This document shows positions 1-64,000 of a stretch of 64,000 nucleotides of DNA, in pieces. The position numbers and the translations under genes are program-made. The notes under the pieces are model-generated. The model searched no databases, was not told the origin of the DNA, and saw nothing but the letters and a program-made list of their open reading frames with translations. The stretch lies in sequence record ON568341.1. The stretch is one strand, 5' to 3'. How positions within the stretch are numbered: the first letter of the stretch is position 1; the number at the start of each line of letters is the position of its first letter.

Positions 1-2
1 AT

Positions 3-674
3 TTCCGTGATCTCTGGAAAGTATGGGCTAAAGATAATGATTATGATTACAAAGAAAAGAACTTCTATGATGATTTTGTACCTAATGAAGACCGTGGTGC
101 AGATGTTCATGAATTCTTTAAGATTAAAGAGTTCGTAAAACTTTGTAAGAAATATAACCGCCAGCGTGAGCGTTCAGTACAAGATAATATCATTGATACG
201 ATGGCAGATACTTACTATTATAGTAAAGCAATGCACATTGGTTACTATGGTAATTCAAGAGAAGCCTCTGTTATCGTTGATATCGACGGAACTCTTGCTC
301 ATAAATGGGGTCGTAATCCTTACGATGAAAGTACTGTACTACAAGATACACCAGATGAAGAAGTTATTTTGTCTATTATCGCTGAAGCAGTTTTCCATAA
401 ACGTAAGATTATTGTAATGAGTGGGCGTACTGAAGGGTGTCGTGCAGACACAGAACAGTGGCTTAAGAATTGGGGTGTTCCTTACGATGCATTGTTTATG
501 CGAGGCATCGATGATAAACGACCCGATGATGTGGTAAAATATGAGTTGTATATGAATAACGTCGTGCATCATTACGATGTTAAAAAAGTATACGATGACA
601 GATCACAAGTCGTATTCATGTGGCGTAAACTACTTGGATTAAAAGTGATGCAAGTTGCAGAAGGAAATTTCTGA
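3..674 (+). CDS. pseT: Polynucleotide kinase/3'-phosphatase (PNKP), 5'-truncated by the window edge
   Basis: The frame is open from position 3 and continues in frame into the listed ORF 201..674. It has the HAD motif DIDGTLA, SGR, RPDDVVK and the DDRSQVVFMWR...QVAEGNF ending typical of T4 PseT. Confidence 0.85.
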   Translation, partial: FRDLWKVWAKDNDYDYKEKNFYDDFVPNEDRGADVHEFFKIKEFVKLCKKYNRQRERSVQDNIIDTMADTYYYSKAMHIGYYGNSREASVIVDIDGTLAHKWGRNPYDESTVLQDTPDEEVILSIIAEAVFHKRKIIVMSGRTEGCRADTEQWLKNWGVPYDALFMRGIDDKRPDDVVKYELYMNNVVHHYDVKKVYDDRSQVVFMWRKLLGLKVMQVAEGNF

Positions 675-677
675 CAC

Positions 678-706
678 AAAAGGGATCAATGTATGATCCC
701 TTTTTC
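678..706 (+). terminator. Rho-independent terminator
   Basis: aaagggatca/tgatcccttt stem followed by a T-run. Confidence 0.8.
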
Positions 707-723
707 TTTTAAGGTATATTATA

Positions 724-900
724 ATGAATGTAAAAACACAGATGTTATTACAAAAAGAATACTTAGAAAATATAGAAATGTTCTATAGATTGTCTTTATA
801 CGAAAATAAACATAAAAAATATAACTTTTCTAAACAACTAACCACAAGTACTAATGATTATCTATTTTCATCAATGTTTTATGTGAGAGGTTTATTATAA
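724..900 (+). CDS. Hypothetical protein (58 aa, below ORF-track cutoff)
   Basis: ATG at 724; the TAA overlaps the next start at 900. Confidence 0.45.
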   Translation: MNVKTQMLLQKEYLENIEMFYRLSLYENKHKKYNFSKQLTTSTNDYLFSSMFYVRGLL

Positions 901-1157
901 TGGATAAATTTCACACAGATATAACACAGATAGGTAATCTTATCAATAGTCTAATTACTGATTTAGAAGAAAAGTACTTAGGTCGAAATGTATACGTTGA
1001 AATGTATGAAACATATGGTGTTATTGATATGATTTATTACAGTGCATTGAAGTGTGAAATACGTTTAACAGTATGTTTGTTTGAAAAAGATACATTCAAC
1101 AGAAGTACTGCAATTCGTCAGGTTGGTGTAGATGACATTGAATTATATGAGGAATAA
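900..1157 (+). CDS. Hypothetical small protein (family A)
   Basis: Coupled ORF; helix followed by DLEEKYLGRNVYV. Confidence 0.7.
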   Translation: MDKFHTDITQIGNLINSLITDLEEKYLGRNVYVEMYETYGVIDMIYYSALKCEIRLTVCLFEKDTFNRSTAIRQVGVDDIELYEE

Positions 1158-1411
1158 TGATGTTTGAACAGGACGTAGAGCTATTCAAAAGACATATTGA
1201 ATATTTGACTGTTTTAGAGAATGATTTAACCACAAAATACAAAGGAATTAGAGTCCAGTGTTGGTATGATGACTGGGATTATAAAAGGGAACTTACTATT
1301 GACCGAATTTATTTCAGTGATGGTGTACTGAATGTACATGGTGTAAATGATTTTGGTCATTCATATACATATTCTAATAATGCTAAATTTAAAAGGATCT
1401 GCAATGAATGA
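1157..1411 (+). CDS. Hypothetical small protein (family A)
   Basis: Coupled ORF; NDLTTKYKGIRVQC. Confidence 0.7.
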   Translation: MMFEQDVELFKRHIEYLTVLENDLTTKYKGIRVQCWYDDWDYKRELTIDRIYFSDGVLNVHGVNDFGHSYTYSNNAKFKRICNE

Positions 1412-1706
1412 ATATTATCATAATTTATTCGATTACATAAAACTAATAGATGATCTTTCTTTTGAATTTCTCAGTACTGAAAAAGTTGATGAACCTCTCT
1501 ATTATGATTGTATTAGTTCACTGTGTTTAGATGAAAAAGAGATATTAGCAAATAACTTACCATCCACGGTCTGTGTAATCAATGGTTCCAAGGCTGTGGT
1601 GTCTGAGGTTAATTTTCATAAATCACTTAATACAATTGTTTACAAGTTCGATAACACTTGGTTTAATCACGTAACTAGTAATATTAAATCTGTGAGATTT
1701 TTATGA
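1404..1706 (+). CDS. Hypothetical protein
   Basis: AAGGA RBS before ATG 1404; coupled to neighbours. Confidence 0.65.
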   Translation: MNEYYHNLFDYIKLIDDLSFEFLSTEKVDEPLYYDCISSLCLDEKEILANNLPSTVCVINGSKAVVSEVNFHKSLNTIVYKFDNTWFNHVTSNIKSVRFL

Positions 1707-1999
1707 ATATAAAAAAATTATTTGAACAAGTAAATTTATTGTACTTGTGTTCAGACGGCTCAGATAAGGAATATAGTGAAGTTTATTTAGAACTATTTAG
1801 AACTGAAATACATCTAATTCGAAGATACCTAATTGATAACAAAACTGAAGTAAAAGTTAGATACCATAATGGTACTTTAAAGAATGGTATAATTATTGGA
1901 TTGATAGTTACAAGAATGTCCAGTAATATTAAAGTTGCAGTAAGATTAATGACTGATGATGGTGTCTACACAATAGAAGCTAATGAGATTATATATTAA
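1703..1999 (+). CDS. Hypothetical protein
   Basis: ATGA overlap with the upstream gene. Confidence 0.7.
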   Translation: MNIKKLFEQVNLLYLCSDGSDKEYSEVYLELFRTEIHLIRRYLIDNKTEVKVRYHNGTLKNGIIIGLIVTRMSSNIKVAVRLMTDDGVYTIEANEIIY

Positions 2000-2305
2000 A
2001 TGGATATACAAACATTCAATAAACTAAAGTACTATGATAATGGTTTTGTATTAATAATTAACGAACTTGATAGTATACCATACGAATATCATAATCAAGT
2101 AATGAATATAGTAAAAAATATATGTGAAGAACTAAAAAGTATATTTAAAAATGAATATGTTTATGATTTAGGTAATAATAGAACAAAACTATACATAAAG
2201 AAATTCTGGGGAACACATTGTGGTTTGATGGTCGATTTGGGTTTAAGTTTAGACAATAATTTCGAATCATGTTCATTATATTTGGACGAAATGAGAATCT
2301 CATGA
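2000..2305 (+). CDS. Hypothetical protein
   Basis: Abuts the upstream stop codon. Confidence 0.7.
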   Translation: MDIQTFNKLKYYDNGFVLIINELDSIPYEYHNQVMNIVKNICEELKSIFKNEYVYDLGNNRTKLYIKKFWGTHCGLMVDLGLSLDNNFESCSLYLDEMRIS

Positions 2306-2362
2306 GACATAAGGACATTCGGTGATATAATTTGATTATATCATTAATAAGGAGAGGTTGAA

Positions 2363-2689
2363 GTGAATGGGTCGTTTTTAGAAATACTAGAAAAGACAAC
2401 TGGGATGCTTTCAAGTTCACTAATGCACATTTTCAGTACTAGTAATTTTTACGATTCGCGTGTGTTAGATGTAATTTGTAATAGCTATGTTGAATGTGTG
2501 TCTAATACAATATGTCCATTTAACGCTTATTCAAATGATGGTGTTGAAAAGTTTATTATATCCAAGATTCAATGTGGTTTTGGTGATTGGATAGTTCTAT
2601 GTGAACGTAGTGGTGTGTCTTTATACATCGAAGAAATTGGAAAATTTATATACAAAGGAGTAGAATATGTTAGTCCCAATTATTATTAG
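2363..2689 (+). CDS. Hypothetical protein
   Basis: GTG start after AAGGAGAGG. Confidence 0.65.
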   Translation: MNGSFLEILEKTTGMLSSSLMHIFSTSNFYDSRVLDVICNSYVECVSNTICPFNAYSNDGVEKFIISKIQCGFGDWIVLCERSGVSLYIEEIGKFIYKGVEYVSPNYY

Positions 2690-3314
2690 TAGTGCATATG
2701 TCATCGGTATTATTATTTCTGGTATGCTTGCATATAACTATAACAGAAGTATTCTAGGTTATGCAGTACTTGGTGCAGTTCTAAGCCCAGTAATTGCAAT
2801 TGGTGTTCTTATCATCTTAGGTGAGAAAAACACAAAATATTTTATTACTGAAGAACTTGATAAAATCACTCCAGCACCGGAGACGGTTATTCCAGAAGTT
2901 GAAGAAGAAGTAAAAGAAGTTGAAGTTCAAATGCAAGTTAAAGTACATAATACACTCGAAGAAACTGATCCTAAAGTTGTGGTGAATGTAGTTCCTGTCG
3001 TTGAAGATGTAAAACCAAAAGCCCAAAGATCCAAAAAAACCACTAAAACACAGAAAAATACTAAAACTGCAAAAAAATCACGTAACACTAAAGGTAAGAA
3101 TAAAGGGAAATCGACGGATGAACAACAACTAGGTGTTCATAACCATACTGCACAAATTACATCGGCAGCGGCAGCGGGGGCAATCGTAACATCACCAATC
3201 TACAACAATGATGATTACAGTGATTATAGTCGTCACAGTAGTTCCCCTTCTGATTCTTGTTCTTATGATAGTTCTAGCTCTGATTCAAGTTCATCTTCTG
3301 GAAGTTGTGATTAA
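2667..3314 (+). CDS. Membrane protein with Lys-rich linker and Ser/Asp-rich tail
   Basis: Two N-terminal hydrophobic helices; C-terminal DSSSSDSSSSSGSCD. Confidence 0.7.
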   Translation: MLVPIIISSAYVIGIIISGMLAYNYNRSILGYAVLGAVLSPVIAIGVLIILGEKNTKYFITEELDKITPAPETVIPEVEEEVKEVEVQMQVKVHNTLEETDPKVVVNVVPVVEDVKPKAQRSKKTTKTQKNTKTAKKSRNTKGKNKGKSTDEQQLGVHNHTAQITSAAAAGAIVTSPIYNNDDYSDYSRHSSSPSDSCSYDSSSSDSSSSSGSCD

Positions 3315-3643
3315 TGTCAATGAAACCACTAATTCAACATAATATTTTTTATAGTTCATTATTCAAAATACAAGATGATTTTTATCAGACGTTGAGTAAT
3401 GATCTTATAGGTAAAACTGTACGATATTCAGACCAATACATCAAACGTATGACAAGTCAGTATATTGACCCTGAATACGAATACGACATTGAACACATTA
3501 ATCCCAATACTAGAATGAAAATCATTGAGATATTTAAGAATGGGAGAACTATAGGTGCTGAAATTGAGTACTTGAATTGTGATTGTTACATAGATACTGA
3601 GTTGAGTTTAGATTATCTTGTTTTAGTGGATGATGAGGAATAA
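3314..3643 (+). CDS. Hypothetical small protein (family A)
   Basis: SNDLIGKTVRY motif; coupled. Confidence 0.7.
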   Translation: MSMKPLIQHNIFYSSLFKIQDDFYQTLSNDLIGKTVRYSDQYIKRMTSQYIDPEYEYDIEHINPNTRMKIIEIFKNGRTIGAEIEYLNCDCYIDTELSLDYLVLVDDEE

Positions 3644-3645
3644 TT

Positions 3646-3861
3646 ATGATAACATTTTTCGCAATATATGGATTTGTAACATTTGTTACATTTATAACCA
3701 ACTTTTTAGTACTTAATTGGGGTTGTTTTAAAGATGAAATCATGATTGCCATGAATCTCCAAACAGCAGCACTAATGGCTATTATTTGGCCTGTAACGTT
3801 AGTATACCTTTTTATTTCACTTACTCAAGATATTATTAACAAATATAAGAGAAAGAACTAA
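3646..3861 (+). CDS. Small membrane protein
   Basis: Two hydrophobic segments and an IIWPVTL motif. Confidence 0.7.
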   Translation: MITFFAIYGFVTFVTFITNFLVLNWGCFKDEIMIAMNLQTAALMAIIWPVTLVYLFISLTQDIINKYKRKN

Positions 3862-4118
3862 TGTTCAAAACCGACTTATCACATTTTCGATATCTTAGGT
3901 CTTTGGCTGATGATTTTATAAATGATCTTAAGCCAAAATATATTGGTCAAGAAGTACGATTAATAAACTCCAGAGGGTATGGAAAGTATATTATAACGGA
4001 TATGTATATTAGTGCTGGTGAGTGGTGTTTTAAAATTAACACTTATCTTAAAGATGGTTCTTTTGCTGGAACACAAGTTACTAAACATACTAATATTATA
4101 TGGTTGGAGCAACAATGA
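3861..4118 (+). CDS. Hypothetical small protein (family A)
   Basis: NDLKPKYIGQEVRL. Confidence 0.7.
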   Translation: MFKTDLSHFRYLRSLADDFINDLKPKYIGQEVRLINSRGYGKYIITDMYISAGEWCFKINTYLKDGSFAGTQVTKHTNIIWLEQQ

Positions 4119-4858
4119 AACACTTTTTAGAAGTAACCGTGCCTGATGATAAAGATTTATATATTGTAGGTGATTTGCATGGTAATGGTAAACTATGGGA
4201 TGCTACAGTAAAAGAATTTGGTATTACACACAATGATTATGTTTTCAGTGTAGGTGATGTTATCGACCGTGGAGAACAAAATTCAAAGCTCCTTTTTGAA
4301 TTTTTGTTCGGTGAAAATCGTTACATGATTGCTGGTAATCATGAGATGATGTGTGTTGATTCTGAAACACTTCGAGATTGGTATCATTGTTGGATAAGTA
4401 ATGGTGGTGATAAATTCCTTGATGAAGTTGGAGGGACAGGTATTCAATTCTTTCGTCAGTACTTGAAAGATTTACCTATGATTATCCAAATCAACCATAG
4501 AGGCTTGAAGATCGGGTTAGTTCATGCTGGAGTTCCTTTGGAATATACAACATGGGAACGATTTGTTAATGGGACAAAATCACTTAGTGCTGATATAGTT
4601 GATAAGTGCTTGTGGGATAGGAAAACATTCGATTATTGTAGGACAAATAATACTTATTATGCACCTAAGTTAGATGGAGTGCATTGTGTCTTTAGTGGAC
4701 ATACAGCAGTTACTGAACCACTCATTTATGGCAATCGCATTTGGATTGATAGTCAGTTCTTGACGGGTGACTTAACTCTCGCTACTCCACAAAGTGGTGG
4801 GATGAGATACTTACGTAAAGAAAAAGATGAGTACTCATTCAGTCGTTTCAAAAGGTAA
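4115..4858 (+). CDS. Ser/Thr protein phosphatase-type metallophosphoesterase (NinI/PphA-like)
   Basis: GDLHG, GDVIDRG, GNHE, HAG and SGHT motifs. Confidence 0.9.
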   Translation: MKHFLEVTVPDDKDLYIVGDLHGNGKLWDATVKEFGITHNDYVFSVGDVIDRGEQNSKLLFEFLFGENRYMIAGNHEMMCVDSETLRDWYHCWISNGGDKFLDEVGGTGIQFFRQYLKDLPMIIQINHRGLKIGLVHAGVPLEYTTWERFVNGTKSLSADIVDKCLWDRKTFDYCRTNNTYYAPKLDGVHCVFSGHTAVTEPLIYGNRIWIDSQFLTGDLTLATPQSGGMRYLRKEKDEYSFSRFKR

Positions 4859-4863
4859 TAATT

Positions 4864-5133
4864 ATGCATGATGTAGTTAAAAAATATTTGAATGATAGAT
4901 ATATCATGGAAAAATCTATTAATTCTATCCTAAAAGATCATGATAATCAAATACGTGAGATTCTATCAAATAAACTTATTGGTTGTTCAGTTGAGTTCAA
5001 CTACAAAAAGAATGTAGTGAAGATTGGAGTTATTAAACGTGTAGTTGCTGTTTATGACCAAAATGTATATGTTGAAATTGAATATGATGGTAAATTATCA
5101 CAATTAAGTACTGAAGATTTAACATTTTTATAA
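4864..5133 (+). CDS. Hypothetical small protein (family A, SH3-like)
   Basis: SNKLIGCSVEF...GVIKRVV. Confidence 0.7.
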   Translation: MHDVVKKYLNDRYIMEKSINSILKDHDNQIREILSNKLIGCSVEFNYKKNVVKIGVIKRVVAVYDQNVYVEIEYDGKLSQLSTEDLTFL

Positions 5134-5143
5134 GGAAATAGAA

Positions 5144-5371
5144 ATGAAAGTAATTCAAGTTATGGTAGAAAAATACCAAACTGAAGATGGTCGTATTTTT
5201 GATTCAGCTAAACAAGCTGAACATCATGAACGTATTATTTCGGGTACACGTAAAGTGTGTCCTACATGTAATGGAACACAACAAGTGCCGTCAGAAGATT
5301 ACCGCAGCTTTTATGCTTGTCCATACTGTGATGGGAAAGGCTATGTAGAAAAACAAGAGGTATGGAAATGA
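5144..5371 (+). CDS. DnaJ-type zinc-finger small protein
   Basis: CPTCNGT and CPYCDGKG (CxxCxGxG) repeats. Confidence 0.7.
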   Translation: MKVIQVMVEKYQTEDGRIFDSAKQAEHHERIISGTRKVCPTCNGTQQVPSEDYRSFYACPYCDGKGYVEKQEVWK

Positions 5372-5781
5372 AATTGTATTGCTTAACTAATATGTACTGT
5401 CAAGGTGTCCAAGCTGGTATTCAAGCATTTCATGCTGGTGTTAAACTAATCAAAGAATATGAAGGTACTGCTTTCAGTACTATGATTGATGAATGGTATA
5501 ATGAGCACGAAACTATTGTAGTACTAAATGCGGGTGGACATGATAAATTAAATTCTTATTATAAAGACCTTAACAAACAGGGAACAGTTCCGTTTGCCAA
5601 ATTCAATGAAGCTGGATTGAATGATGCTATTACATGTATCGCAGTACTGTGTACATCTGAAATGATTGAAGACATGGCTGTTATGCGTATGAATCTTCCT
5701 GCTGGTGATCAGCTAATGCAAGTGAAATATGGTGCATTGTTTGACACACTTAAAGCAATCAGTACGATGAGGACAATTTGA
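5368..5781 (+). CDS. Peptidyl-tRNA hydrolase type 2 (Pth2)-like protein
   Basis: GIQAFHA resembles the Pth2 AQxxHA motif; EW...TIVVL; PFAKFNEAG...ITCIAV. Confidence 0.55.
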   Translation: MKLYCLTNMYCQGVQAGIQAFHAGVKLIKEYEGTAFSTMIDEWYNEHETIVVLNAGGHDKLNSYYKDLNKQGTVPFAKFNEAGLNDAITCIAVLCTSEMIEDMAVMRMNLPAGDQLMQVKYGALFDTLKAISTMRTI

Positions 5782-6980
5782 TGGATTTTCCAGAGAAGTT
5801 ATTTGTTGCACGTTCCTATGTAAACCACAACCAAGTTGATGGTTTTATCATTGATGCAACCAAATCACACACAAAAGCATTTGAAACAAAGAAAGAAAGA
5901 GCAGAGTATTGGGCAAAGAAGAACAATCTTCCATCGTTGTTTATTGACAACGTTCCAACCACTGGATTTTGTGTAGTTGATAAATTAACAATTCATGCAC
6001 GAGAAACATATTTCACAATCCGTCACCCAGAAGGATTTGAATTTATGATTAGTGCAAAAAACATGAATGATTTAATTATCAATAATGATATCATTAAAGG
6101 TGTTTTTGTAGACCCAATGTTTTTTAACAATAACTTAGAATTGATTAATGGTAAAACAAAAACATTTGCTAAGTTAGTTGAAAAACAAAATAAAAAAGAA
6201 CAACAAAAAGAAACTGTGGCAAGTCTTAAAGTTGGTGATGGTTTCACTTATCTTAAAGAAGATTACTATTACTGCGGTAAAGTACATGCAATTTGTATCA
6301 AGAAAACTAAAGAATTTGCATATCCAGATAAAAGTTCAATATATCATTTAGTTTTTAATAGTACTCGTGGAACTTATGCATTGAATCAACGTTTGGATAA
6401 TTACAATCTGGAACCTCGTGCACTCTTGAATAAGAAGACTACGACAGATGAAGAAATTAAACTTGCTAATGAATTTTGGCAAAGCTATAGAATAAACAGA
6501 CATAACCCATTAGGTGAATCTAACATTCCAGTACTGGTACACAATAAATCATTTAAAGCAAAAGACCTTAAAATTAAATACGAAGAAATAAATGTTGATG
6601 ATCTTATGAACAATGGACGTTTCAACGAAAACGTACCATTCATGACTAAAGATAATGAACAATCTTATCGCGTATTTTTTGGTGTAAGTGATAATACGAC
6701 ACGTAGTTATTATGGACGTAGCGGGGATTATACTATTCATTATATTGATAAATTTGAACGCTTTAGTGCATACCCAGTTCAAATTGATGATAATGGAATT
6801 ATGTCAATGGATGTTGATATTAATGAGCACACATCATTTAGTACATGGAATGGTTATCGTTCTCCATTCTTTCCACCAAATGAACGCAAAACATCAAGTA
6901 CTCGTTACTATCAGGATAAACCATGTCACGTCCAATTATCAATTAGCAATCCACTTTTTATTGGAAAGTATTATCTATAA
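5781..6980 (+). CDS. Hypothetical protein (about 400 aa)
   Basis: Long coupled ORF; no motif recognised. Confidence 0.8.
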   Translation: MDFPEKLFVARSYVNHNQVDGFIIDATKSHTKAFETKKERAEYWAKKNNLPSLFIDNVPTTGFCVVDKLTIHARETYFTIRHPEGFEFMISAKNMNDLIINNDIIKGVFVDPMFFNNNLELINGKTKTFAKLVEKQNKKEQQKETVASLKVGDGFTYLKEDYYYCGKVHAICIKKTKEFAYPDKSSIYHLVFNSTRGTYALNQRLDNYNLEPRALLNKKTTTDEEIKLANEFWQSYRINRHNPLGESNIPVLVHNKSFKAKDLKIKYEEINVDDLMNNGRFNENVPFMTKDNEQSYRVFFGVSDNTTRSYYGRSGDYTIHYIDKFERFSAYPVQIDDNGIMSMDVDINEHTSFSTWNGYRSPFFPPNERKTSSTRYYQDKPCHVQLSISNPLFIGKYYL

Positions 6981-6991
6981 AGGAATATACA

Positions 6992-8413
6992 ATGAGCATT
7001 TTAGCAATTCTTGAAAGCATTAAAAATACTAGCAGTACTCTGGGTAAAAAAGCTATCCTTGAACAAAACAAAGATAACCAAACATTACAAAAAGTACTGA
7101 AATATACACTAGACCCTTCAATTGTAAGTGGGTATAAAAAGCTACCACAAGCTGATGATGTCTACCAACATATGACATTAGATGAAGCAATTGATAAGCT
7201 AGAATGCATTTACAAACGTGGTGTAACCGGAAATGCTGGACGTGACTTTATTGCTTCAGTACTGGGTTCTGTATCTGAAGATGATCAGGAAGTTCTACGA
7301 AGAATGCTCACTAAGAACCTTGATTGTGGTATTCAAGAAAAGAACTGCAATGATGTGTTCGGGAAAGGTTTTATCAAAGACGAACCATACATGCGTTGTT
7401 CTTTGATTGACAAAAAGACTGCAAAGAACATTAACTTCAAAGATTATGGTTATGCTATATCAGAAGTGAAAATGGATGGTCAGTACTTGAACCACGTTGT
7501 CATTAATGGTTCATTAACTTCTACATCCCGTAATGGTAAACTATACGACTTCCTGGGTTGTCGTGATGGTGAGATGGCAGGTCTTGCTCACATCATCCAA
7601 AGTAAAGATGAACGTTTTAGTAGTGGTGTAGTCTTTATGGGTGAAGGTGTAGTACTGGACAATGATGGAGAAACCATTCTCCCACGCACTACTGGCAATG
7701 GTATAATTCAGAAAGCTGGAAAAGATAGTATCAGTCAGAATGAAGCAATGCGTACTGTATTTGTTCTATGGGATGTTGTTCCATATGATGCATTTTGTGA
7801 AGGTGTATGGGATGTAAAACGTAAAGAACGTCGCGAGATCTTAGTAGATGCAATTAACGAACTCAGTAGTGATTTTGTTCGTATGGTTGGATTCCGTAAA
7901 GTTCTAAACATCAAAGAAGCATTTGAGTACAATAGTGAACTAATGAACGAAGGTGAAGAGGGTTCAGTACTGAAATGTGAAGATGGTATCTGGAAATCTC
8001 ACACTTCTCCTAAGCAATTGAAAATGAAACTTAAAATGCAATTGGACTTGCGTATTGTTGGTTTCAATGAAGGTGAAGGTAAGCGTAAAGGTAGCCTTGG
8101 TTCTTTACAACTGGAAAGTGCTTGTGGTACATTGAAAGTTAATGTAGGTACTGGAATTAAAGAGAAAGACGCAGAATGGACGTTTAAAACCATTTGGGAA
8201 AGAATGCAAGAACTCATTGGTCAAGTAGTAACCGTGCAGTGCAATGATATAGTGTATGATCAGCGTACTGGCGAACCATCACTATTTTTACCTGTGTTTA
8301 TTGAATTTAGATTTGACAAAAACACTTGTGACGACTATACTCGTATCTTAGAAATTCGTGATAGTGCTGTTGAAGTTTTTAGTAATGCTATCATAAAATC
8401 GTTAACTAACTAA
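6992..8413 (+). CDS. lig: ATP-dependent DNA ligase
   Basis: EVKMDG adenylation motif, EGEG, EEGSVLK, and a C-terminal OB fold (LFLPVFIEFR). Confidence 0.93.
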   Translation: MSILAILESIKNTSSTLGKKAILEQNKDNQTLQKVLKYTLDPSIVSGYKKLPQADDVYQHMTLDEAIDKLECIYKRGVTGNAGRDFIASVLGSVSEDDQEVLRRMLTKNLDCGIQEKNCNDVFGKGFIKDEPYMRCSLIDKKTAKNINFKDYGYAISEVKMDGQYLNHVVINGSLTSTSRNGKLYDFLGCRDGEMAGLAHIIQSKDERFSSGVVFMGEGVVLDNDGETILPRTTGNGIIQKAGKDSISQNEAMRTVFVLWDVVPYDAFCEGVWDVKRKERREILVDAINELSSDFVRMVGFRKVLNIKEAFEYNSELMNEGEEGSVLKCEDGIWKSHTSPKQLKMKLKMQLDLRIVGFNEGEGKRKGSLGSLQLESACGTLKVNVGTGIKEKDAEWTFKTIWERMQELIGQVVTVQCNDIVYDQRTGEPSLFLPVFIEFRFDKNTCDDYTRILEIRDSAVEVFSNAIIKSLTN

Positions 8414-8424
8414 AAAAGAATAAT

Positions 8425-9495
8425 ATGTATACTATTGATGATGAAATAATTAATAATAAATTTATTTCTGATACATACAATGCATATGATATATCTAAAA
8501 TAATTCTCAAGGAAAAGTATCCTCAATTTGATTGGGATACTATTGACCTTGAGAATTTAAAAACTGATGATTATTGTAAAAATGACATTATTGGATATAT
8601 ACAAGATAAAAAAAATATAAAATTGTATGGCATTAAATGTGAAAAATGCTCCCAAAATTACAAACTAAATGGTCTAGGGATATATTTTTCATATAAAGGA
8701 AATTTAGTTAAGGGTAAGTGTCCATGTAATTGTAGTAAGCATAAATTCTACACAAAATATCAAAATATTTTTTTGATTAATGAAAAAGCAAAAACGTTAA
8801 ATTATATTTTTTGTGGTTTTGTTGATGAGTATAAAGGTAAAAATAAAACAAAAATAAAATTATATTGTCCAAATAACAAACATGGTATATGGGATACAAC
8901 ATTAATATATAGTTTTATAGAATCAAACAATGGATGTATTAAATGTGCACATGAATCAGTCGGGTTAAGTAATAGTATAACTTTCGCAGATCATATAAAA
9001 GATTTTTTATCAACTGGTAAGTATAATAAAAATACAAAATTTTGGAAATCTAATAAGATTGACAGTAGAGGATATAATAATTATTGGTTTTGCCAATGTC
9101 CAATATGTAAAACTACAGTTGAGGCATCTACTACAAATCTTAAAAGTGGGAAAGTATCATGTTTATGTAACGGGAACACCCAGCAACAGGGATATATAAA
9201 TTTAGTACTTGACAATGATATACCAATTGCATTAAAATATGGAATAACATCTAATACAGAAGTCAGAGAAAAAACACAAAATCGCAATTCAATCTATGAT
9301 ATTGTAAACTGTGGTGTCTGGGAGTTTGAATCTTCTTTGTTATGTAAATCAGCAGAAGCGGAATGTAAAAGAACTTTCTCACCAGTACTTGAAGCTCGTG
9401 AAATGAAAGATGGATATACTGAAACTACATCACCATTAGATATTGACAAAATCATTGAAATATATGAAAATTGGGGTGGTGTGCGAATAAAATAA
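8425..9495 (+). mobile_element. Free-standing homing endonuclease (GIY-YIG-like C-terminus, Zn-ribbon repeats)
   Basis: Very AT-rich; several CxxC pairs; C-terminal GYINL...KYGIT...E...E...DGYTET; inserted directly after the ligase. Confidence 0.65.
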
Positions 9496-9507
9496 CCGGA
9501 GGTAATT

Positions 9508-10299
9508 ATGAAATTTGTTGTAACGTCAGACGTACACGGTGGCACTGATTACCTCCATAGTGGTGATTACAGTGATACAGTACTGTTCATTGCTGGAGAC
9601 TTCGATGAAGTTAAACGCAGTCGTTACCGTACTGGTATCGAATCACTATGTAAGCAGTTCAAAAATGTAGTGCTGGTTCCTGGCAATCACGAATACTATG
9701 GTTCTAATATCCACAAAACGCATAAAGTTCTATCTGACATGCAAGATGAGATTCCCAATTTCATCTTTTTGCAAAACAAATTTGTATGGCTGGATGGGGT
9801 ACTTCTTGTTGGTAGTACTCTGTGGACAGACTTCGATAAAGGTAACTCTTTGACTAAGTTTGATGCTCGTCAAAAGATGAATGATTATAAACATATCCGT
9901 CATGGAACAACATCCGAGCCTTGGCGTAAGAAGTTGACACCAGATGATACGGAGTTCATGCATTATAAAGATAAACAATTTATTAAAAATTCTATTGACA
10001 CGGCTCGCTTTATGCATGATAATGATTTCAAGGTAATTGTGATTACACATCACGCACCAAGTTATCAAAGTGTTTCACCAAAATATAAAAATGATTCCCT
10101 GAATGGCTGTTACTGTTCAGATATGGATCAGTACATTGAAGATTTGGGTGCTGATATTTGGATTCATGGTCATGTTCATAGTAGCTTTGACTACCACATT
10201 GGTAAGACACGTATCATTTGTAATCCACGAGGCTATGAATCGTACAGTGGTGCTTGTGAGAATTTTGATTACAATCCTAAATTAGTATTTGAAATTTAA
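9508..10299 (+). CDS. Calcineurin-like metallophosphoesterase
   Basis: SDVH, AGD, GNHEYY, HHAP and HGHVH motifs. Confidence 0.9.
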   Translation: MKFVVTSDVHGGTDYLHSGDYSDTVLFIAGDFDEVKRSRYRTGIESLCKQFKNVVLVPGNHEYYGSNIHKTHKVLSDMQDEIPNFIFLQNKFVWLDGVLLVGSTLWTDFDKGNSLTKFDARQKMNDYKHIRHGTTSEPWRKKLTPDDTEFMHYKDKQFIKNSIDTARFMHDNDFKVIVITHHAPSYQSVSPKYKNDSLNGCYCSDMDQYIEDLGADIWIHGHVHSSFDYHIGKTRIICNPRGYESYSGACENFDYNPKLVFEI

Positions 10300-10311
10300 T
10301 AAGAGGATATT

Positions 10312-10695
10312 GTGTCATTAATTTATTTTGAACTACCCGAATATACCAATTATCCAAGCCGAGTTATTTGCTCAATATATAGTAATGCATACCATCACTT
10401 GTTAGTGAATAGTAATAAAGCTGTGCATTATTATCGAGATAAAGAACCAATTATATTAAAGAATCGTTATGGATTTAACTCAACTGATCCTGAAGTTAAA
10501 CTCTGTGATTTATCAGGGGAAGTGTTGGTTGTAATGAAATGTGATACTAATCTTTTCCATACATACAAACTTAATCAGTACTTTATGGAAACACTTTCTA
10601 TACGTTCCCATGCTCCGATGATTAAAGTTGATTTGAATTATGTTGATGATAAATTAAAATACGATCTCATAAATTCACTTGTTTATTTGGAGTAA
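10312..10695 (+). CDS. Hypothetical protein
   Basis: GTG start after GAGG. Confidence 0.65.
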   Translation: MSLIYFELPEYTNYPSRVICSIYSNAYHHLLVNSNKAVHYYRDKEPIILKNRYGFNSTDPEVKLCDLSGEVLVVMKCDTNLFHTYKLNQYFMETLSIRSHAPMIKVDLNYVDDKLKYDLINSLVYLE

Positions 10696-10696
10696 T

Positions 10697-11101
10697 ATGA
10701 ATATACGTTCAGTACGAATATTTTCATTTGTTGATAAGAATGAAAAACACTCTTATGTGTTTGAAAATGTCAATAAGTTAAATCCTCATACAGCAAAAAT
10801 GATTGAAACAATGAAAATCTTTAGCTGGAAGATAGAAGTGTTCCATCTTAATGACGATTCTGTTTTTATATATGATGATGGATGGTATGACGGTGTGTTT
10901 TATGAGGACATTAGCACAACCTCAGATTACTACTTTCTAGTGAGTAATCCACTTTTCAGTACTAACACGTTGTTTGACATTACCATTTCAAACGCGTATG
11001 AAACAAGTCATGTTGAGTTACTTAAGTTTGATCCCGTATTATTCAATAAAGAAACAGCTTACTGGATGACTGATTTCTTTTCAAATATTCCAGTAAAATA
11101 G
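10697..11101 (+). CDS. Hypothetical protein
   Basis: GGAG RBS before ATG 10697. Confidence 0.65.
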   Translation: MNIRSVRIFSFVDKNEKHSYVFENVNKLNPHTAKMIETMKIFSWKIEVFHLNDDSVFIYDDGWYDGVFYEDISTTSDYYFLVSNPLFSTNTLFDITISNAYETSHVELLKFDPVLFNKETAYWMTDFFSNIPVK

Positions 11102-11103
11102 TT

Positions 11104-11131
11104 TGGACATTTTAAATCTTAGTGATATAAT
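11104..11131 (+). promoter_or_regulatory. Sigma70-type extended -10 promoter
   Basis: TGGACA-16-TATAAT with TG at -15/-14, upstream of clpP. Confidence 0.65.
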
Positions 11132-11165
11132 ACTCACAACAACGAAATAATAGAGGAAATTAATA

Positions 11166-11861
11166 ATGGTTGAACAATTCAATTTTGGTGGTTATGCTAA
11201 TGGTGAAGTAAGTAACATTTCTATTCCGTATGTAGTTGAAAAAGTTAATGGTTCAGAGCGTACATATGATCTAGCATCTCGTATGATGCAAGACCGTATC
11301 ATTTTCCTTGATACTGATTTCAATGACCAGATGGCACATATCATCAAACAACAATTGGTGTGGTTAGACTCACAAGGTGATTCCCCTATTACATTCTATA
11401 TTAGTTCACCAGGTGGTTCAGTACATGCAGGTTTGGGCATCGCTGATATTGCTAAATCTTGTGTATCACCAATCCGTACTGTAGTAATGGGTTATGCAGC
11501 ATCAATGGGGTGTTATACACAATCTGTTATTGGGACTAAAGGCTTCCGTTTGGGTGGTAAACGTTCCTACTTCATGTGTCACCAAGTAAGTTCTGGTACG
11601 AAAGGTCTAATTACTGACCAGAAAATTTCACTTAAACATTCTGATGAACTGAACACGTTGCTGACGAAAGAAATCGCTGAAGCTGTTGGTGTTTCTCATG
11701 AACAACTACTGAAAGATGCAGACCGTGATTTGTGGTTGAATGCTGAAGAAGCACTCGAATATGGTGAAAAAGGATTTATCGATGGTATTATCCTTGGACC
11801 ACGCAACGAGAAAGGTCAATACCTAGTCAAGCGTCGTGGTGGTGTTGAAGAGTGGGTGTGA
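11166..11861 (+). CDS. clpP: ClpP protease proteolytic subunit
   Basis: ERTYDLASRMMQDRIIFL, ISSPGGSV, catalytic Ser (AASMG), His (MCHQ) and Asp (DRDLWL). Confidence 0.93.
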   Translation: MVEQFNFGGYANGEVSNISIPYVVEKVNGSERTYDLASRMMQDRIIFLDTDFNDQMAHIIKQQLVWLDSQGDSPITFYISSPGGSVHAGLGIADIAKSCVSPIRTVVMGYAASMGCYTQSVIGTKGFRLGGKRSYFMCHQVSSGTKGLITDQKISLKHSDELNTLLTKEIAEAVGVSHEQLLKDADRDLWLNAEEALEYGEKGFIDGIILGPRNEKGQYLVKRRGGVEEWV

Positions 11862-11916
11862 TTTAGTGATGATTACACTTTATACCCACATTGTGTGGTA
11901 TTTCTAAGGAGCAAAA

Positions 11917-12213
11917 ATGACAAAAACTTTAGTTCGTAATAATTCAGCACAAGAGGCTGATGTTCTTGAAGATTCAGAATTCATCACTGTTGCCCTGGAA
12001 CAAATTAGTACTCAAGCATTGGCACTAAAAGATACTACACAGTCAGAAGACCTATTGGTAGGGATGGCTAATATCCTTGAACTAATGCAGGAAGTTCTAG
12101 TAAAGAACAATATTACACCAATTGATGCAGTACAATATGCTGCAAATCTACGAGCAGAATTCGGTTCATTCTGTGATAAGAAATATATCAGTACTGAAGA
12201 GGAAAAAGAATAA
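11917..12213 (+). CDS. Hypothetical protein
   Basis: AAGGAG RBS. Confidence 0.7.
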   Translation: MTKTLVRNNSAQEADVLEDSEFITVALEQISTQALALKDTTQSEDLLVGMANILELMQEVLVKNNITPIDAVQYAANLRAEFGSFCDKKYISTEEEKE

Positions 12214-12214
12214 T

Positions 12215-12661
12215 ATGTCTAATGCACAACACAAAGAAGGTTATGACGCGTTTAAAAACAAAGTAGTTTTTAACAATGAACAGCTAAAATCACAGCACCC
12301 ACTATTCCGTCAAGGTTATCGTGCTGCACAAGCTGAAGCTATGAAGAAAAACAACGTAACATTCCCAACAACTCTGTATGATATTCCTAAACGTCCATCA
12401 GTGTTTAAAGCAGAATGGACTGACATTATGGCAGCAACTAAACGTCCTCGTTTTGCTAAACTTCACACTGATGAAGGTCGCTGGATGTTGATGGGTATTA
12501 TGAAAGCAGTCGAAAATCAATCACATAAGATTACTCGATATAAAGATGTTATTGCTATGGTTGATAAAGCATTTGATCTTGTTCTACAATATGGTTATGA
12601 CGAAGGTGTTCTAACTATTGCTGATTGTGAGCAATATCAGTACACCCCATATCAAAAATAA
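12215..12661 (+). CDS. Hypothetical protein
   Basis: GAGG RBS before ATG 12215; followed by a terminator. Confidence 0.7.
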   Translation: MSNAQHKEGYDAFKNKVVFNNEQLKSQHPLFRQGYRAAQAEAMKKNNVTFPTTLYDIPKRPSVFKAEWTDIMAATKRPRFAKLHTDEGRWMLMGIMKAVENQSHKITRYKDVIAMVDKAFDLVLQYGYDEGVLTIADCEQYQYTPYQK

Positions 12662-12667
12662 TATAAC

Positions 12668-12700
12668 AAATAGGAATCCTAGTATGGGATTCCTATTTTT
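12668..12700 (+). terminator. Rho-independent terminator
   Basis: ataggaatcc/ggattcctat stem and T-run. Confidence 0.8.
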
Positions 12701-12765
12701 ATTACTGCACGTCATCTTTTGATATAAATTTGAATACATTGTTGTTTATAATCTAGAGGGACATA

Positions 12766-13290
12766 ATGAAATACACACACCTAAGTATAGATGATACTAA
12801 TATCTGGTTAGATAACATAATCAAGACATTAGAATTAATTAAACTTACATTACAGAAATCAATTGATATTGAAACTAATATTAAACACGAAATATTAAAT
12901 TATTATCACAGAAACAAATATTGTACGTTTTTCTCTAAATTAATTTATGGATTATATGATAGTGAAGATATTTGTATCGGTTACAGTACTGGTATTTGCT
13001 TTACAATTAATGGTTTTATGAATGATTTAAATTTCCGTCTTTCAGAAGAACAGCAAAAGTTTCGTATATTTTGTGAGAATATTATCGATAAAGATGAAAT
13101 ATCATTTGTTATTGAATTAAATAGAACATGGTCTACATATGCAGATAAACCATTTGAAATTAATGAAACAGATGTGTTAAACTATATTCGAGTCATGAAA
13201 ATTCATGATTTGTGTAAAAATGCATTGTTAAGTATTGGAGCTTATAATGAAACATACGACTTGGTTGAAGATAGCAGAAGTAGTTGCTGA
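12766..13290 (+). CDS. Hypothetical protein
   Basis: GAGGG RBS, 174 aa. Confidence 0.7.
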   Translation: MKYTHLSIDDTNIWLDNIIKTLELIKLTLQKSIDIETNIKHEILNYYHRNKYCTFFSKLIYGLYDSEDICIGYSTGICFTINGFMNDLNFRLSEEQQKFRIFCENIIDKDEISFVIELNRTWSTYADKPFEINETDVLNYIRVMKIHDLCKNALLSIGAYNETYDLVEDSRSSC

Positions 13291-13726
13291 GGAAAGTAAA
13301 TGTATTTCACAAAAAGTTGGTTGTGTTATTGTTAAAAATAATCGAGTATTGAGTACTGGATATAACGGTACACCATCAAAGCAACCTAACTGTTGTGATG
13401 TTAATAAACATCTCGTAAACAATGGTCAATTTCAAAATTGGATTGATGAAGATGCAAAACACTTACATCACGAGTGGAGCAACATTCATGAGATTCATGC
13501 GGAAATGAATGCATTACTATATAGTTCACCACTAGAACGTCAGGGTGCAACACTTTACACCACACTTCAACCGTGCTATACTTGTTCTAAGTTAATCGCT
13601 GGTAGTGGTATTTCTCGTGTAATTTACGAAAAATCTTATCCTCGCACTCCACCAGAAGCTATTAAAGTACTGGAAGATGCTGGGATTATTGTTAATTGCA
13701 TTTATGATAAGGGTCTTGATAAATGA
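13247..13726 (+). CDS. cd: dCMP deaminase
   Basis: SKC...VGCVIV...STGYNGTP, HAEMNA and PCYTC zinc motifs. Confidence 0.92.
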   Translation: MKHTTWLKIAEVVAEESKCISQKVGCVIVKNNRVLSTGYNGTPSKQPNCCDVNKHLVNNGQFQNWIDEDAKHLHHEWSNIHEIHAEMNALLYSSPLERQGATLYTTLQPCYTCSKLIAGSGISRVIYEKSYPRTPPEAIKVLEDAGIIVNCIYDKGLDK

Positions 13727-13980
13727 CAGTAATGGTGATTATTGGTTTTTTAGTAATATTGTTATTCATTTTTATTTTATCAATGGTTGTCATTGATGAA
13801 CCTAATAGTTCTGTTAGAAATTATGAAGTTCGTTTTTCGGCACAAAACAATAAGTACTATATTGTAAACTGTGTGCATCGTAGTGAGAAAAAGGTAACTG
13901 GTAGGTTTGGATTTACAATTTATTATAAAGATCGAGTAGAAGCTGATATGATTTGTCAGAAACTTAATACAGTAGAATAA
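13723..13980 (+). CDS. Membrane-anchored hypothetical protein
   Basis: N-terminal transmembrane helix. Confidence 0.65.
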   Translation: MTVMVIIGFLVILLFIFILSMVVIDEPNSSVRNYEVRFSAQNNKYYIVNCVHRSEKKVTGRFGFTIYYKDRVEADMICQKLNTVE

Positions 13981-14007
13981 AAAAAGGAGCCACATGGCTC
14001 CTTTTTT
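13981..14007. terminator. Bidirectional terminator
   Basis: aaaaaggagcc-acat-ggctccttttt between convergent transcription units. Confidence 0.8.
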
Positions 14008-14281
14008 ATGTTTTTACGTAATATGTATAGACAATTATGTAGTTTGATTTTGCGAATCATATACATAGTACAAAAACCTTCAACACTTGCTTCTTCATCT
14101 TTCAATTTAATGAAGAACGTATCATCTCTTAGATTATTAAAATATATAGTTTACAGAAAATAACTTCTCACTATTAATTTTAGCACCTGTAATTTCGATA
14201 CCATCAATAGAAAAAGGTTAATGCAATTATACTTCACGAAGGAAAGTGCATGAAAATTATCATGCACTATATTATTAAAAT

Positions 14282-16183
14282 TTACGCACTGATTGTTACA
14301 GTTGCAGTATCTGTTTTATTACCATCAGCAGTAGCCACTGTAATGACTACAGAACCTTCTTCTAGAGCAGTTACTAATCCCTCATCACTAATAGATACTT
14401 TAGTAGGTTCATCTGCACTATAAGTTACTGATTTGTTAGTTGCGTTAGATGGAAGAACTTCTGGAACTAGTTGAACTGTTTTAGTACCTGATAGTGAAAG
14501 TTCAGTAGTTTTAGGTGTTAAACTAACACTGGATACAGGAACTGGAATATTAACAGTAATAACACCTTGACCTGTTTTACCACTTCCATCAGCAGCAGTT
14601 GCGATAATGTTTGCAGTACCATTAGTTAGTGCAGTTACAATACCAGTACTAGCATCAACTTTTGCTACAGCAGGTTCACTAGAAGACCATGTTACAGATT
14701 TATTAGTTGCGTTAGATGGAAGAACTTCAGCAGCCATTGCTTGAGTTGCTTTAACAGCAGTCAATGTTTTAGTTGCTGGAGTAACATTAATAGATGCTAC
14801 AGGAACTGGAATATTAACAGTTACCACGCAAACTTTAGTAAATCCACCATCAGATGTGGTTGCTGTAATATTTGCAGTACCGTTTGCAACAGCAGTGATT
14901 AACCCAGTTGGACTTACCGTTGCGACACCCTCAGCAGAAGTAGTGTATGAAATATCTTTACGACGAGCGTTATCTGGAATAACAGATGCAGTTAATTGTT
15001 GAGTAGCACCTACCGAAGTTAGGGTTGCGGTCAACGGAGTCATATTAATACCAGTTACTGGGATCGTTACATCAATCACTGATTCAGCAGTTTTAGCACC
15101 ATCATCAGTGGTAACAGTAATAGTTGTAGTACCGTTATCAACCGAAGTTACTAGACCAGTATTACTAACTTTTGCTACGTCTGGATATGAAGAAACATAT
15201 GAAACTGCTTTATTGGATGCAGTTGCAGGAGCAACGGTTGTTTCTAATTGTTTAGTATCACCTAATGTTGAGAATGTATAAGTACTAGGAGTCATAGTGA
15301 CACCAGATACCGGTGTTTTCACAGTGATAGTAGTAGTATCAGTTTTAGCACCATCTTCGGTTGTTGCTGTAATCACCACTGTACCGTTAGCAACACCAGT
15401 TACTAGACCAGAAGTAGGGTTAACGGTTGCTACATCAGGTGTTGCTGAAGACCATGTAACGTTTTTATTAGTTGCATCATCAGGAGATACTGTAGCCGTT
15501 AATTGTTGAGTACCGCCAACGTTAATTGTTGCAGTTTTAGGAGAAACAATAACACCACTAACTGGAGTTGTTACGGTAAATGCACAAACATCGGTGAAAC
15601 CACCATCATGAGTAGTAACTGTTACATTTGCATTACCATTAGCACGGGCAATTGCTAAACCAGTTTCAGCATCAACTTCAACTATTGTTGGAGCAGAGGA
15701 ACTATAACTTACTGTTTTATCATTTGCATAATCTGGATCAATTGTAGCTGATAGCTGTTGTGTACTACCAACTTTAAGTGCTACAACTTTAGGTGAAATA
15801 ATAACACCATCAACTGGAGTAGTATAATCACGTTTAACCACACGACCATTGTTCAATTTAATAATACGACCCATATAAAGAGTAGTATATCCCTTACTAA
15901 TCCCATCATCTACATAAATCATGAATGAATTGTCTTGAACCATATTAATTGCGTCTACTGGTTTAACGGAATTTGGAATGTCGATACCACGGGTATCATA
16001 CCAACACATGGAAACTTTGTAATAGATATCACCATTATCATTTATGAGATCATAAACGTTACTGGAACGTTGACGGTTAATATATAAAGTTTCGGTTAAC
16101 ACCTTACCATCGATTTTAGCGACAGAAACTTTAATACCACCAATACCAAATGGCAATTTACCTTCACTAGATATTGCTTTCAT
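14282..16183 (-). CDS. Virion Ig-like (Big_2) repeat protein, Hoc/decoration- or tail-associated
   Basis: Six tandem repeats of about 85 aa (PV.GV..SP...QL.A.V.P..A.NK.V.WSS...VA.V...GLVT....G...IT.TT.DG); preceded by a TATAAATA late promoter. Confidence 0.85.
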   Translation of the reverse strand: MKAISSEGKLPFGIGGIKVSVAKIDGKVLTETLYINRQRSSNVYDLINDNGDIYYKVSMCWYDTRGIDIPNSVKPVDAINMVQDNSFMIYVDDGISKGYTTLYMGRIIKLNNGRVVKRDYTTPVDGVIISPKVVALKVGSTQQLSATIDPDYANDKTVSYSSSAPTIVEVDAETGLAIARANGNANVTVTTHDGGFTDVCAFTVTTPVSGVIVSPKTATINVGGTQQLTATVSPDDATNKNVTWSSATPDVATVNPTSGLVTGVANGTVVITATTEDGAKTDTTTITVKTPVSGVTMTPSTYTFSTLGDTKQLETTVAPATASNKAVSYVSSYPDVAKVSNTGLVTSVDNGTTTITVTTDDGAKTAESVIDVTIPVTGINMTPLTATLTSVGATQQLTASVIPDNARRKDISYTTSAEGVATVSPTGLITAVANGTANITATTSDGGFTKVCVVTVNIPVPVASINVTPATKTLTAVKATQAMAAEVLPSNATNKSVTWSSSEPAVAKVDASTGIVTALTNGTANIIATAADGSGKTGQGVITVNIPVPVSSVSLTPKTTELSLSGTKTVQLVPEVLPSNATNKSVTYSADEPTKVSISDEGLVTALEEGSVVITVATADGNKTDTATVTISA

Positions 16184-16219
16184 ATACTTTCCTTTATAAA
16201 TTGTATTGTATTGTTATAT

Positions 16220-16227
16220 TATTTATA
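16220..16227 (-). promoter_or_regulatory. T4-like late promoter TATAAATA
   Basis: Exact TATAAATA on the - strand, 37 nt upstream of the Ig-protein start. Confidence 0.75.
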
Positions 16228-16251
16228 TTATAACAAAATTATTTTAGTATT

Positions 16252-16276
16252 AAAAAAGGAGTTCTAATGCTCCTTT
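16252..16276 (-). terminator. Terminator for leftward transcription
   Basis: aaaggag/ctccttt stem with the U-run on the - strand. Confidence 0.55.
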
Positions 16277-16493
16277 AAAATATAAAGGAACATACTGTGT
16301 AAATCTGGTTTGGTCAGGTTAATCTTTCAGAGAGAAGGAAGTAGTGAATGACATTTTATCATTAAAATCATCTCCTTATCTTTAAAATGGAATTGTAAAC
16401 TGCCTCTTAATATGATACCATAGTTCAAATGGTAAATCAATGAACTTAACAAAAAAAACTTGATACTACAGTCATAATTGTTCAGTTTTGTGC

Positions 16494-16522
16494 TTGACAT
16501 AATTAATCAATTATTGTACTAT
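16494..16522 (+). promoter_or_regulatory. Sigma70 promoter
   Basis: TTGACA-17-TACTAT. Confidence 0.75.
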
Positions 16523-16557
16523 TAATAATGTTCCTTAACTCAAATCCGAGGTAATTA

Positions 16558-17163
16558 ATGAAACGATTATTGAAAGAGATTATACAAACCGTTGTTATAA
16601 TTGCTGCATTAAACTTTCCTGCGGCGGCAGAAGTTTCAAAAAAAGCATCTGTTTTTCTATTAAATGATCATGTTGGGTCAATTGATGGTGAACTAAATGA
16701 TAAAACTGTACAAGATGTGGAGCAGTTGTGGAAAGAAAAAAAATTTAAAATTTTAACAATTACATCACCTGGTGGTGATTTTGATGCTGGTATTAAAATG
16801 GGAAATTTTGTTAGAGACAATGGTATAAATTTAATTGTTTCTAGATATTGCAATTCAGCATGTACTGTGGTATTCTTTAGTGTGCCCCCTGAAAAGCGAT
16901 ATATGACAAATCAATCAGTACTGGGATTACATAACATTTCGATCAAAAGTAACGTTAGAGATAGGGATAATACCTTTGTATCTGTTAGACAATTATCAAC
17001 ATTTACTGAAGAAATGGCAACAAAAGTAGGATTTTTATTTACACTATATTCAGCTAATGGAATTCCACCTAGCGTTCTATATAGAGTTAGTCGTGCACGT
17101 GGTGAAGATGTTGTTATCTTAACAAAAAAAGACCTAATTCATTACGGTTCGGTAAATCCATAA
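16558..17163 (+). CDS. Exported ClpP/crotonase-fold protein
   Basis: Signal peptide; ITSPGG...G..MG..VR...CNSAC...F....R......LGLH pattern. Confidence 0.7.
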   Translation: MKRLLKEIIQTVVIIAALNFPAAAEVSKKASVFLLNDHVGSIDGELNDKTVQDVEQLWKEKKFKILTITSPGGDFDAGIKMGNFVRDNGINLIVSRYCNSACTVVFFSVPPEKRYMTNQSVLGLHNISIKSNVRDRDNTFVSVRQLSTFTEEMATKVGFLFTLYSANGIPPSVLYRVSRARGEDVVILTKKDLIHYGSVNP

Positions 17164-17231
17164 AAATAATTATAATAACAGGATGATTATGTTGTTCTTC
17201 CTTTGTTATTAACTATATCGGAAATATAACT

Positions 17232-17492
17232 ATGACAAACATCCAGAATTTGACGTCTATTATTTTTTATGCTACAGTGGTGATGTATACTATTGTACTT
17301 ATTTTAACAGTTTTTATTTACAAAGATTACAAAAAAGGCTTTATTAATAGCTCAACAATGAAGTTCAATTCTAAATTTGAAGCAATTATATTTTATGTTT
17401 TGACAACATCATATTTGTTGTGTATAATGTTATTAGGGTCATTGATTTATATTTTATATACAACATTATTTGCAATTGGAGCTATTTTATGA
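17232..17492 (+). CDS. Small membrane protein
   Basis: Two transmembrane helices. Confidence 0.65.
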   Translation: MTNIQNLTSIIFYATVVMYTIVLILTVFIYKDYKKGFINSSTMKFNSKFEAIIFYVLTTSYLLCIMLLGSLIYILYTTLFAIGAIL

Positions 17493-18085
17493 CATGTATT
17501 ATTGCACACACTGATGGTGTAACTTCATTTATTGCAGGGGACAAGATGGGGAGTGATGGTTTTACGAAATCAATCCAAACAGAGCCTAAAGTGTTTGAGA
17601 AAGAATTTGTAAAGATTAGTGGTGATGACGGCTTGACTCGTACAAAAGATGTTATGACAATTGGATTCACTACATCATTTCGTATGGGTCAACTGCTAAC
17701 TTATAATTTAAATTTACCAGACCAAAATTCAAATGAGACGTTTCTACAGTATTTAGTACTGAAAGTTATTCCTATTATTCGTCAAATGTTTAAAGACGAA
17801 TGGGGTGCACGTGATACAACACAAGATGTTGGTGGTGGTCAATTTATTATTTTGCACAATCATAAGATTTATGAAATTCAGGAAGATTTTTCAGTTCTCC
17901 AGGCAAAATCAAGAGTTGCATCAGTTGGTAGTGGTACATATCATGCAATTGCAGCGATGCAAGCATACATTGATCTTGAGAAAGAAACTAACGTACAACT
18001 ACATGAACGTATCAAATCCATTTTCAAAATTGTCAGTGATAATGTGTCGAGTGTAAGCGAAGAGTTTGATGTATTAAAATATTAA
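17489..18085 (+). CDS. Ntn-hydrolase (HslV/proteasome beta-like) protein
   Basis: The likely start is the ATG of MTCIIAH (coupled ATGA overlap), leaving an N-terminal Thr; AGD..GS, PKVF, SFRMGQLL, SVGSG motifs. Confidence 0.7.
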   Translation: MTCIIAHTDGVTSFIAGDKMGSDGFTKSIQTEPKVFEKEFVKISGDDGLTRTKDVMTIGFTTSFRMGQLLTYNLNLPDQNSNETFLQYLVLKVIPIIRQMFKDEWGARDTTQDVGGGQFIILHNHKIYEIQEDFSVLQAKSRVASVGSGTYHAIAAMQAYIDLEKETNVQLHERIKSIFKIVSDNVSSVSEEFDVLKY

Positions 18086-18100
18086 AATTATAAGAGAGAA

Positions 18101-18295
18101 ATGATGGCATACACAATTTATGAATGGATTTTGAGTTTTATTATAGTATTTTTTATGGTTGTAATTTACAATAATGCTACATGCTTATATAGAGATTTAA
18201 AATCCAATGGTTATCATGCAAACAATAATTTAATGTATGCCTATCATATTGGAATCATTCTATTATTATCAATATATTTAATTGGTTTTATATAA
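18101..18295 (+). CDS. Small membrane protein
   Basis: Two hydrophobic segments. Confidence 0.6.
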   Translation: MMAYTIYEWILSFIIVFFMVVIYNNATCLYRDLKSNGYHANNNLMYAYHIGIILLLSIYLIGFI

Positions 18296-18304
18296 GGATT
18301 GCGT

Positions 18305-19057
18305 ATGATATCAGAAAAATTTATAAGTAATGAAGGAAACAAGAGATTACTTATCATCTCAGGAGCAGGTCTTTCCGTTGAAAGTGGGATGGAGCCATTT
18401 CGATTTGATGATGGCTTATGGGATACATTTAAAATTAATGACGTATGTAATATTGCAAATTTAGATACAAAATATCATGTTGTTCATTCGTTTTATAACA
18501 CACTGCGTGTTAAACTGGGTCAATGTGAACCAAATGCAATGCATTATTTTATCAAATCCTTAGAGGATCAATATGGTGATTGTTTCCTTCATATGACCTC
18601 CAACATGGATGATCTTTATACACGTATTGGTGGTAAAGAACTCAAACTTCATGGTAATTTGTGTGAAGTGATAGAAAATTATAGTATTAATGGTGATGAT
18701 TATAACATTGTTAACTGTGGTTATGAGCCATATATACCAAAACATGATGTTTTTGCTAAACCAAATGTAGTGATGATTGGTGAATATCACCGTTACGTTG
18801 ATGGTGTTCGTTTGCCAATATACGAAGAAAGAAATAATGTTTTAAAAACACTTACCGAAAACGATACTGTGATTGTTATTGGAAGTAGCGATACAGTGCT
18901 TGTGTGGTCCAGATTAGCTGCGGCATTGCCCTGTTATAGCGTTAATGTTAACATTCGCAAAAATGATAATGATTTTCTGTTCAATGAAAAAATTATCAAA
19001 CCAGCTACCAAAGCAATACATCAATTAGAGACTATAATTAAGGAACGTATGAAATGA
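18305..19057 (+). CDS. Sirtuin (Sir2/CobB-like NAD-dependent deacylase)
   Basis: ISGAGLSVESG..FR, TSNMDDL, LHG, KPNVVMIGE, IVIGSS. Confidence 0.85.
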   Translation: MISEKFISNEGNKRLLIISGAGLSVESGMEPFRFDDGLWDTFKINDVCNIANLDTKYHVVHSFYNTLRVKLGQCEPNAMHYFIKSLEDQYGDCFLHMTSNMDDLYTRIGGKELKLHGNLCEVIENYSINGDDYNIVNCGYEPYIPKHDVFAKPNVVMIGEYHRYVDGVRLPIYEERNNVLKTLTENDTVIVIGSSDTVLVWSRLAAALPCYSVNVNIRKNDNDFLFNEKIIKPATKAIHQLETIIKERMK

Positions 19058-19605
19058 GTGTTAAAGAAGTTCCTTTTGGTGAATATGGTTCACGTGCCAA
19101 TTTTGTATTTTGCTATTTCTTTGCAAGAAAATGTAACCCTTACGAAAATTACGAATTGAATGATATACCAGAAGTAAATTTAGTATTACTCCAATTACGA
19201 TGGGATGGCCTTCTAGGGGGATGTGGTGGGACAGTTGAAAGTACTGATATCTCACTAGAAGATGCGTTACGTCGTGAAATTCAAGAAGAGATGGATTACA
19301 ATATTTTTGTTTCCCATCTTCGACCACTTAAAACTTTTGAAATTTATCCAGGTGCAAACAGTCATAGTTTTAGCTATGAAGTAACCTATGATGAGTTGAA
19401 ACACATTAGAGATGGATACACTAATGCTAAACATGCGAGTGCTGAAGTGGCTGGTGTAAATTTATGTCATATTTCTCGTTATTCTAAGGGACAAAATCGA
19501 GAAGCGGGATATAATAATCTTATGACTCAGAACTTCATTGGTACAGCAAAACAAGAATTGGAGTATCTGGTTCAAAAAGAAAACTTACTAATTAGTTATC
19601 TATAG
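19054..19605 (+). CDS. Nudix hydrolase resembling NUDT16
   Basis: LQLRWDGLLGGCGG.VE..D.SLEDALRREIQEE Nudix box; C-terminal NFIGTAKQEL. Confidence 0.75.
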   Translation: MSVKEVPFGEYGSRANFVFCYFFARKCNPYENYELNDIPEVNLVLLQLRWDGLLGGCGGTVESTDISLEDALRREIQEEMDYNIFVSHLRPLKTFEIYPGANSHSFSYEVTYDELKHIRDGYTNAKHASAEVAGVNLCHISRYSKGQNREAGYNNLMTQNFIGTAKQELEYLVQKENLLISYL

Positions 19606-19614
19606 GAGTTTAAC

Positions 19615-19935
19615 ATGTCTTACTCAATGTTTTTGGATGATATCCGTGATGCAAATCTATATTATCCAAACCAAGATATGGTGGTATGTCGTGACTTTAA
19701 AAGTGCATGTGAATATGTTATTGAAAATGGAATTCCAGCATTTGTATCATTTGACCATGACTTGGGTGATGTGAGCGAAGACGAAAAGACTGGATATTCT
19801 TTTGCTAAGTTTCTTATTGATTATATGTTTGATAATAATATTAAAGAACCGTTTGAGTACTTTGTTCACAGTAGTAATCCTGTTGGTAAAATTAATATTG
19901 AAACATACTTAAACAATGGGTTTAACGCATTATGA
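19615..19935 (+). CDS. Cyclic-phosphate-processing receiver domain protein
   Basis: FLDDIR, SFDHDLG, TGY.FAK.L, VHSSNPVG. Confidence 0.8.
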   Translation: MSYSMFLDDIRDANLYYPNQDMVVCRDFKSACEYVIENGIPAFVSFDHDLGDVSEDEKTGYSFAKFLIDYMFDNNIKEPFEYFVHSSNPVGKINIETYLNNGFNAL

Positions 19936-20234
19936 TTCAAACACACATCAAAAGTCTTATTTGTACTATTCTGTTGGGCACGGGAGTGTTTTTGTTCGGA
20001 CAATATCACGAGAATACTAAGCGTACCAACATTCACTACAATACCGCAGAAGTTGTTAGTTTAGGGCAATGTAGTGAGTCAAAATGTTCGTTTATGTACA
20101 AAACCAGCAATGGTGAAGTACGTAATGGACTATCAAGAGAACCAGTTTCAATTGGTCAACTTGTTTACCAGGAGTGCTGGGAAGAAAAGGTTCGAGGTTC
20201 CCGTTGCTATGTTGAATACGAACCAAATATGTAA
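19932..20234 (+). CDS. Membrane-anchored exported hypothetical protein
   Basis: N-terminal transmembrane helix; two Cys pairs. Confidence 0.65.
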   Translation: MIQTHIKSLICTILLGTGVFLFGQYHENTKRTNIHYNTAEVVSLGQCSESKCSFMYKTSNGEVRNGLSREPVSIGQLVYQECWEEKVRGSRCYVEYEPNM

Positions 20235-20294
20235 TAATCCGAGTCAATAACATTAGTCGAGTACAAGGATGTACTCATAACTCAAGGATGTTTT

Positions 20295-21734
20295 ATGAAA
20301 AAATATACAATTGACACAAACGTACTTCTATCTGACCCTAATGCATCTATTGCGTTTGATGGTGCTGCAATCATTCTACCATTTACTGTTCTAGAAGAAT
20401 TGGATTCAATTAAGAGTCGTAGTGTGGATGTTTCACGAGATGCTCGCGTTGCTATTCGTAACATTGAAGCAATTATTGCAAATGCATCTCATGATGAAAT
20501 TAGTAGTTCTGGTGTTAATATTGCTGATGTTCATACCAATATGAATCCTGACAGCAAATTGTTTGTTATTACAAACGAAGAAGCTGAAGCACTAATTCGT
20601 ACTAAAGGTTCAAACGACAAAGTTCAAACCCTTCTCAAAAGCACTGTACCTGATGATAAAATTATTCTGGTAGCTTTAGCAACCGAATCAGTACTGGTAA
20701 CTCGTGATATCAACATGCGTATCAAAGCACTAAGTTATGGTGTCGAGGTACAAGACTATCGTCATGATATTGTTATTGGTGATAGTGATTTGATTCACAT
20801 TGGTCAACATCATATGGAAATTAATTTTTGGGATGTATATAGCAATTTAACAAATACAAATATTAAAACTGAACAAATCGGTCGTCGATTGTATCATTAC
20901 ATCCCTAAAAGCTTGATTGAGCATTTGCTTCCACAAAATCTATGTATTGGTGATTATCTATATGATGATGCTGATGTATTATTTGTATACGAAGGTCAAT
21001 CAGCCATTGAGGAAGATGATGGTACACTAACACCAGAAGATATTTTGGTATTCCAAGATATTGGTCAATCAGTAGCGTTGCGTACTAAAGTATGGGATAT
21101 TAAAGCAAAGAATATTCAGCAAGCACTTGCCATCAACAGTATTCTCGATCCTGATGTACATCTAACAGTACTACTAGGTTCGGCTGGAACTGGCAAAACA
21201 TTAGTGACGATTGCTACTGCACTAGAGTTAGTACTGGAAAAACGCAAATATGACCGTGTTGTGTTCTCAAAACCACAAGATTCACAATGGGCTGAAATTG
21301 GTTTCTTACCAGGTTCCGAAATGGAAAAAATGCTACCACATTGTGGCCCTGCACTGGATGCATTAGAATTTTTACACAAAGATGATGCCTCACCACAAGG
21401 TAGTATCGAAGAGATTCTTAAACGTAACGTGATGCAATTTAAAGCACTAAACTTTGTGCGTGGACGCTCATTCACTAATACGATTCTTGTAGTTGATGAA
21501 TTCCAAAACATTACACCTGCACAAGCAAAAACTATCTTGACACGAGCAGGATTAAACTGTAAAGTAGTGATTATGGGAAACTTAGCACAGATTGATAGCA
21601 AATTTATCAGTCCAGTAAACAGTGGTTTGACATATGTAACTGAAAAATTCAAAGATTGGAGTGGTTGCCGTATCATTGAATTAGAAGGTGTTGTTCGTTC
21701 ACCACTTGCTGAATTTGCTGAAGAAAATATGTAA
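20295..21734 (+). CDS. phoH: PhoH family protein (PIN + PhoH ATPase)
   Basis: PIN motif IDTNVLL; GSAGTGKT Walker A; RGRS, VDEFQN, GNLAQID, RSPLA. Confidence 0.92.
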   Translation: MKKYTIDTNVLLSDPNASIAFDGAAIILPFTVLEELDSIKSRSVDVSRDARVAIRNIEAIIANASHDEISSSGVNIADVHTNMNPDSKLFVITNEEAEALIRTKGSNDKVQTLLKSTVPDDKIILVALATESVLVTRDINMRIKALSYGVEVQDYRHDIVIGDSDLIHIGQHHMEINFWDVYSNLTNTNIKTEQIGRRLYHYIPKSLIEHLLPQNLCIGDYLYDDADVLFVYEGQSAIEEDDGTLTPEDILVFQDIGQSVALRTKVWDIKAKNIQQALAINSILDPDVHLTVLLGSAGTGKTLVTIATALELVLEKRKYDRVVFSKPQDSQWAEIGFLPGSEMEKMLPHCGPALDALEFLHKDDASPQGSIEEILKRNVMQFKALNFVRGRSFTNTILVVDEFQNITPAQAKTILTRAGLNCKVVIMGNLAQIDSKFISPVNSGLTYVTEKFKDWSGCRIIELEGVVRSPLAEFAEENM

Positions 21735-21742
21735 TATAGTAT

Positions 21743-21771
21743 GGGACGTACTGTCCCATACATGATATAAT
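21743..21771 (+). promoter_or_regulatory. Extended -10 promoter overlapping a hairpin
   Basis: GGGACG-17-TATAAT with TG; the -35 lies inside the tatgggac/gtcccata stem. Confidence 0.6.
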
Positions 21772-21802
21772 GTTGATATCATAATACAAAAGGAGATATA
21801 AA

Positions 21803-21991
21803 ATGGCTAAACAACCTAAGAAAAAAGAACCAGTAGCTAAAGTTAAAAAAGAAAAAGTTATTCAATCCAAAGAACAACGTCTGTACGAACAACGTAAGAG
21901 TGAAACACTATCTGGACTACAAGCTCTACGTAAACAAGGTATTCTAACTCGTGCACAATATCGTGAACTAGTATCTATGAAAGGCTTTTGA
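21803..21991 (+). CDS. Small basic protein
   Basis: AAGGAG RBS; Lys-rich, 62 aa. Confidence 0.75.
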   Translation: MAKQPKKKEPVAKVKKEKVIQSKEQRLYEQRKSETLSGLQALRKQGILTRAQYRELVSMKGF

Positions 21992-22095
21992 TTCATTTGA
22001 AGCAATATTATGGAGTTCTTAATAAATACTTTTATAAGAATAATAATACTTTTTATTAAATTAAAAAGAACTCCATGTGTTATTTCAGTTTTTTA

Positions 22096-22121
22096 TCCCT
22101 GTCAATTGGCAGGGATTTTTT
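22096..22121 (+). terminator. Rho-independent terminator
   Basis: atccctg/cagggat stem with T-runs on both sides. Confidence 0.7.
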
Positions 22122-22217
22122 CTATCTCTATCTTGACAAAAGGTTTAAAACATGAGAACATACATTAAAGGTAGAATGACATTCCATTAGGTTATTTTTA
22201 ACTTAAAGGAGATATAT

Positions 22218-22775
22218 ATGTTTTTTGACCAAACATTTACGTTGTATCACGATTCTGGTAAAGTTGAGATTATTGATAATCTGCTACTGTACATTTCTGA
22301 GCATGAAGGGATAGACCGTTTTCATAGTAAGATGAAATTCGATTTAGCTGAATTCAACAAAAAGAATCGTGAAACTTTTTGGAAGAACCGATTCTATTAT
22401 GAAATGTTCCCAGAAAGGTTTGTTGGTTATTATCTTTGTACTGAGAAAGGTTTATTAGTATCTCCAGATTTACTTATGGGTGAATACATGGTTCTCTATA
22501 ATGAGTACTGGAAAAATAAACGCAACGCTCGTGACATTGAATGGAGACACAAGCGTTCTTATATGTACAAACACAACCACTCCCGATACAAACGTCCTAA
22601 AACTCAACAAGAGCGTCGTATGGCGTGTGCGGTACTGAAGGATGAGGGAGAACCTGATATACGTGGAAGACGTAAGATGCGTTCACTACCATCGTATTGG
22701 GACGATACCAGAACAAGACACAGTACTGGCTGGAAATACAGTACTAAGCGTAAAAAACAATACAAAGGGAGCTAA
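22218..22775 (+). CDS. Conserved phage hypothetical protein with basic C-terminus
   Basis: AAGGAG RBS; RPKTQQERR...LPSYWDD...WK..TKRKKQYK. Confidence 0.75.
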   Translation: MFFDQTFTLYHDSGKVEIIDNLLLYISEHEGIDRFHSKMKFDLAEFNKKNRETFWKNRFYYEMFPERFVGYYLCTEKGLLVSPDLLMGEYMVLYNEYWKNKRNARDIEWRHKRSYMYKHNHSRYKRPKTQQERRMACAVLKDEGEPDIRGRRKMRSLPSYWDDTRTRHSTGWKYSTKRKKQYKGS

Positions 22776-22789
22776 TGCTCCCTATTTTA
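22768..22789 (+). terminator. Terminator hairpin
   Basis: gggagc-taat-gctccc followed by tatttt. Confidence 0.6.
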
Positions 22790-22802
22790 TAGGTTAAACT
22801 TT

Positions 22803-23972
22803 ATGAGCAAAATTAATGTTGATGTAGTTATTGGTTATATTGAAATTGAACCGTGTAGTATTGATACAATGATTGACACTCTTAATAAGTATCGTTTAGA
22901 GTACAGGGGACATATTAGTATTTCGCCCGACGGTGGTTACGGTGGATTCCATGGATACAATGTAATTTGGACCAGAGAAGAAACTGACGAAGAATATAAT
23001 ACACGAATTGAAGCTGAATCTAAAAGACGTGAAGAAATTGATCGTCAAGAAATGAAACACTTAATGAACAAGAAAATCATTAAGTTCCGAAGAGAAAGAA
23101 AAACTTCTAACATACATCAAGGATTACATGTAATGAAAAATGTAACTCAAGAAAAGATTCTGTACCTTGCAAAGTACAATGGTGGTTTCAATATCATTAG
23201 CCGTGAGTATCGTGGTAATTTGGCTAAGTTGATTGACAGCTTGTTAGAATTCGATTTCATTAAATGGGAAACTAATGAACTTTGGTATGAATATGCTGGT
23301 CAGAAATGGGAAAGTGATTATGATAATGCAACACATACCTATACTATCACCAAAGCAGGTGAAGTTCGTCTATTGATTTATCGTCTAGCATATGCTTATA
23401 AGAATCATAAAGATACTGATAAGCACCAACGTAGGATTGATGAATTACAGCAAGCACTTCAACAATATGATTTAGATATTAATAATTTCAAAGATTGTTG
23501 TTCTAAGAATGAACTTAAAGCAATTAATGATTTCAATAGTAAGACCACAAATGTTGAATTAACTGATTCTGTTGACTTAGAACTTTCACCATACAATACC
23601 AATCCTACTTGGGGAAGAACTCTTACTAATATCAATGATATTGATTTCAGCCAACCAGCACTGAATAATATGTTCCAAATGAGTTCAATGCTGGGTGCTA
23701 AAGGTTTTGATGCGTCAAGAACTGATGATTATGTTCTTCGTAAAATAAATGAAGAACTTGGTGAAATGACACTTGAAATGAACATCCGTGATGGGTTATC
23801 ATATAAAGAAGCAGGTAAAGATGGTGTCAAAGGTGAAGCTGTAGATCTTTGCATTTGTGCACTTGACATGTTCGCTTTGCAATGCGATAATATGAGTCCA
23901 GAAGAGATGGAACGTGAGTTCCTTACTTACATGAATGTTAAACTAGCCAAATGGCGTAAATCAATTCAATAG
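22803..23972 (+). CDS. Multi-part protein with a C-terminal MazG-like NTP pyrophosphohydrolase domain
   Basis: C-terminal RKINEELGE...KGEAVDLCICALD matches the MazG EExGE...ExxD pattern. Confidence 0.65.
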   Translation: MSKINVDVVIGYIEIEPCSIDTMIDTLNKYRLEYRGHISISPDGGYGGFHGYNVIWTREETDEEYNTRIEAESKRREEIDRQEMKHLMNKKIIKFRRERKTSNIHQGLHVMKNVTQEKILYLAKYNGGFNIISREYRGNLAKLIDSLLEFDFIKWETNELWYEYAGQKWESDYDNATHTYTITKAGEVRLLIYRLAYAYKNHKDTDKHQRRIDELQQALQQYDLDINNFKDCCSKNELKAINDFNSKTTNVELTDSVDLELSPYNTNPTWGRTLTNINDIDFSQPALNNMFQMSSMLGAKGFDASRTDDYVLRKINEELGEMTLEMNIRDGLSYKEAGKDGVKGEAVDLCICALDMFALQCDNMSPEEMEREFLTYMNVKLAKWRKSIQ

Positions 23973-23980
23973 GTTTTTTA

Positions 23981-24952
23981 ATGAAAACTAAAATTATTTC
24001 TGAACAAAAAATCGGCAATACTACAGTACTGAATATTGAAGTTCAAGATCTTAGTAATGTTCGTTCTCTTACTGTTTGTACTCAGAGAGATGATTTGACT
24101 GATTTTTATAACTCCGAATACATGTCAGAAGAACATTGGGATATGGGATGGTTAGACGGTAGTAGTTATATCAGTTCTCGTTATAGTTTTGGTTCTCATG
24201 AAAATATTGAACAAGTAAAAAATGAGTATATTAAACTCAGTGATACTATTGAAATGAAAGAAGAAGATTGTGTAGAACTTTTCATTTTTGAATTCGATGC
24301 AGGAAATGGTAATTCATTACTAGTAAGTAATATTGAAGAACATTTAATGTATCATGATATTGAAGATGTAGATTTTAAAAGTATTAAAAATGTTGTTCAT
24401 ATGGTTGGTGGTAGTATTACTGATGATTCAGATATCGGTCATAATATTTCACTGTGCTTAATTTCTCATCCAAAAACTCGTGGTTTTAAAGTTCCACAAG
24501 ATGAAACTTACGTGTTTGAAACTGCTGATGAAGGAATTTATCCTTGGAATGATTATGTAGAATACTATGGTCATTTCTGTTCTGATATAAAAGAACTGAA
24601 AAAAGGCGAACGATATTTTGATATGTTCCGTGCAGCACAGCGTTTAGTACTGAATAATACTGAACTATTTCCTGATCGCGGTGAAGAAAATATGATTGAT
24701 ATTATCTTCAAGAACTATGATTATGTGCAGAACATTCCTGATAATGTACATTTGGAATATGTTCACGGTTCTTCAAACAAATTCTATAATATTGAATTGA
24801 ATGTTTCAGTGTGTGAAGTAATCATTGAGTACGGTGCTATTGGTAAAACCAGTACTACCGATGGTGAAGAATTCGAAACTATTGAAGAAGCACGTAAGTT
24901 CTTCGAGAAGAAAGTAATTTCCAAAATTAAAAGTGGTTATATCCCAAAATGA
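23981..24952 (+). CDS. Protein with a C-terminal WGR domain
   Basis: HLEYVHGSSNKFY...EYGAIG......F...EEA.KFFEKK...K.KSGY. Confidence 0.7.
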   Translation: MKTKIISEQKIGNTTVLNIEVQDLSNVRSLTVCTQRDDLTDFYNSEYMSEEHWDMGWLDGSSYISSRYSFGSHENIEQVKNEYIKLSDTIEMKEEDCVELFIFEFDAGNGNSLLVSNIEEHLMYHDIEDVDFKSIKNVVHMVGGSITDDSDIGHNISLCLISHPKTRGFKVPQDETYVFETADEGIYPWNDYVEYYGHFCSDIKELKKGERYFDMFRAAQRLVLNNTELFPDRGEENMIDIIFKNYDYVQNIPDNVHLEYVHGSSNKFYNIELNVSVCEVIIEYGAIGKTSTTDGEEFETIEEARKFFEKKVISKIKSGYIPK

Positions 24953-24962
24953 GAAAAATATC

Positions 24963-25196
24963 ATGAAAAATATATTCATTACATTAACAATATTTGTATC
25001 CATTATTCTCTGTGGTTGTGCTCCTAAAGTTGATGAGATGGATGCTGAAATCATCCGTCAAGGTTTAACAAAACTAAATCACCAAGGAACACTATACGCA
25101 TGTCATACTATGCGTCATGGGCAAGATCTTAATCTCATGTGCAGGAAGATTGTGAACCGCAAACGTCTTAATACTATTCCGAAGGATGCACAATGA
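24963..25196 (+). CDS. Putative lipoprotein
   Basis: MKNIFITLTIFVSIILCGC: signal peptide plus lipobox. Confidence 0.7.
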   Translation: MKNIFITLTIFVSIILCGCAPKVDEMDAEIIRQGLTKLNHQGTLYACHTMRHGQDLNLMCRKIVNRKRLNTIPKDAQ

Positions 25197-25363
25197 AAGA
25201 AGTAATTGGCTACAAATGCAAAAATTGTGGCAAAGATATGGGTAAGCATTCAGTACAAGGTATGGCTTGTCCAAATCCAGGACGTGGTAATTTCAGAGGG
25301 TTCAGTACTGAAAAGTTTTATGAACCTGATTATTCAAAACCAGTAATGGGTTATAAATTATGA
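25193..25363 (+). CDS. Small Cys/His zinc-binding protein (56 aa, not in ORF track)
   Basis: MKEVIGYKCKNCGKDMGKH...C; ATGA-coupled at both ends. Confidence 0.7.
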   Translation: MKEVIGYKCKNCGKDMGKHSVQGMACPNPGRGNFRGFSTEKFYEPDYSKPVMGYKL

Positions 25364-25719
25364 GTGATTATGTGGCATTTCTTCATCGCTTTGGTGAAGC
25401 TAAAGAAAAACATATTATTCGTATGCCCGTATATGGTGAAAAAGACTGGTACAAAAGCACTATCAGTGTTGGTGCATTTCGTGACCGTGAAGCTGAATTC
25501 TTTCTGGGTAAGCAGCATGAACGAGAAGTACTTTGCTCACTTTGGCGTTTAGATGAGTGGGATAGTGAAAATTCCAGAACGGCTGAATCAATGATGGCTA
25601 TTGTTGGTATTGCGAACTATCAGCACCCATATAATCTATTACCTACATTTGAACATGCTTCTTTGTTTGACTTTTACAAAGCTGTAGGGTATGATTATAA
25701 AAAGAAACGTTACGTTTAA
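25360..25719 (+). CDS. Hypothetical protein
   Basis: Coupled ORF. Confidence 0.7.
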   Translation: MSDYVAFLHRFGEAKEKHIIRMPVYGEKDWYKSTISVGAFRDREAEFFLGKQHEREVLCSLWRLDEWDSENSRTAESMMAIVGIANYQHPYNLLPTFEHASLFDFYKAVGYDYKKKRYV

Positions 25720-25752
25720 CATCAGTAATGTTCTTTTAAATTGGAGATTATT

Positions 25753-26367
25753 ATGACTACATCGGAAAAGTACTGGTGGATTTTGGGTCATCCTAAATTC
25801 ATAAACAAAGATATGGTTCCAGCTAGGATTGAGATAGAACCCCATGATGTGTGTCCAATGACAAATCGAATTGAAGATTTCAAAGCATTAAATACAAAGA
25901 CTCAATTTTGGGTAGAATTTCTTTCACCAATGTATATTGAGCAAGACGATGAATGGGTACAAGCACATGATTACCAATTAGATTGTGGTGGTGATACGTA
26001 TGAAGAGGCCATTGATGAATTATACAAAAATGTGCTAAAAACATATGGTGATTATACCCAACAAGAAGCTGACGATAAATTTAATAAGACCCATGCATTC
26101 AAATCTACTCAATCAATTTTTAATCCCACTAAAACTGTTTGGGAGGAACGACATAGTTGGAGTTCATGTGTAATCGATGAAGAAACCAAAGAAACAATTA
26201 TCGATGACATAAAAAATGTAAAAAATACAATAGAAGCCTTGCGTGAATTCATAAAGTCTTGTACAATAGAACAACAGAAAGAGGCAAAGATACATTTGGA
26301 GAGTGAAGAATGTAAACTTTGGGTTCTAGAGAAATCGATTGAAAAGGGTATAGACTTAGACATATGA
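25753..26367 (+). CDS. Hypothetical protein
   Basis: GGAG RBS before ATG 25753. Confidence 0.7.
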   Translation: MTTSEKYWWILGHPKFINKDMVPARIEIEPHDVCPMTNRIEDFKALNTKTQFWVEFLSPMYIEQDDEWVQAHDYQLDCGGDTYEEAIDELYKNVLKTYGDYTQQEADDKFNKTHAFKSTQSIFNPTKTVWEERHSWSSCVIDEETKETIIDDIKNVKNTIEALREFIKSCTIEQQKEAKIHLESEECKLWVLEKSIEKGIDLDI

Positions 26368-26732
26368 ATAGTAAATTGGCGAAACTAATCGAAGATTTAC
26401 GCCAGATGCCGCCTATTGAACAAGTAGGAAATTACAAACGGTATCGTGTTATTGCTCGTGCACTTGATAAAAAAGGTCGAGTACTGGCAACTCGTACCAA
26501 TTCTTATACACAGACTCACCCAGTACAGAAGGGTTTCGCCATTCGTGCTGGGCGACCGCAAGGTGAGTTTCTTCATGCTGAAATTTCATGCTTACTGGCT
26601 GCTCGTGCTGATGTTCATACTTTACTGATTGCACGGATAAGTAAAGATGGAATTCCTGTTCCAGCCAAGCCTTGTGAGATTTGTACGTTGGCAATTATGG
26701 AATATGGGGTCAAAGAAATTATTCACACATGA
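26364..26732 (+). CDS. Zinc-dependent deaminase-fold protein (second deaminase)
   Basis: HAEIS and AKPCEIC motifs. Confidence 0.8.
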   Translation: MNSKLAKLIEDLRQMPPIEQVGNYKRYRVIARALDKKGRVLATRTNSYTQTHPVQKGFAIRAGRPQGEFLHAEISCLLAARADVHTLLIARISKDGIPVPAKPCEICTLAIMEYGVKEIIHT

Positions 26733-26956
26733 AAAAAATTGAACGCTACAAAAACCATACAGTTGTGGCTGAAGATGATATATTTTATTATTATATTTTC
26801 AGACCCACACACTGTTTACAAATAACGACATTTGATAATGATAATAATTTCAAAGATGTCAACTTCCATATAACAGATTTAGCTAAATATTCCAGTACTG
26901 AACACTTTAGTAATCTAGTATTTGTGTACTGTATACCAAACCCAAATAATAAGTAG
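26729..26956 (+). CDS. Hypothetical protein
   Basis: ATGA-coupled start at 26729. Confidence 0.6.
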   Translation: MKKIERYKNHTVVAEDDIFYYYIFRPTHCLQITTFDNDNNFKDVNFHITDLAKYSSTEHFSNLVFVYCIPNPNNK

Positions 26957-26965
26957 GAGATTCAA

Positions 26966-27325
26966 ATGGCTAAAACAATTTCTTTAAAAAATGAAAAGGT
27001 AGGACAACGAAAAGATGGTTTCTATGGTTTTTCTTGGACTACATTATTTTTTGGACCTTTCCCTGCATTGTTCCGTGGTGACTTTATTACGTTCATCGGT
27101 GCATTTGTAATTTACTTTATCCTAAACGCAGTGTCTTTTTGGATTGTAGGTTCTATTGCCATGATCGTATGGGCATTTCTTTATAATAAGTACTACACAG
27201 TGAATCTCATCAAGAATGGGTATAAATTCAATGGTACACATGAAGAAAATGCTGAAGCTGCAATGGCTTTGCAAATTGATTTGAATAAAAACAACACAGT
27301 TGATAAAAATAAAGATCCTGAATAA
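26966..27325 (+). CDS. Membrane protein
   Basis: GFSWTTLFFGPFPALFRGD, transmembrane helices, YNK.Y...LIKNGY. Confidence 0.75.
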   Translation: MAKTISLKNEKVGQRKDGFYGFSWTTLFFGPFPALFRGDFITFIGAFVIYFILNAVSFWIVGSIAMIVWAFLYNKYYTVNLIKNGYKFNGTHEENAEAAMALQIDLNKNNTVDKNKDPE

Positions 27326-27544
27326 ATGGAAAAATACGATATAATTTACGATTATTATGGTAAGGCTTATATGAAGTGTGGGCGTTATGTTGAACTATCT
27401 AATAGAGATTCAATAGATCCTCACACTATTATAACAATTCACAACTCTTACTATAAAAAAGTTACAATAGCTAATTTTGCAACATACGTAAATAATCCTT
27501 TATTTCCTTACATTATTCAGTACTACTGTCGAGTTATAAAATAA
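27326..27544 (+). CDS. Hypothetical protein
   Basis: Abuts the upstream stop codon. Confidence 0.55.
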   Translation: MEKYDIIYDYYGKAYMKCGRYVELSNRDSIDPHTIITIHNSYYKKVTIANFATYVNNPLFPYIIQYYCRVIK

Positions 27545-27555
27545 GGTAAAAAGAC

Positions 27556-27966
27556 ATGTTAGCCGATGATTTTATGTCTCTAAGTACCAAAATATTTGAT
27601 ATATTAGGAGATGAAATCGATTTTCATCTAAATGATGCAACTATACCGTTAGAAGATGGTGGTTATTTTTTCGCAATTGGTTATAAGTACAATGTTGATT
27701 TTTCAATTCCGATTCCTGATGGAAGTGATTACACATCATCAACATATTTTGAATTTCAGTTCAGAGGACACAAAGAGCGTTTACTAACGTACAGACGTAA
27801 AGGTAATTTCAGTAGACCAGAGATTATATTAATGGATATTGAAAAACGCATAGAAATTGCAAAGAATAATCCATTCTTCAGTTCTTATGCATTAAACCAA
27901 CTTATTGAACTATTTGATGGCTATCCAGACAGAATACGAGGGTCGTTACGTATAAATGCAGAATGA
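27556..27966 (+). CDS. Hypothetical protein
   Basis: AAGG RBS. Confidence 0.65.
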   Translation: MLADDFMSLSTKIFDILGDEIDFHLNDATIPLEDGGYFFAIGYKYNVDFSIPIPDGSDYTSSTYFEFQFRGHKERLLTYRRKGNFSRPEIILMDIEKRIEIAKNNPFFSSYALNQLIELFDGYPDRIRGSLRINAE

Positions 27967-28141
27967 AATCTTCAAAAAAGAATACGATGGTGAAAGTCTC
28001 TATGATATTCAAAGAGACGTACATGAAGCCTTCGATTCAAGATTTAACCCATTAGCTGAACAAATCCCACAAGATGAATTTGGTTTTCAGGAAGGCACTT
28101 TCACAGTGACTATTACATGGAGTCCAGATGAGACTAGCTAA
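27956..28141 (+). CDS. Small acidic conserved phage protein
   Basis: GAGG RBS; KEYDGESL.D..RD..EAFD..FNP...IP.DE.GF..G.F.V. Confidence 0.7.
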   Translation: MQNEIFKKEYDGESLYDIQRDVHEAFDSRFNPLAEQIPQDEFGFQEGTFTVTITWSPDETS

Positions 28142-28244
28142 ACTTGTCATAGGGTGTAGTGCAATTGCTGCATATATGATTTTTTCACCTCCAACCAATG
28201 TATTACTGCTAATTTGGGCGGTTGTTATATTAGCAGTACTTTAA
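28128..28244 (+). CDS. Small membrane peptide (38 aa, not in ORF track)
   Basis: MRLAKLVIGCSAIAAYMIFSPPTNVLLLIWAVVILAVL; GGAG RBS; ends at the terminator. Confidence 0.55.
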   Translation: MRLAKLVIGCSAIAAYMIFSPPTNVLLLIWAVVILAVL

Positions 28245-28266
28245 AAGCACCTTAGTGGTGCTTTTT
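28243..28266 (+). terminator. Rho-independent terminator
   Basis: aaaagcacc/ggtgctttt stem. Confidence 0.8.
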
Positions 28267-28301
28267 ATATTTGTGCAAATAAAAACCAATGTGACTTTTC
28301 C

Positions 28302-28343
28302 TTGATATATATCAAGAGAAATAGCCTGTTCTGACGCTATAAT
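28302..28343 (+). promoter_or_regulatory. FNR-dependent class II promoter
   Basis: Perfect TTGAT-atat-ATCAA at 28302-28315 and TATAAT at 28338-28343; box centre at -41.5 if +1 is 28350. Confidence 0.85.
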
Positions 28344-28404
28344 ATTGTCTGGTGATATTAAATATCTTCACCCCCAGATGATTTCAAAATACAAGGAATG
28401 TACA

Positions 28405-30210
28405 ATGCAGCTAGATAAATTATATAATGACGTAACGAATTTCCTAAATCAGAGTAATACAGATCTCACAAATGAAAATGCGAACAAAGATGCGAAGTGC
28501 GTCAATACACACAGGGATTTACTTGCAGGTATCCTATCTAAACATTATTCACAAGATGTTATCCCAAATGAACTAATGCAGTGGCATAATGATGGTTATG
28601 GACATATTCATGATTTAGACTACTATATCAGTCCATTAACCAACTGTTGCTTAGTCAACTACCCAGATATGCTAAAAAATGGATTTACTATTGGCTGTGC
28701 TAAAATTGAAGAACCAAAAAGTTTTAGTGTTGCATGTACAGTACTAACACAGATTGTACAAGCTGTAGCTAGTTCACAATACGGAGGTCAATCGTTGGCT
28801 CACATTGATGTCGGGTTGGAACCTTACGTTAAAAAGTCATGGGATAAACTATTAGAAAAACAAAAGAAATATAATCTAAGTGATGAATACATTGAAGAAG
28901 AATTACGAAAAGAAGTATACGATGGATGTCAAACATTACTTTATCAAACTAATTCAATGATTAGTACTAATGGTCAAGCTGCATTTATTTCTCTTAGTTT
29001 AGGTTTGAATACTTCCAAATTTGGTAAATTAATCACCGAACAGTACTTAAAAGTTCATGAGAATGGTTTAGGTAAAGATAAGATTACTCCAGTGTTTCCT
29101 AAAGTGATTTTCTTTTTACAAGATGGTATAAACATGAATACCAATGATTGTAATTATGACCTTAAACAGTTAGCTATGCGTTGTGCATCAAAACGAATCT
29201 ACCCAGACTTTGTTTCAGTTCCATTAAATCACAAAGTGACGGGAAGTAGTGGCACTGCTGTAACACCGATGGGCTGTCGTTCATTCTTAGGAAAATGGGA
29301 AGATTCAAATGGAAATGAACAATATAACGGTCGCTTCAATTTAGGTGTAGTTTCTATCAATTTACCACTAATTGCTCTTGAAAGTGCTACAGATGGAGAG
29401 TTTTTTGATAAGATAGATGAGCATATGAATATTGCATATCGTGCTCAGATGAACCGCGTAGAGCGTTTAAAAGGTACAAAAGCGAAACAGAATCCAATTT
29501 TGTTTATGGAAGGTGCATTAGCACGTTTAGATGCAGAAGAGACTATTGACAAGCTATTTTACAATGGTTATGCTAGTATTAGTATTGGTTATGTTGGACT
29601 TGTTGAATGTTCGGAAATCCTCACTGGTTCTATCAGTAAGGAGTTTTGTATGTCAGTACTGAATTATATGAAAGTAAAATGCGATGAGTTTAAAAAAGAA
29701 AGTAATATTGCTTTTAGTTTATATGGAACTCCAGCAGAGTCACTTTGTTATAAATTTGCACGTTGCATTGAAGCAAAGTATCCGTCTGTTCTAAAACGTA
29801 ATTATATTACAAATTCATTCCATCAACCAGTATGGGTTGAAAGTTCTGCTTTTGAAAAGTGGGATTATGAGGAAAACTTTGCTTATCTAAGCAATGGTGG
29901 TAATATTAGCTATGTCGAAACACCAAACTTAACAAACAACATTCAAGCACTTGAAACATTAATCAATTATGCCTATAAAAAAATTCCATATTTTGGAATA
30001 AACCAGCCTATAGATCATTGTCATAAATGTAATTTTGAAGGTGAATTCAGCGTCGATAAAAACGGTTTCCACTGTCCAGTTTGTAATAATAGAGATGAAA
30101 AATCTATGTCAGTTATTCGAAGAGTTAGCGGATATCTTAGTGCACCAAATAGTCGCCCATTCAATAAAGGAAAGCAAGATGAAGTGATTCAGAGAATTCG
30201 CCATTTATAA
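28405..30210 (+). CDS. nrdD: Anaerobic (class III) ribonucleoside-triphosphate reductase
   Basis: NENANKD, HIHDLDY, TNCC, PMGCRSFL, GRFNLGVVSINLP, CxxC..CxxC, RRVSGYL glycyl-radical motif; start moved to ATG 28405 (AAGGAA RBS). Confidence 0.95.
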   Translation: MQLDKLYNDVTNFLNQSNTDLTNENANKDAKCVNTHRDLLAGILSKHYSQDVIPNELMQWHNDGYGHIHDLDYYISPLTNCCLVNYPDMLKNGFTIGCAKIEEPKSFSVACTVLTQIVQAVASSQYGGQSLAHIDVGLEPYVKKSWDKLLEKQKKYNLSDEYIEEELRKEVYDGCQTLLYQTNSMISTNGQAAFISLSLGLNTSKFGKLITEQYLKVHENGLGKDKITPVFPKVIFFLQDGINMNTNDCNYDLKQLAMRCASKRIYPDFVSVPLNHKVTGSSGTAVTPMGCRSFLGKWEDSNGNEQYNGRFNLGVVSINLPLIALESATDGEFFDKIDEHMNIAYRAQMNRVERLKGTKAKQNPILFMEGALARLDAEETIDKLFYNGYASISIGYVGLVECSEILTGSISKEFCMSVLNYMKVKCDEFKKESNIAFSLYGTPAESLCYKFARCIEAKYPSVLKRNYITNSFHQPVWVESSAFEKWDYEENFAYLSNGGNISYVETPNLTNNIQALETLINYAYKKIPYFGINQPIDHCHKCNFEGEFSVDKNGFHCPVCNNRDEKSMSVIRRVSGYLSAPNSRPFNKGKQDEVIQRIRHL

Positions 30211-30384
30211 TATAGTATAACATGATTACCTCGATTTAACATAAATATTTAAAATTAAATCGAGTAAACTAATTATGAAATGAAAAATGAACAAAGAATC
30301 TAATTTTTTGTTCATTTGTTTATGAAATATCGTTTGATGATAGAATATTAAAAAAAACACTGAAATAAAATTAAGGAGAAATAT

Positions 30385-30744
30385 ATGTTAGAAGCTAAAC
30401 AGGTAATGTCAGGTGAACATCGTGGAACTATTTTTCTAAAAGAAGATGATGTTGTAAAAATTGTAGTATCTAAAACTTTTTCCGAAGATGATGAAGTACT
30501 ATTGAGTACTTTTGATGGTGAGGTTCTACGTGATGTACAGATCAAACATGAACCAGTAATTGAAGGTGGTCAGCATTTAAATGTAAATGTCTTATCTAAA
30601 GAACAACTCATTGATGCACAAAATAATCCAGAAAAATATCCGCAACTTACCATTCGTGTCAGTGGTTATGCTGTTCGTTTCAATTCACTAACAAAAGAAC
30701 AACAAGATGATGTAATTTCTCGTACCTTTACAAAGGAAATTTGA
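30385..30744 (+). CDS. grcA: Autonomous glycyl radical cofactor
   Basis: [10 protein letters not shown]...[34 protein letters not shown]. Confidence 0.93.
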
Positions 30745-31070
30745 TGGATTTAAAGCCAATTGTGGTTAACAAATACAAAGAACCGTATGATGTGTACATT
30801 GGTCGTGGGTCTAAATGGGGTAACCCATTTACCCATATCAATGATAAACAGACGAAAGCCGAGTTCATTGTTGCTACAAGGGAAGAATCAATCGAAAAGT
30901 TCAGAGAATACATAATTGAACGTATTTCTAATGGCGAAGTTAAAATTGATGATTTACTTGAATTAGCAGGGAAACGTCTTGGTTGTTTCTGTAAACCAAA
31001 ATCATGTCATGGTGATGTTCTCGTTGAAATAGTGAGTGCAATACTAGATGAATTACCAGACGATAATTAA
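30744..31070 (+). CDS. DUF4326-like protein
   Basis: YDVYIGRGSKWGNPF...GKRLGCFCKPKSCHGDVL. Confidence 0.8.
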   Translation: MDLKPIVVNKYKEPYDVYIGRGSKWGNPFTHINDKQTKAEFIVATREESIEKFREYIIERISNGEVKIDDLLELAGKRLGCFCKPKSCHGDVLVEIVSAILDELPDDN

Positions 31071-31518
31071 AGATGACCTTATTAATGGTGAGGGGGTGAG
31101 ATGTTCCCTCTTTGTTAGTGGGTGCAGTCATGGGTGTCCTGGATGCTTTAACGAAGTTGCATGGGATTACCGAAGTGGACAAGAGTTCAGTACTGAAACA
31201 ATTGATATAATTTTAGCTGAACTCAGTAAACCGTACATTAGTGGGTTATCACTACTTGGTGGAGATCCACTAATGAAAAAGAACATCGAAACAATTTTAG
31301 AACTATGTAAAATTGTAAAAGATACTTATCCAAATAAAACTATTTGGTGCTGGAGTGGGTATACTTTACAAGAGATTATGGTCAATCATGCCTCTCCAAT
31401 ACTGGAGTACATAGATGTATTGGTTGATGGTAAATTCATAGAAGCAGAAAAGAATTTAAAATTACCTTTTCGTGGTTCTAACAACCAACGAATTTTATAT
31501 AAAAATAAAGATTTTTAG
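31048..31518 (+). CDS. nrdG: Anaerobic RNR activating enzyme (radical SAM)
   Basis: NGEGVRCSLFVSGCSHGCPGCFN, LGGDP, DVLVDG.F, FRGS.NQR. Confidence 0.95.
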   Translation: MNYQTIIKDDLINGEGVRCSLFVSGCSHGCPGCFNEVAWDYRSGQEFSTETIDIILAELSKPYISGLSLLGGDPLMKKNIETILELCKIVKDTYPNKTIWCWSGYTLQEIMVNHASPILEYIDVLVDGKFIEAEKNLKLPFRGSNNQRILYKNKDF

Positions 31519-31521
31519 TAC

Positions 31522-31546
31522 AAAAGCACCCGTCGGGTGCTTTTTT
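31522..31546 (+). terminator. Rho-independent terminator
   Basis: aaaagcaccc/gggtgctttt stem. Confidence 0.85.
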
Positions 31547-31554
31547 GTTATGTA

Positions 31555-31562
31555 TATAAATA
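31555..31562 (+). promoter_or_regulatory. T4-like late promoter TATAAATA
   Basis: Exact motif 32 nt upstream of the tail-fibre-like operon. Confidence 0.75.
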
Positions 31563-31593
31563 CATTAACTAATATCTAATTTATAAGGGATAT

Positions 31594-34293
31594 ATGATGT
31601 CAAAGAAAATATATGGTGGATTAGATGTCACACATAATGTGACAGTTAATGGAAAAAGAACAATACAAGGTATTAACAAACAAGTGTTTGACGAAAATGG
31701 TAATATGGTGTTGGATACATATTCAAAAAATGAAATGAATGATATCATTGGTATGTTACCAATTTCACATTATGGTTCCATGAACTATCTACCTGCTGGG
31801 GTCGGTGGGGATTTCAATGGTGCATCAGAAAATCAGGCATATCGCAGGAATAAGGTATTATTGGAAAATGATGGAACACTCGTTCTTTTGCGTAGTGGTA
31901 CAAACGGTAGTGTTGAAGGTTTATATTATTCTTATTTGTCTAATGCATTAGCAGTTACTGATATGAGTCGTACAATTAACACAAGTCGTCAATACAAACC
32001 AGGATTCTTCGGTCCAAATCGTGTTGCACTTGGTTTATTTAACACTGATCAAAATATTATAATGGGGAGATATAAAGATATTTCAAACAACACAATTGGT
32101 ACATTCATTTCTATTACTAATGGTACACTTAATGATACATTACACACAGGTTTTTTTGTAAATCAAACTGATATATCACCTGAAGGTGGTGTTGAATATG
32201 CTATGATGGCAGAAGACGGTTCAATATATGTTTTTAATGTAATTAATGAAAATAATAAATTTGAAATAGCCATTGTTAAAGTTGTATTTAATGTGGATAA
32301 TGGTTCTTACACAGCAACCCGCATCACAGGGTGGACTACAAAAACATTTTATAATACTACTTATTCTGGGCAAAATAATATTGTGATAACTAATGCAATG
32401 ACGTCAACTAATATTGCGGATAAGCCTTATGTATTTGTTCCTCCGAATTTGTATGGTATGGGGATTTATATGACATCTATTGATTTATATGTTGCACAAC
32501 AACCAGGAACACAAAATTTTCGTTTCAGGATGAATGGTGACGCTTATTTCGCCATGCCAACATATAGTTCGCGTCCACAACACAATTATAGTTTCACGTT
32601 CGATATGAACTCAAAGCAATGTACATTAGATGCAGGTAACGATATTGGCTCCTTCCAAGCACCGTTGGTTATAACAAATACAGGTTCTGACTTAGTTGCA
32701 TCTGGTAATGTGTTGAATTTAGACCCACTATATGACCACAATGGATATAGAAACATTTATAGTTCATATTTTTATTTAAATTCTGGTGACGTGTTTTGTA
32801 CTGCATGTCCAAACTTAGCAGAGCCACTCGCTATGCAAAAAGCAAAGTTTCCTGTGCAAATAGTATATAACATGTTAAATGTTCGTGCTGTTATATCATC
32901 AAACTTCATAGGTGGTATCGTCCGACCATCATTTGGTTCAGCGGTTGGTTCATATATTAATGGCGTTGAACTACTTCCAGATAACAGTACTAAACAATAT
33001 TCACGAGCATCTGGTTCAGGTGGTTTTAGTCCGTCATATGCAGTTCATAAAAGTACTCCGAATTTTACATTTCAATCGTTATCATTGGGAACAATTCAAG
33101 GTTATGAACCCACCACTGAGCGTAAAAATGTAAGTGAAAATAACAACAATAGAATTTTCATTAGTACTGTGTCTGGGTCAACAGTTACAACTAATGGTGG
33201 TATTTTTATGGTCGGACAACGTTATTCACAATCACTGTCTTTTGATAAAAACTTAAATGGTACAGGTAGTATTAGTGTTTCGCAATCAGTTCTTGATGGG
33301 TTCAGAGACTCTGAATATGCTAAAGTTTTAAGTGATTGGAATTTATCTCCGCAAGCGGGTAAAGATATGACATTGTTTGTACCGCAACAAGCGGATATTC
33401 CAGCATTTGTCATGCTCAGTACAATAACTAATGATTTTAAAAACTACATTAGAATTGCTGAAGTTAATGTAAACACCAGAGTAGGTGAAATCAAATCGAT
33501 AACATTCAAGCGTTTAGTTCTTGAAAATAGATATGGTGATAGTTTCACACCGAATGTTGGCGGTTATATTGCACCATCATCTGTTGGTTTAACAATTTAT
33601 GATGGTGGTTCTTTTTATTTCATTGGCGGTTCAGATCCATTAACACATCCAACAATTGGTAATACAGCAACACACATATTTCGTGCATACGTAAACAAAT
33701 CATCTGCACAATTTGAGAGTTTTATTATTGATGGTATCCATGCGTACTATAATCAAGGCCGTCAATTCACTGCATTACCTGATATTGGATTTGGATATTT
33801 TGATACAATAGACTATGATAACAAAATGATTTTCCGCAAATGTGGAACTACTATTGAAGAATATAATAACTGGAAAGAACAAGGTAATCCAATCAACGTT
33901 GTTTCACAAGATGTTGCACAAGGATTTGTTGTTTATTTTACAGAAGAAACTCCAGTTATTCTTTCTGGTAAATCATTTACCTTACCAGTGTCAAATATTG
34001 ATTTAAGAACAATAAAGCCAAACCCAGCCAATACAACATTTCATGTATATGTTAAGTTAAAACAAGGATTAGTAACTTATCATATAACTACCGATGTTAT
34101 TTCAGAAACTGGGACAATTGCATATAATATATTGTGGATAGGAACAATTAGAACTAACGATATTCAAATTGTATCAATTGATATACAAAAACGTTCACGA
34201 TTGGATATTTTTGGTGCTTCACTTGAAGCGGCAGGGGTTTCGTTCCCAGTCAGCTACGGTCTACCATCACAAACAGGAACCATAAACTGGTAA
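31594..34293 (+). CDS. Putative tail-fibre/baseplate structural protein (paralogue 1, long)
   Basis: Late promoter; beta-rich; shares N-terminal LPIS.YG and C-terminal VSQDVAQGF...G..P.S.G.PS.G...W modules with the next two genes. Confidence 0.6.
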   Translation: MMSKKIYGGLDVTHNVTVNGKRTIQGINKQVFDENGNMVLDTYSKNEMNDIIGMLPISHYGSMNYLPAGVGGDFNGASENQAYRRNKVLLENDGTLVLLRSGTNGSVEGLYYSYLSNALAVTDMSRTINTSRQYKPGFFGPNRVALGLFNTDQNIIMGRYKDISNNTIGTFISITNGTLNDTLHTGFFVNQTDISPEGGVEYAMMAEDGSIYVFNVINENNKFEIAIVKVVFNVDNGSYTATRITGWTTKTFYNTTYSGQNNIVITNAMTSTNIADKPYVFVPPNLYGMGIYMTSIDLYVAQQPGTQNFRFRMNGDAYFAMPTYSSRPQHNYSFTFDMNSKQCTLDAGNDIGSFQAPLVITNTGSDLVASGNVLNLDPLYDHNGYRNIYSSYFYLNSGDVFCTACPNLAEPLAMQKAKFPVQIVYNMLNVRAVISSNFIGGIVRPSFGSAVGSYINGVELLPDNSTKQYSRASGSGGFSPSYAVHKSTPNFTFQSLSLGTIQGYEPTTERKNVSENNNNRIFISTVSGSTVTTNGGIFMVGQRYSQSLSFDKNLNGTGSISVSQSVLDGFRDSEYAKVLSDWNLSPQAGKDMTLFVPQQADIPAFVMLSTITNDFKNYIRIAEVNVNTRVGEIKSITFKRLVLENRYGDSFTPNVGGYIAPSSVGLTIYDGGSFYFIGGSDPLTHPTIGNTATHIFRAYVNKSSAQFESFIIDGIHAYYNQGRQFTALPDIGFGYFDTIDYDNKMIFRKCGTTIEEYNNWKEQGNPINVVSQDVAQGFVVYFTEETPVILSGKSFTLPVSNIDLRTIKPNPANTTFHVYVKLKQGLVTYHITTDVISETGTIAYNILWIGTIRTNDIQIVSIDIQKRSRLDIFGASLEAAGVSFPVSYGLPSQTGTINW

Positions 34294-34304
34294 AGGATTA
34301 TACA

Positions 34305-34892
34305 ATGGCATATAAAATAAGAGCAGATCTTAAAGCAATGGAACAGGTTACAGTACAAGGTAAAAGAACTGGACTTGGTGTGTTAGGTAATAATATGACG
34401 TATTATCCAACAAATTCAGATGGGGAATGTACTTTCCCATCTATTACAAAAGATGATATTGATTTTATTGTAAATGGTTTTCCCATTACACAATATGGTG
34501 AATTATATGATAATGAAAATCTAAATATTACATCATCTGGTAACAAACTTACATTTAATAGAGAGATACCATCATTTATTGGTGGTTATCTATACAAGTT
34601 TCCGGCAGTTTCTGTTTTTGCATCACCAGTTACATCGGGAACACAGACTCAATATGTATATGCAACATTGGTTCTAGGTGAACCAATTTATAAAGTATCT
34701 CCGATACAAATGCAAGAATCTGAAATTATAATGTTTATTGGTACTATTATTGTTGGAACAAGTGGTATTACAAATATAAACATCGATAAGGTGTCAAGAT
34801 TTAGTACGTTTAGACCTAACGTTACACAAAAAGGTTCGTCATTCCCAGTTAGTTCTGGAAAACCATCCGAAACCGGTTCGATTAGTTGGTAA
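34305..34892 (+). CDS. Putative structural protein (paralogue 2, core modules only)
   Basis: FPITQYG joined directly to the shared C-terminal module (...GSSFPVSSGKPSETGSISW). Confidence 0.6.
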   Translation: MAYKIRADLKAMEQVTVQGKRTGLGVLGNNMTYYPTNSDGECTFPSITKDDIDFIVNGFPITQYGELYDNENLNITSSGNKLTFNREIPSFIGGYLYKFPAVSVFASPVTSGTQTQYVYATLVLGEPIYKVSPIQMQESEIIMFIGTIIVGTSGITNINIDKVSRFSTFRPNVTQKGSSFPVSSGKPSETGSISW

Positions 34893-34910
34893 ATTAAGGA
34901 AAAGAAAAAA

Positions 34911-37643
34911 ATGTCATCAAAACGAATTATAGGAAGTGCTGAGATCCTTGGAAACTTAGCGATTGGTGGAAAATATGCAATGCGTACATTTAACGGAACT
35001 TCCCCCGATGCAAACACTGGAATAGTTAATTATCCAATATATAATAGGTCGGAAGTACAACGTATTTTAGACATGCTACCAATATCACGTATAGGAGAAA
35101 TGGATTATCTTCCATTAAACGTGAATGGCTCATATGAAGGGGCAACATCAAATTCAGATATATATCGCGTTCAACCGACTATCATTGAAGATGATGGAAC
35201 TGGTGTGGTATTACGTGCAGGTACTAATGGTAGTGAAAAAGGTTTCTATTATTCTTTCATACGAGATTTAAGAAATGTTTCTTCTTTAACTCAAGATATG
35301 GTCATTTCAACCACAAGTAAATATAAACCATCCATTCTCAGTGCTGGGGAAAGTGTTACTAGATTTATTGGTTCTAATGGGTATGAGCTTTTAGTTTCAT
35401 ATACATCGAACTTAAATTATATTTTTACGTTAACAAATGGTACATTCAATGAAACATCCCATATCCATGCTAAATTGGTTGGTACACAATTTAATACGGA
35501 TAAACCATTATATGCACATATAGTTGGGGCAAATATATTCATTTGGTGTAAAGATACAACAGTAACTAATGGTGGCATGGCATATACATTATACACCGTA
35601 TCAAAAAGTGATGTGATTAATGGCACGATGACATCTTTTGCTAAAGTTACAGGATTTTCTGGACAAACAGTTAGAAATACAAGCTATAGTTCATCAAACA
35701 ACATTCGTGTATTTGATAGTTATTTTTCCACAAATTCTGACTCGGACTCTCTATTTGTTATTAACAGTCCCGTGAATAGTGTAGAGTATATTGATTATAA
35801 TGACTATAATATCCAAGCGAATGCCAGTTCTGATAACTCTAGAATACGAGTTACTTTATATATAACACCACGTTTCAGTACACCATTGATTGTATCTCCT
35901 GTATTCGCAACAGGTATAAGTTTTGTTTATACTATTAGCTCAAAATCTATGTCATTGGACGGTAGTGCCAGAGCACCAGTTACAGTATCGTATACTAATA
36001 ATAAGTTTGTGGTTTCTAACCAGTTTGAAATTTCAATGAGTAATTTTACTGGTTCAAAGAACAGTTTATCTTCATTAGGTGATTGTGGCTCAATATGTCA
36101 AACAACAGATGGTCTAGTTTTCACTTCAAAATCCAGATGGGTTTCTGATGAGACATATGGCTTACAACTATATAAAGTTCAAGGTACACCATACGATAGT
36201 TGGGTTGCTAGTTCCCGTAAAGCAAGTGATTTAATAAACGTAAATGTTAAACCAACATACGGTTCGGCTGTAGGTGAAAACTTACTTGGTGTTAGATTCA
36301 TTGATACCAGAAAGATACTTCTTGCATGTTCAAGTACTAGCAATGGTGTAACTTATGGTTATGATAGTACTGTGTATTCTCAAATTGGGGAAAATCCAAC
36401 ACATACATATAATAGTGTTACTACTGGAAAATCTATAGAAGGGTTTGCACCTGAATCAGAACGTAAATATCTAGGTAATAGTTATGATTACAGTGCTATG
36501 ATTTCGTTAATCGCAGAAGACGGTACAGTAAGGTCTTATGGTTCATCATTTATTGAAGGAATTACCAAAGATGCAACTGGGTTACTAGATCCAGTTACAA
36601 TGACATTCTCTGGAAAATATACAATATCTGATGCTACTTTAATGGAGTTAAAACAATCTATCATTACTAGCTCTAAAATTTCTGGTACTAGTACTTCTAG
36701 AATATGCTTTTATTATGTACCTGACACTACATTCTCAAGATCTATGGCAGTCGTTTGTACATACAGCCCAACTAATAACCAAGGGTATGCTATTTTTGCT
36801 GAAGTTGATGTTGTACTTAGTGGTTCTGAAATCACAAGTGCATCAGTATATTCAACTAGATACGAAGTTGAAGATAATGTTTCTGGTATACAAAGCAATG
36901 CAATATTAAAGCGTTGCACGGGAATGACAGTTGCGAAATACACAGGGTTCAATTATCTTGGAATTGATACAATTCACCAGTTCACTGTACCTGGCGATGT
37001 TCATCAAAAAATGATGATAGCTAAAGTTAAAAATGGAGATATTAGTAGTAATCGTTATTTCACAACTTATCATGTTAATGCTAATAATAGCTTTGCTTTC
37101 CAACATGGTGCAATTCCCAATGTTGGGTTTGGGTATTATAACTTCAACATTTCAGATTTACAGACAAAAGCAGTTTTTTCTGTATTTGGTACAACTGAAG
37201 CACAAATGGATGGTTTGATTGCGGGGACTGGAGCAGTGCTGAATAATTATGTCATTGTGTCACAGGACGTTGCACAGGGTTTTAACGTATACTTCACTCG
37301 TGATGTACCAGTGTTTTTGGGTGGAATGTTTGACAGACTACCAGTTCAAAGTATAGATTTGAAAACTATTAAAACTAATCCTGCTAACAGTACTTTTTAT
37401 ATTTACATTCAAATGGATCGCAACACTGGAAAAGCGGCATACGTTATTAGTACTACCCTTCTCGATGAGACATTGACAAATGTTTATATTGGTAATATCA
37501 TCACTGGAAGTACAAGTATCACGTCGATTGATACTGAAAAGGTAACTCGCTTCTTGACCTACCGACCTAGTACCACAAAACGTGGGTCCGCAATACCTGC
37601 CAGTACTGGTGTACCATCTGGGCCTGGCTCCCGTTGGAAATAA
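34911..37643 (+). CDS. Putative tail-fibre/baseplate structural protein (paralogue 3, long)
   Basis: LPISRIG.MDYLP, VLRAGTNG, VSQDVAQGF...GSAIPASTGVPSGPGSRWK. Confidence 0.6.
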   Translation: MSSKRIIGSAEILGNLAIGGKYAMRTFNGTSPDANTGIVNYPIYNRSEVQRILDMLPISRIGEMDYLPLNVNGSYEGATSNSDIYRVQPTIIEDDGTGVVLRAGTNGSEKGFYYSFIRDLRNVSSLTQDMVISTTSKYKPSILSAGESVTRFIGSNGYELLVSYTSNLNYIFTLTNGTFNETSHIHAKLVGTQFNTDKPLYAHIVGANIFIWCKDTTVTNGGMAYTLYTVSKSDVINGTMTSFAKVTGFSGQTVRNTSYSSSNNIRVFDSYFSTNSDSDSLFVINSPVNSVEYIDYNDYNIQANASSDNSRIRVTLYITPRFSTPLIVSPVFATGISFVYTISSKSMSLDGSARAPVTVSYTNNKFVVSNQFEISMSNFTGSKNSLSSLGDCGSICQTTDGLVFTSKSRWVSDETYGLQLYKVQGTPYDSWVASSRKASDLINVNVKPTYGSAVGENLLGVRFIDTRKILLACSSTSNGVTYGYDSTVYSQIGENPTHTYNSVTTGKSIEGFAPESERKYLGNSYDYSAMISLIAEDGTVRSYGSSFIEGITKDATGLLDPVTMTFSGKYTISDATLMELKQSIITSSKISGTSTSRICFYYVPDTTFSRSMAVVCTYSPTNNQGYAIFAEVDVVLSGSEITSASVYSTRYEVEDNVSGIQSNAILKRCTGMTVAKYTGFNYLGIDTIHQFTVPGDVHQKMMIAKVKNGDISSNRYFTTYHVNANNSFAFQHGAIPNVGFGYYNFNISDLQTKAVFSVFGTTEAQMDGLIAGTGAVLNNYVIVSQDVAQGFNVYFTRDVPVFLGGMFDRLPVQSIDLKTIKTNPANSTFYIYIQMDRNTGKAAYVISTTLLDETLTNVYIGNIITGSTSITSIDTEKVTRFLTYRPSTTKRGSAIPASTGVPSGPGSRWK

Positions 37644-37647
37644 TTTT

Positions 37648-37677
37648 AAAGCTCGTCTATTGACGGGCTTTTCTTTT
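37648..37677 (+). terminator. Rho-independent terminator
   Basis: aaagctcgtc/gacgggcttt stem and T-run. Confidence 0.8.
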
Positions 37678-37688
37678 GTGTGTATAAT
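37660..37688 (+). promoter_or_regulatory. Sigma70 promoter overlapping the terminator
   Basis: TTGACG-17-TATAAT. Confidence 0.7.
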
Positions 37689-37711
37689 ACAAAGAAATAT
37701 AGGAGGAAATT

Positions 37712-38278
37712 ATGGTCAAATCATTACTACCACCACCAAAACGACATAAAATCAAAGAAATGAAAGAACAACGCACATTAAAGATGTACAACAACTTAGT
37801 TAAGTTACTTTGCAAAAGCCCATCACTCAAAGAAGTATTCACAACAGATGATGATCGTAATGCACTTATTGAGATGAAATATATGCTCAGTAAAATGTCC
37901 TTTTACAAATTTGTCAAAGAATACTCAACTGAACCATTCAGTCCTCGTTGGCGAGTCAAACCAAGAGAGTATTTTTTCGGTGGTTCATATACTGATATCA
38001 TTCAAGATACGGTGATAGGCGTAGAGTTCGAGATTGATTATGAGCCTAATGGTGTGGAAAACTGGCAGATTGACAAACATTTACCAAGTGAAGATGAAAT
38101 TTATGTTTATGCAAGAAAACAGACAACCTTCAGTTCAAGAATTGCTCTTAATAATTTAGATTCATTTATTATTTTCTATACACGTGTAGGTGTAGATAAA
38201 ATGGTAACTAAACTCAATGAATTATCATTACAACAAAAACAGATTAATGCATACAAAGACATTACAGATTTATACTAA
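37712..38278 (+). CDS. Hypothetical protein (family B, copy 1)
   Basis: KSPSLKE...DDDRNALIEMKYMLSK. Confidence 0.75.
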   Translation: MVKSLLPPPKRHKIKEMKEQRTLKMYNNLVKLLCKSPSLKEVFTTDDDRNALIEMKYMLSKMSFYKFVKEYSTEPFSPRWRVKPREYFFGGSYTDIIQDTVIGVEFEIDYEPNGVENWQIDKHLPSEDEIYVYARKQTTFSSRIALNNLDSFIIFYTRVGVDKMVTKLNELSLQQKQINAYKDITDLY

Positions 38279-38290
38279 TGAGGATTGGAT

Positions 38291-38806
38291 ATGTTTTTTG
38301 GACAGTTAAAAAAACCTAACAGTACTTTAATTTGGCATGAAATCATCTTTAAAATTATATCTAAAAGCTACTCACTAAAAGATATTATCAAAACAGATCA
38401 TGATCGACATGTTCTGTTAGAAGCAAAATATAAATTGAGCAAACACCCGTTACTTTCGTTAATCATTGATTACGTTAATGATTATGAATCCAGTCGTTGG
38501 CAGTGGGAAGACGGAGGTTTATTTCGTGGAAAAACATTCTACGGTGCCGAACGATATGTATTCAGTGATACAGCAAATGATGTTAAGTTTGCTATTAGAA
38601 ACTTTAACTCCAAAGAAAATGATTATCTTGAAAGTGGAGTTAAGGTGTATATAGATAATAATAGCAATGTACTTACATATGACGAATCACTAATTATGTT
38701 ACAAATAATGCGTGGAGTTGAAAGTGTAAGACACAATCTTACTAAGTTGAAAATCCAGCAAAATGATATACATAATAGACAGAAAATTAAGGGTTTATAT
38801 AAATGA
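38291..38806 (+). CDS. Hypothetical protein (family B, copy 2)
   Basis: KSYSLKD...DHDRHVLLEAKYKLSK. Confidence 0.75.
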   Translation: MFFGQLKKPNSTLIWHEIIFKIISKSYSLKDIIKTDHDRHVLLEAKYKLSKHPLLSLIIDYVNDYESSRWQWEDGGLFRGKTFYGAERYVFSDTANDVKFAIRNFNSKENDYLESGVKVYIDNNSNVLTYDESLIMLQIMRGVESVRHNLTKLKIQQNDIHNRQKIKGLYK

Positions 38807-39312
38807 TTTCATTTTTCAAAAAGAAAGAAAAAGTTGATGAAACTGGATTAGAATCGTTTCTATGGACTCTTATCATTAAAAAAAGTCCATTGATGAAAGA
38901 ATATGCTATCAATGATGCTAATAGAAAAACTATCATTGAATACAAATATGAATTATCAAAATGTGATCCAATTGTTTATCACTTTGCGAAGTACTGTTCT
39001 AACAATTTATCGGATATCACTATTGAACACGAGTCAGTACCAATGAGTTTTCCTTATGGTGATTGGGTAGATACTTTTGATATTTTTGATGGTTCAAATG
39101 GTTTCAGTTTCTTTTACTCGTCAAATAAAGCAAATGTTCGTATTAAAACAGAGATAGGTTGGACACAGCATAGCTCAAATAAAGAAGATTATAATTTACT
39201 AGCTGACGTATACCGAAGTGTGAAGAATTCAAAGGATATTGATGAAAGAATTAAAAAGCAAAATCGTATTTCTTTATCACTTGAAACATACAAGTCAAAG
39301 TATGGTGGTTAA
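38803..39312 (+). CDS. Hypothetical protein (family B, copy 3)
   Basis: KSPLMKE...DANRKTIIEYKYELSK. Confidence 0.75.
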   Translation: MISFFKKKEKVDETGLESFLWTLIIKKSPLMKEYAINDANRKTIIEYKYELSKCDPIVYHFAKYCSNNLSDITIEHESVPMSFPYGDWVDTFDIFDGSNGFSFFYSSNKANVRIKTEIGWTQHSSNKEDYNLLADVYRSVKNSKDIDERIKKQNRISLSLETYKSKYGG

Positions 39313-39314
39313 CT

Positions 39315-39716
39315 ATGACTACAGTTGATGATATCTATAGTACTATACGAAATATGAGTACAGATAGAAAAGTATTTGGTGATAAAGAAAAATCTAAGTG
39401 TTATGGTATTGATTCTTTTGATATAATTTCGTATGAGTACAACACGAATGGAAATAGTTCACTGAATATCGTCTGCCCTCGTGACCCAGAAAATAATTTT
39501 ATGTATGTTGAAATTAATAATGATGGGATGTTTTTTACAAAAGTTTTCAAAGGTGGTATTAATTACGAACCTATTGAATGTATGAATGAAGAAACTTTCT
39601 TTCAAGAAGATACAATTATCAATTTAGGTTTTAGTTTTGCGGATTATAAAACATTAGAACATGACTTTAATCGTTATTATAACGGTTTCTTAAAGGAGTT
39701 AACAATTTATCTATGA
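39315..39716 (+). CDS. Hypothetical protein (family C)
   Basis: C-terminal NEETFFQEDTI...Y...Y motif. Confidence 0.7.
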   Translation: MTTVDDIYSTIRNMSTDRKVFGDKEKSKCYGIDSFDIISYEYNTNGNSSLNIVCPRDPENNFMYVEINNDGMFFTKVFKGGINYEPIECMNEETFFQEDTIINLGFSFADYKTLEHDFNRYYNGFLKELTIYL

Positions 39717-40945
39717 ATAACCAATATGTTGAACAAACAATAGTGAAACACTTGGCTGGGTCACAAGCCTACGGAACCAGTACGCCTGAAAGTGATACTG
39801 ATTATCGTGGTATTTTTCTTGCTAATAAAGAATTTATTCTTACGCCATTCTATAAGGTTAAAGAAGTAGCTGATAAAAATGAAGAAGATACCAAATTCTA
39901 TGAGTTAAATCAGTATTTAAAATTATACACTGAAGCCAACCCTAATATTCTGGAATCACTATGGGTTGAACCAGAACACATTGTAGAAAGTACTGAGATT
40001 TATGACTATCTTCGTTCATTTAACCAAAAACTTCTTAGTTCTAAGATTGCATTTTCATATACTGGATATGCATATAATCAGATTAAGCGTATGACAAATC
40101 ATCACGGTTGGATGGATAAAGAGCGAATTGCTGAAAAACGTTTAAATGAGATTTTAGAAGAACACCCTGTCGATGAGGTTCTTGCGTGGATGTATGATTC
40201 ATTCCCACAATATCTTGTTGAACGTTTAGATACATCTAACTTACATCCATTTAATACTAAAAAGATTGATTTTGAAAAATATATGCGTGATACGTCATTG
40301 CAGTTAGTTTCGAAAAATCCATTAAAGCAATATCATTTTGTAAGATTAGTGCATAACTACACTACTGACAAAATTCTAGATCGTGATTTCAATTTATTGA
40401 ATTTTAATAATGGCTATGAACTAATTCATTACGGAGAAAACATTTTTGCGATTATTAAAAATCCAAATGAAAGCACTATCAACGGTGATGGATCATTGCG
40501 TTATTTTTCTAAAGAGCGTAGTACTGAAGAATTGAAAACTAAACCAGAACTAATTGTCAAATTTAACGAAAAAGAATATCAGGAAAATAGTGAGAATAGA
40601 AAAAGTTATCATAAATGGAAAGAAAATCGTAATGCCAAACGTGCTATTTTAGAATCACAACACGGATACGATTGTAAACATGCTATGCACACAATCCGAC
40701 TTTTGAATAGTGCAGAAGAAGCATTACAAAGTGGAATTATTCAAGTTAAACGACCAGATGCACAAATGTTGATGGATATTCGTAATGGTAAATGGAAGTA
40801 TGAAGAAGTCTTAGAATATTTCGATGATAAAGTACAATACATTCGTGATGTTCTATATAAGAAATCAGTACTTCCCAAAAAACCTAACATCAAGTTAGCA
40901 TCGAAAATTATAATTGATATTCGAGAAATGCAATGGTATAAGTAA
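39713..40945 (+). CDS. Pol-beta superfamily nucleotidyltransferase (RlaP/NrdC.11-like)
   Basis: AGSQAYGTSTPESDTDYRGIF, NPNILESLW, GYDCKHAMHTIRLL. Confidence 0.85.
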   Translation: MNNQYVEQTIVKHLAGSQAYGTSTPESDTDYRGIFLANKEFILTPFYKVKEVADKNEEDTKFYELNQYLKLYTEANPNILESLWVEPEHIVESTEIYDYLRSFNQKLLSSKIAFSYTGYAYNQIKRMTNHHGWMDKERIAEKRLNEILEEHPVDEVLAWMYDSFPQYLVERLDTSNLHPFNTKKIDFEKYMRDTSLQLVSKNPLKQYHFVRLVHNYTTDKILDRDFNLLNFNNGYELIHYGENIFAIIKNPNESTINGDGSLRYFSKERSTEELKTKPELIVKFNEKEYQENSENRKSYHKWKENRNAKRAILESQHGYDCKHAMHTIRLLNSAEEALQSGIIQVKRPDAQMLMDIRNGKWKYEEVLEYFDDKVQYIRDVLYKKSVLPKKPNIKLASKIIIDIREMQWYK

Positions 40946-41007
40946 TATATGGGTGTAATAGTTATAAAAATTCCATTACACACCAAATCACTTCAGTGAT
41001 TTATAAC

Positions 41008-41035
41008 TTGACATTGAAAAATAATTATGTATAAT
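41008..41035 (+). promoter_or_regulatory. Sigma70 promoter
   Basis: TTGACA-16-TATAAT. Confidence 0.8.
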
Positions 41036-41079
41036 TAGAGAACTTCATATGGAGTTCTCTTTTTTATAAGGGTGATAAA

Positions 41080-41481
41080 ATGTTAAATGAACGTATTAAA
41101 AATGCACTATATGTATTGAACCAAGAAGTTAATTCTATTCATAAAAGTACTGAGCGATATAAAGTATTACATGAAATTAGACAAGAATTGGAATCCATTA
41201 ATAAGGGAAAATGGGTTCTTGAACGCGAACGAACTATTGTTGAAAAAGCAATTGCAAAATTCATCTCGGAACGTTATGGTAAAATTTCAGAGGAAGATGT
41301 ACTAATGAACTTACATCTTTCACAAACGGAAGTGATGGAGAAATTTCATTTTGATTCATTAGACTGGTTAGAAATGATCATGGAATTGGAAGAAGAATTC
41401 AATGTAGAAGTAGATTTATATTATGAAAAACAAGAAACCAAACTATATGAACTAGCAGAACACATTAAACTAATGATGTAA
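41080..41481 (+). CDS. Acyl carrier protein homologue with N-terminal extension
   Basis: FDSLDWLEMIMELEEEFNVEV closely parallels the ACP motif [20 protein letters not shown]. Confidence 0.8.
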   Translation: MLNERIKNALYVLNQEVNSIHKSTERYKVLHEIRQELESINKGKWVLERERTIVEKAIAKFISERYGKISEEDVLMNLHLSQTEVMEKFHFDSLDWLEMIMELEEEFNVEVDLYYEKQETKLYELAEHIKLMM

Positions 41482-41500
41482 ACATATACCATTATATACT

Positions 41501-41507
41501 CTAAATA
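41501..41507 (+). promoter_or_regulatory. Late promoter variant CTAAATA
   Basis: Upstream of the spanins; the same variant precedes the Dps-like and neck genes. Confidence 0.55.
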
Positions 41508-41534
41508 ATATCATCAACCACAGGAGATATTATT

Positions 41535-41909
41535 ATGAGTATACTAGAAATAATAGTTTCAAACATTCTTATTCCATATTGGAAACCAATTTCTTTTGCA
41601 TTATTAATTAGTGGTTCAGCAATTGCGGGTTGGAAAGCTAATACTTATTATACTGGTTATCAAGAAAGTATAGAGCAACAAATAGCCAAAAAAGTTGATA
41701 TAGCACTTGATAAAATGCAACAAGAAAATACAAAAAGCTATCTTGAAACAAAAAAAATTATGGAAGATAATACAAAAGTCATTGAAACAAAGGTTCCTTA
41801 TATAGTAGAACGTGAAGTTTATAAAAATGTTTGTTTAGATGAAGATGGTGTGAAAGTACTGAATGAACTTAAACAAAATTCTAAAGCGGCAAGGAATAAA
41901 TTCAAATGA
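41535..41909 (+). CDS. Inner-membrane spanin (Rz-like)
   Basis: N-terminal transmembrane helix, coiled coil, C-terminal VYKNVCLDEDG; overlaps a lipoprotein gene. Confidence 0.75.
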   Translation: MSILEIIVSNILIPYWKPISFALLISGSAIAGWKANTYYTGYQESIEQQIAKKVDIALDKMQQENTKSYLETKKIMEDNTKVIETKVPYIVEREVYKNVCLDEDGVKVLNELKQNSKAARNKFK

Positions 41910-42214
41910 AAAAAATGTTAGTACCGTTTATTTCTTTTTTAATTATAAGTGGATGTGCAGAACAAGTAAAAGTACAATCCCCTGCACCAATTAAACAAGA
42001 AATTCTGTTAGAAAGATGTGATGATGACACACCACTACCACAAAAAATTATGATTGACCAAAACGGATTTAAAGGGTATAGTGGGAGTGAAATTCTCAAA
42101 GTTCTTACCCGTTGGGATGCAATCTATAACGAATGTGCATTGAAACATGATGCATTGATCAAAACCATTCGTGATTTACAAGGTAAAGATATTAAAATAA
42201 ATATCAAGGATTAA
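41906..42214 (+). CDS. Outer-membrane spanin lipoprotein (Rz1-like)
   Basis: MKKMLVPFISFLIISGC lipobox, Pro-rich segment, C..KHDALI. Confidence 0.75.
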   Translation: MKKMLVPFISFLIISGCAEQVKVQSPAPIKQEILLERCDDDTPLPQKIMIDQNGFKGYSGSEILKVLTRWDAIYNECALKHDALIKTIRDLQGKDIKINIKD

Positions 42215-42215
42215 A

Positions 42216-42827
42216 ATGAACAAATATCATGTTTATTATACAACAAAGTTATCCCTTCTTGATGAATTAAATCACCGAAGTACTAAGATGAAACGTTATA
42301 CTTTAAATGGTATTACTTTTCGATATTTCCCACAAAAAGTCCTTACTTTTGTCAAGAATCCAAAATGCGTGGCATGTGGGATTGAAGCCACTGAAGTACG
42401 CATTGAACGTACATTTAGTTCTGATCCAGTTTATGGTAAACCACATTTAAATGTATATGCGGTATGTGGTCTTTATGAAGTGTTGATGACAGTTGATCAC
42501 AACCATCTGGCATCGAAGGGTGGTTGTGATTTAGAGTCAAACTTTAATACTATGTGCTCCAAATGCAATCAACTACGTTCTAATAAAACCGAAACAGTTG
42601 ATGAGTTTCTTGAGAAAGTTAAAGATCGTAATCTTCTCCAAGAACATATGAATAAATTCTTTAACGTACAAAAAAAGAAAAATAACATTGACAAGTCGAA
42701 ACTACTAGAAGAACGTAGGTTACGTCAAGAATTATGGGAAACAGACCATCTATGGCATGTTCGAGAATTTGGTCGTCATATGAAAGCTTTGAAAAAAGAA
42801 CAGAAGAAATTGAATAAACATGATTGA
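42216..42827 (+). CDS. HNH endonuclease
   Basis: CVACG...TVDH....SKGG....N...MCSKCN. Confidence 0.8.
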   Translation: MNKYHVYYTTKLSLLDELNHRSTKMKRYTLNGITFRYFPQKVLTFVKNPKCVACGIEATEVRIERTFSSDPVYGKPHLNVYAVCGLYEVLMTVDHNHLASKGGCDLESNFNTMCSKCNQLRSNKTETVDEFLEKVKDRNLLQEHMNKFFNVQKKKNNIDKSKLLEERRLRQELWETDHLWHVREFGRHMKALKKEQKKLNKHD

Positions 42828-42839
42828 TATGATATTATA

Positions 42840-42868
42840 GGGACTTGAGTATTCAAGTCCTTTTTTTT
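42840..42868 (+). terminator. Rho-independent terminator
   Basis: ggacttga/tcaagtcc stem and T8. Confidence 0.85.
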
Positions 42869-42879
42869 GGAGAAGATAA

Positions 42880-43236
42880 ATGAAATCTAAAATATTTTTA
42901 CCACAATTAATGTGGCATCTGGCAGAGTTAGATGAAGATGATGAATATACTGACTATGGTGCATGGGATGACAGTACTGAAACTTTTAAATCAGATGTAA
43001 AATATAAAATCATCTGCAATGAAAGCAAAGGGCACAGAAGGTGGACTGAAGAATTTGATCTCGTATTTCTTGACATGAGTACAAATAAGTTTTATCATTG
43101 TACTTATGAACGAGGTTTAACAGAAGATAGACCAGTACAACCATTCAGTAATGAAACGGATGGTGTTAAGTGCAATGAAGTTTCTGTAACCAGAGAAGAA
43201 ATTATTACTTATCGAACTTTGTGGAAATATTTGTAA
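42880..43236 (+). CDS. Hypothetical protein
   Basis: GGAG RBS. Confidence 0.7.
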   Translation: MKSKIFLPQLMWHLAELDEDDEYTDYGAWDDSTETFKSDVKYKIICNESKGHRRWTEEFDLVFLDMSTNKFYHCTYERGLTEDRPVQPFSNETDGVKCNEVSVTREEIITYRTLWKYL

Positions 43237-43237
43237 A

Positions 43238-43636
43238 ATGCTTAAAGAATTAGATTTTTCAAACTTAGAAATTATCAGTGCTGTAAAAAACATTTCCGAT
43301 ATGGGTGATGAGAAAGCAGTTCTTGTTACTATTACTTTTGTAAAAGAAAAAGATAGCTATAGCCATTTAACGGGTATTGAAGAACTAATTCATAAAACCA
43401 ATCTTGAGAATGATGGTAAACTCATCAAGCTTCAGGCTTCCTATACGCAAAAAACGTCAAATTTTATAGACCTAAATAATGTAGTCAAGGTGGTATACAA
43501 TCATCCTGAACACACATATAGGAATACGTCAAGAAATGAAAATGTTGCTAACGATTCGAATATTATCGAAGATGTTGAATTCATAAACACAATTTTTGAT
43601 CGTTGTTCTAAGGATTTAAAAAAAGTATACATGTAA
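43238..43636 (+). CDS. Hypothetical protein
   Basis: Abuts the upstream stop codon. Confidence 0.65.
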   Translation: MLKELDFSNLEIISAVKNISDMGDEKAVLVTITFVKEKDSYSHLTGIEELIHKTNLENDGKLIKLQASYTQKTSNFIDLNNVVKVVYNHPEHTYRNTSRNENVANDSNIIEDVEFINTIFDRCSKDLKKVYM

Positions 43637-43637
43637 T

Positions 43638-43665
43638 GGGACATTATATGTTCCAATGATATAAT
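43638..43665 (+). promoter_or_regulatory. Extended -10 promoter overlapping a hairpin
   Basis: GGGACA-16-TATAAT with TG at 43657-43658. Confidence 0.65.
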
Positions 43666-43941
43666 GTATATAGAAAATGACAACGGACATTGAAAAATGG
43701 ACACTGAGAACCTACTTCTCTTGAAAATGTAAAGGATAGATGAGCTTTACCGTTGTAGCGAACAGCAGAAGAAACCTGTTAGAGTACTGGCATTCAAACA
43801 AACACGATATAAGACCACGAATCACGGCGACACGGCTGTATAAAGAACTCCGATAAGCATACAGAGAGTTCCTAGATAGATGTATAAGGTTCGCACCTTA
43901 CCAGATTTGCTAAGGGAGTTCAAGAATTGCGGACGCATTTT

Positions 43942-44123
43942 TACAAGAAAGTTGCGTCCAAAATTTGAGAACAAGTACTACTTTGATCGAATAGAGTTAG
44001 TACTGAGTGCTGTTGATGAAAAGACCAGCGACCGTTGCATATGACTGCGATAGAGAGAAACCGAGCAACCCGCTTTCGCTCTCTAATTTTTGGTACAAGA
44101 AAGATCCGTCCAAAATTTGAGAA
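43942..44123 (+). repeat. 30-nt direct repeat pair (28/30 identical)
   Basis: tacaagaaagttgcgtccaaaatttgagaa (43942-43971) and tacaagaaagatccgtccaaaatttgagaa (44094-44123). Confidence 0.9.
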
Positions 44124-44160
44124 ATTCGCAATTCGATAATATCCGATGCCATCATCGTCA

Positions 44161-44185
44161 AGAGAGACTTAATTGTCTCTTTTTT
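44161..44185 (+). terminator. Rho-independent terminator
   Basis: agagac-ttaatt-gtctct followed by a T-run. Confidence 0.7.
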
Positions 44186-44325
44186 ATTACCTTCATTCCC
44201 CTGCGGGGGGATGTAATAGTCCTCAACAAATCCCGTCAAGTTTTTAAAGTACATTATCATTTTTAGAAGGAACTAGTTTACGAAGTAAACGCAGTGACTT
44301 CTTGAGTTACGAGAGAACGAAGTGA

Positions 44326-44754
44326 ATGAGTAACACAACGAAAATATCCGATAAATCTGAATTAACACAAATGTTATTCAAAGAATATTTTGAGTTTCAG
44401 ATAAAAGACGAACATCAATTACCACAGCAATATTTGAAAAGAATTAAAGATCCGTCAATAATTACTAAAGAAACAAATTTTTATAATAGTATTTTTGATT
44501 TCGTTAAATCAGTTCATACAACAAGACCTATTGTAGTTTTGTTTTTTGATAAATCTATTCCTTTAGTAGTTCCTGAAAATGTATTTTTTATTTCAGAAAC
44601 TGATTTAAATAACCAAAGTACTGTAAGTAGATTAAGAAATTGCTTACTTGTAGTATGTGATTCTTCATTATATAATAACAGAATACTATGGGATAGAAGT
44701 AAACGCAATGCAATTGCAGAAATGAATCCTGAAGTTACATTTATTATTAACTAA
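44326..44754 (+). CDS. Hypothetical protein
   Basis: 142-aa ORF. Confidence 0.65.
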   Translation: MSNTTKISDKSELTQMLFKEYFEFQIKDEHQLPQQYLKRIKDPSIITKETNFYNSIFDFVKSVHTTRPIVVLFFDKSIPLVVPENVFFISETDLNNQSTVSRLRNCLLVVCDSSLYNNRILWDRSKRNAIAEMNPEVTFIIN

Positions 44755-44757
44755 ATA
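44751..44757 (+). promoter_or_regulatory. Late promoter variant CTAAATA
   Basis: 29 nt upstream of the Dps-like gene. Confidence 0.45.
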
Positions 44758-44785
44758 CCATATAATAACTCTAAGGAGAGATTTT

Positions 44786-45226
44786 ATGGAAAATATTGAA
44801 AATTTAAGACATGTTATGGATTTTATCATTGATACTGAAGAAGATAATGCTTATGATGAAATCTTACTAACTTTTATTGAAAATAGTTTGTTTTTAAGTT
44901 CTGCTGCACATAGCTGGCATTTACAAAGCCGTTTCTACACAAAGCATCTTCAATTGGATGAACTATACAAAGAGTTACCAGAGTACGTTGATGCATTTGT
45001 TGAGGGTATAATGAATACTCGTGGGGCATTACAGGTAGGTACTGGTAACAGTTATCGATTTACCCACATTGAGGATTGTGTTCCAATTCTTGAAGAGTAT
45101 TCTAGCCAATGTAAAGCAATTCATGCTATGCTCGAAGAGGCAGAAGACTATGGCAGTACTAACACACTAGAAGATATTATGAGTTTTGTTGATGGTGTGC
45201 TTTACAAACTTAAAGTTTTACAATAA
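44786..45226 (+). CDS. Dps/ferritin-like protein
   Basis: AHSWHLQS.FYTKHLQLDELY..L....DAFVE ferroxidase-centre pattern. Confidence 0.75.
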   Translation: MENIENLRHVMDFIIDTEEDNAYDEILLTFIENSLFLSSAAHSWHLQSRFYTKHLQLDELYKELPEYVDAFVEGIMNTRGALQVGTGNSYRFTHIEDCVPILEEYSSQCKAIHAMLEEAEDYGSTNTLEDIMSFVDGVLYKLKVLQ

Positions 45227-45233
45227 ACTATAT

Positions 45234-45262
45234 GGAGAGTCATAGTGACTCTCCTTTTCTTT
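45234..45262 (+). terminator. Rho-independent terminator
   Basis: ggagagtca/tgactctcc stem. Confidence 0.8.
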
Positions 45263-45272
45263 TGGAGAATAT

Positions 45273-45626
45273 ATGAGTGACTACCGAGTAACATCTGGAC
45301 TAATGGCACGTCTTACTGAAGCAGTTCCTGAAGATGATTATGAAGCTATTTCAGATCGTCTTTTTGACGCAGATTCTAAACTCCATATTACATATGATGG
45401 TGCATTGATTTACAGTACTGATATTGATATCCCTAGCTATGAATTTGAGATTTCTTTTGGTAGTAAATTAACCACTGAAGAATTCGCTCGAAAATGTGAG
45501 CGTGAAGGGTTGTGTATTGATATTAGTTCAGTTCAGCCATATACATCACTGTGGTATGATGGTGCTGATAGTCCAATGTCTACTACATCTTTAAAGGATT
45601 TTCTAAATGCAAATCAAAAAGATTAA
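45273..45626 (+). CDS. Hypothetical protein
   Basis: GGAG RBS. Confidence 0.7.
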   Translation: MSDYRVTSGLMARLTEAVPEDDYEAISDRLFDADSKLHITYDGALIYSTDIDIPSYEFEISFGSKLTTEEFARKCEREGLCIDISSVQPYTSLWYDGADSPMSTTSLKDFLNANQKD

Positions 45627-45999
45627 ATTCCACCAGCATTGTTCTATACATGAATGTGATGATTGTGGTATGAACATGAGTAACATTTATACAGTTTCCT
45701 GTAAAGGATTTAAATTCACTCACGGTGAACCTGCTTATTGTTATGGCACAGAAGAAGGTGATATCGAGGTAGTTCTGAAAGAATTATTCCAATACTTGCA
45801 AAGTACTGGACATGATGTTACAATGCCCACATATTACGAAGATGATTATGACTCACATATAGAAGAAAATACATATTATAATCAATTCGTTCATGGTAAT
45901 GGTTTTATCACATACCTTCATGAGAATGGCATTGAGGTAAAAACTAAGTACACTAGTGATGATTATGAAGGTGATGACTCTATGGAGATTGAAGATTGA
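45607..45999 (+). CDS. Hypothetical acidic protein
   Basis: Coupled ORF, CDDC motif. Confidence 0.7.
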   Translation: MQIKKIKFHQHCSIHECDDCGMNMSNIYTVSCKGFKFTHGEPAYCYGTEEGDIEVVLKELFQYLQSTGHDVTMPTYYEDDYDSHIEENTYYNQFVHGNGFITYLHENGIEVKTKYTSDDYEGDDSMEIED

Positions 46000-46577
46000 A
46001 AGCAAAAGACTTAGCAGCACTGTTGATGCAGAATCCTGAAATGGAAGTGTATCATGAGCACATGCATATTAATGATATGTGTGAATCGTACTATTCACCA
46101 GAAAATGTGTCTGGAATTGAAATCACACCAAGTGGTGTATTCATCAGTACTGAATATATTGATTTCGATGACCGTCAAGAAATCAAAACTCCACACAATA
46201 AGCCCAGAATCGGAACTATCGATCTGGTATTCCATCAGGAACGTTTAGTTGAGTACGATGAAGACGATGGTTCTATGGTAACTGATGTTGAAAATGTCGT
46301 TTTTCCTTTTTATAACGCATATGAAGACCCAACTACTGGAGAAGATTTCTTCCGTGAGCTATTCGAGGATGGTCAAGTTTATGGTCAGGATGGTACTGTT
46401 TTTGTACTGGACCCTAACTATGTGCCAGATCACAATACATGGCAATTCTATACACCACAAGATGTAATGGAAGTTAAAGTACTTACGGACATTGACGAAA
46501 AATGGAATCCGGTATATACTACAATGACATATGAAGAGGCTAAAAAATACTTCATTTCTAAATTAAACATTACATAA
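45996..46577 (+). CDS. Hypothetical acidic protein
   Basis: TTG start overlapping the upstream stop. Confidence 0.7.
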   Translation: MKAKDLAALLMQNPEMEVYHEHMHINDMCESYYSPENVSGIEITPSGVFISTEYIDFDDRQEIKTPHNKPRIGTIDLVFHQERLVEYDEDDGSMVTDVENVVFPFYNAYEDPTTGEDFFRELFEDGQVYGQDGTVFVLDPNYVPDHNTWQFYTPQDVMEVKVLTDIDEKWNPVYTTMTYEEAKKYFISKLNIT

Positions 46578-46597
46578 TAGTAAGGATTCATAAATTT

Positions 46598-46879
46598 ATG
46601 AAAATTGTTGCAAGTGCATGGATGAAACTGACAGATGGTACAACTGCTTTTGAAGATTATGGTTTTGTTGAAAGTGTTGATGATTTAAAGCGTTTTAAAC
46701 GTGATAACAGTGATAATGTATTTGAAATTGTATTTACATATCATCACATTTCAAACGATACTGATTATGAACATTATTACTATCATCCTGAGTTATTGGA
46801 AATCCTTGTATGTGATAATCATCATGAAATTGATGAAAATACAGCTTTGATTATGTTGAGTACCGTATCTCCGGTATAA
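46598..46879 (+). CDS. Hypothetical protein
   Basis: AAGGA RBS. Confidence 0.65.
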   Translation: MKIVASAWMKLTDGTTAFEDYGFVESVDDLKRFKRDNSDNVFEIVFTYHHISNDTDYEHYYYHPELLEILVCDNHHEIDENTALIMLSTVSPV

Positions 46880-46887
46880 GGAGTAAT

Positions 46888-47367
46888 ATGTATAATCTTA
46901 TAATTATCCGAGAGCCACATTATAGTGGTGATGAATCAGTAGAGGGTGAGGTTTTAGTATATCAAAGTTATGAATACAGTGGGATTGAAACTGAATTAAT
47001 GGTTTATTTACGTGAGCATTTGTATCTGTATCGCACAGAACCCCATAAACAGTATGGGGATATAATGTTTATCGTAACGCATAATGGTACAGTTATTGAA
47101 CATGTTAATATGACAAATAACATGGATTTTCATAATTACACACAACCTACTAAACCCATAAGTAATAAATTCATTGATGTTTATAATGAATTACGTAAGA
47201 ATGTTTCCAAAAATGATGCATTCTGTACTAATATTAGGATAGAAGAAAGTAAAACAAAAAGGAATCTTATTAAAAAGTATGAGGAAGAACGTAAAAAAGA
47301 TCAGGAGATTAAACGTTTACATGAGTTAATGAAGAAATATCCAGATGAGGTTAAAAGTGGCACTTAG
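46888..47367 (+). CDS. Hypothetical protein
   Basis: AAGGAG RBS. Confidence 0.7.
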   Translation: MYNLIIIREPHYSGDESVEGEVLVYQSYEYSGIETELMVYLREHLYLYRTEPHKQYGDIMFIVTHNGTVIEHVNMTNNMDFHNYTQPTKPISNKFIDVYNELRKNVSKNDAFCTNIRIEESKTKRNLIKKYEEERKKDQEIKRLHELMKKYPDEVKSGT

Positions 47368-47695
47368 AGGTTCAACTCAATATAAATGCATTACTGAGAT
47401 CAGGAAGAAAGACGGAACACTAATTGACAGGCAATTAAAACAGGAGTATAAAGACCTAATAGATGTTCTACGAAATGAAAGTTTTGGTGGTAAGCGTAGA
47501 CAGAAGATTTATGAATTCATGAAGAATGGTTTGGAAATTCAAGTTAATGGTATTCATTGTACACAAACCAAAAATGATCCAGATATTTTACGTCTTTTAA
47601 AAGAGGGTAAAATAGAAATGTTTAATGTCCCTATTTCATCCTACGGCAATAGACTAAAATGTAAGCACACATACTTAAGGATGAAAAATGGGTAA
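47345..47695 (+). CDS. Hypothetical basic protein
   Basis: Coupled; QTKNDPDI..LLK.GK. Confidence 0.65.
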   Translation: MRLKVALRGSTQYKCITEIRKKDGTLIDRQLKQEYKDLIDVLRNESFGGKRRQKIYEFMKNGLEIQVNGIHCTQTKNDPDILRLLKEGKIEMFNVPISSYGNRLKCKHTYLRMKNG

Positions 47696-48272
47696 ATTAG
47701 TATATTACTATGGTAGTATGTCCAGTGGTAAAAGCACTCATCTTTTACAAAACGCATATAACCATAAGAAAAATGGAATGAAGGTAATTTACTTAACCAG
47801 TGCACTTGATGATCGTTATGGAACCGGAAAGATCACTTCAAGAATTGGTATTGAAGCTGATGCTGAAGTAATTCCAAAAAATGACATTAGTGTTCTTCTT
47901 AAAGTTAAAGAAACACTCAATAATGATGTTGACATTAACAGCATTTATGTTGATGAATGTCAATTTTTAAACAGAGAGCAGATTGACCATTTGGCTGATA
48001 TTGCCGATAATTATGGTGTTGATGTTTCCTGTTATGGTATTCGAACAGATTTTGAATCTAATCTATTTGAAGGTTCCCACCGACTTTTTGAAATAGCTGA
48101 TGATATACATGAACTTAAGAATGTGTGTGAGAATCAGAAGTGTGGGAAAGAAGCTACCATGAATGCACGTATTGTAGACAGTACTGAAAAAGTTTTCATT
48201 GGTGGTAACGAATCCTATAAAAGTTTGTGTAGAAAATGTTATAAAGAATATATGAGGAATAAAAATGGTTGA
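47688..48272 (+). CDS. tk: Thymidine kinase
   Basis: YGSMSSGKST, ITSRIG, VDECQF, YGIRTDF...LFEGS, C...C, YKSLCRKC. Confidence 0.95.
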   Translation: MGKLVYYYGSMSSGKSTHLLQNAYNHKKNGMKVIYLTSALDDRYGTGKITSRIGIEADAEVIPKNDISVLLKVKETLNNDVDINSIYVDECQFLNREQIDHLADIADNYGVDVSCYGIRTDFESNLFEGSHRLFEIADDIHELKNVCENQKCGKEATMNARIVDSTEKVFIGGNESYKSLCRKCYKEYMRNKNG

Positions 48273-48486
48273 TTCATTCATGAAACGAGTTTTAACAGAT
48301 GTTCTATCTGGATTTAAAAAAGCAACTAATATTATTTTCAGTTCAATTGTGATGGTTATTACTGTATTGACATTTTCTCTAGTGTTACATTTTGTGCCAT
48401 TCTGGTTAATCTTTATTGTATTAATTGGTCTTCTATGTGCACATGTTTATCATGTTTACAGTGAAATGTTGGATAATGACGATTAA
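48265..48486 (+). CDS. Small membrane protein
   Basis: Two transmembrane helices. Confidence 0.65.
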   Translation: MVDSFMKRVLTDVLSGFKKATNIIFSSIVMVITVLTFSLVLHFVPFWLIFIVLIGLLCAHVYHVYSEMLDNDD

Positions 48487-48494
48487 ATATATTT

Positions 48495-48518
48495 GACCCC
48501 ACTATGTGGGGTCTTTTT
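48495..48518 (+). terminator. Rho-independent terminator
   Basis: gaccccac/gtggggtc stem and T5. Confidence 0.8.
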
Positions 48519-48531
48519 GAAGGTAAATTTT

Positions 48532-48975
48532 ATGTACATTGAAGTTGAAACATTCAAACGATTTATTGACATTTGTCGTCATACTAATCTTATATATTTG
48601 GGTCCAGGAGCAAACTTCAGAACTTTATCTTCAATTTTAGGATATACTGAACCATCATGCTTATATTGCGATGGGAACATGATTCATCTCACTGATGGTG
48701 ATTACAATGTTCAGTACATTTCTCAATGTGATTTGTATGTATTAAATACTCCAGAATATAATATTATTATTGAAGAACGTACTAAAGATAATTACCCAAC
48801 CCAATATGTAAGTTGGGATAGAACAGATTGCGTATATGCCACTGGTCCAGTACAGAAACCTATGAACTATCCTACTATTCATTTGAATGTTATCCATGAT
48901 GAATTGAAAGATTACTGTAACAGTATTTCAGATTCGGAAACAAAATACTTTCCTATTATATTTTATAAGGTTTAA
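48532..48975 (+). CDS. Hypothetical protein
   Basis: Start moved past the terminator to ATG 48532. Confidence 0.65.
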   Translation: MYIEVETFKRFIDICRHTNLIYLGPGANFRTLSSILGYTEPSCLYCDGNMIHLTDGDYNVQYISQCDLYVLNTPEYNIIIEERTKDNYPTQYVSWDRTDCVYATGPVQKPMNYPTIHLNVIHDELKDYCNSISDSETKYFPIIFYKV

Positions 48976-48977
48976 TT

Positions 48978-49367
48978 ATGAGATGGCGTAAACGACATAC
49001 TAAAAGATTTAATACTATAATTAAGAAATATTATTCCCATAAGTTGGATTCAATGATTCTTCAATTAAGAAGTAGTATTTTTGACAGGCGTTATCCACAG
49101 TGTTTAGAATCGTACAGTAGGAGGCGTTCAAAGAATGAGTATCAAATATATCGTTATGATCTATCTGAATTATTTTTGAATACCCGTGTTTCTGTACCAA
49201 TTAGACTGTATTCAAGGTCTAAACGAAGTAGAATTCAAGATATTACATATGGATATCTCATGCTTGATATTGACGAATTGAATGAAAAAATGGATAGAAA
49301 CTTCAGTGCTTTATGTCTGGAAAACAATAATACCATTAAACATATCATAAAAAATTTGGATAAGTAG
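48978..49367 (+). CDS. Hypothetical basic protein
   Basis: AAGG RBS. Confidence 0.55.
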   Translation: MRWRKRHTKRFNTIIKKYYSHKLDSMILQLRSSIFDRRYPQCLESYSRRRSKNEYQIYRYDLSELFLNTRVSVPIRLYSRSKRSRIQDITYGYLMLDIDELNEKMDRNFSALCLENNNTIKHIIKNLDK

Positions 49368-49384
49368 AAGTTTTAGTGATATAA

Positions 49385-49741
49385 TTGGAGATGAGTATGA
49401 AATATATAGATAAAGGTACAGTGGAGACACAGTACTGGAATATTCATATTGCGGGTGATATTAACACCGCAAGAGAGTACACAAGAAAGTTTGCGTTTAA
49501 AAATGGGTTTTGTGTACAATTGATTCCATGTGAATATATCTATACTGGTGGTCTTGAAAGTGGAATCTGTGCTCGTATTATTCAGTACCCACGCTTTCCT
49601 AAAGAAGAAGTGTACCTAAATCGAGATGTACTAAATTACGCTAAGGGATTAGCTGAAGAGTTGTGTCAGAAGAGTTTCACTATTGAGAGAAATAATGATA
49701 CAATTTATTATGAAAGTGATGACCCTTTACACAAGAAATAA
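49385..49741 (+). CDS. Conserved phage hypothetical protein
   Basis: EYIYTGGLESG...IIQYPRFP. Confidence 0.7.
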   Translation: MEMSMKYIDKGTVETQYWNIHIAGDINTAREYTRKFAFKNGFCVQLIPCEYIYTGGLESGICARIIQYPRFPKEEVYLNRDVLNYAKGLAEELCQKSFTIERNNDTIYYESDDPLHKK

Positions 49742-49752
49742 AAGGAAACTAT

Positions 49753-49884
49753 ATGAATGGACTAAAAAAGTTTGGTAAAGATTTTCTACAGTGCATCAAA
49801 TATACATATGATGCAAATCCAGAAATGACTGCGATTGTAGGTGTATTTATTGCATTAGTTGTATTAAGTTTCATTATGGGGTAA
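49753..49884 (+). CDS. Small membrane peptide (43 aa, not in ORF track)
   Basis: AAGGAA RBS; C-terminal transmembrane helix. Confidence 0.6.
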   Translation: MNGLKKFGKDFLQCIKYTYDANPEMTAIVGVFIALVVLSFIMG

Positions 49885-49887
49885 CAT

Positions 49888-50091
49888 ATGATTGAAATTA
49901 ATGCTGATATCTACTGTAGTGCTTTTCCAAATTACTTCATTTATGCATTAAGTACATTTGGTGAAACAGAAGGTGAGACGTTTGTTTTAGTAGATAATAC
50001 TACTTGGTATAAAACAAGTAATAAAATTTCTGAAGATGTTTTTGAAACATATGTTCGTATTGAAAATAAAAACATATATGTAAATTTATAG
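49888..50091 (+). CDS. Hypothetical protein
   Basis: Packed ORF. Confidence 0.6.
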   Translation: MIEINADIYCSAFPNYFIYALSTFGETEGETFVLVDNTTWYKTSNKISEDVFETYVRIENKNIYVNL

Positions 50092-50098
50092 GTAAAAT

Positions 50099-50509
50099 AT
50101 GATTGAAATGGAAGGCATTCTGGTGTATGATCCAGATCGTGGAGCTATGAAAAAGAAGAAGGATTTCTGGTTAGTCCTACAACTTCCATTACAGTTGGTT
50201 AGATACTACCAGTACTTCATTCGAACTGACTTACATATTGACATTAAAGACCCACAATGGGGTGCACACGTCAGTATTGTTCGTGGGGAAGTGCCACCAA
50301 ATCCAGAGTACTGGAAGAAGTACCATGGTAAAAAAATCAAAATAAAATTTAATCCTGATATCATACAAGTGAAAGACAAAAAGAATCCAGGTTCGTTCTT
50401 TATTATAGAGTTTGATGATGAATTTATTGGTCATATTCGAAATGAATTAGGATTACAATCGAAGTTCTTACGTTATCACATTACAGTTGGTAGAACGTAC
50501 TACGATTAG
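50099..50509 (+). CDS. 2H phosphoesterase-like protein
   Basis: Two Hx(S/T) motifs, AHVSIV and YHITVG, about 70 aa apart. Confidence 0.7.
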   Translation: MIEMEGILVYDPDRGAMKKKKDFWLVLQLPLQLVRYYQYFIRTDLHIDIKDPQWGAHVSIVRGEVPPNPEYWKKYHGKKIKIKFNPDIIQVKDKKNPGSFFIIEFDDEFIGHIRNELGLQSKFLRYHITVGRTYYD

Positions 50510-50527
50510 TTTAGTGGTAAATATATC

Positions 50528-50555
50528 TTGACTGAAAATAAAAATATGCTATAAT
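50528..50555 (+). promoter_or_regulatory. Sigma70 promoter
   Basis: TTGACT-16-TATAAT with TG. Confidence 0.75.
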
Positions 50556-50673
50556 ACTTAAACACTTGAAAATAACGTTTTAGTACTGTAGAAAGTCCGA
50601 TGAGGCTTTTGCAAAATGGCCTCTTTGCCATCTTTGTGATTGCCCCGTCTTAACAATCAACAAAGGAGGCGTT

Positions 50674-51600
50674 TTGAAACAAGCGAAAAAAGCACTGAAA
50701 ACTAAAATTGCCGTAGGCGTATTAGTTTCATCAGCCCTATTCGCTGCTATTGGATTTTATGGTTTTTCACGACATGATCATGTACCATCATTAGACGAAA
50801 GTCAGGTGCATAATTTAAAACCACAGTTTACTCAAATTCAAAAGCAGGAACTTCCAGTGGTGTCAATACCGAAAGAAGTTTCAAGCAGCGAGAAACATTA
50901 TACGGTTCAACCAGGTGATAGTTATTATTCTATTGCTAAAAAGTTTAAGCCTAAAAATGTACAACTTGAAGAGTATGTTATTTTGTTGAAAAATATCAAT
51001 TTAAATGCTACACTTCATACTTCTCAGGGTATCTTTATCCCAACAAAAGAGGATTTGAAAAACATATTATTACCAGATGTGACTGTACTGTTTGATTATA
51101 CTGATCCTGAAATTGTCAATCACATCAAAGAAGCTGAAGGTTCAATTGAATTTCAGTCTAAAAATAAACGCCGTTTACTTGGTGGGCAAGTTGGTGTATC
51201 ATATCGTAATTCTAAATTTTATCCATATCGTGATGTAAAAGGTAACTACACAATTGGGTACGGACATTACCTTGGAAGGAATGCTTCAGATGCAAGTAAA
51301 TATCGCAATGGAATTACTAAATCGCAAGCACATGAACTTTTATTGTCTGATATGGAACGAATTAATAATGATTTAATTTTATTATTGAAGAAAAGAAATG
51401 CAACAAACCTTACGGTTGAACAACAAAGAATTTTATTTGAGATGGCATTTACTTTAGGTGTTGATAAATTAAACACTTTCAACAAACTATGGAAAAGTGT
51501 TGAAAATCAAAATTACAACAAGTTCAAAAAAGAAATTAAGAATTCTCTATGGTATCGACAAGTTGGAAACCGTGCAGAATTGTTGTTAAGTTCACTCTAA
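50674..51600 (+). CDS. Membrane-anchored LysM + T4-lysozyme-like muramidase
   Basis: TTG start after AGGAGG; N-terminal transmembrane helix; LysM YTVQPGDSYYSIAKKF; IKEAEG...YRDVKGNYTIGYGH. Confidence 0.85.
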   Translation: MKQAKKALKTKIAVGVLVSSALFAAIGFYGFSRHDHVPSLDESQVHNLKPQFTQIQKQELPVVSIPKEVSSSEKHYTVQPGDSYYSIAKKFKPKNVQLEEYVILLKNINLNATLHTSQGIFIPTKEDLKNILLPDVTVLFDYTDPEIVNHIKEAEGSIEFQSKNKRRLLGGQVGVSYRNSKFYPYRDVKGNYTIGYGHYLGRNASDASKYRNGITKSQAHELLLSDMERINNDLILLLKKRNATNLTVEQQRILFEMAFTLGVDKLNTFNKLWKSVENQNYNKFKKEIKNSLWYRQVGNRAELLLSSL

Positions 51601-51617
51601 AAAAAGGAAGGTGAAAT

Positions 51618-51950
51618 ATGCTAAATCTAAATATTCAAGGCAACGTTGATATCACTCCAGCAATCCAAGATGCTATTTATAATGAAGCAAAAAGTCTGGA
51701 TAAGTACCGTACTTCTTCAGTACTAGACATTGGTGTTCATGTTAAGAAAGAGCATAAAACTCAATATGCTGTAACTTTAACTGCTGGTAGTAAATCAGTA
51801 ACTGCTGATGATGCTGATTTGTATAAAGCAATTGTTGAATCTTTTGATAAGATGGAAACTGTATTCAGTAAAGACAAAAGCATTAAATTACACCGCCGAA
51901 ACCATCCAGAACACCCCGTTCTTGATGATTTGACAGAAAACGAAGAGTAA
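51618..51950 (+). CDS. hpf: Ribosome hibernation promoting factor (HPF/RaiA family)
   Basis: LNIQGNVDITPAI...DLYKAIVESFDKME matches the HPF pattern (LNITG.NVEIT.AL...DMYAAID...DKL). Confidence 0.8.
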   Translation: MLNLNIQGNVDITPAIQDAIYNEAKSLDKYRTSSVLDIGVHVKKEHKTQYAVTLTAGSKSVTADDADLYKAIVESFDKMETVFSKDKSIKLHRRNHPEHPVLDDLTENEE

Positions 51951-51958
51951 GATAGACT

Positions 51959-51988
51959 AAAGGGACAGATTAATTCTGTCCCTTTTCT
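51959..51988 (+). terminator. Rho-independent terminator
   Basis: aagggacaga/tctgtccctt stem. Confidence 0.85.
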
Positions 51989-52003
51989 TATGGAGTTTTA
52001 ATT

Positions 52004-52399
52004 ATGAATTATTCCTGGATGGAAATTGTAAAATCTCTAATATCAACACATGATATGGACTTACCTGAACACTTAGTTATTAATAGATGGTACTATCCAT
52101 ATCCAGATAACCGTTGTGTTGGGATTGGATTTTTTATTAATGAAAAATCTCAATATATTGGATTAATTGAAGATTATACAAAAACCAACATTGCGTTCTC
52201 AATTGAGTTGAATGTAGATCACATAAAATACTACACTAATAAAATGGACGAAGACGATGGTGATGTTATAATTCCAGCAGAAATAGATGAAGCTTCATTT
52301 TTTCAGTTATCATTAATTCATGATGTATCTGATATTACTTATGATAATGTGAAAGACCTTTTTATATTGTACAATAAACTGTATAATTACTTTTTATAA
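52004..52399 (+). CDS. Hypothetical protein (family C)
   Basis: DEASFFQLSLIHD...Y motif. Confidence 0.7.
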   Translation: MNYSWMEIVKSLISTHDMDLPEHLVINRWYYPYPDNRCVGIGFFINEKSQYIGLIEDYTKTNIAFSIELNVDHIKYYTNKMDEDDGDVIIPAEIDEASFFQLSLIHDVSDITYDNVKDLFILYNKLYNYFL

Positions 52400-52412
52400 C
52401 AGAGGAATTGTA

Positions 52413-52598
52413 ATGGAATATACCATATGTGTAATTGTATGTATCGTAGCCTTACTTGCAGGAGTTGGTGTGATGATTTACTGTGATGCGGAACCCAGTA
52501 CAGAAACAGGAACAACTATTGAACTTAAGCCTGGTGTTAAGGTAAATGATTCATATTGTTACGATCCACATAGTAATAAGTATGTGATTTGTCTATGA
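52413..52598 (+). CDS. Small membrane protein
   Basis: N-terminal transmembrane helix. Confidence 0.65.
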   Translation: MEYTICVIVCIVALLAGVGVMIYCDAEPSTETGTTIELKPGVKVNDSYCYDPHSNKYVICL

Positions 52599-53005
52599 AA
52601 AAGTTTGATATTAAACCTATGATCGATGCTATCGAAATTAAATTAAAAAATACTAAAAAGACAGATAGTACATGTTTGTTCTTTAGCTTAGATAAAATGT
52701 ATTATGAAACACACGTGTCAAGTTATGATAGAACAGGAAATCTCTTCATCCGTACTTATAACATATTTTATAGTGACGATGTTTTTATGATAGATATAAA
52801 TCTGGATGAAAGTATAGTGTTGATGTATATTGAGGATGTTCAATCAACAGAACAACGAAACGGGACTCTTCCTATTGCTGCTACAGAGGAAGAGTTTATG
52901 CAATATCAGTTCATTGATGATACCTTTGGCATTGACTTTGACACATATCAGAGTATAATGAGGGTATACGAACTTTATGAGGATTATGTGATTGGACGTT
53001 ACTAA
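52595..53005 (+). CDS. Hypothetical protein (family C)
   Basis: EEEFMQYQFIDDTFGID. Confidence 0.7.
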   Translation: MKKFDIKPMIDAIEIKLKNTKKTDSTCLFFSLDKMYYETHVSSYDRTGNLFIRTYNIFYSDDVFMIDINLDESIVLMYIEDVQSTEQRNGTLPIAATEEEFMQYQFIDDTFGIDFDTYQSIMRVYELYEDYVIGRY

Positions 53006-53414
53006 AATTTCAAAATTTAATGAAACTTTAAAGTACTTTGCTGAACACGAAATCAGTACTGAAAGACGCGGTTTAATTTCATACAATCCACATCGTGTTC
53101 TGTACACTAATAATTTTCAGGGTACAGTTCGTATTAAATTTCGTAATGCACTCGAAGACAATGATGAATTGTTAATTTTACTACGAAAAAGTAAGATTGA
53201 ATTAACATACGTAACTCACGATATTGAAAGTGAGTTGATGTGGCACACGCTGTCAAAAAAAGAAGGTTCATTGCCAGTTGTTGATAATGGCCCTGAAACA
53301 CTTGATCAGTACATGTTCATTGATGATACATTTGGCATTGACTATTCTGCGTATCAATGTATACTAGCTATATACGAAAAATATTACGACCGTCTACGTG
53401 ACAGATTAATTTAA
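52992..53414 (+). CDS. Hypothetical protein (family C)
   Basis: ETLDQYMFIDDTFGID. Confidence 0.7.
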   Translation: MDVTKISKFNETLKYFAEHEISTERRGLISYNPHRVLYTNNFQGTVRIKFRNALEDNDELLILLRKSKIELTYVTHDIESELMWHTLSKKEGSLPVVDNGPETLDQYMFIDDTFGIDYSAYQCILAIYEKYYDRLRDRLI

Positions 53415-53425
53415 TTGGAGGCATT

Positions 53426-53548
53426 GTGATTACAGTATTAGAAGAGGATTGGGGTGTTTCAGAGCAAGGAACTGACGAATATGAATACCCAGAATATAAG
53501 ACTAAAGGCTTTTGGGAACGTTTTCGTGATTGGTTGATGGGGGAATAA
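53426..53548 (+). CDS. Small acidic peptide (40 aa, not in ORF track)
   Basis: GGAGG RBS, GTG start; stop abuts the cca start. Confidence 0.55.
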   Translation: MITVLEEDWGVSEQGTDEYEYPEYKTKGFWERFRDWLMGE

Positions 53549-53549
53549 T

Positions 53550-54662
53550 ATGAAAAAGTATTTGGTTGGCGGTTACGTCCGTGACCGTTTAATGGGTCTT
53601 CGTGCAAAAGACAAAGATTATGTCATTGTTGGTGCATCCGAATCTGATCTTAAGTACTTGCAAAGTATTGGCTATAAGCAAGTAGGTAAGGATTTCCCAG
53701 TATATCTAAGTCCAGAAGGTAATGAACACGCATTAGCCCGTACTGAGCGTAAAACTGGTACTGGATATGGTGGATTTGAAGTGGATACAAAAGGCGTAAC
53801 ACTAGAACAAGATTTGTATCGCCGTGACCTTACAATAAACAGTATCGCGTATGATCCAGTACTGCAAATTCACATCGACCCATACGGTGGAAAAGCTGAT
53901 ATCAAGAATAAAGTTCTACGCCATGTATCCGAACACTTCAAAGAAGATCCATTGCGTGTATTACGCCTGTGTCGCTTTGCAACGCGTTATTCTGATTTCT
54001 CTATACACGAGACTACTGAAGCACTTGTCATCGATATGGTAGCGTCTGGTGAGCTAAATCATCTTGTTCCAGACCGTGTTTTTGTGGAATTTGAAAAAGC
54101 ACTGTCGGAAGAAAAGCCAGCTAAGTTCCTTAAGACTCTAAGTCATTTTGGTTATTACGAAAATGTGTTTAAAACACCATTGACCAAAAAGAATTTGGAT
54201 CTCATTGATTATATTTCAGATAACTGTACTGATGTATATAAACCATATTTTCTGTGGTCTATTCTTCTAGAAAATGAAGAAGTAAATAATGACTCAGAAA
54301 TTAACGGTGCTATTAAAGTTCCTGTTAAATATGTCAAATTTAGTAATTACATCAAACTTTTCCGTGATGATATCAAAACATTCCGTAAAAAGACCCCAAA
54401 TGAAATGGGACAGTTATTACTGGATATGAATATTAAAAATAATGGAGGTGAAGAATTCCTTTATAAAGTGTTGGAATACTTCATTTTGCGAAAAGAAATT
54501 GATTTAGAACTTGAAGATCTAATTATTAAAGTTTATGATCGTTATACTGATGTTGAATTACCTGATATTCAGCAAATGGTTAAAGATGGTGAACTTGAAA
54601 CGTCAGAAATTCGTGATTTTGTTTGTGAACTCCGATGTGAAGCAATCAAGAAACTATTCTAA
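53550..54662 (+). CDS. cca: tRNA nucleotidyltransferase (CCA-adding, class II)
   Basis: YLVGGYVRD...DKDY, ARTERKTG.GYGGF, DL.RRDLTIN, EDPLRVLR; no HD domain. Confidence 0.93.
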   Translation: MKKYLVGGYVRDRLMGLRAKDKDYVIVGASESDLKYLQSIGYKQVGKDFPVYLSPEGNEHALARTERKTGTGYGGFEVDTKGVTLEQDLYRRDLTINSIAYDPVLQIHIDPYGGKADIKNKVLRHVSEHFKEDPLRVLRLCRFATRYSDFSIHETTEALVIDMVASGELNHLVPDRVFVEFEKALSEEKPAKFLKTLSHFGYYENVFKTPLTKKNLDLIDYISDNCTDVYKPYFLWSILLENEEVNNDSEINGAIKVPVKYVKFSNYIKLFRDDIKTFRKKTPNEMGQLLLDMNIKNNGGEEFLYKVLEYFILRKEIDLELEDLIIKVYDRYTDVELPDIQQMVKDGELETSEIRDFVCELRCEAIKKLF

Positions 54663-54670
54663 AAAACAGT

Positions 54671-54698
54671 GGGACAGAATACCAATAACTGATATAAT
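54671..54698 (+). promoter_or_regulatory. Extended -10 promoter
   Basis: GGGACA-16-TATAAT with TG. Confidence 0.6.
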
Positions 54699-54739
54699 TA
54701 TTAGTATCTGAACATCGATTGATGAAAAAGAGATAAGAT

Positions 54740-55172
54740 ATGCGTTATAGTTGTGGTATAATATTTTATCGTGATGGTCAGATACTTATCGGACATACAA
54801 CACGGACAGAAACATTGGGATTTACCTAAAGGGAAAGCAGAGGGTGAAGAAACATTCAAAGAAGCTGCTGTGCGTGAATGTTTTGAAGAGACAGGATACG
54901 AAATCGATGAAGATGATCTTCTGTTTCTTGGTGATGTATCCTATAGAAAGGGAAAAAGGTTGGTTCTTTTCTTTTATACTGCTAAAGACAAGCCTGTACC
55001 AGATGAATTAGTATGTAAAAGTACATATACTAATAGATATGGTAAGAGTCATCCAGAATTGGATAAGTTCATGTACATTGATGTGCGAGAATGTCAAAAG
55101 TATTTGACTGAACGAATGTGTAACAGTATAATAAAAGCGGTTAAAGCTTTTCAAAGAAATAAAAGGAAATAA
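54740..55172 (+). pseudogene. nudE: NudE-like Nudix hydrolase split by a +1 frameshift near 54803
   Basis: The frame from ATG 54740 gives MRYSCGIIFYRDGQILIGHTT; the adjacent frame continues GQKHWDLPKG...AAVRECFEETG. Confidence 0.7.
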
Positions 55173-55173
55173 T

Positions 55174-55422
55174 ATGAAAGTTAAAATTTATGGTCGCACG
55201 ACTGGTTGTAAATTTTGCGATACTGCAAAAGCTGTATGTGAGCAAAATAAATTTGACATGGAATTTGTAGATATTGTTACTGAAGGTATTGATGGTGCAA
55301 AGCTATCAGAAATTTGTGGTGAGCCAGTACGTCAGGTTCCTCAAATTTTTGTAAATGACATTTATGTACCTGGGGGTTGTACTGGATTTATTGAAGGACT
55401 TAAAGAAGGTCGTTGGAAATAA
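55174..55422 (+). CDS. nrdC: Glutaredoxin
   Basis: GCKFC active site, VPQIFV, GG. Confidence 0.9.
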   Translation: MKVKIYGRTTGCKFCDTAKAVCEQNKFDMEFVDIVTEGIDGAKLSEICGEPVRQVPQIFVNDIYVPGGCTGFIEGLKEGRWK

Positions 55423-55664
55423 TGGATATTGAAAAAGTATCATCTCGTGCAAAACAACTAGCTGACACGTTGGGAGTAGAGTTCAAAATTCCTGATATCA
55501 CCATCGCTAAAGAAAAAGCACAGAATAAAATTAATAAGATGAAAGAATATCTATCTAAACAGGAGCAATATGATTCTGCTGTAGAATTTATTATGAAATC
55601 ATTTAGTAAAGATGATATTTTGGCATTCATCAAATATGTGAAGGTTTCTGGTAACCCTAAATAA
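55422..55664 (+). CDS. Hypothetical protein
   Basis: Coupled ORF. Confidence 0.65.
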   Translation: MDIEKVSSRAKQLADTLGVEFKIPDITIAKEKAQNKINKMKEYLSKQEQYDSAVEFIMKSFSKDDILAFIKYVKVSGNPK

Positions 55665-55709
55665 CAATGAAGAACAAAAGTTCTTCTTAACAATTTGGGA
55701 GATACTATT

Positions 55710-55949
55710 ATGCTCAGTTTTCGTGAACAATTAGCAAAAGGTCAAATTAAGACTCAAGCTCAAACTAATATTCCTAAAAAATCTGCATTTTTGGGAACAA
55801 TTACGGAAGATGGATATTGTGACTATGATGCACCAGAAGATTCATGGTATATTACAAAAGACACAAAACGTAGTAATAGACTTCACAAAAGTACAATAGC
55901 TAGAAAGCATCGAAAAGAATTGAAAAAAATTCGTTTCGGTGAAGAATAA
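55710..55949 (+). CDS. Hypothetical basic protein
   Basis: GGGAG RBS before ATG 55710. Confidence 0.65.
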   Translation: MLSFREQLAKGQIKTQAQTNIPKKSAFLGTITEDGYCDYDAPEDSWYITKDTKRSNRLHKSTIARKHRKELKKIRFGEE

Positions 55950-55962
55950 TAAAATATAAATT

Positions 55963-55992
55963 AAGGACTCTGTGTTTGGAGTCCTTTCTTTT
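55963..55992 (+). terminator. Rho-independent terminator
   Basis: aaggactc/gagtcctt stem. Confidence 0.75.
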
Positions 55993-56003
55993 CGGAGAAC
56001 ATA

Positions 56004-56480
56004 ATGATACATGAGCACCGAGGTAATCTGTTTGAATTGTTCAGTACTGTAACCGATGATGAAACTGCATTGCATATTATTGCACATGGTTGCAACGCCC
56101 AAGGTAAAATGGGTTCTGGTTTTGCAAAAGAACTAAGAAATCGTTACCCAATGGCATATGATGATTATAAAGCATATGAAAAGGAAATGGGATTTCTAAG
56201 AACTGGAAAAATTGCATATTCTTCGGTAAGTGATGATTTACTTATTGCAAACTGTATTACCCAACAATTCTACGGGAATGATGGTAAAAAATATGTAAGT
56301 TATGATGCAATTGATGATATTTTCAAAGAGATAAATTACTTATGTAATATTGAACGTAGTGTTTATGTACACTTTCCGAAAATTGGAGCCGATTTGGGTG
56401 GTGGTAACTGGAACGTTATCAAAGAAATTATTGATCACAGACTGGTCAATGCAGAAAAACACTTATATATTCTAAAATAA
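56004..56480 (+). CDS. Macrodomain protein (Poa1p/T4 Tk.4-like)
   Basis: GNLF...IAHGCNAQGKMGSGFAK...HFPKIGADLGGGNW. Confidence 0.88.
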   Translation: MIHEHRGNLFELFSTVTDDETALHIIAHGCNAQGKMGSGFAKELRNRYPMAYDDYKAYEKEMGFLRTGKIAYSSVSDDLLIANCITQQFYGNDGKKYVSYDAIDDIFKEINYLCNIERSVYVHFPKIGADLGGGNWNVIKEIIDHRLVNAEKHLYILK

Positions 56481-56491
56481 TCAAAAAGGAC

Positions 56492-56809
56492 TTGACAAAA
56501 ATGACTATGACCGTTAAACTACTAAACATCAATAACATTGGCCCAGTACTAGCTGTTCTTCAAACTGATTCTGCTGAAGCAGTGGTAGTTAACTACCCAG
56601 CACAATTAGGTACTGATGAAAATGGTGAAATCATTCTTCGTGATTATCTAGAGTTTGTTAGTATGGAGAAAAATGTTATTTTTTATAAATCCAACATTAT
56701 TAGTGTTAGTGATGCAAACCCTGCATTAGTTGATGCTTATGTTGATGCTATTAAAGCAATCGAAGACACTCCAAAAGTTTTTGTTCCTGAGAATAAAATT
56801 ATTCTATAA
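56492..56809 (+). CDS. Hypothetical protein
   Basis: AAGGA RBS; beta-rich; ends in PENKIIL. Confidence 0.7.
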   Translation: MTKMTMTVKLLNINNIGPVLAVLQTDSAEAVVVNYPAQLGTDENGEIILRDYLEFVSMEKNVIFYKSNIISVSDANPALVDAYVDAIKAIEDTPKVFVPENKIIL

Positions 56810-56823
56810 TAGAGGTATATAAA

Positions 56824-57201
56824 ATGGCTGTTAATGACGTTAAAGTAAAAACTATTCAAGCTATCGTAGTACTGAAAGATTCAACTCCATCTCCAAAAGA
56901 ATTGGTAATGGCTGGGATGACAATGCTTCATCAATACAATCCTGAATCACCAAATTATGTTCAAGAATACGAAGCAAAGCAGTTTAAAGAACATTGGCAG
57001 TCATGGATTAAAGATAATGAAATGGAGCAAGTTGTTTATGCTGCTGATGACATTTTCGAATTAGAACAAATTGAATATCTAGCAGGTCAACAATCTGTGC
57101 CGTTGAGTATCTTCGGTAATGGTGAAGAAGTCTTAGTTCTAGGACCATTCACTGCCGATGTAATTACACACTTACTAAGTAATTGTGAAAAAATTGGCTA
57201 A
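56824..57201 (+). CDS. Possible degenerate Pth2-fold protein
   Basis: IVVLKD..PS.K...W......VVY.....EL......A....P.....E.LVLGP follows Pth2 topology but lacks the AQxxHA motif. Confidence 0.4.
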   Translation: MAVNDVKVKTIQAIVVLKDSTPSPKELVMAGMTMLHQYNPESPNYVQEYEAKQFKEHWQSWIKDNEMEQVVYAADDIFELEQIEYLAGQQSVPLSIFGNGEEVLVLGPFTADVITHLLSNCEKIG

Positions 57202-57412
57202 ATGCTTAAAATTATCAGGATACCGAAACAATACATTGATGTTAAATAATATAAAGTATTGGGTTGATCCATACTTTAATAATTCATTGTTAATGTACAG
57301 AGATAAAAGTCGAGATTTATACGGAATATATGTTACACAGTTAATATATGCTATAGATTCAGAACATTTTACTCCGTTGGTATACCTGTACTGTTTGTAT
57401 AATTCAGAATAA
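57185..57412 (+). CDS. Hypothetical protein
   Basis: Packed ORF. Confidence 0.45.
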   Translation: MKKLAKCLKLSGYRNNTLMLNNIKYWVDPYFNNSLLMYRDKSRDLYGIYVTQLIYAIDSEHFTPLVYLYCLYNSE

Positions 57413-57424
57413 GTATTAGCACCT

Positions 57425-57431
57425 CTAAATA
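57425..57431 (+). promoter_or_regulatory. Late promoter variant CTAAATA
   Basis: Upstream of the neck gene. Confidence 0.55.
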
Positions 57432-57464
57432 ATGTATATATAAACATTAATGAGGTGCTTTTTT

Positions 57465-58256
57465 ATGTCTTACAATTATATGGGTGGAAATCCAGATGCT
57501 CCTAACTTTGATCATCGTGAAAAACTGAAAGATGTTATCACTCAAATGTTGGGAGCAGGTGCAGTTGAGGTAGAAATTACTGATGGTCAATTAGAAATTG
57601 CAATTGATAATGCTGTATCAAATTACAGAGCGTGGAGTTCTGCTTCTAAAGAAGAAGCTTTTTTAAATATGAAATTTTATGATTCACAATCTGTATATAT
57701 GCTCCCAACTGAAGTTGAAATAGTTAAAAAGATTTACCGCTATGGTAATGGTTATTTAAGTTCTGGGTCAGGTAACAGCGTAGACCCATTCTCATTGGCA
57801 TTCACGAATACATATCTATTGACGTCGGCTAGGAATGCAGGTGGATATGATCTAACAACTTATGATTTCAGCTTTCAATTTCAAGAATTGGTTGGTCGTA
57901 TGTTTGGACGTGAAATTATATTCCAATTTAACCCAATGACTAAGAAACTTATTATTGATCGTGATATTCGCGGTACAGAAGAAGTATTACTACATGTGTA
58001 TCATAATATTCCAGAACCATTATTGTTCCAACGTCAGCAAAGCTACCCGTGGCTTCGTGATTGGGCATTGTCTGAAGCAATGATTATGCTTGGTCGTAAC
58101 CGTGCTAAGTTTGCTAGTTTGCCTGGACCACAAGGGACATTTTCAATGGATGGTGATACATTAAGAAATGAAGGTATCCAATTACAAGAACAACTAAAAG
58201 AACAGTTGAAGCGATATAAAGATGGTGGAGAACCACTTGGAATGATTATCGGGTAA
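57465..58256 (+). CDS. Neck/head-completion protein (T4 gp13-like)
   Basis: KLKDVI..MLGA..VEVEITD.Q+..AI..A; WLRDWALSEA..MLG.NRAKF..LPG.GT..MDG. Confidence 0.8.
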   Translation: MSYNYMGGNPDAPNFDHREKLKDVITQMLGAGAVEVEITDGQLEIAIDNAVSNYRAWSSASKEEAFLNMKFYDSQSVYMLPTEVEIVKKIYRYGNGYLSSGSGNSVDPFSLAFTNTYLLTSARNAGGYDLTTYDFSFQFQELVGRMFGREIIFQFNPMTKKLIIDRDIRGTEEVLLHVYHNIPEPLLFQRQQSYPWLRDWALSEAMIMLGRNRAKFASLPGPQGTFSMDGDTLRNEGIQLQEQLKEQLKRYKDGGEPLGMIIG

Positions 58257-58284
58257 ATTTTAAACATTAAAAAAAGAGTACTAT

Positions 58285-60279
58285 ATGAATAATGAAGAAT
58301 TGAAAAAACTTTTGTTGTCAAAACATATTAATTCATGGGTACATTTATACAAAGGGGACTCTCATGTGAGAGATCTCCTTTCTGTTTTTGGAATAGAACC
58401 AAAAACTGATTTCGAAATATATAAAATTCTATATATGTTCATGAATGATATAACAACAGTTCCAACTGCATATTGTGGAAAAAAAGCAAGATACAAAAAT
58501 TTTCAAAAAGGATTTTATAAATTTTGTGATGATTATGTAATTAATAAGAAAAATACGTGTAATGTATGCCATGAGATGTATTATAAAAATCGAACTAATA
58601 AAACAAAATCAACATTAATGAATATGTATGGTGTATCTAATGTATCCCAGATCCAAGAAGTAAAACAAAAGAAAGAAAAAACTAACATTGAACGTTATGG
58701 TGTCTCTACTAATTTACAGACAACAGAATCTAAAGAGAAAATCAAACAAACTAATATAGAGCGATATGGATGTGAATATCCAAATCAAAACCCTGAAATA
58801 TTCAATAAAGTAAAAGAAACAAATTTAAAAAAGTATGGTGTTGAATTCCAAAGTAAAAGAAATGAAGTAAAAGAGAAAGCCAAAAATACAAATATATTAA
58901 GATACGGAACTGAGTATTCTTTATCATCACCGACTATTCGCGAAAAAATCAATAAAACAAATCTTGAACGATATGGTGGAAACCCACTATCAAATAAAAT
59001 TATCCAAGATAAAATAAAAAACACCAACACATTGAAGTATAATTCATTTTATCCAATGAGCAATATGAGTATTCAGGAAAAAGTTCATAATACCAATGTG
59101 GAACGATATGGTGTAAAATACCCAGCCCAAAATAATTCTATCATTGAAAAAATGAAAGAAACCACAAAAAATAGATATGGTTCAGAACACTACTCACAAA
59201 CAGATGAGTATAAAGATAAAATATCACTTGCCCGTCTAGACGAAAGATATAATATAATTGTTGCAAATATTGATAAAAACTATATTCCATTATTTGAAAA
59301 TACCGATCTGATTATGAAAGTTAATACAGACGAATACCCATTTTGGTGTGAGTATTGTGATGATTTGTTTTATAGTAAGTATAAAAATCATAAAGTGAAA
59401 TGTAAGTGTCAGAAAAATAATGGTCATTCCTTGAAAGAGAAAGATTTAGTTGATTATATAAAATCATTAATACCAAATACCGAAATCATAGAAAATGACC
59501 GTTCAGTACTGAAACCTAAAGAGTTGGATGTGTATATCCCTGACCGAAATCTAGCTATTGAATTTAATGGTGTGTATTGGCATAATGATGAAAATGTCAA
59601 TTCTACTAAACACCAAGATAAGGTATTGGATTGTTTAAAACATGGGGTGAATCTTATTCACATTTATGAAGATGAATGGGATAACCCATTAACAAATAAA
59701 ATAATCAAGGAACGTTTAAAGAATAAACTTCTAGTGTCAAATAGAATTTATGCTAGAAAATGTACTGTTAGAAATATAGACAAACAAGTAAGTAATATGT
59801 TTACTAAATCACACCATATTCAAGGTGTTGCACAAGCAAGTATTCACATTGGACTTTACTATGGAAGTGAGTTGGTTGCAGTTATGACCTTTGGTAAATC
59901 AAGGTTTGATAAAAACTATGAATATGAATTAATCAGATACTGTTCATCCGGTACAGTTGTTGGTGGTGCATCAAAATTACTAAAATATTTTGAAACAGTA
60001 TATAATCCACAATCATTATTGACATATGCGGATATGGATTGGAGTAGTGGTGATCTTTATACAGTTCTAGGCTTTGAGTTTGATAGTTATACAGAACCAG
60101 GATATTTTTATTATGACCCACAAACACATGAGAGGATTTCACGTCAGAAATGTCAAAAACATAAATTGGTCAAGAAAGGTTATGATATTAACTTAACCGA
60201 GAGACAAATTTGCTGTGATGTGTTGGGATATTATAAGATTTACAACTCTGGTAATATAAAATACACAAAAAAATATTAA
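58285..60279 (+). mobile_element. Hef-like homing endonuclease with TNxERYG repeats
   Basis: About nine repeats of 22-23 aa; ELDVYIP...AIEFNGVYWH nuclease motif; C-terminal ARKC...HIQG...GGASKLL...YAD..WS.G.Y..LGF. Confidence 0.75.
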
Positions 60280-60280
60280 T

Positions 60281-60309
60281 AAAAAAGACTCCTATGTGGG
60301 GTCTTTTTT
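60281..60309 (+). terminator. Rho-independent terminator
   Basis: aaaaaagactcc/ggggtctttttt stem. Confidence 0.8.
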
Positions 60310-60354
60310 CTTTATCTGTGATATAATGATAATATTAATAGAAGAGAATATAAC

Positions 60355-60624
60355 ATGAATGATAATATAAATGTAATGTATAACAGATATCGTTGCGGGA
60401 AACCAACGCTTGATTATGAATCTACGGAAAAGTATTGGAAATTTATAAAAGATTCAATTGTTGATGTATTCGGTCGAGATCGTATAAATGCGTGGGCCAG
60501 TATATATCGTGATGAGCATGGAGAAACATTTTTCATTACTTATGTTTCTGTTTATAATAGTAACGAATCAATAGTTAAATTGCTTCAATGTTTGGTGGGG
60601 AAGGATTTTGTTGTATTGGAATAA
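60355..60624 (+). CDS. Hypothetical protein
   Basis: Downstream of TGATATAAT. Confidence 0.6.
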   Translation: MNDNINVMYNRYRCGKPTLDYESTEKYWKFIKDSIVDVFGRDRINAWASIYRDEHGETFFITYVSVYNSNESIVKLLQCLVGKDFVVLE

Positions 60625-60641
60625 TTTCATGGAGAAATATT

Positions 60642-61268
60642 ATGGAAAGACAAATAATCGCAATTAATGGAACAATAGGAAGTGGAAAAGATACTTTTGC
60701 AAAAACATTTATTGAAAATGGATATACAAAAATGTCATTTGCTACCAATTTAAAAGACTCAGTATCTTCTATTTTTGGGTGGGATCGTGAAATGCTTGAA
60801 GGAACGACTAAGGAAAGCCGCATGATTCGTGAAAAACCGGATAAGTACTGGTGTGAAAAATTGGGGCGTGATGATGTATCCCCTCGATGGGTATTACAAA
60901 ATTATGGTACTAATATACTACGTAAGTATTTTCATAATGATATTTGGGTATTCAGTTTAGAAAAATCTATGCAAGAAGTAAATGGAAATATCATCATCAC
61001 TGATTGTCGTTTTCCTAATGAATTAAAAATGATTAGATCTCAACATGGTACGATTATTGAAGTGCAACGTGTACTTCCACATTGGTATGGATTGGCTGCA
61101 TCTTATAATAAAGGAAATATTAAAATTAAACCAGTAGAACTTGAATCAGTACATGAATCAGAGTGGGCTTGGATTGGAATAAACAAACCTGATATAATTA
61201 TTCATAATAGCAGCACATTAGATGACTTACATCAAAAAGCAATGGCGATTATTTATTCTAATATGTAA
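60642..61268 (+). CDS. Deoxynucleoside monophosphate kinase (T4 gp1-like)
   Basis: AINGTIGSGKDT P-loop, SFA..LKD, SPRWVLQNYGT, ITDCRFPNE, HESE; GGAG RBS before ATG 60642. Confidence 0.88.
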   Translation: MERQIIAINGTIGSGKDTFAKTFIENGYTKMSFATNLKDSVSSIFGWDREMLEGTTKESRMIREKPDKYWCEKLGRDDVSPRWVLQNYGTNILRKYFHNDIWVFSLEKSMQEVNGNIIITDCRFPNELKMIRSQHGTIIEVQRVLPHWYGLAASYNKGNIKIKPVELESVHESEWAWIGINKPDIIIHNSSTLDDLHQKAMAIIYSNM

Positions 61269-61365
61269 AATATAAACAATAAAGACTTGTCATTTAGATC
61301 CTTCAATAAATAAGATTATACGAATATATAATTCGAACAACCAATTATTTTTGGAGGATTTTAAT

Positions 61366-64000
61366 ATGGCAGGAGATCTACTCTCACCTGGCGTGTCTAT
61401 CTCAGTAACTGATAACAGTATGAGTACTGCTGCTGCTCCAGGCACAGTACCACTATTTGTAATTGCTACTGCTGAAGACAAACTTGTTCCTGGTAGCAAT
61501 GCAATTGCTGTAGGAACTACTAAAGCAAATGCTGGAAAACTACAGCTTTTGACATCACAAAAAAGCTCACTTGATACCTATGGTACACCAATTTTCCAAA
61601 CGAATAACGGTTCTGTTGTTCAGGGGGATGAACTAAACGAATATGGTCTACATGCAGTATATTCTTATCTAGGGATTACTAATCGTGCATATGTAATTCG
61701 TGCTGACATTGATCTAGCACAATTAGCACCAAGTGCACAAGCCCCAACTGGTCCAGTTTCAAATGGCACTTTGTGGTTTGATACTGCACAATCACAAGTT
61801 GAGGCATATGTAGCTAAGAAAGACAGCCCTAGTAGTTTTTATGATTGGCAGCTTAAACCAGTCACTATTGTAAGTGCAGAAGAAGTTGAGGATGTAAGTT
61901 TAGTTGGTTTGAATGTTGATGATTTGGTTCTACGTTATAAACCAAGTAATGGTCAGATGCTAATGTATAAACGTTCCGCTTCTGGTTTGGTGCAAATGGA
62001 AACTTACCTATCCCCTATCAACAAAGTTCCAGTAGGCTCCACTGTGGAGAAAGGAAACATTTGGATTCGTGATGGTTATACCCAAAATGGGTCAAACTAT
62101 TTTGGCACTCGTTTTGTTATTAAACGTTATGCATCTTTAACTCAAGTTTGGAATATTGTGCCAGCATTTACTGGTAATTCATTCCAAGAAATTGAAGCGA
62201 AAAGTGGTGTTCTAAATAATAGTTATATCGCATCTCGCTTTGATGATGATAGCAAAAGTTTCTCTTTTTATATTCAAAGTGCAAAACTATCAACAATTAG
62301 TGCTCCTGCTTTGCCATTAGGTGAAACCATTATTGAACAAGCAGGTGATGATAGTTATATGATTTTCACTTATTTGAACAAATCTGTTAAAGTTCTAGCA
62401 GTACCTAATGGTGGTGTTATCAATACACAAACTATCATCAATAATCTAAATTCTAATGCTGAAGTAATTAACGATGGTTTCAAATTCAAACGTGAAACTA
62501 ATGGAGGTTTGGTTATCACCAATACTAAAGGGTATAGTTTCAAAATTACCCAAAGTGGTGATGATATTTTTGCAGCAGATGAACTACAAAAACTAACTGT
62601 AAACAGTAACAACTACTCCCAAATCAATCTTAAAAACTTCCGTGTTAGTTATGAAGTACCACGTAATATCGCAAAAGATGGTACATTATGGTATAATTTT
62701 GGAAACTCTGATAATTTAAATGTTACTTTGTATGTAGCTGATGTAGCAAACGACAAATGGGAGCTTGTTCAAGACGAAAACAAATATGTACAAGTCGATG
62801 AGCCAGCAGCAGATCGTACAATTTGGGTATGCCCTCTTTCACAAGGTATCGATGGATACGAATTCTATCGTAATGTCGATGGTGAATGGGTTAAACTTGA
62901 CAATACAGATCAAAGCACATTAAATGGTATGGTTTTCCATGACTTTAATACTCCATCAAAAGTTCCCGCTGCTGCATTGTATCAAAATGGTATGTTGGCA
63001 GTAGACTTAGGCAATACTGAAGGTGTTGTTAAGAAAATGGTTAATGGAAAATGGGAAGTTGTTAGTGGTGTAAGTATTGATGGTGCTGGTTTGTTTGGTC
63101 GTGCTGCACAACGTCAACTTGTCGTCGAAGCACTGGCAGCAGTTATTGTTGGTAATGATGAAATTCGTTCCGAATTTATTGATTTCAATCTAATTTGTGT
63201 ACCTGGTTATGTTGAAACTCTAGCTGAATGTGTAACTTTAAATACAGATCGTAAAGAAACTGCATTTATCGTAACTGACGTTCCTGCACGATTGGACCCA
63301 ACTGGTAATGGTAGTGCTGTTCAGAAATGGGCTACTAATGCTAATAATGCACCAAGTAATGGCCCAGTTGGTAGAACAACTGCATATGATTATGCAGCCC
63401 AGTATATGGGGTGGTGTCTAAGTACAAACGTAGATGGTATGGAAGTTGCTGTACCAGGAAGCACTATTGCAATGCGTACTTATGCATATAGTGATAGCGT
63501 TAGTTATGTGTGGTATCCACCTGCTGGTACAACTCGTGGCGTTGTGACTAATGCTGCAAGTACTGGTTTCATTAATAGTGAAGGTGAATATCAACCAGTT
63601 GTATACAATCAAGGCCAACGTGATGTTATGTATACAAACAACATTAACCCAATTGCAATGCGTCCGAATCGTGGCTTACTTGTGTATGGAGATAAAACGC
63701 TATCTGCTAATCAAACATCAGCACTAAGCCGCGTTAACGTCGCACGTTTAGTTGTTTATATTCGTCGTCAACTTGAAATTATTTCTGAACCATTCCTATT
63801 CCGTTTGAATACCCCAAGTACTCGTCAGGAATTCAGTGGTGTAGTTAATAGTTTTTTGGCAGAAATTGTTCAACAACAAGGTCTATATAATTTCGCAGTA
63901 GTTTGTGACGAAAGTAACAACACTTCTGAACGTATTGACCGTAATGAACTTTGGATGGATATTGCAATCCAACCAACCAAGTCTATTAACTTCATATACG
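61366..64000 (+). CDS. Contractile tail sheath protein, 3'-truncated by the window edge (absent from the ORF track)
   Basis: GGAGG RBS; LSPGVSISVTD; WYPPAG..RG; NINPI...G..VYGDKT...RVNVARL...CDESNNT..RIDRNEL..DIAIQPTKSINFIY. Confidence 0.93.
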   Translation, partial: MAGDLLSPGVSISVTDNSMSTAAAPGTVPLFVIATAEDKLVPGSNAIAVGTTKANAGKLQLLTSQKSSLDTYGTPIFQTNNGSVVQGDELNEYGLHAVYSYLGITNRAYVIRADIDLAQLAPSAQAPTGPVSNGTLWFDTAQSQVEAYVAKKDSPSSFYDWQLKPVTIVSAEEVEDVSLVGLNVDDLVLRYKPSNGQMLMYKRSASGLVQMETYLSPINKVPVGSTVEKGNIWIRDGYTQNGSNYFGTRFVIKRYASLTQVWNIVPAFTGNSFQEIEAKSGVLNNSYIASRFDDDSKSFSFYIQSAKLSTISAPALPLGETIIEQAGDDSYMIFTYLNKSVKVLAVPNGGVINTQTIINNLNSNAEVINDGFKFKRETNGGLVITNTKGYSFKITQSGDDIFAADELQKLTVNSNNYSQINLKNFRVSYEVPRNIAKDGTLWYNFGNSDNLNVTLYVADVANDKWELVQDENKYVQVDEPAADRTIWVCPLSQGIDGYEFYRNVDGEWVKLDNTDQSTLNGMVFHDFNTPSKVPAAALYQNGMLAVDLGNTEGVVKKMVNGKWEVVSGVSIDGAGLFGRAAQRQLVVEALAAVIVGNDEIRSEFIDFNLICVPGYVETLAECVTLNTDRKETAFIVTDVPARLDPTGNGSAVQKWATNANNAPSNGPVGRTTAYDYAAQYMGWCLSTNVDGMEVAVPGSTIAMRTYAYSDSVSYVWYPPAGTTRGVVTNAASTGFINSEGEYQPVVYNQGQRDVMYTNNINPIAMRPNRGLLVYGDKTLSANQTSALSRVNVARLVVYIRRQLEIISEPFLFRLNTPSTRQEFSGVVNSFLAEIVQQQGLYNFAVVCDESNNTSERIDRNELWMDIAIQPTKSINFIY

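Follow-up and report, generated by a model that had tools for sequence, protein, structure and literature searches.

The locus examined here, a 64-kb stretch of the genome of the Escherichia jumbo phage UE-S1 (Asteriusvirus; hereafter the window), raises the question why a single six-base palindrome, AGTACT, recurs along it so densely, and whether some protein reads it. An earlier note on this DNA had ascribed the excess to selection at the DNA level for a dispersed binding or modification site and had suggested that host SlmA might be recruited to it. Its counts and coordinates were exact: the window holds 114 copies (1.78 per kb), the first at 330 and the last at 63817-63822, with 29 of them in bases 1-10,000, and the extended copies it listed were likewise found in place.

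Counts, flanks and placement of AGTACT in the window

Dinucleotide-preserving shuffles gave 16.5 ± 4.2 copies with a maximum of 28, and none of the 100 shuffles reached the observed number. Shuffling of synonymous codons within genes, which leaves all proteins, hence all dipeptides, and the codon usage of each gene unchanged, gave 39.0 ± 4.7 copies (maximum 53; z ~16 for the observed 114). Enrichment over this codon shuffle was three- to fourfold in every reading frame, with 54 copies against 18.0 in the Ser-Thr frame, 33 against 11.2 as x-Val-Leu and 21 against 5.2 as K/Q/E-Tyr, so that, as had been claimed, no single codon pair lies behind it. Intragenic copies number 108, and the six in non-coding DNA compare with 1.24 expected from its own dinucleotides (~5x). 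Among 6-bp palindromes only AGTACT is enriched in the window (7.1x, runner-up 1.56x), 25 GC-rich ones lack any copy, the one-mismatch variants of AGTACT reach only 0.3-2.9x, and words containing it head each k-mer ranking from k = 7 to 12. Because the excess outlasts the codon shuffle and no other palindrome shares it, the general objections foreseen in the earlier note do not apply.

Clear flank information in the window is held only by C at -1 (51/114, 45%) and G at +1 (57/114, 50%), mirror images of each other at ~0.4 bit, beyond which the surroundings are weakly T-rich on the 5' side and A-rich on the 3' side. Compared with an order-3 Markov expectation, CAGTACTG has 26 copies (2.9 expected), CAGTACTGAA 13 (0.4), TCAGTACTGA nine (0.3) and TTCAGTACTGAA four (0.1), and the optimum word is most likely (T)TC-AGTACT-GA(A). 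The extended palindrome thus recurs as reported, in its 12-bp form TTCAGTACTGAA at 7963..7974, within the DNA ligase gene, and at 25301..25312, 31186..31197 and 59502..59513, and in five further copies of the 10-bp form TCAGTACTGA, at 1471..1480 and starting at 12188, 29653, 46144 and 53053. Such symmetric flanks, in a window with almost all genes on one strand, argue against a cause at the level of RNA or translation.

Along the window the sites are placed at random, with exponential spacing (KS p=0.35), numbers per gene that fit a Poisson model (chi2 79 on 105 df) and uniform positions within genes (KS p=0.88). Since neither a spacing rule nor a positional bias is seen, the intragenic sites may be merely tolerated or driven rather than used. 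The closest pair lies at 30495..30510 (10 bp start to start), followed by 22722/22740 (18 bp), 53032/53055 (23 bp) and 43974/43999 (25 bp). The non-coding copies include one upstream of the gene 27556-27966 (27519..27524, as ttcAGTACTact), one immediately before the annotated terminator hairpin 28247-28268 (28235..28240) and one that follows a near-consensus sigma-70 promoter, CTTGACT-N17-TATAAT, by ~30 nt (50582..50587). Two more, at 43783..43788 and 43974-43979, share the gap between the genes 43238-43636 and 43997-44254(-), the latter copy being followed 25 bp on by the one at 43999 inside the minus-strand gene. The sixth (58277..58282) stands 2 nt 5' of the start codon of a homing-endonuclease-like gene (58285..60279, plus strand; DUF7487; phrog_3339/559) and was gained on the UE-S1 branch by parsimony. 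Two homing endonuclease genes had been described as poor in sites: this one does match homing-endonuclease PHROGs, but its single AGTACT, the 12-bp copy at 59502, is not a significant depletion (3.6 expected, P=0.13), and a second such gene was not found in the window, where the only long minus-strand gene (14282-16183) encodes a Big_2 Ig-like protein.

Conservation in the RaK2/Asteriusvirus clade

The excess extends to the relatives of UE-S1. TH47 carries 909 copies in 350 kb, where 103 are expected (8.8x), and in ~15 loci with a tail sheath ~70% identical AGTACT is enriched 5-8x throughout, being the top hexamer in all of these RaK2-like loci. More distant myovirus contigs, at ≤48% sheath identity, nearly all show 0.3-1.9x. 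A 50-kb sample of E. coli K-12 contains three copies and no excess; the density on phage DNA is at least ten times that in this host sample.

Between UE-S1 and TH47, 71% of the sites are kept as against 45% of all hexamers. Synonymous sites in the clade are saturated, yet AGTACT is conserved, and synonymous-position identity is higher inside sites than in the same codons elsewhere, namely 85 vs 64% for ACT, 89 vs 66% for GTA and 100 vs 74% for TAC. On the ECO103 branch 11% of the sites were lost compared with 27% of all hexamers (p=0.004; TH47 and ECO103 are both 'UNVERIFIED' GenBank records). The UE-S1 branch, with 35 sites lost and nine gained, lost them at a higher rate than the average hexamer (38% vs 24%, p=0.002), and the constraint is therefore not universal. 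A decayed site is seen at 2777..2782 on the plus strand, where UE-S1 has AGTTCT and ECO103 4-12-1 and TH47 have AGTACT, a synonymous change of GTA to GTT; others lost on this branch include 9726, 17893, 20505, 27880, 33288, 33516, 34851, 42100, 45771 and 62391. Throughout the RaK2/Asteriusvirus clade of jumbo phages, AGTACT is maintained as a DNA word, whatever the reading frame and outside genes as well; together with its two-fold symmetry and protected synonymous positions, this supports the proposal that a dispersed site for binding or modification is under selection.

Early-promoter boxes and a putative binding protein

Outside the window, and largely in relatives, the same word forms part of a conserved class of strong, sigma-70-type early promoters, AGTACT-TTGACA-N9-10-AGTACT-G-TATAAT, found in UE-S1 (63027, 63507, 83096, 96043), TH47, 121Q and RaK2, with site densities in early regions of up to 6-7 per kb. 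In TH47, an exact TATAAT is preceded by an AGTACT that ends 1 nt upstream in 16 cases and 21 nt upstream in 19, where 1.8 are expected per offset; one box thus abuts the -10 element, and the other, ~two helical turns away, overlaps the first T of the -35. Among 122 promoter-like early-region sites from TH47, RaK2, 121Q and one metagenomic relative, the box abutting the -10 is present in 41, that at the -35 in 22, and both together in 14. A scan of IMG/VR for TTGACA-N9-11-AGTACTGTATAAT returned multiple matches only in contigs of RaK2 (9) and 121Q (11). One non-coding promoter cluster contains a fourfold tandem 13-bp array of TTCAGTACT, and the Pectobacterium phage CBB has one -35-adjacent box.

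The same box in early promoters and in genome-wide excess makes the landing site of a DNA-binding protein the most likely function. Our preferred reading, held tentatively, is that a sequence-specific, two-fold symmetric protein binds double-stranded DNA at AGTACT, both at early promoters and chromosome-wide; this putative binder is probably encoded by the phage. As a dimer on the promoter boxes it would occlude RNA polymerase and so presumably shut off the early promoters, and via the hundreds of intragenic copies it could load along the whole phage chromosome. These copies, those of the window included as the dispersed intragenic part of one promoter and chromosome system, might then serve as a sequence 'address' by which phage DNA, though unmodified, is told apart from that of the host and is organised, silenced or protected. 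Digestion of fEgEco12 phage DNA with 10 restriction enzymes went as predicted (PMC13070987), so that this DNA is not globally hypermodified. As for candidates, 10 ORFs that lie upstream of the sigma factor of the phage had no Pfam match, and neither Asteriusvirus nor RaK2 has a homologue of the only HTH regulator annotated in the early region of CBB/GAP32. The concentration of information in the central 6-8 bp is commoner with restriction/modification enzymes or ribbon-helix-helix proteins than with helix-turn-helix dimers.

Alternative readings and comparable systems

AGTACT might instead be the target of a phage DNA-modifying enzyme, the mark itself carrying the function, for instance in methylation-sensitive early promoters or self-marking. 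Boxes within -35/-10 regions do resemble Dam-regulated promoters, a strict contiguous 6-bp palindrome is a typical specificity of type II modification enzymes, and a phage Dam-family N6-adenine methyltransferase and an intein-containing C5-cytosine methyltransferase are both intact in UE-S1 and TH47. RaK2 DNA has been reported as methylated, but the cytosine methylation was at CpG, which is absent from AGTACT (PMC3622015), and Dam enzymes of PF05869 normally act on GATC. Modification alone gives no reason for an eightfold excess, m5C would deplete AGTACT through deamination, and no AGTACT-specific modification enzyme was found, so that we regard this reading as unlikely, if worth keeping in mind.

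Rather doubtful, too, is a host factor other than SlmA, an Enterobacterales transcription factor or nucleoid protein which the phage would use to drive its early promoters or set their timing. These have to function with nothing but host proteins, and the boxes are conserved across Escherichia and Klebsiella phages, with the one -35-adjacent box seen also in CBB. However, we know of no enterobacterial factor with AGTACT specificity, a factor of limited copy number would be swamped by ~900 sites per genome copy, and the box abutting the -10 is in a repressing, not an activating, position.

A functionless by-product of mutation or repair bias, either VSP-type repair acting with a methyltransferase or double deamination of methylated GCGC to GTAC, is improbable. 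VSP repair is the established route to an over-represented palindrome (CCWGG in E. coli), drive would be compatible with the random placement of intragenic sites, GTAC is over-represented 2x, and GCGC has no copy where 79 are expected in UE-S1 and 200 in TH47. Nevertheless, the ~200 missing GCGC are too few for ~1,300 extra GTAC (AGCGCT is expected only seven times), the deamination neighbours are not depleted (AATACT 1.05x, AGTATT 1.29x), and gains and losses of sites involve each of the six positions instead of a single mismatch type. A check of one annotated 'endonuclease' showed a glycosylase of the T4 endonuclease V type instead of Vsr, and such a bias leaves the fixed promoter positions unexplained.

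The promoter boxes, in turn, could be RNA-polymerase contacts rather than operators, AGTACTG supplying an extended -10 TG while the intragenic excess has a separate cause. T4 early promoters also have extra conserved positions, and in the variant AGTACTGGCATAAT the TG falls precisely where an extended -10 would have it, but in the commoner AGTACTGTATAAT it is shifted by one base, no polymerase contact is known for the upstream box at the -35 element, and the identical palindrome, C/G flanks included, is in excess across the genome. This reading is quite improbable.

Very improbable, finally, is that host SlmA would be recruited via the AGTACT core and activated against FtsZ, so blocking division during infection. 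Those clade members that have been characterised have known hosts (Escherichia, Klebsiella, Cronobacter, Pectobacterium) within the Enterobacterales, an order known to carry SlmA. The SlmA site GTGAGTACTCAC has AGTACT as the central 6 bp (PMC3020112), and cells infected with the Asteriusvirus Sharanji filament, with DNA filling the cell and no known division inhibitor found (PMC11895373). SlmA, however, requires G1, T2, A4 and G5 as well as a purine at position 3 and tolerates substitution best at position 6 (Tonthat et al., PMC3020112), whereas the phage motif is strict there and favours a pyrimidine, C, at position 3. G occurs at -1 in only 11/114 sites of the window and 62/909 of TH47, the left GTR flank is depleted (0/114 vs 3.9 expected; 17/909 vs 29 expected), as is the right YAC flank (1/114; 10/909 vs 33 expected), and the SBS-type word GTRAGYRCTYAC has no match in the 414 kb made up of the window and 350 kb of TH47, all of which leaves SlmA recruitment unsupported by the sequence. 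A protein working from ~50 chromosomal sites would hardly need ~900 per genome copy, and SBSs avoid promoters in E. coli (PMC3020112), where the phage boxes sit inside them. The two kinds of site are alike as dispersed, mostly intragenic palindromes with an identical central AGTACT, but the outer G1, T2 and purine 3 essential for SlmA are absent and depleted at phage sites, and SBSs number ~50 per 4.6 Mb as against hundreds per 350 kb in the phage, which has them in promoters as well.

For the preferred reading of a phage-encoded binder, phi29 p6 and SPO1 TF1 may serve as models only, being virus-encoded, loading chromosome-wide with a preference for viral DNA and repressing early promoters. 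Phi29 p6 reads bendability and supercoiling and SPO1 TF1 hydroxymethyluracil DNA, and neither is known to rely on a discrete enriched hexamer. Also short palindromes are the Noc-binding sites (NBS) and matS, by which one dimeric binder marks a DNA territory, but these are 13-14 bp long, cellular rather than viral, and number only tens per genome with no hexamer-level excess. Chi, KOPS and DNA-uptake sequences share the strong over-representation of one short word, in genes and all frames, as a self-identifier; they are asymmetric and orientation-biased, whereas AGTACT is palindromic and has a promoter-embedded subclass. CCWGG under Dcm/Vsr VSP repair is likewise an over-represented palindrome in an otherwise palindrome-avoiding genome, though the phage shows no T:G neighbour depletion, no Vsr was found in it, and substitutions fall at all positions. 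With regard to restriction-site avoidance in phages, AGTACT is a 6-bp type II site (ScaI/Eco255I) in a genome that otherwise avoids palindromes, but the effect has the opposite sign, an enrichment of 7-9x.

Size and sequence context of the AGTACT excess

The window corresponds with 100% identity to bases 186001-250000 of UE-S1 (ON568341.1), a 358-kb Asteriusvirus jumbo myovirus with the relatives PBECO4, 121Q, G17 and Sharanji at 88-93% identity. It has a G+C content of 33%, is 93% coding and carries 104 of its 106 annotated genes on the plus strand. The genome-wide surplus of the palindrome AGTACT that an earlier note had claimed from reading the sequence was borne out by counting: the hexamer occurs 114 times, 29 of these within the first 10 kb, and every position listed in that note was exact. 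Dinucleotide-preserving shuffles yielded only 16.5±4.2 copies and none of 100 shuffles reached 114. The excess also survived a shuffle of synonymous codons within genes (39.0±4.7 vs 114, z about 16), which retains all protein sequences and thus all dipeptides, as well as codon usage gene by gene, and which is a conservative test because the preserved codon usage is already inflated by the motif. All three frames were enriched, as had been asserted (observed vs shuffle: 54 vs 18.0, 21 vs 5.2 and 33 vs 11.2), and non-coding DNA of the window held six copies vs 1.24 expected. An artefact of codons or dipeptides is ruled out by the protein-preserving shuffle together with the per-frame and non-coding counts. 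Ser-Thr pairs are encoded by AGT-ACT in 54 of 111 cases vs 16 expected from codon usage, and over-representation of the dipeptides themselves is small (Ser-Thr 1.28x, Val-Leu 1.46x).

AGTACT ranks first of all 4,096 hexamers in the window, with its one-mismatch variants at 0.3-2.9x, and is the sole enriched 6-bp palindrome (runner-up 1.56x), so that the objection that other palindromes might be equally enriched does not hold. At each word length from k = 7 to k = 12, words containing AGTACT came out first against an order-3 Markov expectation, among them CAGTACTG (26 vs 2.9 expected), CAGTACTGAA (13 vs 0.4) and the full 12-bp palindrome TTCAGTACTGAA (4 vs 0.1). Phages are known to avoid short palindromes, and the window lacks 25 of the 64 palindromes of 6 bp. 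Across 188 kb of UE-S1 the palindromes with four G or C amount to 72 copies vs 317 expected, 15 of them being at zero, and GCGC is absent vs 79 expected; CACGTG and GTGCAC stand at expectation despite this general avoidance. A restriction-modification target under avoidance was rejected as an explanation, AGTACT being 7-9x over-represented instead of under-represented.

In the flank logo, position -1 is C and position +1 is G at roughly half of all sites, followed outward by a weak T-rich (5') or A-rich (3') stretch; information content is approximately zero outside ±4 bp, and the sites lie in three frames and many peptide contexts. Without conservation past the core or a single peptide context, neither a dispersed repeat element (REP/MITE-like) nor a repeated protein motif was retained. 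In the relative TH47 the complete 12-mer TTCAGTACTGAA has 20 copies vs about 4.5 expected by an arithmetic estimate with independent flanks, and therefore the 12-bp consensus proposed in the earlier note is real, though most copies match it only in part.

Sites in the window are placed as if random, with exponential gaps, Poisson counts per gene and uniform positions along genes; neither regular spacing or helical phasing nor a tendency toward gene starts or ends was detected there. A surplus of site pairs 11-25 bp apart in TH47 is largely due to dual promoter boxes. The suggested poverty of sites in the homing-endonuclease gene at 58285-60279 (1 vs 3.6 expected) did not reach significance, nor did depletion of AGTACT in the mobile genes of the window. 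The protein encoded upstream of this gene, at 57480-58256, matches the PHROG 'head-tail adaptor Ad2' at positions 720-964 of 976 only, i.e. its C-terminal quarter. One of the two minus-strand genes of the window (14282-16183) encodes a protein of 633 aa with six Big_2 Ig-like domains.

Distribution and turnover among relatives

TH47, about 85% identical to UE-S1 over the window, contains 909 AGTACT in 350 kb vs 103 expected, and UE-S1 contains 352 in 188 kb vs 46 expected, its regions 104-166 kb and 250-358 kb lying outside the data compared. For 52 relatives from IMG/VR, the tail-sheath gene was sampled together with its surroundings, about 22 kb in each case. Wherever the sheath was about 70% identical, as in RaK2 and in contigs of the size of GAP32 and CBB, the locus stood at 5-8x, and in the RaK2-like loci among these AGTACT was the top hexamer. 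Loci with a sheath at most 48% identical presented 0.3-1.9x, save one 20-kb contig (IMGVR_UViG_3300027985_000659, sheath 38% identical) with 18 copies vs 3.5 expected, whose neighbours in sheath identity show no excess. In IMGVR_UViG_3300033072_000363 (sheath 48% identical) the top palindrome was GGTACC, which has the same GTAC core (15 vs 3.9).

In Escherichia coli K-12 three AGTACT were counted in a 50-kb sample, so that the phage density of 1.8-2.6 per kb compares with 0.06 per kb in this small host sample. The word is over-represented and discriminates phage DNA from other DNA of the cell, as is characteristic of genome-wide address or architecture motifs of the Chi, KOPS, NBS and matS type. 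Counting the sites is also an easy way to recognize the clade and to spot DNA recently acquired within it. An island of 8 kb in TH47 (72000-80000) has no AGTACT vs about 20 expected at the mean density of the genome; it consists of a run of minus-strand genes of about 165-212 aa (phrog_19795, 30243, 28680, 30978) and may be recently acquired DNA.

Between the window and TH47, 67 of 94 alignable sites are conserved (71%) vs 45% for all hexamers. Synonymous third positions inside sites are conserved more often than those of identical codons outside them, namely in ACT (85 vs 64%, p=0.011), GTA (89 vs 66%, p=0.017) and TAC (100 vs 74%, p=0.04). Gains and losses were assigned by parsimony in a three-way comparison of UE-S1 and its sister ECO103 4-12-1 (branch lengths 0.047 and 0.052) with TH47 as outgroup; recombination could blur single assignments, and the all-hexamer control carries the same bias. 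On the ECO103 branch seven sites were lost and 17 gained, the loss rate being below that of all hexamers (11 vs 27%, p=0.004), whereas on the UE-S1 branch 35 were lost and nine gained, with a loss rate above that of all hexamers (38 vs 24%, p=0.002). From the conserved sites, the synonymous positions and the low loss rate in ECO103 it follows that AGTACT is protected in the clade, by purifying constraint as in address motifs; in the UE-S1 lineage this constraint is relaxed or reversed. Over 163 kb aligned, 305 sites in UE-S1 face 403 in TH47.

Window sites lost in the UE-S1 lineage are exemplified by 2777, 9726, 17893, 33288 and 45771. Of the coding losses in UE-S1, 21 of 33 are synonymous, chiefly GTA to GTT, and an apparent surplus of non-synonymous changes from AGTACT to AGTTCT was dismissed, as most of these changes are GTA to GTT in the Val-Leu frame and hence synonymous. 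Loss of a methyltransferase was likewise discarded as the cause of site decay, both enzymes being intact in UE-S1 and TH47.

Boxes in early promoters

A 24-kb zone of TH47 (88-112 kb) reaches about seven AGTACT per kb; its ORFs are short, its non-coding stretches are long, and it abounds in near-perfect sigma-70 promoters. The offset from the end of AGTACT to a following TATAAT in TH47 is exactly 1 nt in 16 cases and about 21 nt in 19 cases, vs 1.8 expected per offset. The resulting architecture reads AGTACT-TTGACA-N9-10-AGTACT-G-TATAAT, or ...AGTACT-GG-CATAAT, in which the first T of the -35 element is shared with the upstream box, and the second box lies at about -19 to -14. In UE-S1 this class is represented at 63027, 63507, 83096 and 96043 (UE-S1 coordinates), all of them outside the window. 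A scan of IMG/VR for TTGACA-N9-11-AGTACTGTATAAT returned 85 stretches, with several matches only in RaK2 (nine) and 121Q (11); contigs with a single match had no AGTACT excess, except where they were pieces of a RaK2-like phage. Per 10-13 kb of early region, 72 sites were counted in RaK2, 68 in 121Q and 86 in a metagenomic relative, 22-30 times the number expected. Among 122 promoter-like sites in the early regions of four phages, the -10 box is present at 41, the -35 box at 22 and the two together at 14.

As in operators of dimeric regulators, a palindrome thus occupies fixed positions over core promoter elements and is conserved in relatives; since these positions are kept between coliphages and a Klebsiella phage (sheath 69% identical), the boxes are operator-like. 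The non-coding promoter cluster of TH47 moreover includes a fourfold tandem array of 13 bp (ATCTTTCAGTACT), situated in a long non-coding stretch at 104386-104436 with the repeat unit ATC(T/A)TTCAGTACT, and about 1.3 kb around it contain several consensus promoters and further full copies of TTCAGTACTGAA. The array and its surroundings gave no match in Rfam, and no known RNA family was found in the site-rich non-coding DNA of the early region. TH47 also contains another dispersed repeat, GGCTGACCGAAGTCAACC, with about ten exact core copies; it has no copy in the window with up to two mismatches allowed.

Candidate readers of the box

The AGTACT excess lies at the level of DNA, is symmetric, clade-wide and constrained, and the word is embedded in promoters. 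The best-supported explanation makes AGTACT the recognition site of a single predicted protein that is two-fold symmetric and binds DNA sequence-specifically. Such a candidate would presumably be encoded by the phage, and might both repress early promoters and coat the chromosome. A bolder reading, which we regard as rather doubtful, is that RaK2/Asteriusvirus phages use their approximately 900 AGTACT per genome as a sequence 'address' for a phage protein that would coat phage DNA alone, shut off box-bearing early promoters and organize or shield the replicating chromosome; its premise is that the DNA of these jumbo phages is unmodified and that they form no phage nucleus. Of about 600 ORFs, ten close to the phage sigma factor gave no Pfam match, and the HTH_37 regulator CBB_511, annotated in CBB and GAP32, was set aside as the binder, having no counterpart in Asteriusvirus/RaK2.

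The clade, comprising Escherichia and Klebsiella phages and relatives, strips nearly all GC-rich palindromes yet retains a single AT-rich one that is 8-30 times as frequent as expected. Should a phage protein read the box, this would show how jumbo phages with ordinary DNA and no nucleus distinguish their own from the host chromosome, would give a concrete handle on the switch from early to middle transcription, and would provide an operator of 6-8 bp that could be transferred together with its binder. Sequence-addressed viral chromatin, if true, would have no described counterpart in any phage. The nearest known systems are the dispersed address motifs SBS (the SlmA-binding site), NBS, matS and Chi on the one hand and the genome-coating phage proteins phi29 p6 and SPO1 TF1 on the other; relative to these, an enriched palindrome of 6-8 bp serving a phage both genome-wide and inside promoters would be new. 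Among the literature matches listed, from a search of the text of openly accessible papers, none connected AGTACT with these or other jumbo phages. In their accessible text the papers on UE-S1, Sharanji, RaK2 and CBB do not mention palindromes and that on fEgEco12 is silent on a palindrome excess; the accessible parts of the first three contain no relevant mention of ScaI, and the promoter passages available from the CBB paper do not mention the AGTACT box.

A less probable alternative is that AGTACT is the target of a phage DNA modification. Against it, the targets suggested for the two phage methyltransferases are GATC and CpG, and DNA of fEgEco12 was cut normally by ten enzymes according to the accessible text (PMC13070987). 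The C5-cytosine DNA methyltransferase UES1_076 (UE-S1 50728-52608, outside the window) is interrupted by an intein with Hint and LAGLIDADG homing-endonuclease domains; its match in TH47 is full-length.

That the excess is a product of repair or mutation drive is unlikely, because the neighbour words expected as deamination products are not depleted (AATACT 1.05x, AGTATT 1.29x) and because gains and losses affect all six positions and do not proceed via one mismatch type. A C5 methyltransferase is present, but VSP repair should leave depleted neighbour words and a single mismatch type, and neither was found; the sole annotated 'endonuclease' tested, UES1_191, is a pyrimidine-dimer glycosylase (Pyr_excise) and was thereby dropped both as a Vsr and as a candidate binder.

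Recruitment of host SlmA against FtsZ, as envisaged in the earlier note, receives no backing from the sites themselves. SlmA needs G1, T2, A4 and G5, a purine at position 3, and is most tolerant at position 6 (Tonthat 2011, PMC3020112). The phage motif is the opposite, being strict at position 6, favouring C at position 3 and lacking G-T at positions 1-2. Flanks of the SBS type (GTR, YAC) are depleted around phage AGTACT, and the SBS-type pattern GTRAGYRCTYAC is absent from the window and from 350 kb of TH47; judged by sequence, SlmA is thus an improbable reader, and the sites offer no reason to credit it with the filamentation considered in the earlier note. The phenotype as such exists, since cells infected by Sharanji are described in the accessible text as filamenting, with DNA spread through the cell (PMC11895373).

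What the first reader, a model, noticed from the sequence alone, without database searches (positions are those of the whole stretch)
18305..19935. Coupled operon: sirtuin, NUDT16-like Nudix and cyclic-phosphate receiver domain
Seen: the three genes are adjacent, with an ATGA overlap at 19054-19057. The Nudix protein has LQLRWDGLLGGCGGTVESTDISLEDALRREIQEE and NFIGTAKQEL. From memory these parallel the eukaryotic NUDT16 motifs MQMRFDGRLGFPGGFVD..D.SLEDGLNRELREE and SFIGSAREQL more than typical bacterial Nudix proteins. The sirtuin has TSN in place of TQN and no clear zinc-finger. Established: NUDT16 decaps RNA and trims ADP-ribose from proteins, sirtuins consume NAD and release ADP-ribose products, and cyclic-phosphate receiver domains are linked to RNA-repair loci. 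Inference: a module that reverses NAD-derived marks (ADP-ribosylation, NAD caps) or clears defence signals.
Basis: partly seen in the sequence, partly recalled or inferred. Interest (0 to 1): 0.65.

Follow-up and report, generated by a model that had tools for sequence, protein, structure and literature searches.

The report
Jumbo-phage sirtuin, NUDT16-like Nudix, cREC operon
A giant E. coli phage carries a tightly linked, strongly conserved set of genes for an unusual NAD-using sirtuin, a Nudix enzyme that resembles the animal RNA-decapping enzyme NUDT16, and a small phosphate-processing domain; the gene set was already predicted by computation in 2022 to repair cut RNA, but nobody has tested it.

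Summary
The window is Escherichia phage UE-S1, a RaK2-like jumbo phage.

- **Genes:** Sir2 (18305-19057), Nudix (19054-19605) and cREC (19615-19935) are translationally coupled. A membrane protein and a PIN-PhoH RNase/ATPase follow, all before one terminator.
- **Nudix:** it is NUDT16-like by Pfam, by sequence against solved structures, and by fold (the top 39 hits are all NUDT16, X29 or TIRR). The catalytic residues are intact.
- **Sirtuin:** it has T-[S/A]-N instead of TQN and no conserved zinc cysteines, in all four phages aligned.
- **Linkage:** Nudix and cREC are one fused protein in GAP32 and fHe-Yen9-04 and one open frame in five viral contigs. dN/dS is 0-0.03 for the three genes.

The module is not new. 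Iyer et al. 2022 described this jumbo-phage neighbourhood (sirtuin, 2H, Nudix, cREC, PIN) and proposed NAD-dependent RNA repair.

My context survey supports an RNA-end role for cREC. The new details are:

- the NUDT16 affinity of the Nudix;
- the "2H" partner belongs to the anti-CBASS Acb1 family;
- NAMPT lies upstream in sister phages;
- UE-S1 has lost both Acb1 and NAMPT.

The function is untested. RNA repair is the best reading (about 0.5). Clearing defence signals remains possible.

The parts
16494..16522 (+). Sigma-70-like promoter candidate (TTGACA-17-TACTAT) upstream of the first gene of the unit
   Evidence: 10 of 12 consensus positions match. An 11 of 12 site sits at the equivalent place in PBECO4, L171:495-523. 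Function is inferred, not shown.
17400..17428 (+). Perfect sigma-70 consensus (TTGACA-17-TATAAT), about 900 nt upstream of Sir2
   Evidence: It is the only perfect match in the 64 kb window; 0.12 are expected by chance. It is not conserved at this place in PBECO4, so its use is uncertain.
18305..19057 (+). Atypical sirtuin (UES1_427): NAD-binding GAGxS and catalytic His-Gly kept, TSN in place of TQN, zinc-ribbon cysteines lost
   Evidence: PF02146 at 7e-20 and phrog_2162 at 2.5e-78. Best solved relative is E. coli CobB at 7e-22. It scores far below the NCBIfam CobB cut-offs. The clade alignment is A3. dN/dS is 0.031.
19054..19605 (+). NUDT16-like Nudix hydrolase (UES1_428), start overlapping the Sir2 stop (ATGA)
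   Evidence: PF22327 at 1e-18. NUDT16 and X29 score 2e-12 by sequence. By fold, E is 1e-14 and TM about 0.8 with a model of pLDDT 93. R74, E75, E78 and E79 are invariant. dN/dS is 0.034.
19615..19935 (+). cREC (cyclic-phosphate processing receiver-like) domain protein (UES1_429). The true start is probably 19615, not the annotated 19627
   Evidence: PF20274 at 1.5e-22. D8, D9, R11, D47, H48, D49, S86 and N88 are invariant. The model (pLDDT 96) is a four-strand receiver-like fold, Z 8-9.7. A GGAG lies 6 nt upstream of 19615, and PBECO4 uses this start. It is fused to the Nudix in GAP32 and Yen9-04.
19932..20234 (+). Small membrane protein (one N-terminal hydrophobic helix, Cys-containing C-terminal part), start overlapping the cREC stop (ATGA)
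   Evidence: phrog_14661 at 1.2e-42. The overlap is seen. It is present after cREC in all RaK2-like loci. dN/dS is 0.125. Function unknown.
20295..21734 (+). PIN-PhoH protein (PIN endoRNase domain plus PhoH ATPase)
   Evidence: PF13638 PIN_4 at 4e-20 and PF02562 PhoH at 1.6e-42. It follows the module in all RaK2-like loci.
21803..21991 (+). Small basic ORF (62 aa), the last gene before the terminator
   Evidence: ORF listed and annotated as UES1_432. It has no family match.
22095..22116 (+). Intrinsic-terminator-like hairpin followed by a T run; probable end of the transcription unit
   Evidence: 9-bp stem with 5 GC pairs, then TTTTTT. The record also annotates a terminator here.
1..674 (+). 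Distal probable pathway partner: 3' part of a T4-type polynucleotide kinase/3'-phosphatase (UES1_394). An Rnl1-family RNA ligase lies about 1 kb further upstream, outside the window
   Evidence: PF25109 HAD_PNKP at 5e-44. Rnl1 (PF09511, 4e-16) is at record 183665-184285.

Best explanation
**What it is.** This is the Asteriusvirus version of a conserved module of RaK2-like jumbo phages. The genes are probably co-transcribed, possibly early, and the module works on NAD and on RNA ends.

**Most likely mechanism.**
1. The atypical sirtuin uses NAD+ to transfer ADP-ribose, not to deacylate lysines. Its likely target is a phosphate at a broken RNA end, in the manner of KptA/Tpt1.
2. The cREC domain opens a cyclic phosphate. 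This could be the 2',3'-cyclic end of a cleaved RNA or the 1''-2'' cyclic phosphate of the ADP-ribose by-product.
3. The NUDT16-like Nudix cuts the pyrophosphate of the ADP-ribose-containing product, or of an NDP-X group on the RNA 5' end.
4. PIN-PhoH supplies RNA cleavage and unwinding.
5. Together with the phage's own Pnkp and Rnl1 ligase, the module would restore tRNAs or mRNAs cut by host defence nucleases.

**Shown here:** the domain identities, intact catalytic residues, the coupling and fusion, conservation, and the contexts.

**Inferred:** every substrate and the order of the steps.
For: - **Domain identities:**
- **Catalytic residues intact:**
- **Nudix and cREC are one polypeptide:** in GAP32 and Yen9-04 and in 5 of 7 RaK2-like viral contigs. 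This argues that the two act on one substrate or pathway.
- **cREC neighbours in 73 unrelated viral loci:** Pnkp, Rnl1 or CCA-adding enzyme lie within 8 kb in 21 loci. Counting phosphoesterase, MazG and HD genes as well, the number is 31. Several are directly adjacent.
- **Sirtuin-cREC pairing recurs:** as RNA ligase, cREC, Sir2 in an rV5-like phage, and next to each other in 5 Campylobacterota loci.
- **The sirtuin lacks deacylase hallmarks:** TQN is changed, the zinc module is lost, and it scores far below the CobB cut-offs.
- **UE-S1, GAP32 and RaK2 all have an Rnl1-family ligase, and UE-S1 also Pnkp; none has KptA or RtcB**.
- **Strong purifying selection**.
- **The same model was published from independent context analysis:** PMC9503650 section 3.7.3 and PMC7824862.
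Against: - No enzyme of the module has been assayed, and I found no experimental paper.
- UE-S1 already has the complete T4-type healing and sealing pair, Pnkp plus Rnl1. From my knowledge of T4 RNA repair, that pathway leaves no 2'-phosphate, so a Tpt1-like step is not obviously needed.
- Rnl1 and Pnkp lie 18-20 kb away, not in the operon.
- UE-S1 lacks the 2H partner. Where that partner is present, it belongs to the anti-CBASS Acb1 family.
- NAMPT lies next to the module in sister phages. That fits NAD or counter-defence metabolism as well as it fits repair.
- PIN domains are metal-dependent nucleases, which from my knowledge do not leave cyclic phosphates.
Confidence: 0.5

Rival explanations
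1. Counter-defence by clearing NAD-derived molecules. The Nudix and cREC would destroy ADP-ribose-based or cyclic-phosphate immune signals, or remove ADP-ribose or NAD marks from host or phage macromolecules. The sirtuin would supply or remodel these molecules.
For: - In all 7 RaK2-like viral contigs and in GAP32, the module is preceded by NAMPT, a component of the NARP2 NAD-reconstitution pathway as summarised in PMC13464706.
- It is also preceded by an Acb1-family gene: PF23474 at 5.7e-16, solved Acb1 9q2g at 3.8e-6, both HxT/S motifs kept. Acb1 degrades CBASS signals (PMC9117128).
- NUDT16 cleaves protein-linked ADP-ribose (PMC8883491).
- Sigma-70-like promoters suggest early expression.
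- Iyer et al. also propose that phage Nudix and related domains counter soluble ADPr signals.
Against: - Outside this lineage, cREC's neighbours are RNA-repair enzymes, not anti-defence genes.
- UE-S1 keeps the module under strong constraint after losing NAMPT and Acb1, so the module does not depend on them.
- The anti-Thoeris proteins in the papers I retrieved are sponges or the glycosidase RyDEP, not Nudix or cREC proteins.
- A phage-encoded NAD consumer is an odd partner for signal clearance.
- PADLOC gives no defence-type SIR2 match.
Confidence: 0.2
2. Host takeover by protein deacylation. The sirtuin would be a CobB-like lysine deacylase that resets host or phage protein acylation. The Nudix would remove its product O-acyl-ADP-ribose or ADP-ribose, and NAMPT, where present, would remove the inhibitor nicotinamide.
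For: - The closest solved relatives are E. coli CobB and SIRT5, with the NAD-binding motifs and catalytic His kept.
- Related sirtuins occur in 975 phage records, including T5-like and rV5-like phages. That suggests a general role.
- The Sir2 and Nudix genes overlap.
- From my own knowledge, some Nudix enzymes hydrolyse O-acetyl-ADP-ribose.
Against: - TQN is replaced by T-[S/A]-N and the zinc-binding cysteines are not conserved.
- Scores are far below every NCBIfam deacylase cut-off, for example 92 bits against 318.
- This reading gives cREC no role, and explains neither its fusion to the Nudix nor the recurrent sirtuin-cREC-RNA ligase linkage.
Confidence: 0.15
3. RNA 5'-end decapping and turnover. 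The NUDT16-like Nudix would remove NAD, FAD, dephospho-CoA or triphosphate-type 5' ends from host or phage RNAs, as NUDT16 does in animals and related Nudix enzymes do in giant viruses. This would feed decay by PIN-PhoH, and cREC would trim the 3' ends.
For: - The nearest large protein clusters are eukaryotic U8 snoRNA-decapping enzymes, NUDT16L1 and Nucleocytoviricota Nudix proteins.
- A NUDT16-FAD complex is among the top fold matches (6x7u).
- A PIN-PhoH RNase/ATPase lies in the same unit.
- Iyer et al. note that giant-virus Nudix enzymes decap host mRNA.
Against: - This reading gives the sirtuin no role.
- The two NUDT16 aromatic residues F57 and F61 are Gly and Thr in the phage protein (alignment). 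From my memory these line NUDT16's substrate pocket, so base recognition may differ.
- Nothing has been assayed.
Confidence: 0.1

Closest known systems
Sirtuin-centred RNA-repair neighbourhood, type 1, of jumbo phages (Iyer, Burroughs, Anantharaman & Aravind 2022, Viruses 14:1977, section 3.7.3; example Serratia phage BF)
   Same: The same lineage of RaK2-like jumbo phages and the same genes in the same order: sirtuin, Nudix, cREC and a PIN endoRNase.
   Different: - UE-S1 has no 2H gene.
- Its Nudix and cREC are separate genes 9 nt apart, not fused.
- The passages I searched never mention NUDT16 or PhoH (0 occurrences each), nor the coupled membrane protein, the Acb1 identity of the 2H gene or the NAMPT neighbour in this neighbourhood.
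- The system is a computational prediction with no experimental test.
Human NUDT16 / Xenopus X29 (U8 snoRNA-decapping Nudix; also cleaves protein-linked ADP-ribose)
   Same: - Same subfamily by Pfam, by sequence (2e-12) and by fold (TM about 0.8).
- The Nudix-box spacing is identical, including DISLE and R-E-x-x-E-E, and the C-terminal NFIG[T/S]A motif is shared.
   Different: - Only 24-27% identity.
- NUDT16 F57 and F61 are Gly and Thr in the phage protein.
- It is a phage protein, fused or coupled to cREC and to a sirtuin.
- Substrates are unknown.
KptA/Tpt1 RNA 2'-phosphotransferase pathway (Tpt1, then a 2H cyclic phosphodiesterase, then a macro-domain phosphatase)
   Same: The proposed logic is the same: NAD-dependent ADP-ribosyl transfer to an RNA phosphate, giving ADP-ribose 1''-2'' cyclic phosphate that is then degraded. 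The three phages checked lack KptA.
   Different: - The transferase would be a sirtuin, which is unrelated in fold to KptA.
- The clean-up enzymes would be cREC and a Nudix rather than 2H and macro domains.
- None of this has been shown.
E. coli CobB / SIRT5 (class III sirtuin deacylases)
   Same: They are the best solved relatives. The Rossmann NAD-binding motifs and the catalytic His are shared.
   Different: TQN is TSN or TAN, the zinc-binding cysteines are absent, and the protein fails all the NCBIfam deacylase cut-offs.
T4 Pnkp-Rnl1 tRNA repair
   Same: UE-S1 encodes both enzymes 18-20 kb upstream. In other phages cREC sits directly beside homologues of these enzymes.
   Different: From my knowledge, the T4 pathway needs no NAD, sirtuin, Nudix or cREC. 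How the two sets of genes relate is unknown.

Membership tests
NUDT16/X29 subfamily of Nudix hydrolases (Pfam PF22327) | Scores above the family's curated cut-off and better than generic NUDIX | tested here: met
   68.3 bits against a cut-off of 27; generic NUDIX scores 29.3 bits. The same holds in GAP32 and RaK2.
NUDT16/X29 subfamily of Nudix hydrolases (Pfam PF22327) | Closest solved structures are NUDT16, X29 or TIRR rather than generic Nudix proteins | tested here: met
   By sequence: 2e-12 for NUDT16 and X29, against more than 0.03 for generic Nudix. By fold: ranks 1-39 are all NUDT16, X29, TIRR or Syndesmos (E 1e-14 to 7e-11, TM 0.7-0.8). The next hit is at 1e-7 with TM 0.56.
NUDT16/X29 subfamily of Nudix hydrolases (Pfam PF22327) | Catalytic Nudix-box Arg and Glu residues (R-E-x-x-E-E) present, unlike in the inactive paralogue TIRR | tested here: met
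   R74, E75, E78 and E79 align with NUDT16 R75, E76, E79 and E80. They are invariant in 13 homologues.
NUDT16/X29 subfamily of Nudix hydrolases (Pfam PF22327) | Hydrolysis of RNA caps, ADP-ribose conjugates or IDP | not testable with these tools
   Needs enzyme assays.
Sirtuin (Pfam PF02146) lysine deacylases | Sir2 domain with the Rossmann GAGxS NAD-binding motif and the catalytic His | tested here: met
   72 bits against a cut-off of 24. GAGLS and LHG align with CobB. H116 and G117 are invariant.
Sirtuin (Pfam PF02146) lysine deacylases | TQN(I/V)D motif | tested here: not met
   TSN in UE-S1 and RaK2, TAN in GAP32 and Yen9-04.
Sirtuin (Pfam PF02146) lysine deacylases | Four-cysteine zinc ribbon in the small domain | tested here: not met
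   UE-S1 has only two Cys in that region. Both are replaced by K/T/T and L/I/I in the three relatives.
Sirtuin (Pfam PF02146) lysine deacylases | Reaches the NCBIfam CobB / deacylase equivalog cut-offs | tested here: not met
   Best score is 92 bits against a cut-off of 318.
cREC (Pfam PF20274) | Family score, conserved acidic residues and a receiver-like fold | tested here: met
   80.5 bits against a cut-off of 27. D8, D9, D47 and D49 are invariant, along with R11, H48, S86 and N88. The model (pLDDT 96) matches receiver domains at Z 8-9.7 over about 88 residues.
cREC (Pfam PF20274) | Cyclic-phosphate hydrolysis | not testable with these tools
   This is only a prediction in the literature. 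No cREC structure has been solved.
Iyer 2022 type-1 sirtuin RNA-repair neighbourhood | Sirtuin, Nudix, cREC and PIN endoRNase linked in a jumbo phage | tested here: met
   the same order is seen in relatives.
Iyer 2022 type-1 sirtuin RNA-repair neighbourhood | Linked 2H phosphoesterase | tested here: not met
   UE-S1 and RaK2 have no PF13563 match and no homologue of GAP32_118. It is present in GAP32 and in 7 of 7 RaK2-like viral contigs, where it belongs to the Acb1 family.
NARP2 NAD-reconstitution pathway | NAMPT present | tested here: not met
   UE-S1 has no PF04095 match. GAP32 and RaK2 have one just upstream of the module.
Defence-type SIR2 NADases (ThsA, DSR, SIR2-HerA) | Match to PADLOC defence SIR2 models | tested here: not met
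   No PADLOC family matches the sirtuin at E 0.01 or better.

The most novel reading that the evidence does not exclude
The sirtuin would be the first sirtuin that acts on RNA, as a non-homologous replacement for the Tpt1/KptA 2'-phosphotransferase. The Nudix-cREC pair would be a two-headed RNA end-healing or by-product-clearing enzyme. Its Nudix half would be a phage member of the NUDT16 decapping lineage, which is otherwise known from eukaryotes and giant viruses.
Probability: 0.2. Interest if true: 0.8.

Novelty: new member of a known kind. Interest (0 to 1): 0.4.

Why it matters
All three enzymes lack a known substrate, and they sit in E. coli phages that can be grown and engineered; the relative Sharanji grows on K-12 MG1655.

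Testing the module could deliver three things:
- the first biochemical activity for the cREC domain, which is found in hundreds of phages and in Campylobacterota and Bacteroidota genomes;
- a test of whether a sirtuin can take the place of Tpt1/KptA in RNA repair;
- the role of a NUDT16-type enzyme outside eukaryotes and giant viruses.

It also bears on how jumbo phages cope with RNA-cleaving and NAD-based host defences.

The locus itself is not a discovery, since the neighbourhood was published in 2022. The value here is in the sharper annotation and in the clearer experiments it allows.

Tried and rejected
- **Bacterial relatives of the Nudix.** A scan of genome contigs with the Nudix alignment found none. 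The peptide patterns were narrow, so this says little.
- **Whole genome of the window.** None is held. I searched the phage records through handles instead.
- **2H or Acb1 homologue in UE-S1 and RaK2.** None found.
- **KptA and RtcB.** Absent from all three phages checked.
- **PF09414 RNA ligase.** Absent from UE-S1 and RaK2.
- **PADLOC.** Nothing for Sir2, cREC or the membrane protein. The Nudix gave only a weak partial match, PDC-S07, 17 bits over about 30 residues, which I disregarded.
- **Solved structures for cREC by sequence.** None.
- **Complex prediction for Nudix plus cREC.** That the split proteins bind each other therefore rests only on the fusion in relatives.
- **Public RNA runs.** Only short contigs of related phages (85-99% alike) turned up in wastewater libraries, two of them metatranscriptomes from one study. 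Contigs cannot show transcription, starts or strand.
- **NARP3 and RyDEP papers.** I checked both as possible explanations; they concern unrelated proteins.
- **The perfect promoter at 17400.** I tested it for conservation and did not find it in PBECO4 or GAP32, so I do not rely on it.
- **First try of the cREC genome-contig scan.** It failed for lack of a sufficiently conserved stretch. It worked with a smaller alignment.
Full report
**Identity of the window.** The window is Escherichia phage UE-S1 (ON568341.1), 100% identical over the query. UE-S1 is a 358-kb jumbo phage of the genus Asteriusvirus, in the RaK2-like group. Window coordinate equals record coordinate minus 186000.

**Observation.**
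- Three + strand ORFs lie at the stated coordinates.
- The Sir2 stop and the Nudix start overlap in ATGA at 19054-19057.
- The Nudix stop and the cREC start are 9 nt apart. A GGAG lies 6 nt before the ATG at 19615. This ATG is the start used in PBECO4 and is more likely than the 19627 annotated in UE-S1.
- A second ATGA overlap, at 19932-19935, couples cREC to a 100-aa membrane protein.
- A PIN-PhoH gene follows at 20295-21734, then a small ORF, then a terminator-like hairpin at 22095-22116.
- Upstream candidates for the promoter are a 10/12 sigma-70-like site at 16494-16522 and a perfect TTGACA-17-TATAAT at 17400-17428. The latter is the only perfect match in the window, with 0.12 expected by chance.
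- The first site has an 11/12 counterpart in PBECO4. The perfect site does not. RaK2 has an 11/12 site just before the gene that precedes Sir2.
- Early transcription by host polymerase is therefore plausible but not shown.

**The three proteins.**

*Nudix.*
- It scores 68 bits on Pfam Nudt16-like, against 29 on generic NUDIX.
- Against solved structures by sequence, human NUDT16 and Xenopus X29 lead at 2e-12, TIRR follows at 1e-7, and generic Nudix proteins appear only above 0.03.
- A model with mean pLDDT 93 gives NUDT16, X29, TIRR or Syndesmos at every rank from 1 to 39 (E 1e-14 to 7e-11, TM 0.7-0.8). Scores then drop to a CoA pyrophosphatase at 1e-7 with TM 0.56.
- The Nudix box has the same spacing as in X29 and includes DISLE. 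R74, E75, E78 and E79 are invariant in 13 homologues. It therefore looks like an active enzyme, not a TIRR-like binder.
- NUDT16 F57 and F61 are Gly and Thr in the phage protein.
- The nearest large clusters in the ESM Atlas are eukaryotic U8-decapping enzymes, NUDT16L1 and giant-virus Nudix proteins.
- The Pfam family passes its cut-off in only 1 of 14 control prokaryote genomes.

*Sirtuin.*
- It is closest to E. coli CobB (7e-22) and keeps the GAGxS motif and the catalytic His-Gly.
- In all four phage lineages aligned it has T-[S/A]-N in place of TQN, and no conserved cysteine where the zinc ribbon should be.
- It fails every NCBIfam deacylase cut-off and matches no PADLOC defence SIR2 model.
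- Relatives occur in 975 phage records.

*cREC.*
- It scores 80 bits on PF20274.
- D8, D9, R11, D47, H48, D49, S86 and N88 are invariant across 38 diverse homologues.
- The model (pLDDT 96) is a four-strand receiver-like fold that matches only receiver domains, at Z 8-9.7.
- No cREC structure has been solved.

**Linkage.**
- In GAP32 and Yersinia phage fHe-Yen9-04, Nudix and cREC are one ORF of about 301 aa. That ORF carries both Pfam domains.
- Of 7 RaK2-like contigs in IMG/VR, 5 have the fusion and 2 have split genes.
- The order Sir2, Nudix, cREC, membrane protein, PIN-PhoH holds in RaK2, GAP32, Yen9-04, PBECO4 and all 7 contigs.
- Against PBECO4, dN/dS is 0.031 for Sir2, 0.034 for the Nudix, 0 for cREC, 0.125 for the membrane protein and 0.099 for PIN-PhoH.

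**What is already known.**
- Iyer et al. [quoted passage not shown]
- They propose that the sirtuin's ADP-ribosyltransferase activity replaces KptA in removing RNA 2'-phosphates. The other enzymes would open cyclic phosphates or degrade ADP-ribose cyclic phosphate.
- cREC was named and predicted in Iyer et al. 2021 (PMC7824862).
- The 2022 paper never mentions NUDT16 or PhoH.
- I found no experimental work on the module.

**My own context tests.**
- Of 80 cREC loci from viral contigs, the 73 that are not RaK2-like contain neither this sirtuin nor this Nudix.
- In those 73, Pnkp, Rnl1-type ligase or CCA-adding enzyme lie within 8 kb in 21 loci. With calcineurin-like phosphoesterase, MazG and HD genes included, the number is 31. 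Several are directly adjacent.
- I have no matched background rate for these counts. Each such gene is typically single-copy in a genome of 50-500 kb, so the enrichment looks real but is not quantified.
- In the rV5-like phage pangalan the order is Rnl1-type ligase, cREC, Sir2.
- In Aeromonas phage 65, cREC lies close to a CCA-adding enzyme and an HD phosphohydrolase.
- In 80 cellular loci (Campylobacterota and Bacteroidota), an rV5-type sirtuin sits next to cREC in 5 and a phosphoesterase in 6. cREC is fused to an NT5C-type HAD domain in one.
- The sirtuin-cREC pair therefore recurs in three separate settings. The NUDT16-like Nudix is an addition specific to RaK2-like phages. A lone distant homologue in Aeromonas LAh phages has no annotated partner nearby; its neighbours are mostly hypothetical and were not scanned.

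**Complications.**
- UE-S1 lacks the 2H gene, NAMPT, KptA and RtcB.
- It does have the T4-type pair Rnl1 and Pnkp, 18-20 kb upstream. From my knowledge that pair heals cyclic ends without leaving a 2'-phosphate, which weakens the need for a Tpt1-like step.
- The "2H" gene of GAP32, annotated as RNA ligase, is an Acb1-family protein: PF23474 at 5.7e-16 against 25.8 bits (below cut-off) for generic 2H, solved Acb1 at 3.8e-6, HxT and HxS motifs kept. Acb1 degrades CBASS signals.
- NAMPT lies a few genes upstream in GAP32, RaK2 and all 7 contigs.
- UE-S1 has lost both neighbours yet keeps the core module under strong constraint, so the core does not depend on them.

**Verdict.**
- The best reading is an NAD-dependent module that processes RNA ends and ADP-ribose, serving RNA repair as a counter-defence (confidence about 0.5).
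- The rivals are clearance of NAD-derived signals or marks (0.2), protein deacylation with product removal (0.15) and RNA decapping and turnover (0.1).
- This is a new member of a kind that is known but untested.
- The useful additions are the NUDT16 affinity, the Acb1 identity of the 2H partner, the NAMPT link, the coupled membrane protein and the reduced gene set in Asteriusvirus.
- The complex prediction for Nudix plus cREC could not be run, and public RNA data were uninformative.

Noticed in passing
window 23981-24952 (+): A 323-aa protein has a C-terminal WGR domain (PF05406, 1e-10), a domain best known from PARPs. Its N-terminal 250 residues match nothing. It lies 2 kb downstream of the module, after the terminator, and may belong to the same NAD/ADP-ribose theme.
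   Followed up: partly
window 56085-56426 (+): A weak Macro-domain match (19.5 bits, just under the cut-off of 22). GAP32 and RaK2 have stronger Macro matches elsewhere in their genomes.
   Followed up: partly
L001:936-1382 (GAP32_118) and its homologues in L011-L017: This gene is annotated as 'RNA ligase' in GAP32 and fHe-Yen9-04. It is an Acb1-family (anti-CBASS) 2H phosphoesterase with both catalytic motifs kept, so the annotation is misleading.
   Followed up: yes
window 19615-19935: The UE-S1 record starts the cREC gene at 19627. The ATG at 19615 has a GGAG 6 nt upstream and is the start used in PBECO4, so the deposited start is probably 4 codons too short.
   Followed up: yes
window 18305-19935 compared with L171: Synonymous divergence between UE-S1 and PBECO4 varies widely between adjacent genes: dS is 0.92 for Sir2, 0.27 for the Nudix and 0.05 for cREC. 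This suggests recent recombination within the operon.
   Followed up: no
window 16558-18085 (+): The same probable transcription unit begins with a ClpP/NfeD-like protease (phrog_26024), two small membrane proteins and an HslV-like peptidase (phrog_1040). Whether they relate to the module is unknown.
   Followed up: no
window 9508-10299 (+) and 1-674 (+): A calcineurin-like metallophosphoesterase (PF00149, 2e-12) and the 3' part of a T4-type Pnkp (PF25109, 5e-44) lie upstream in the window. An Rnl1-family RNA ligase sits just before the window start.
   Followed up: partly
L009:5773-6486 (phage pangalan): A second gene annotated as 'Sir2-like' lies directly after the sirtuin of the rV5-like phage. 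It matches no Pfam family at E 0.01 or better.
   Followed up: no
L124:7452-8393 (Flavobacterium sp.): Here cREC is fused to an N-terminal NT5C-type HAD 5'-nucleotidase domain. This is another natural fusion of cREC to a nucleotide phosphoesterase.
   Followed up: no

Follow-up and report, generated by a model that had tools for sequence, protein, structure and literature searches.

A candidate class II FNR promoter in front of the anaerobic ribonucleotide reductase genes of Escherichia phage UE-S1 and its conservation in jumbo phages

FNR sites in Escherichia coli conform to the consensus TTGATnnnnATCAA, and in 19 of 23 FNR-activated promoters of this organism the site is found at −41.5 ± 4 (PMC3688515). 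The host genes nrdD, yfiD/grcA and focA-pflB, which offer a parallel to the present locus, are FNR targets; yfiD and focA-pflB are of class II (PMC3688515). On the phage side, the T4 protein Y06I has been validated as a spare part of pyruvate formate-lyase (PFL) (PMC8683613), the activity of the oxygen-cleaved enzyme being restored, after PFL-AE activation, by Y06I as well as by E. coli YfiD. In the literature searched, no paper was found that describes FNR-box control of a phage nrdD.

The DNA analysed here, referred to as the window, is a stretch of 64 kb from Escherichia phage UE-S1, an Asteriusvirus of 358 kb. Its nrdD promoter resembles the FNR-activated and NrdR-repressed nrdDG promoter of E. 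coli in that both drive nrdD and nrdG and have FNR input, which in the phage is predicted. The host promoter contains two imperfect FNR sites, TTGAGCTACATCAA and TTGATGCAAAGCAC, 31 bp apart, whereas the phage promoter contains a single consensus site, predicted to be centred at −41.5. The host sites are reportedly located at −64.5 and −33.5, as Roca is said to have described in 2008. The host promoter also carries a pair of NrdR boxes and is followed by a leader of some 180 nt; that of the phage has no NrdR box and a predicted leader of 55 nt. The search for NrdR boxes used the core pattern with up to three mismatches, which recovers both host boxes, and found no paired 16-bp boxes about 31 bp apart between 28266 and 28404. 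The phage promoter could not be aligned with E. coli nrdDp, and nothing similar to this stretch turned up in 5,426 E. coli genomes, which together rule out capture of the host promoter. We read the FNR box as independently recruited, not captured along with the gene. That the FNR input was kept and the NrdR boxes were dropped hints at a phage that wants the oxygen signal and not the dNTP feedback of its host.

Among the features of the locus (Table 1), the FNR box, TTGATATATATCAA, is the sole perfect one in the window. It is centred at 28308.5, and the promoter to which it belongs sits between the terminator of the preceding unit and nrdD. The position expected for a −35 element (28315-28320) reads AGAGAA, which matches TTGACA at 3 of 6 bases and is unusable; a consensus promoter scan that required a −35 did not call the nrdD promoter. 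When counted from TATAAT, the box centre falls at −41.5 if transcription starts at T28350 and at −42.5 if it starts at G28351. G28351 is the commoner type of start base, and −42.5 is still class II. The earlier note had described a perfect box, a TATAAT without a good −35, a box centre at −41.5 for a start at 28350 and an insulating terminator at 28243. All its coordinates were right, the −35 is as poor as it had said, the arithmetic follows from the measured centre, and the terminator is real and conserved in Asteriusvirus, RaK2 and 7t3. The layout of FNR box and −10 before nrdD is confirmed, and the interpretation offered in the note is supported as far as sequence data can test it.

Table 1. 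Positions of the features of the nrdD locus within the window
Feature	Position	Strand	Remarks
Intrinsic terminator of preceding transcription unit	28243-28265	+	9-bp stem, T run, −12.2 kcal/mol, z −4.1
FNR box, TTGAT-ATAT-ATCAA	28302-28315	+	10/10 vs consensus
−10 hexamer TATAAT	28338-28343	+	6/6; 22 nt 3′ of FNR box
Predicted start, T28350 or G28351	28350-28351	+	from position of −10 hexamer
Leader element TAAATA-N2-TTCACC	28359-28372	+	TAAATA invariant in 17 jumbo phages
Shine-Dalgarno AAGGAA of nrdD	28393-28398	+	kept in relatives
nrdD, class III (anaerobic) ribonucleotide reductase	28405-30210	+	601 aa, without ATP cone; Pfam NRDD E 6e-166 and Gly_radical
Structured spacer	30211-30384	+	174 nt, UE-S1 and TH47 only; folding z −3.3
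AU-rich terminator-like hairpin in spacer	30280-30323	+	−14.4 kcal/mol, z −4.6
Extended −10 (TG-a-TAGAAT), possible internal promoter	30338-30346	+	
grcA, autonomous glycyl radical cofactor	30385-30744	+	119 aa, T4 vs.6/Y06I homologue; Pfam Gly_radical
DUF4326 (T4 NrdA.1 homologue)	30744-31070	+	108 aa; Pfam PF14216 E 2e-24
nrdG, radical-SAM activase of NrdD	31048-31518	+	156 aa; Pfam Fer4_12 E 1e-51 and Radical_SAM
Intrinsic terminator after nrdG, ending the operon	31522-31544	+	10-bp stem, −13.8 kcal/mol, z −4.0
Full late promoter TATAAATA for next gene	31555-31562		

Taken by itself, the FNR box is within chance and not significant, with 0.42 boxes expected per 64-kb window and at least one found in 38 of 100 shuffles. 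For the box combined with TATAAT at the same spacing, one mismatch allowed, the expectation was 0.03 per window (3/100 shuffles), and promoter geometry was present at none of the nine one-mismatch boxes in the window. In the 535 kb that surround the nrdD genes of 80 phage loci, 16 perfect boxes were counted, 10 of which lay in one 60-nt interval just upstream of nrdD where 0.05 were expected, an enrichment of about 180-fold. Two of these ten belong to the unrelated, uncultured contigs L182 and L184, in which the order is nrdA-nrdB-[box]-nrdD-nrdG-thyA-folA and 22 nt separate the box from a TAnnnT hexamer. Aeromonas phage PVN03, considered as a cultured relative of L182, has neither the intergenic space nor the box at this place. 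A blind scan of IMG/VR for box-N21-23-TATAAT returned at least 118 loci, none of them adjoining nrdD among the matches listed, a sample that is uninformative in this respect.

Conservation of the box in related phages, which the earlier note had proposed to check, places the observation well above chance. The core TTGA-N6-TCAA was invariant in 18/18 jumbo phages from at least five lineages with diverging flanks (half-site identity 96% vs 65-67% in the flanks) and with NrdD identities of 62-100%. Of the Asteriusvirus, Alcyoneusvirus (RaK2), 7t3-like, GAP32-like and Serratia-BF-like jumbo phages that were examined, almost all have the box, the 22-23-nt gap and a −10. The box is perfect (10/10) in UE-S1 and several relatives and 9/10 (GTCAA) in most Asteriusviruses; TATAAT stands at a gap of 22 or 23 nt in 12 of 18 relatives, most others having TATTAT, TATTTT or TAAAAT. 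The −10 is hardly recognisable in L144 and degenerate in the GAP32-like group, yet both keep the box and TAAATA, so that class II geometry built on TATAAT may be only part of the picture. Since none of the related giant phages examined lacks the site, these phages probably make the NrdD enzyme set only in an anaerobic host.

Boxes in other positions were found outside the jumbo phages. T5-like coli and Klebsiella phages carry one at nrdD at a predicted position of about −69.5/−70.5, and the T5-like vibriophage-type contigs L159 and L160 have a perfect box that lies across the −35. The presence of the box in five jumbo lineages, its other geometries in T5-like phages and its absence in T4-likes suggest that one host regulator was captured for a single auxiliary gene more than once and independently.

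The best explanation of these data, to which we assign a probability of about 0.8, is a phage-owned sigma-70 class II promoter activated by FNR. It has to be weighed against the second conserved element of the leader, TAAATA..TCACC, which was absent from the earlier note. TAAATA begins exactly 43 nt past the end of the box in 17/17 jumbo phages, whether the gap to TATAAT is 22 or 23 nt, and it is retained in L144 and the GAP32 group, in which the sigma-70 −10 has deteriorated. Such constancy would fit a promoter defined by TAAATA..TCACC instead of or besides TATAAT and read, with TAAATA as a −10-like core, by a gp55-type sigma factor; to this promoter FNR, bound to the box, would contribute from a class I position near −61.5/−62.5, be it through stacked promoters or as a host activator acting on phage-modified polymerase. 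For Rak2-like phages a late-promoter motif ATAAATA has been predicted together with a gp55-like sigma factor (PMC5259590), and at the present locus a CA dinucleotide lies 5-6 nt 3′ of the motif. RNA structure does not account for the conservation: no consensus structure was obtained for the leader over 16 sequences, and a hairpin GGTGA..TCACC that folds in some Asteriusviruses was discarded on these grounds. The base before TAAATA, however, is A in 0/17 phages, so that neither the T4-type late promoter TATAAATA nor ATAAATA is ever complete at the leader, and the true TATAAATA of the next gene looks different. Moreover, the leader holds the only TAAATA..CACC of the window, and intergenic DNA shows no enrichment of TTAAATA; TAAATA, being unenriched and unique with its TCACC tail, was also rejected as a general phage promoter motif. 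As class I FNR promoters are rare in addition (PMC3688515), we consider a promoter defined by the leader element distinctly unlikely. Rather unlikely, too, is a wider reading in which host FNR is the oxygen sensor for nrdD in several unrelated phage families with differing geometry and, in the jumbo phages, also cooperates with TAAATA..TCACC, 50.5 bp from the box centre, as a phage-sigma promoter core, the box being in the class I position.

The palindrome itself might belong to another protein, either a phage regulator or a different factor of the CRP/FNR family, with the likeness to FNR incidental or the site used for repression. The phage carries hundreds of uncharacterised genes, GAP32-like relatives have an extra inverted repeat, TACCCC-N7-GGGGTA, between box and −10 that suggests a further factor, and the location of the box over the −35 in L159/L160 is more typical of repression. 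We nevertheless find such an operator highly improbable: the invariant core is the TTGA-N6-TCAA of FNR and not the GTGA-N6-TCAC of CRP, the site precedes the one gene whose host orthologue is FNR-activated, and it turns up again in unrelated phages with nothing but host type and nrdD in common, the named hosts all being Enterobacterales, which have FNR. That box and spacing are a chance AT-rich palindrome devoid of regulatory function, and that nrdD owes its transcription to a constitutive −10 or to read-through, can hardly be entertained. One perfect box per 64 kb does fit the number expected, but the joint expectation of box and −10, the enrichment upstream of nrdD and the conservation of box and spacing across genera with diverging flanks all speak against it.

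With a class II promoter activated by FNR, the following course of events may be envisaged. In an anaerobic host the [4Fe-4S] FNR dimer would bind TTGAT-N4-ATCAA about 41.5-42.5 bp upstream of the start, replace the absent −35 and bring the host RNA polymerase to TATAAT. In the presence of oxygen FNR would be inactive and the promoter weak, so that oxygen-labile glycyl-radical enzymes would not be made in vain; the phage would then depend on a class I reductase encoded elsewhere in its genome, and no class I ribonucleotide reductase (RNR) genes were found in the 64-kb window. The predicted transcript, which would begin at about 28350 and end at the terminator after nrdG, would supply NrdD, GrcA, the DUF4326 protein and NrdG, the transcription unit being flanked by terminators on both sides. 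GrcA would most likely provide host PFL that oxygen has clipped with a spare glycyl-radical domain, a repair that would sustain acetyl-CoA and formate, the reductant of this type of NrdD, at low oxygen. Public runs that are labelled as RNA and contain the nrdD locus proved to be DNA-like contigs of relatives, in which neither transcript starts nor ends could be seen.

All four genes of the nrdD-grcA-DUF4326-nrdG module, named as such in the earlier note, were confirmed by Pfam. In NrdD, M289-G-C291 and the glycyl radical motif RRVSGY (G576) align with M382/C384/G681 of the E. coli enzyme, and the Zn-Cys4 site at 539/542/557/560 is likewise aligned with that enzyme. A Met-Gly-Cys motif marks the formate-using NrdD. 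With all three features present, the assignment to the formate type of class III stands. NrdG has the cluster motif CSHGCPGC, of the CX3CX2C type. GrcA aligns with PflB residues 669-758 (E 2e-30) and with E. coli GrcA 6OWR (E 1e-29); it consists of the C-terminal domain of PFL only, contains the glycyl radical motif with RVSGYAV and shares 72% identity with the copy that occupies the equivalent slot in RaK2. Its identity, too, was read correctly, as reflected by the Pfl-type motif and the homology to T4 Y06I. The order of the four genes is shared by UE-S1 and Klebsiella phage RaK2 and can for this reason be regarded as ancestral. A recent insertion of grcA in UE-S1 is ruled out by the identical four genes of RaK2, and the gene is, on this comparison, lost in the 121Q/PBECO4 clade. 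A tie of GrcA to formate supply is plausible because grcA adjoins nrdD/nrdG in three phage lineages (Asterius/Alcyoneusvirus, Serratia BF-like L139, and L146/L148).

The earlier note had suggested that DUF4326 may be a functional member of the module. The gene does lie in the operon, its start overlapping the grcA stop (TGATG) and its end overlapping the nrdG start by 23 nt, and the protein shares 78% identity with the RaK2 copy and 42% with T2 NrdA.1, with C81, C83 and C88-H-G-D invariant. A general linkage of DUF4326 to RNR was not observed: it is seen in Asterius/Alcyoneusvirus and T2, nrdD/nrdG lie within 4 kb of DUF4326 in 2 of the 80 closest viral loci, both of them from these same phages, and none of five other DUF4326 lineages has an RNR gene nearby. 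A function in ADP-ribose metabolism has been predicted for it in the literature. Searched with a profile, PDB sequences gave no hit, and the Atlas gave DUF4326 clusters only, some fused to SLOG/YAcAr domains.

A structured spacer separates nrdD from grcA in UE-S1 and TH47 (Table 1); in ph0011 and A4 the gap is just 9-11 nt. As the terminator-like hairpin and extended −10 of the spacer stand between the two genes, transcription from a single promoter may not be equal for all four genes. An Rfam search gave nothing of note.

If confirmed, this control would mean that lytic jumbo phages of gut Enterobacterales read the oxygen status of the host directly and switch between aerobic and anaerobic dNTP supply via the host's own sensor, which would matter for phage replication in a gut without oxygen and for phage therapy where oxygen is low. 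The compact promoter with its consensus site makes for an easy test case.

The predicted layout is that of the class II FNR promoters of dmsA, narG, nirB, yfiD and focA-pflB, in which the site, centred at −40.5 to −42.5, overlaps and replaces the −35 and is combined with a good −10 (PMC3688515). Unlike this model set, the phage promoter lies in a lytic phage genome and has no recognised co-regulator sites, and its box matches the consensus at 10/10, as few natural host sites do. T4 has homologues of NrdD (about 43-45% identity in T4-like loci), NrdG, GrcA (about 58%) and NrdA.1/DUF4326 (42%). In T4-likes, however, the genes are scattered, with vs.6 in the vs-regB cluster and nrdA.1 beside nrdA, whereas UE-S1 has them in one terminator-bounded unit. 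T4-likes do without an FNR box before nrdD or vs.6, and FNR control is therefore not a necessity. Among cyanophages, a case is known in which phosphate is the signal for PhoBR and for which there are expression data. There, metabolic genes of lytic phages are likewise placed under a host sensor via a host-type operator, the pho box (PMC10976474). UE-S1 would differ from the cyanophages in the signal, oxygen versus phosphate, in the factor and in the host group, its own case being a prediction.

Activation of the nrdD promoter of Escherichia phage UE-S1 under anaerobic conditions by the host oxygen sensor FNR, in a class II-type arrangement, is probable (about 0.8). The elements claimed in the earlier note, a perfect FNR box followed by TATAAT without a good -35 sequence and insulated by an upstream terminator, were all recovered. 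Centred at 28308.5, the box lies at -41.5 with a predicted +1 at 28350 and at -42.5 with a predicted +1 at G28351, which is at least an equally likely start because base 28350 is a T; -42.5 is inside the class II range of E. coli (PMC3688515). The GenBank record places the nrdD start at TTG 28345, within the promoter (621 aa), and the nrdG start at 31096. We favour ATG 28405 (601 aa) and 31048 (156 aa) as the probable starts, on the evidence of related phages, alignments and the AAGGAA Shine-Dalgarno sequence.

Features of the nrdD-grcA-DUF4326-nrdG region (window coordinate = ON568341.1 record coordinate - 186,000)
Feature	Coordinates	Strand	Details
Terminator 5' of promoter	28243-28265		-12.2 kcal/mol, z -4.1
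FNR box TTGATATATATCAA	28302-28315	+	perfect
-35 position of nrdD promoter			reads AGAGAA
-10 TATAAT	28338-28343	+	22 nt from FNR box
Shine-Dalgarno AAGGAA for nrdD	28393-28398		nrdD ATG at 28405
Hairpin in nrdD-grcA spacer	30280-30323		20-bp, AU-rich, U-rich sequence after; -14.4 kcal/mol, z -4.6; terminator-like
Extended -10 TG-a-TAGAAT in spacer	30338-30346		
Terminator 3' of nrdG	31522-31544		

By itself the FNR box has no significance; 0.42 perfect boxes are expected by chance per window, and at least one occurred in 38 of 100 shuffles. For a box and TATAAT at the observed spacing, with at most one mismatch, the expectation was 0.03, and the nine one-mismatch boxes elsewhere in the window are inside coding DNA or have no -10 element.

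The decisive evidence for the putative site is its conservation in related phages, where the earlier note had suggested looking. The window has 100% identity to UE-S1 (ON568341.1), an Asteriusvirus of 358 kb that came from sewage. About 35 Asteriusviruses (121Q, PBECO4, SP27, phAPEC6 and others) match the window at 88-92%, and remoter relatives include Klebsiella phages RaK2 and K64-1. The nrdD upstream region was first aligned for UE-S1, SP27, 121Q, TH47, ph0011, JNE01, A4 and RaK2, and the alignment was then extended to 7t3, GAP32 and ten uncultured jumbo-phage contigs retrieved via NrdD alignment. TTGA-N6-TCAA was unchanged in all 18 jumbo-phage sequences (NrdD 62-100% identical), with a mean identity of 96% in the half-sites versus 65-67% in the flanks (30 nt before the box, 24 nt after it); only the innermost half-site positions varied (GTCAA in most Asteriusviruses, TTGAC in contig L140). 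The -10 element lies 22 or 23 nt past the box and reads TATAAT, often extended to TGnTATAAT, in Asteriusvirus, in RaK2 and in the 7t3 group; weaker hexamers, TATTAT or TATTTT, occupy this place in the GAP32/Serratia-BF group, and no recognisable -10 followed the box in contig L144. Within 535 kb around 80 phage nrdD genes, 16 perfect boxes were found, ten of them in a single 60-nt window directly upstream of nrdD, where 0.05 would be expected from the density elsewhere; these ten are non-independent, yet come from at least five jumbo lineages.

Five GAP32/Serratia-BF-like contigs (L133, L135, L136, L139, L144; ~2425-2445) also carry an inverted repeat, TACCCC-N7-GGGGTA, between FNR box and -10. 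It resembles NarL/NarP heptamers, with non-canonical spacing, and a second factor may bind there. In metagenomic relatives (runs X3/X4), the promoter region at 28245-28372 is replaced by 127 letters that diverge below 85% likeness, and its flanks match.

Boxes also precede nrdD in other phage lineages. Among the ten, two on uncultured viral contigs 45-53 kb in length, L182 (2428-2441) and L184 (2422-2435), are perfect, have class II geometry with a TAnnnT hexamer 22 nt beyond the box, and lie between nrdB and nrdD in a cluster nrdA-nrdB-box-nrdD-nrdG-thyA-folA; because their NrdD is only 44% identical to that of UE-S1, they represent an independent lineage with an equal arrangement. In T5-like loci (L185, 1729; L196, 1701; L188, which is Klebsiella phage IME260, and L189, 2403), an FNR-type box centred at ~-69.5 stands 27 nt 5' of a consensus sigma-70 promoter, TTGACA-17-TATAAT, that leads to nrdD; insertion of a T5orf172 endonuclease-like ORF has separated promoter and nrdD in L185 and L196. 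The left half of a perfect box serves also as the -35 element in L159/L160 (2119). With these and the T5-like loci counted, nrdD promoter regions hold 14 of the 16 perfect boxes. The T4-like loci had none of these nrdD FNR boxes.

Pfam returned the gene set named in the earlier note: NrdD, a 119-aa Gly_radical protein (GrcA), DUF4326 and NrdG. Gene order is shared with RaK2 (Alcyoneusvirus): nrdD, vs.6 (GrcA, 72% identical), nrdA.1 (DUF4326, 78%) and nrdG. The four-gene unit is therefore older than the split of Asteriusvirus and Alcyoneusvirus. The nrdD-DUF4326-nrdG arrangement of the 121Q/PBECO4/SP27 clade reflects loss of grcA. The nrdD-grcA gap is 9-11 nt in ph0011 and A4, and the GrcA N-terminus differs in grcA-bearing Asteriusviruses other than UE-S1 and TH47; these two alone have a 174-nt structured spacer (30211-30384, z -3.3), whose hairpin and extended -10 suggest that expression of grcA-DUF4326-nrdG in UE-S1 may in part be independent of the FNR promoter. 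Consistent with translational coupling, DUF4326 shares 23 nt with nrdG, and its start overlaps the stop of grcA.

In TH47 (L219, 320-5628), a ~1.1 kb insert encoding a 279-aa GIY-YIG-like endonuclease ORF divides nrdD into ORFs of 331 and 294 aa; this insert could be either an intron or a homing element that stands free. DUF4326 and nrdG are separated there by an additional 328-aa ORF. Jumbo phages carry variable cargo in the nrdD-nrdG interval (L133, 4313-5518; L139, 4299-6196): GAP32 has hypothetical ORFs plus a weak methyltransferase-like one, and the Serratia phage BF-like L139 has GrcA and three unknown ORFs. Right after the nrdG terminator, a perfect T4-type late promoter, TATAAATA (31555-31562), ~32 nt 5' of an 899-aa ORF (31594-34293; phrog_3573, no Pfam match), marks where the nrd unit gives way to a probable late gene.

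In NrdD, M289-G-C291, the glycyl motif RRVSGY and the Cys4 site align with E. coli M382/C384/G681. The Met-Gly-Cys motif marks the formate-using NrdD subclass. For class III enzymes, a table in one review names formate as reductant. GrcA can be aligned to PflB residues 669-758 and to E. coli GrcA, including a conserved 17-residue motif, and is thus PFL-type, not NrdD-type; its T4 homologue Y06I is described as restoring oxygen-cleaved PFL (Wagner 2001, in PMC8683613). With homologues in 1,588 phage records, phage GrcA alone is nothing new. The gene is located within the nrdD-nrdG pair or next to it in Asterius/Alcyoneusvirus, Serratia BF-like L139 and L146/L148 (nrdD-nrdG-grcA, then two glutaredoxin-like genes), and away from it in T4-likes. 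This linkage supports the proposal of the earlier note that GrcA would sustain the formate supply, and we infer a possible coupling of GrcA, PFL and formate-using NrdD.

DUF4326 is homologous to T4 NrdA.1 and stands immediately 5' of nrdA in T2; together with the Asterius/Alcyoneusvirus placement, two unrelated lineages have put it beside RNR genes of different classes. No RNR gene was found near it in five other phage lineages, and among the 80 closest viral-contig loci nrdD/nrdG occurred within 4 kb in 121Q and RaK2 only. It abuts a DUF1768/NADAR gene in phiW-14, Atlas clusters contain fusions to SLOG/YAcAr domains, and Iyer et al. predict a rhodanese-phosphatase-like enzyme on ADP-ribose derivatives (PMC9503650, PMC7824862). 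DUF4326 is a stable passenger of the operon; these comparisons neither support nor exclude a role in ribonucleotide reduction.

The main rival to class II activation concerns the nrdD leader, where 1-3 nt separate TAAATA (28359-28364) from a downstream (T)TCACC or similar sequence (to 28372). Were TAAATA a -10-like core, the FNR box would lie near -61.5/-62.5, a class I position. The element is unchanged in 17 of 17 jumbo phages, always with its start exactly 43 nt from the end of the box even though TATAAT moves by one base between groups, which speaks for this reading; the base before it is, however, never A, so that the late motif published for Rak2-like phages, ATAAATA (PMC5259590), is never complete, and we consider a -10 role improbable. 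Comparison of leader sequences gave no consensus RNA structure, and TAAATA..TCACC is unique in the window, not a common motif there. Class II-type activation is preferred, and the interpretation of the earlier note is supported as far as sequence analysis reaches.

A captured host promoter was ruled out by comparison with the E. coli nrdD region, in which two imperfect FNR sites, spaced by 31 bp, occur with two NrdR-type boxes and a long leader. The phage upstream region did not align with it and yielded no NrdR-type box, no counterpart was found in 5,426 complete E. coli genomes, and phage NrdD, without an ATP cone, is only 44% identical to the E. coli enzyme; the phage promoter therefore appears to be an independent solution, one that would retain the oxygen input and lose the dNTP-feedback input. 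Full-text literature searches linking FNR to phages, nrdD, jumbo phages, auxiliary metabolic genes, Asteriusvirus or RaK2 returned no description of FNR control of phage nrdD, a prediction that is readily testable. E. coli nrdD, yfiD and focA-pflB are also under FNR (PMC3688515), and the phage nrdD promoter would be a new case of two known types, class II promoters activated by FNR and the control of phage metabolic genes through a host sensor.
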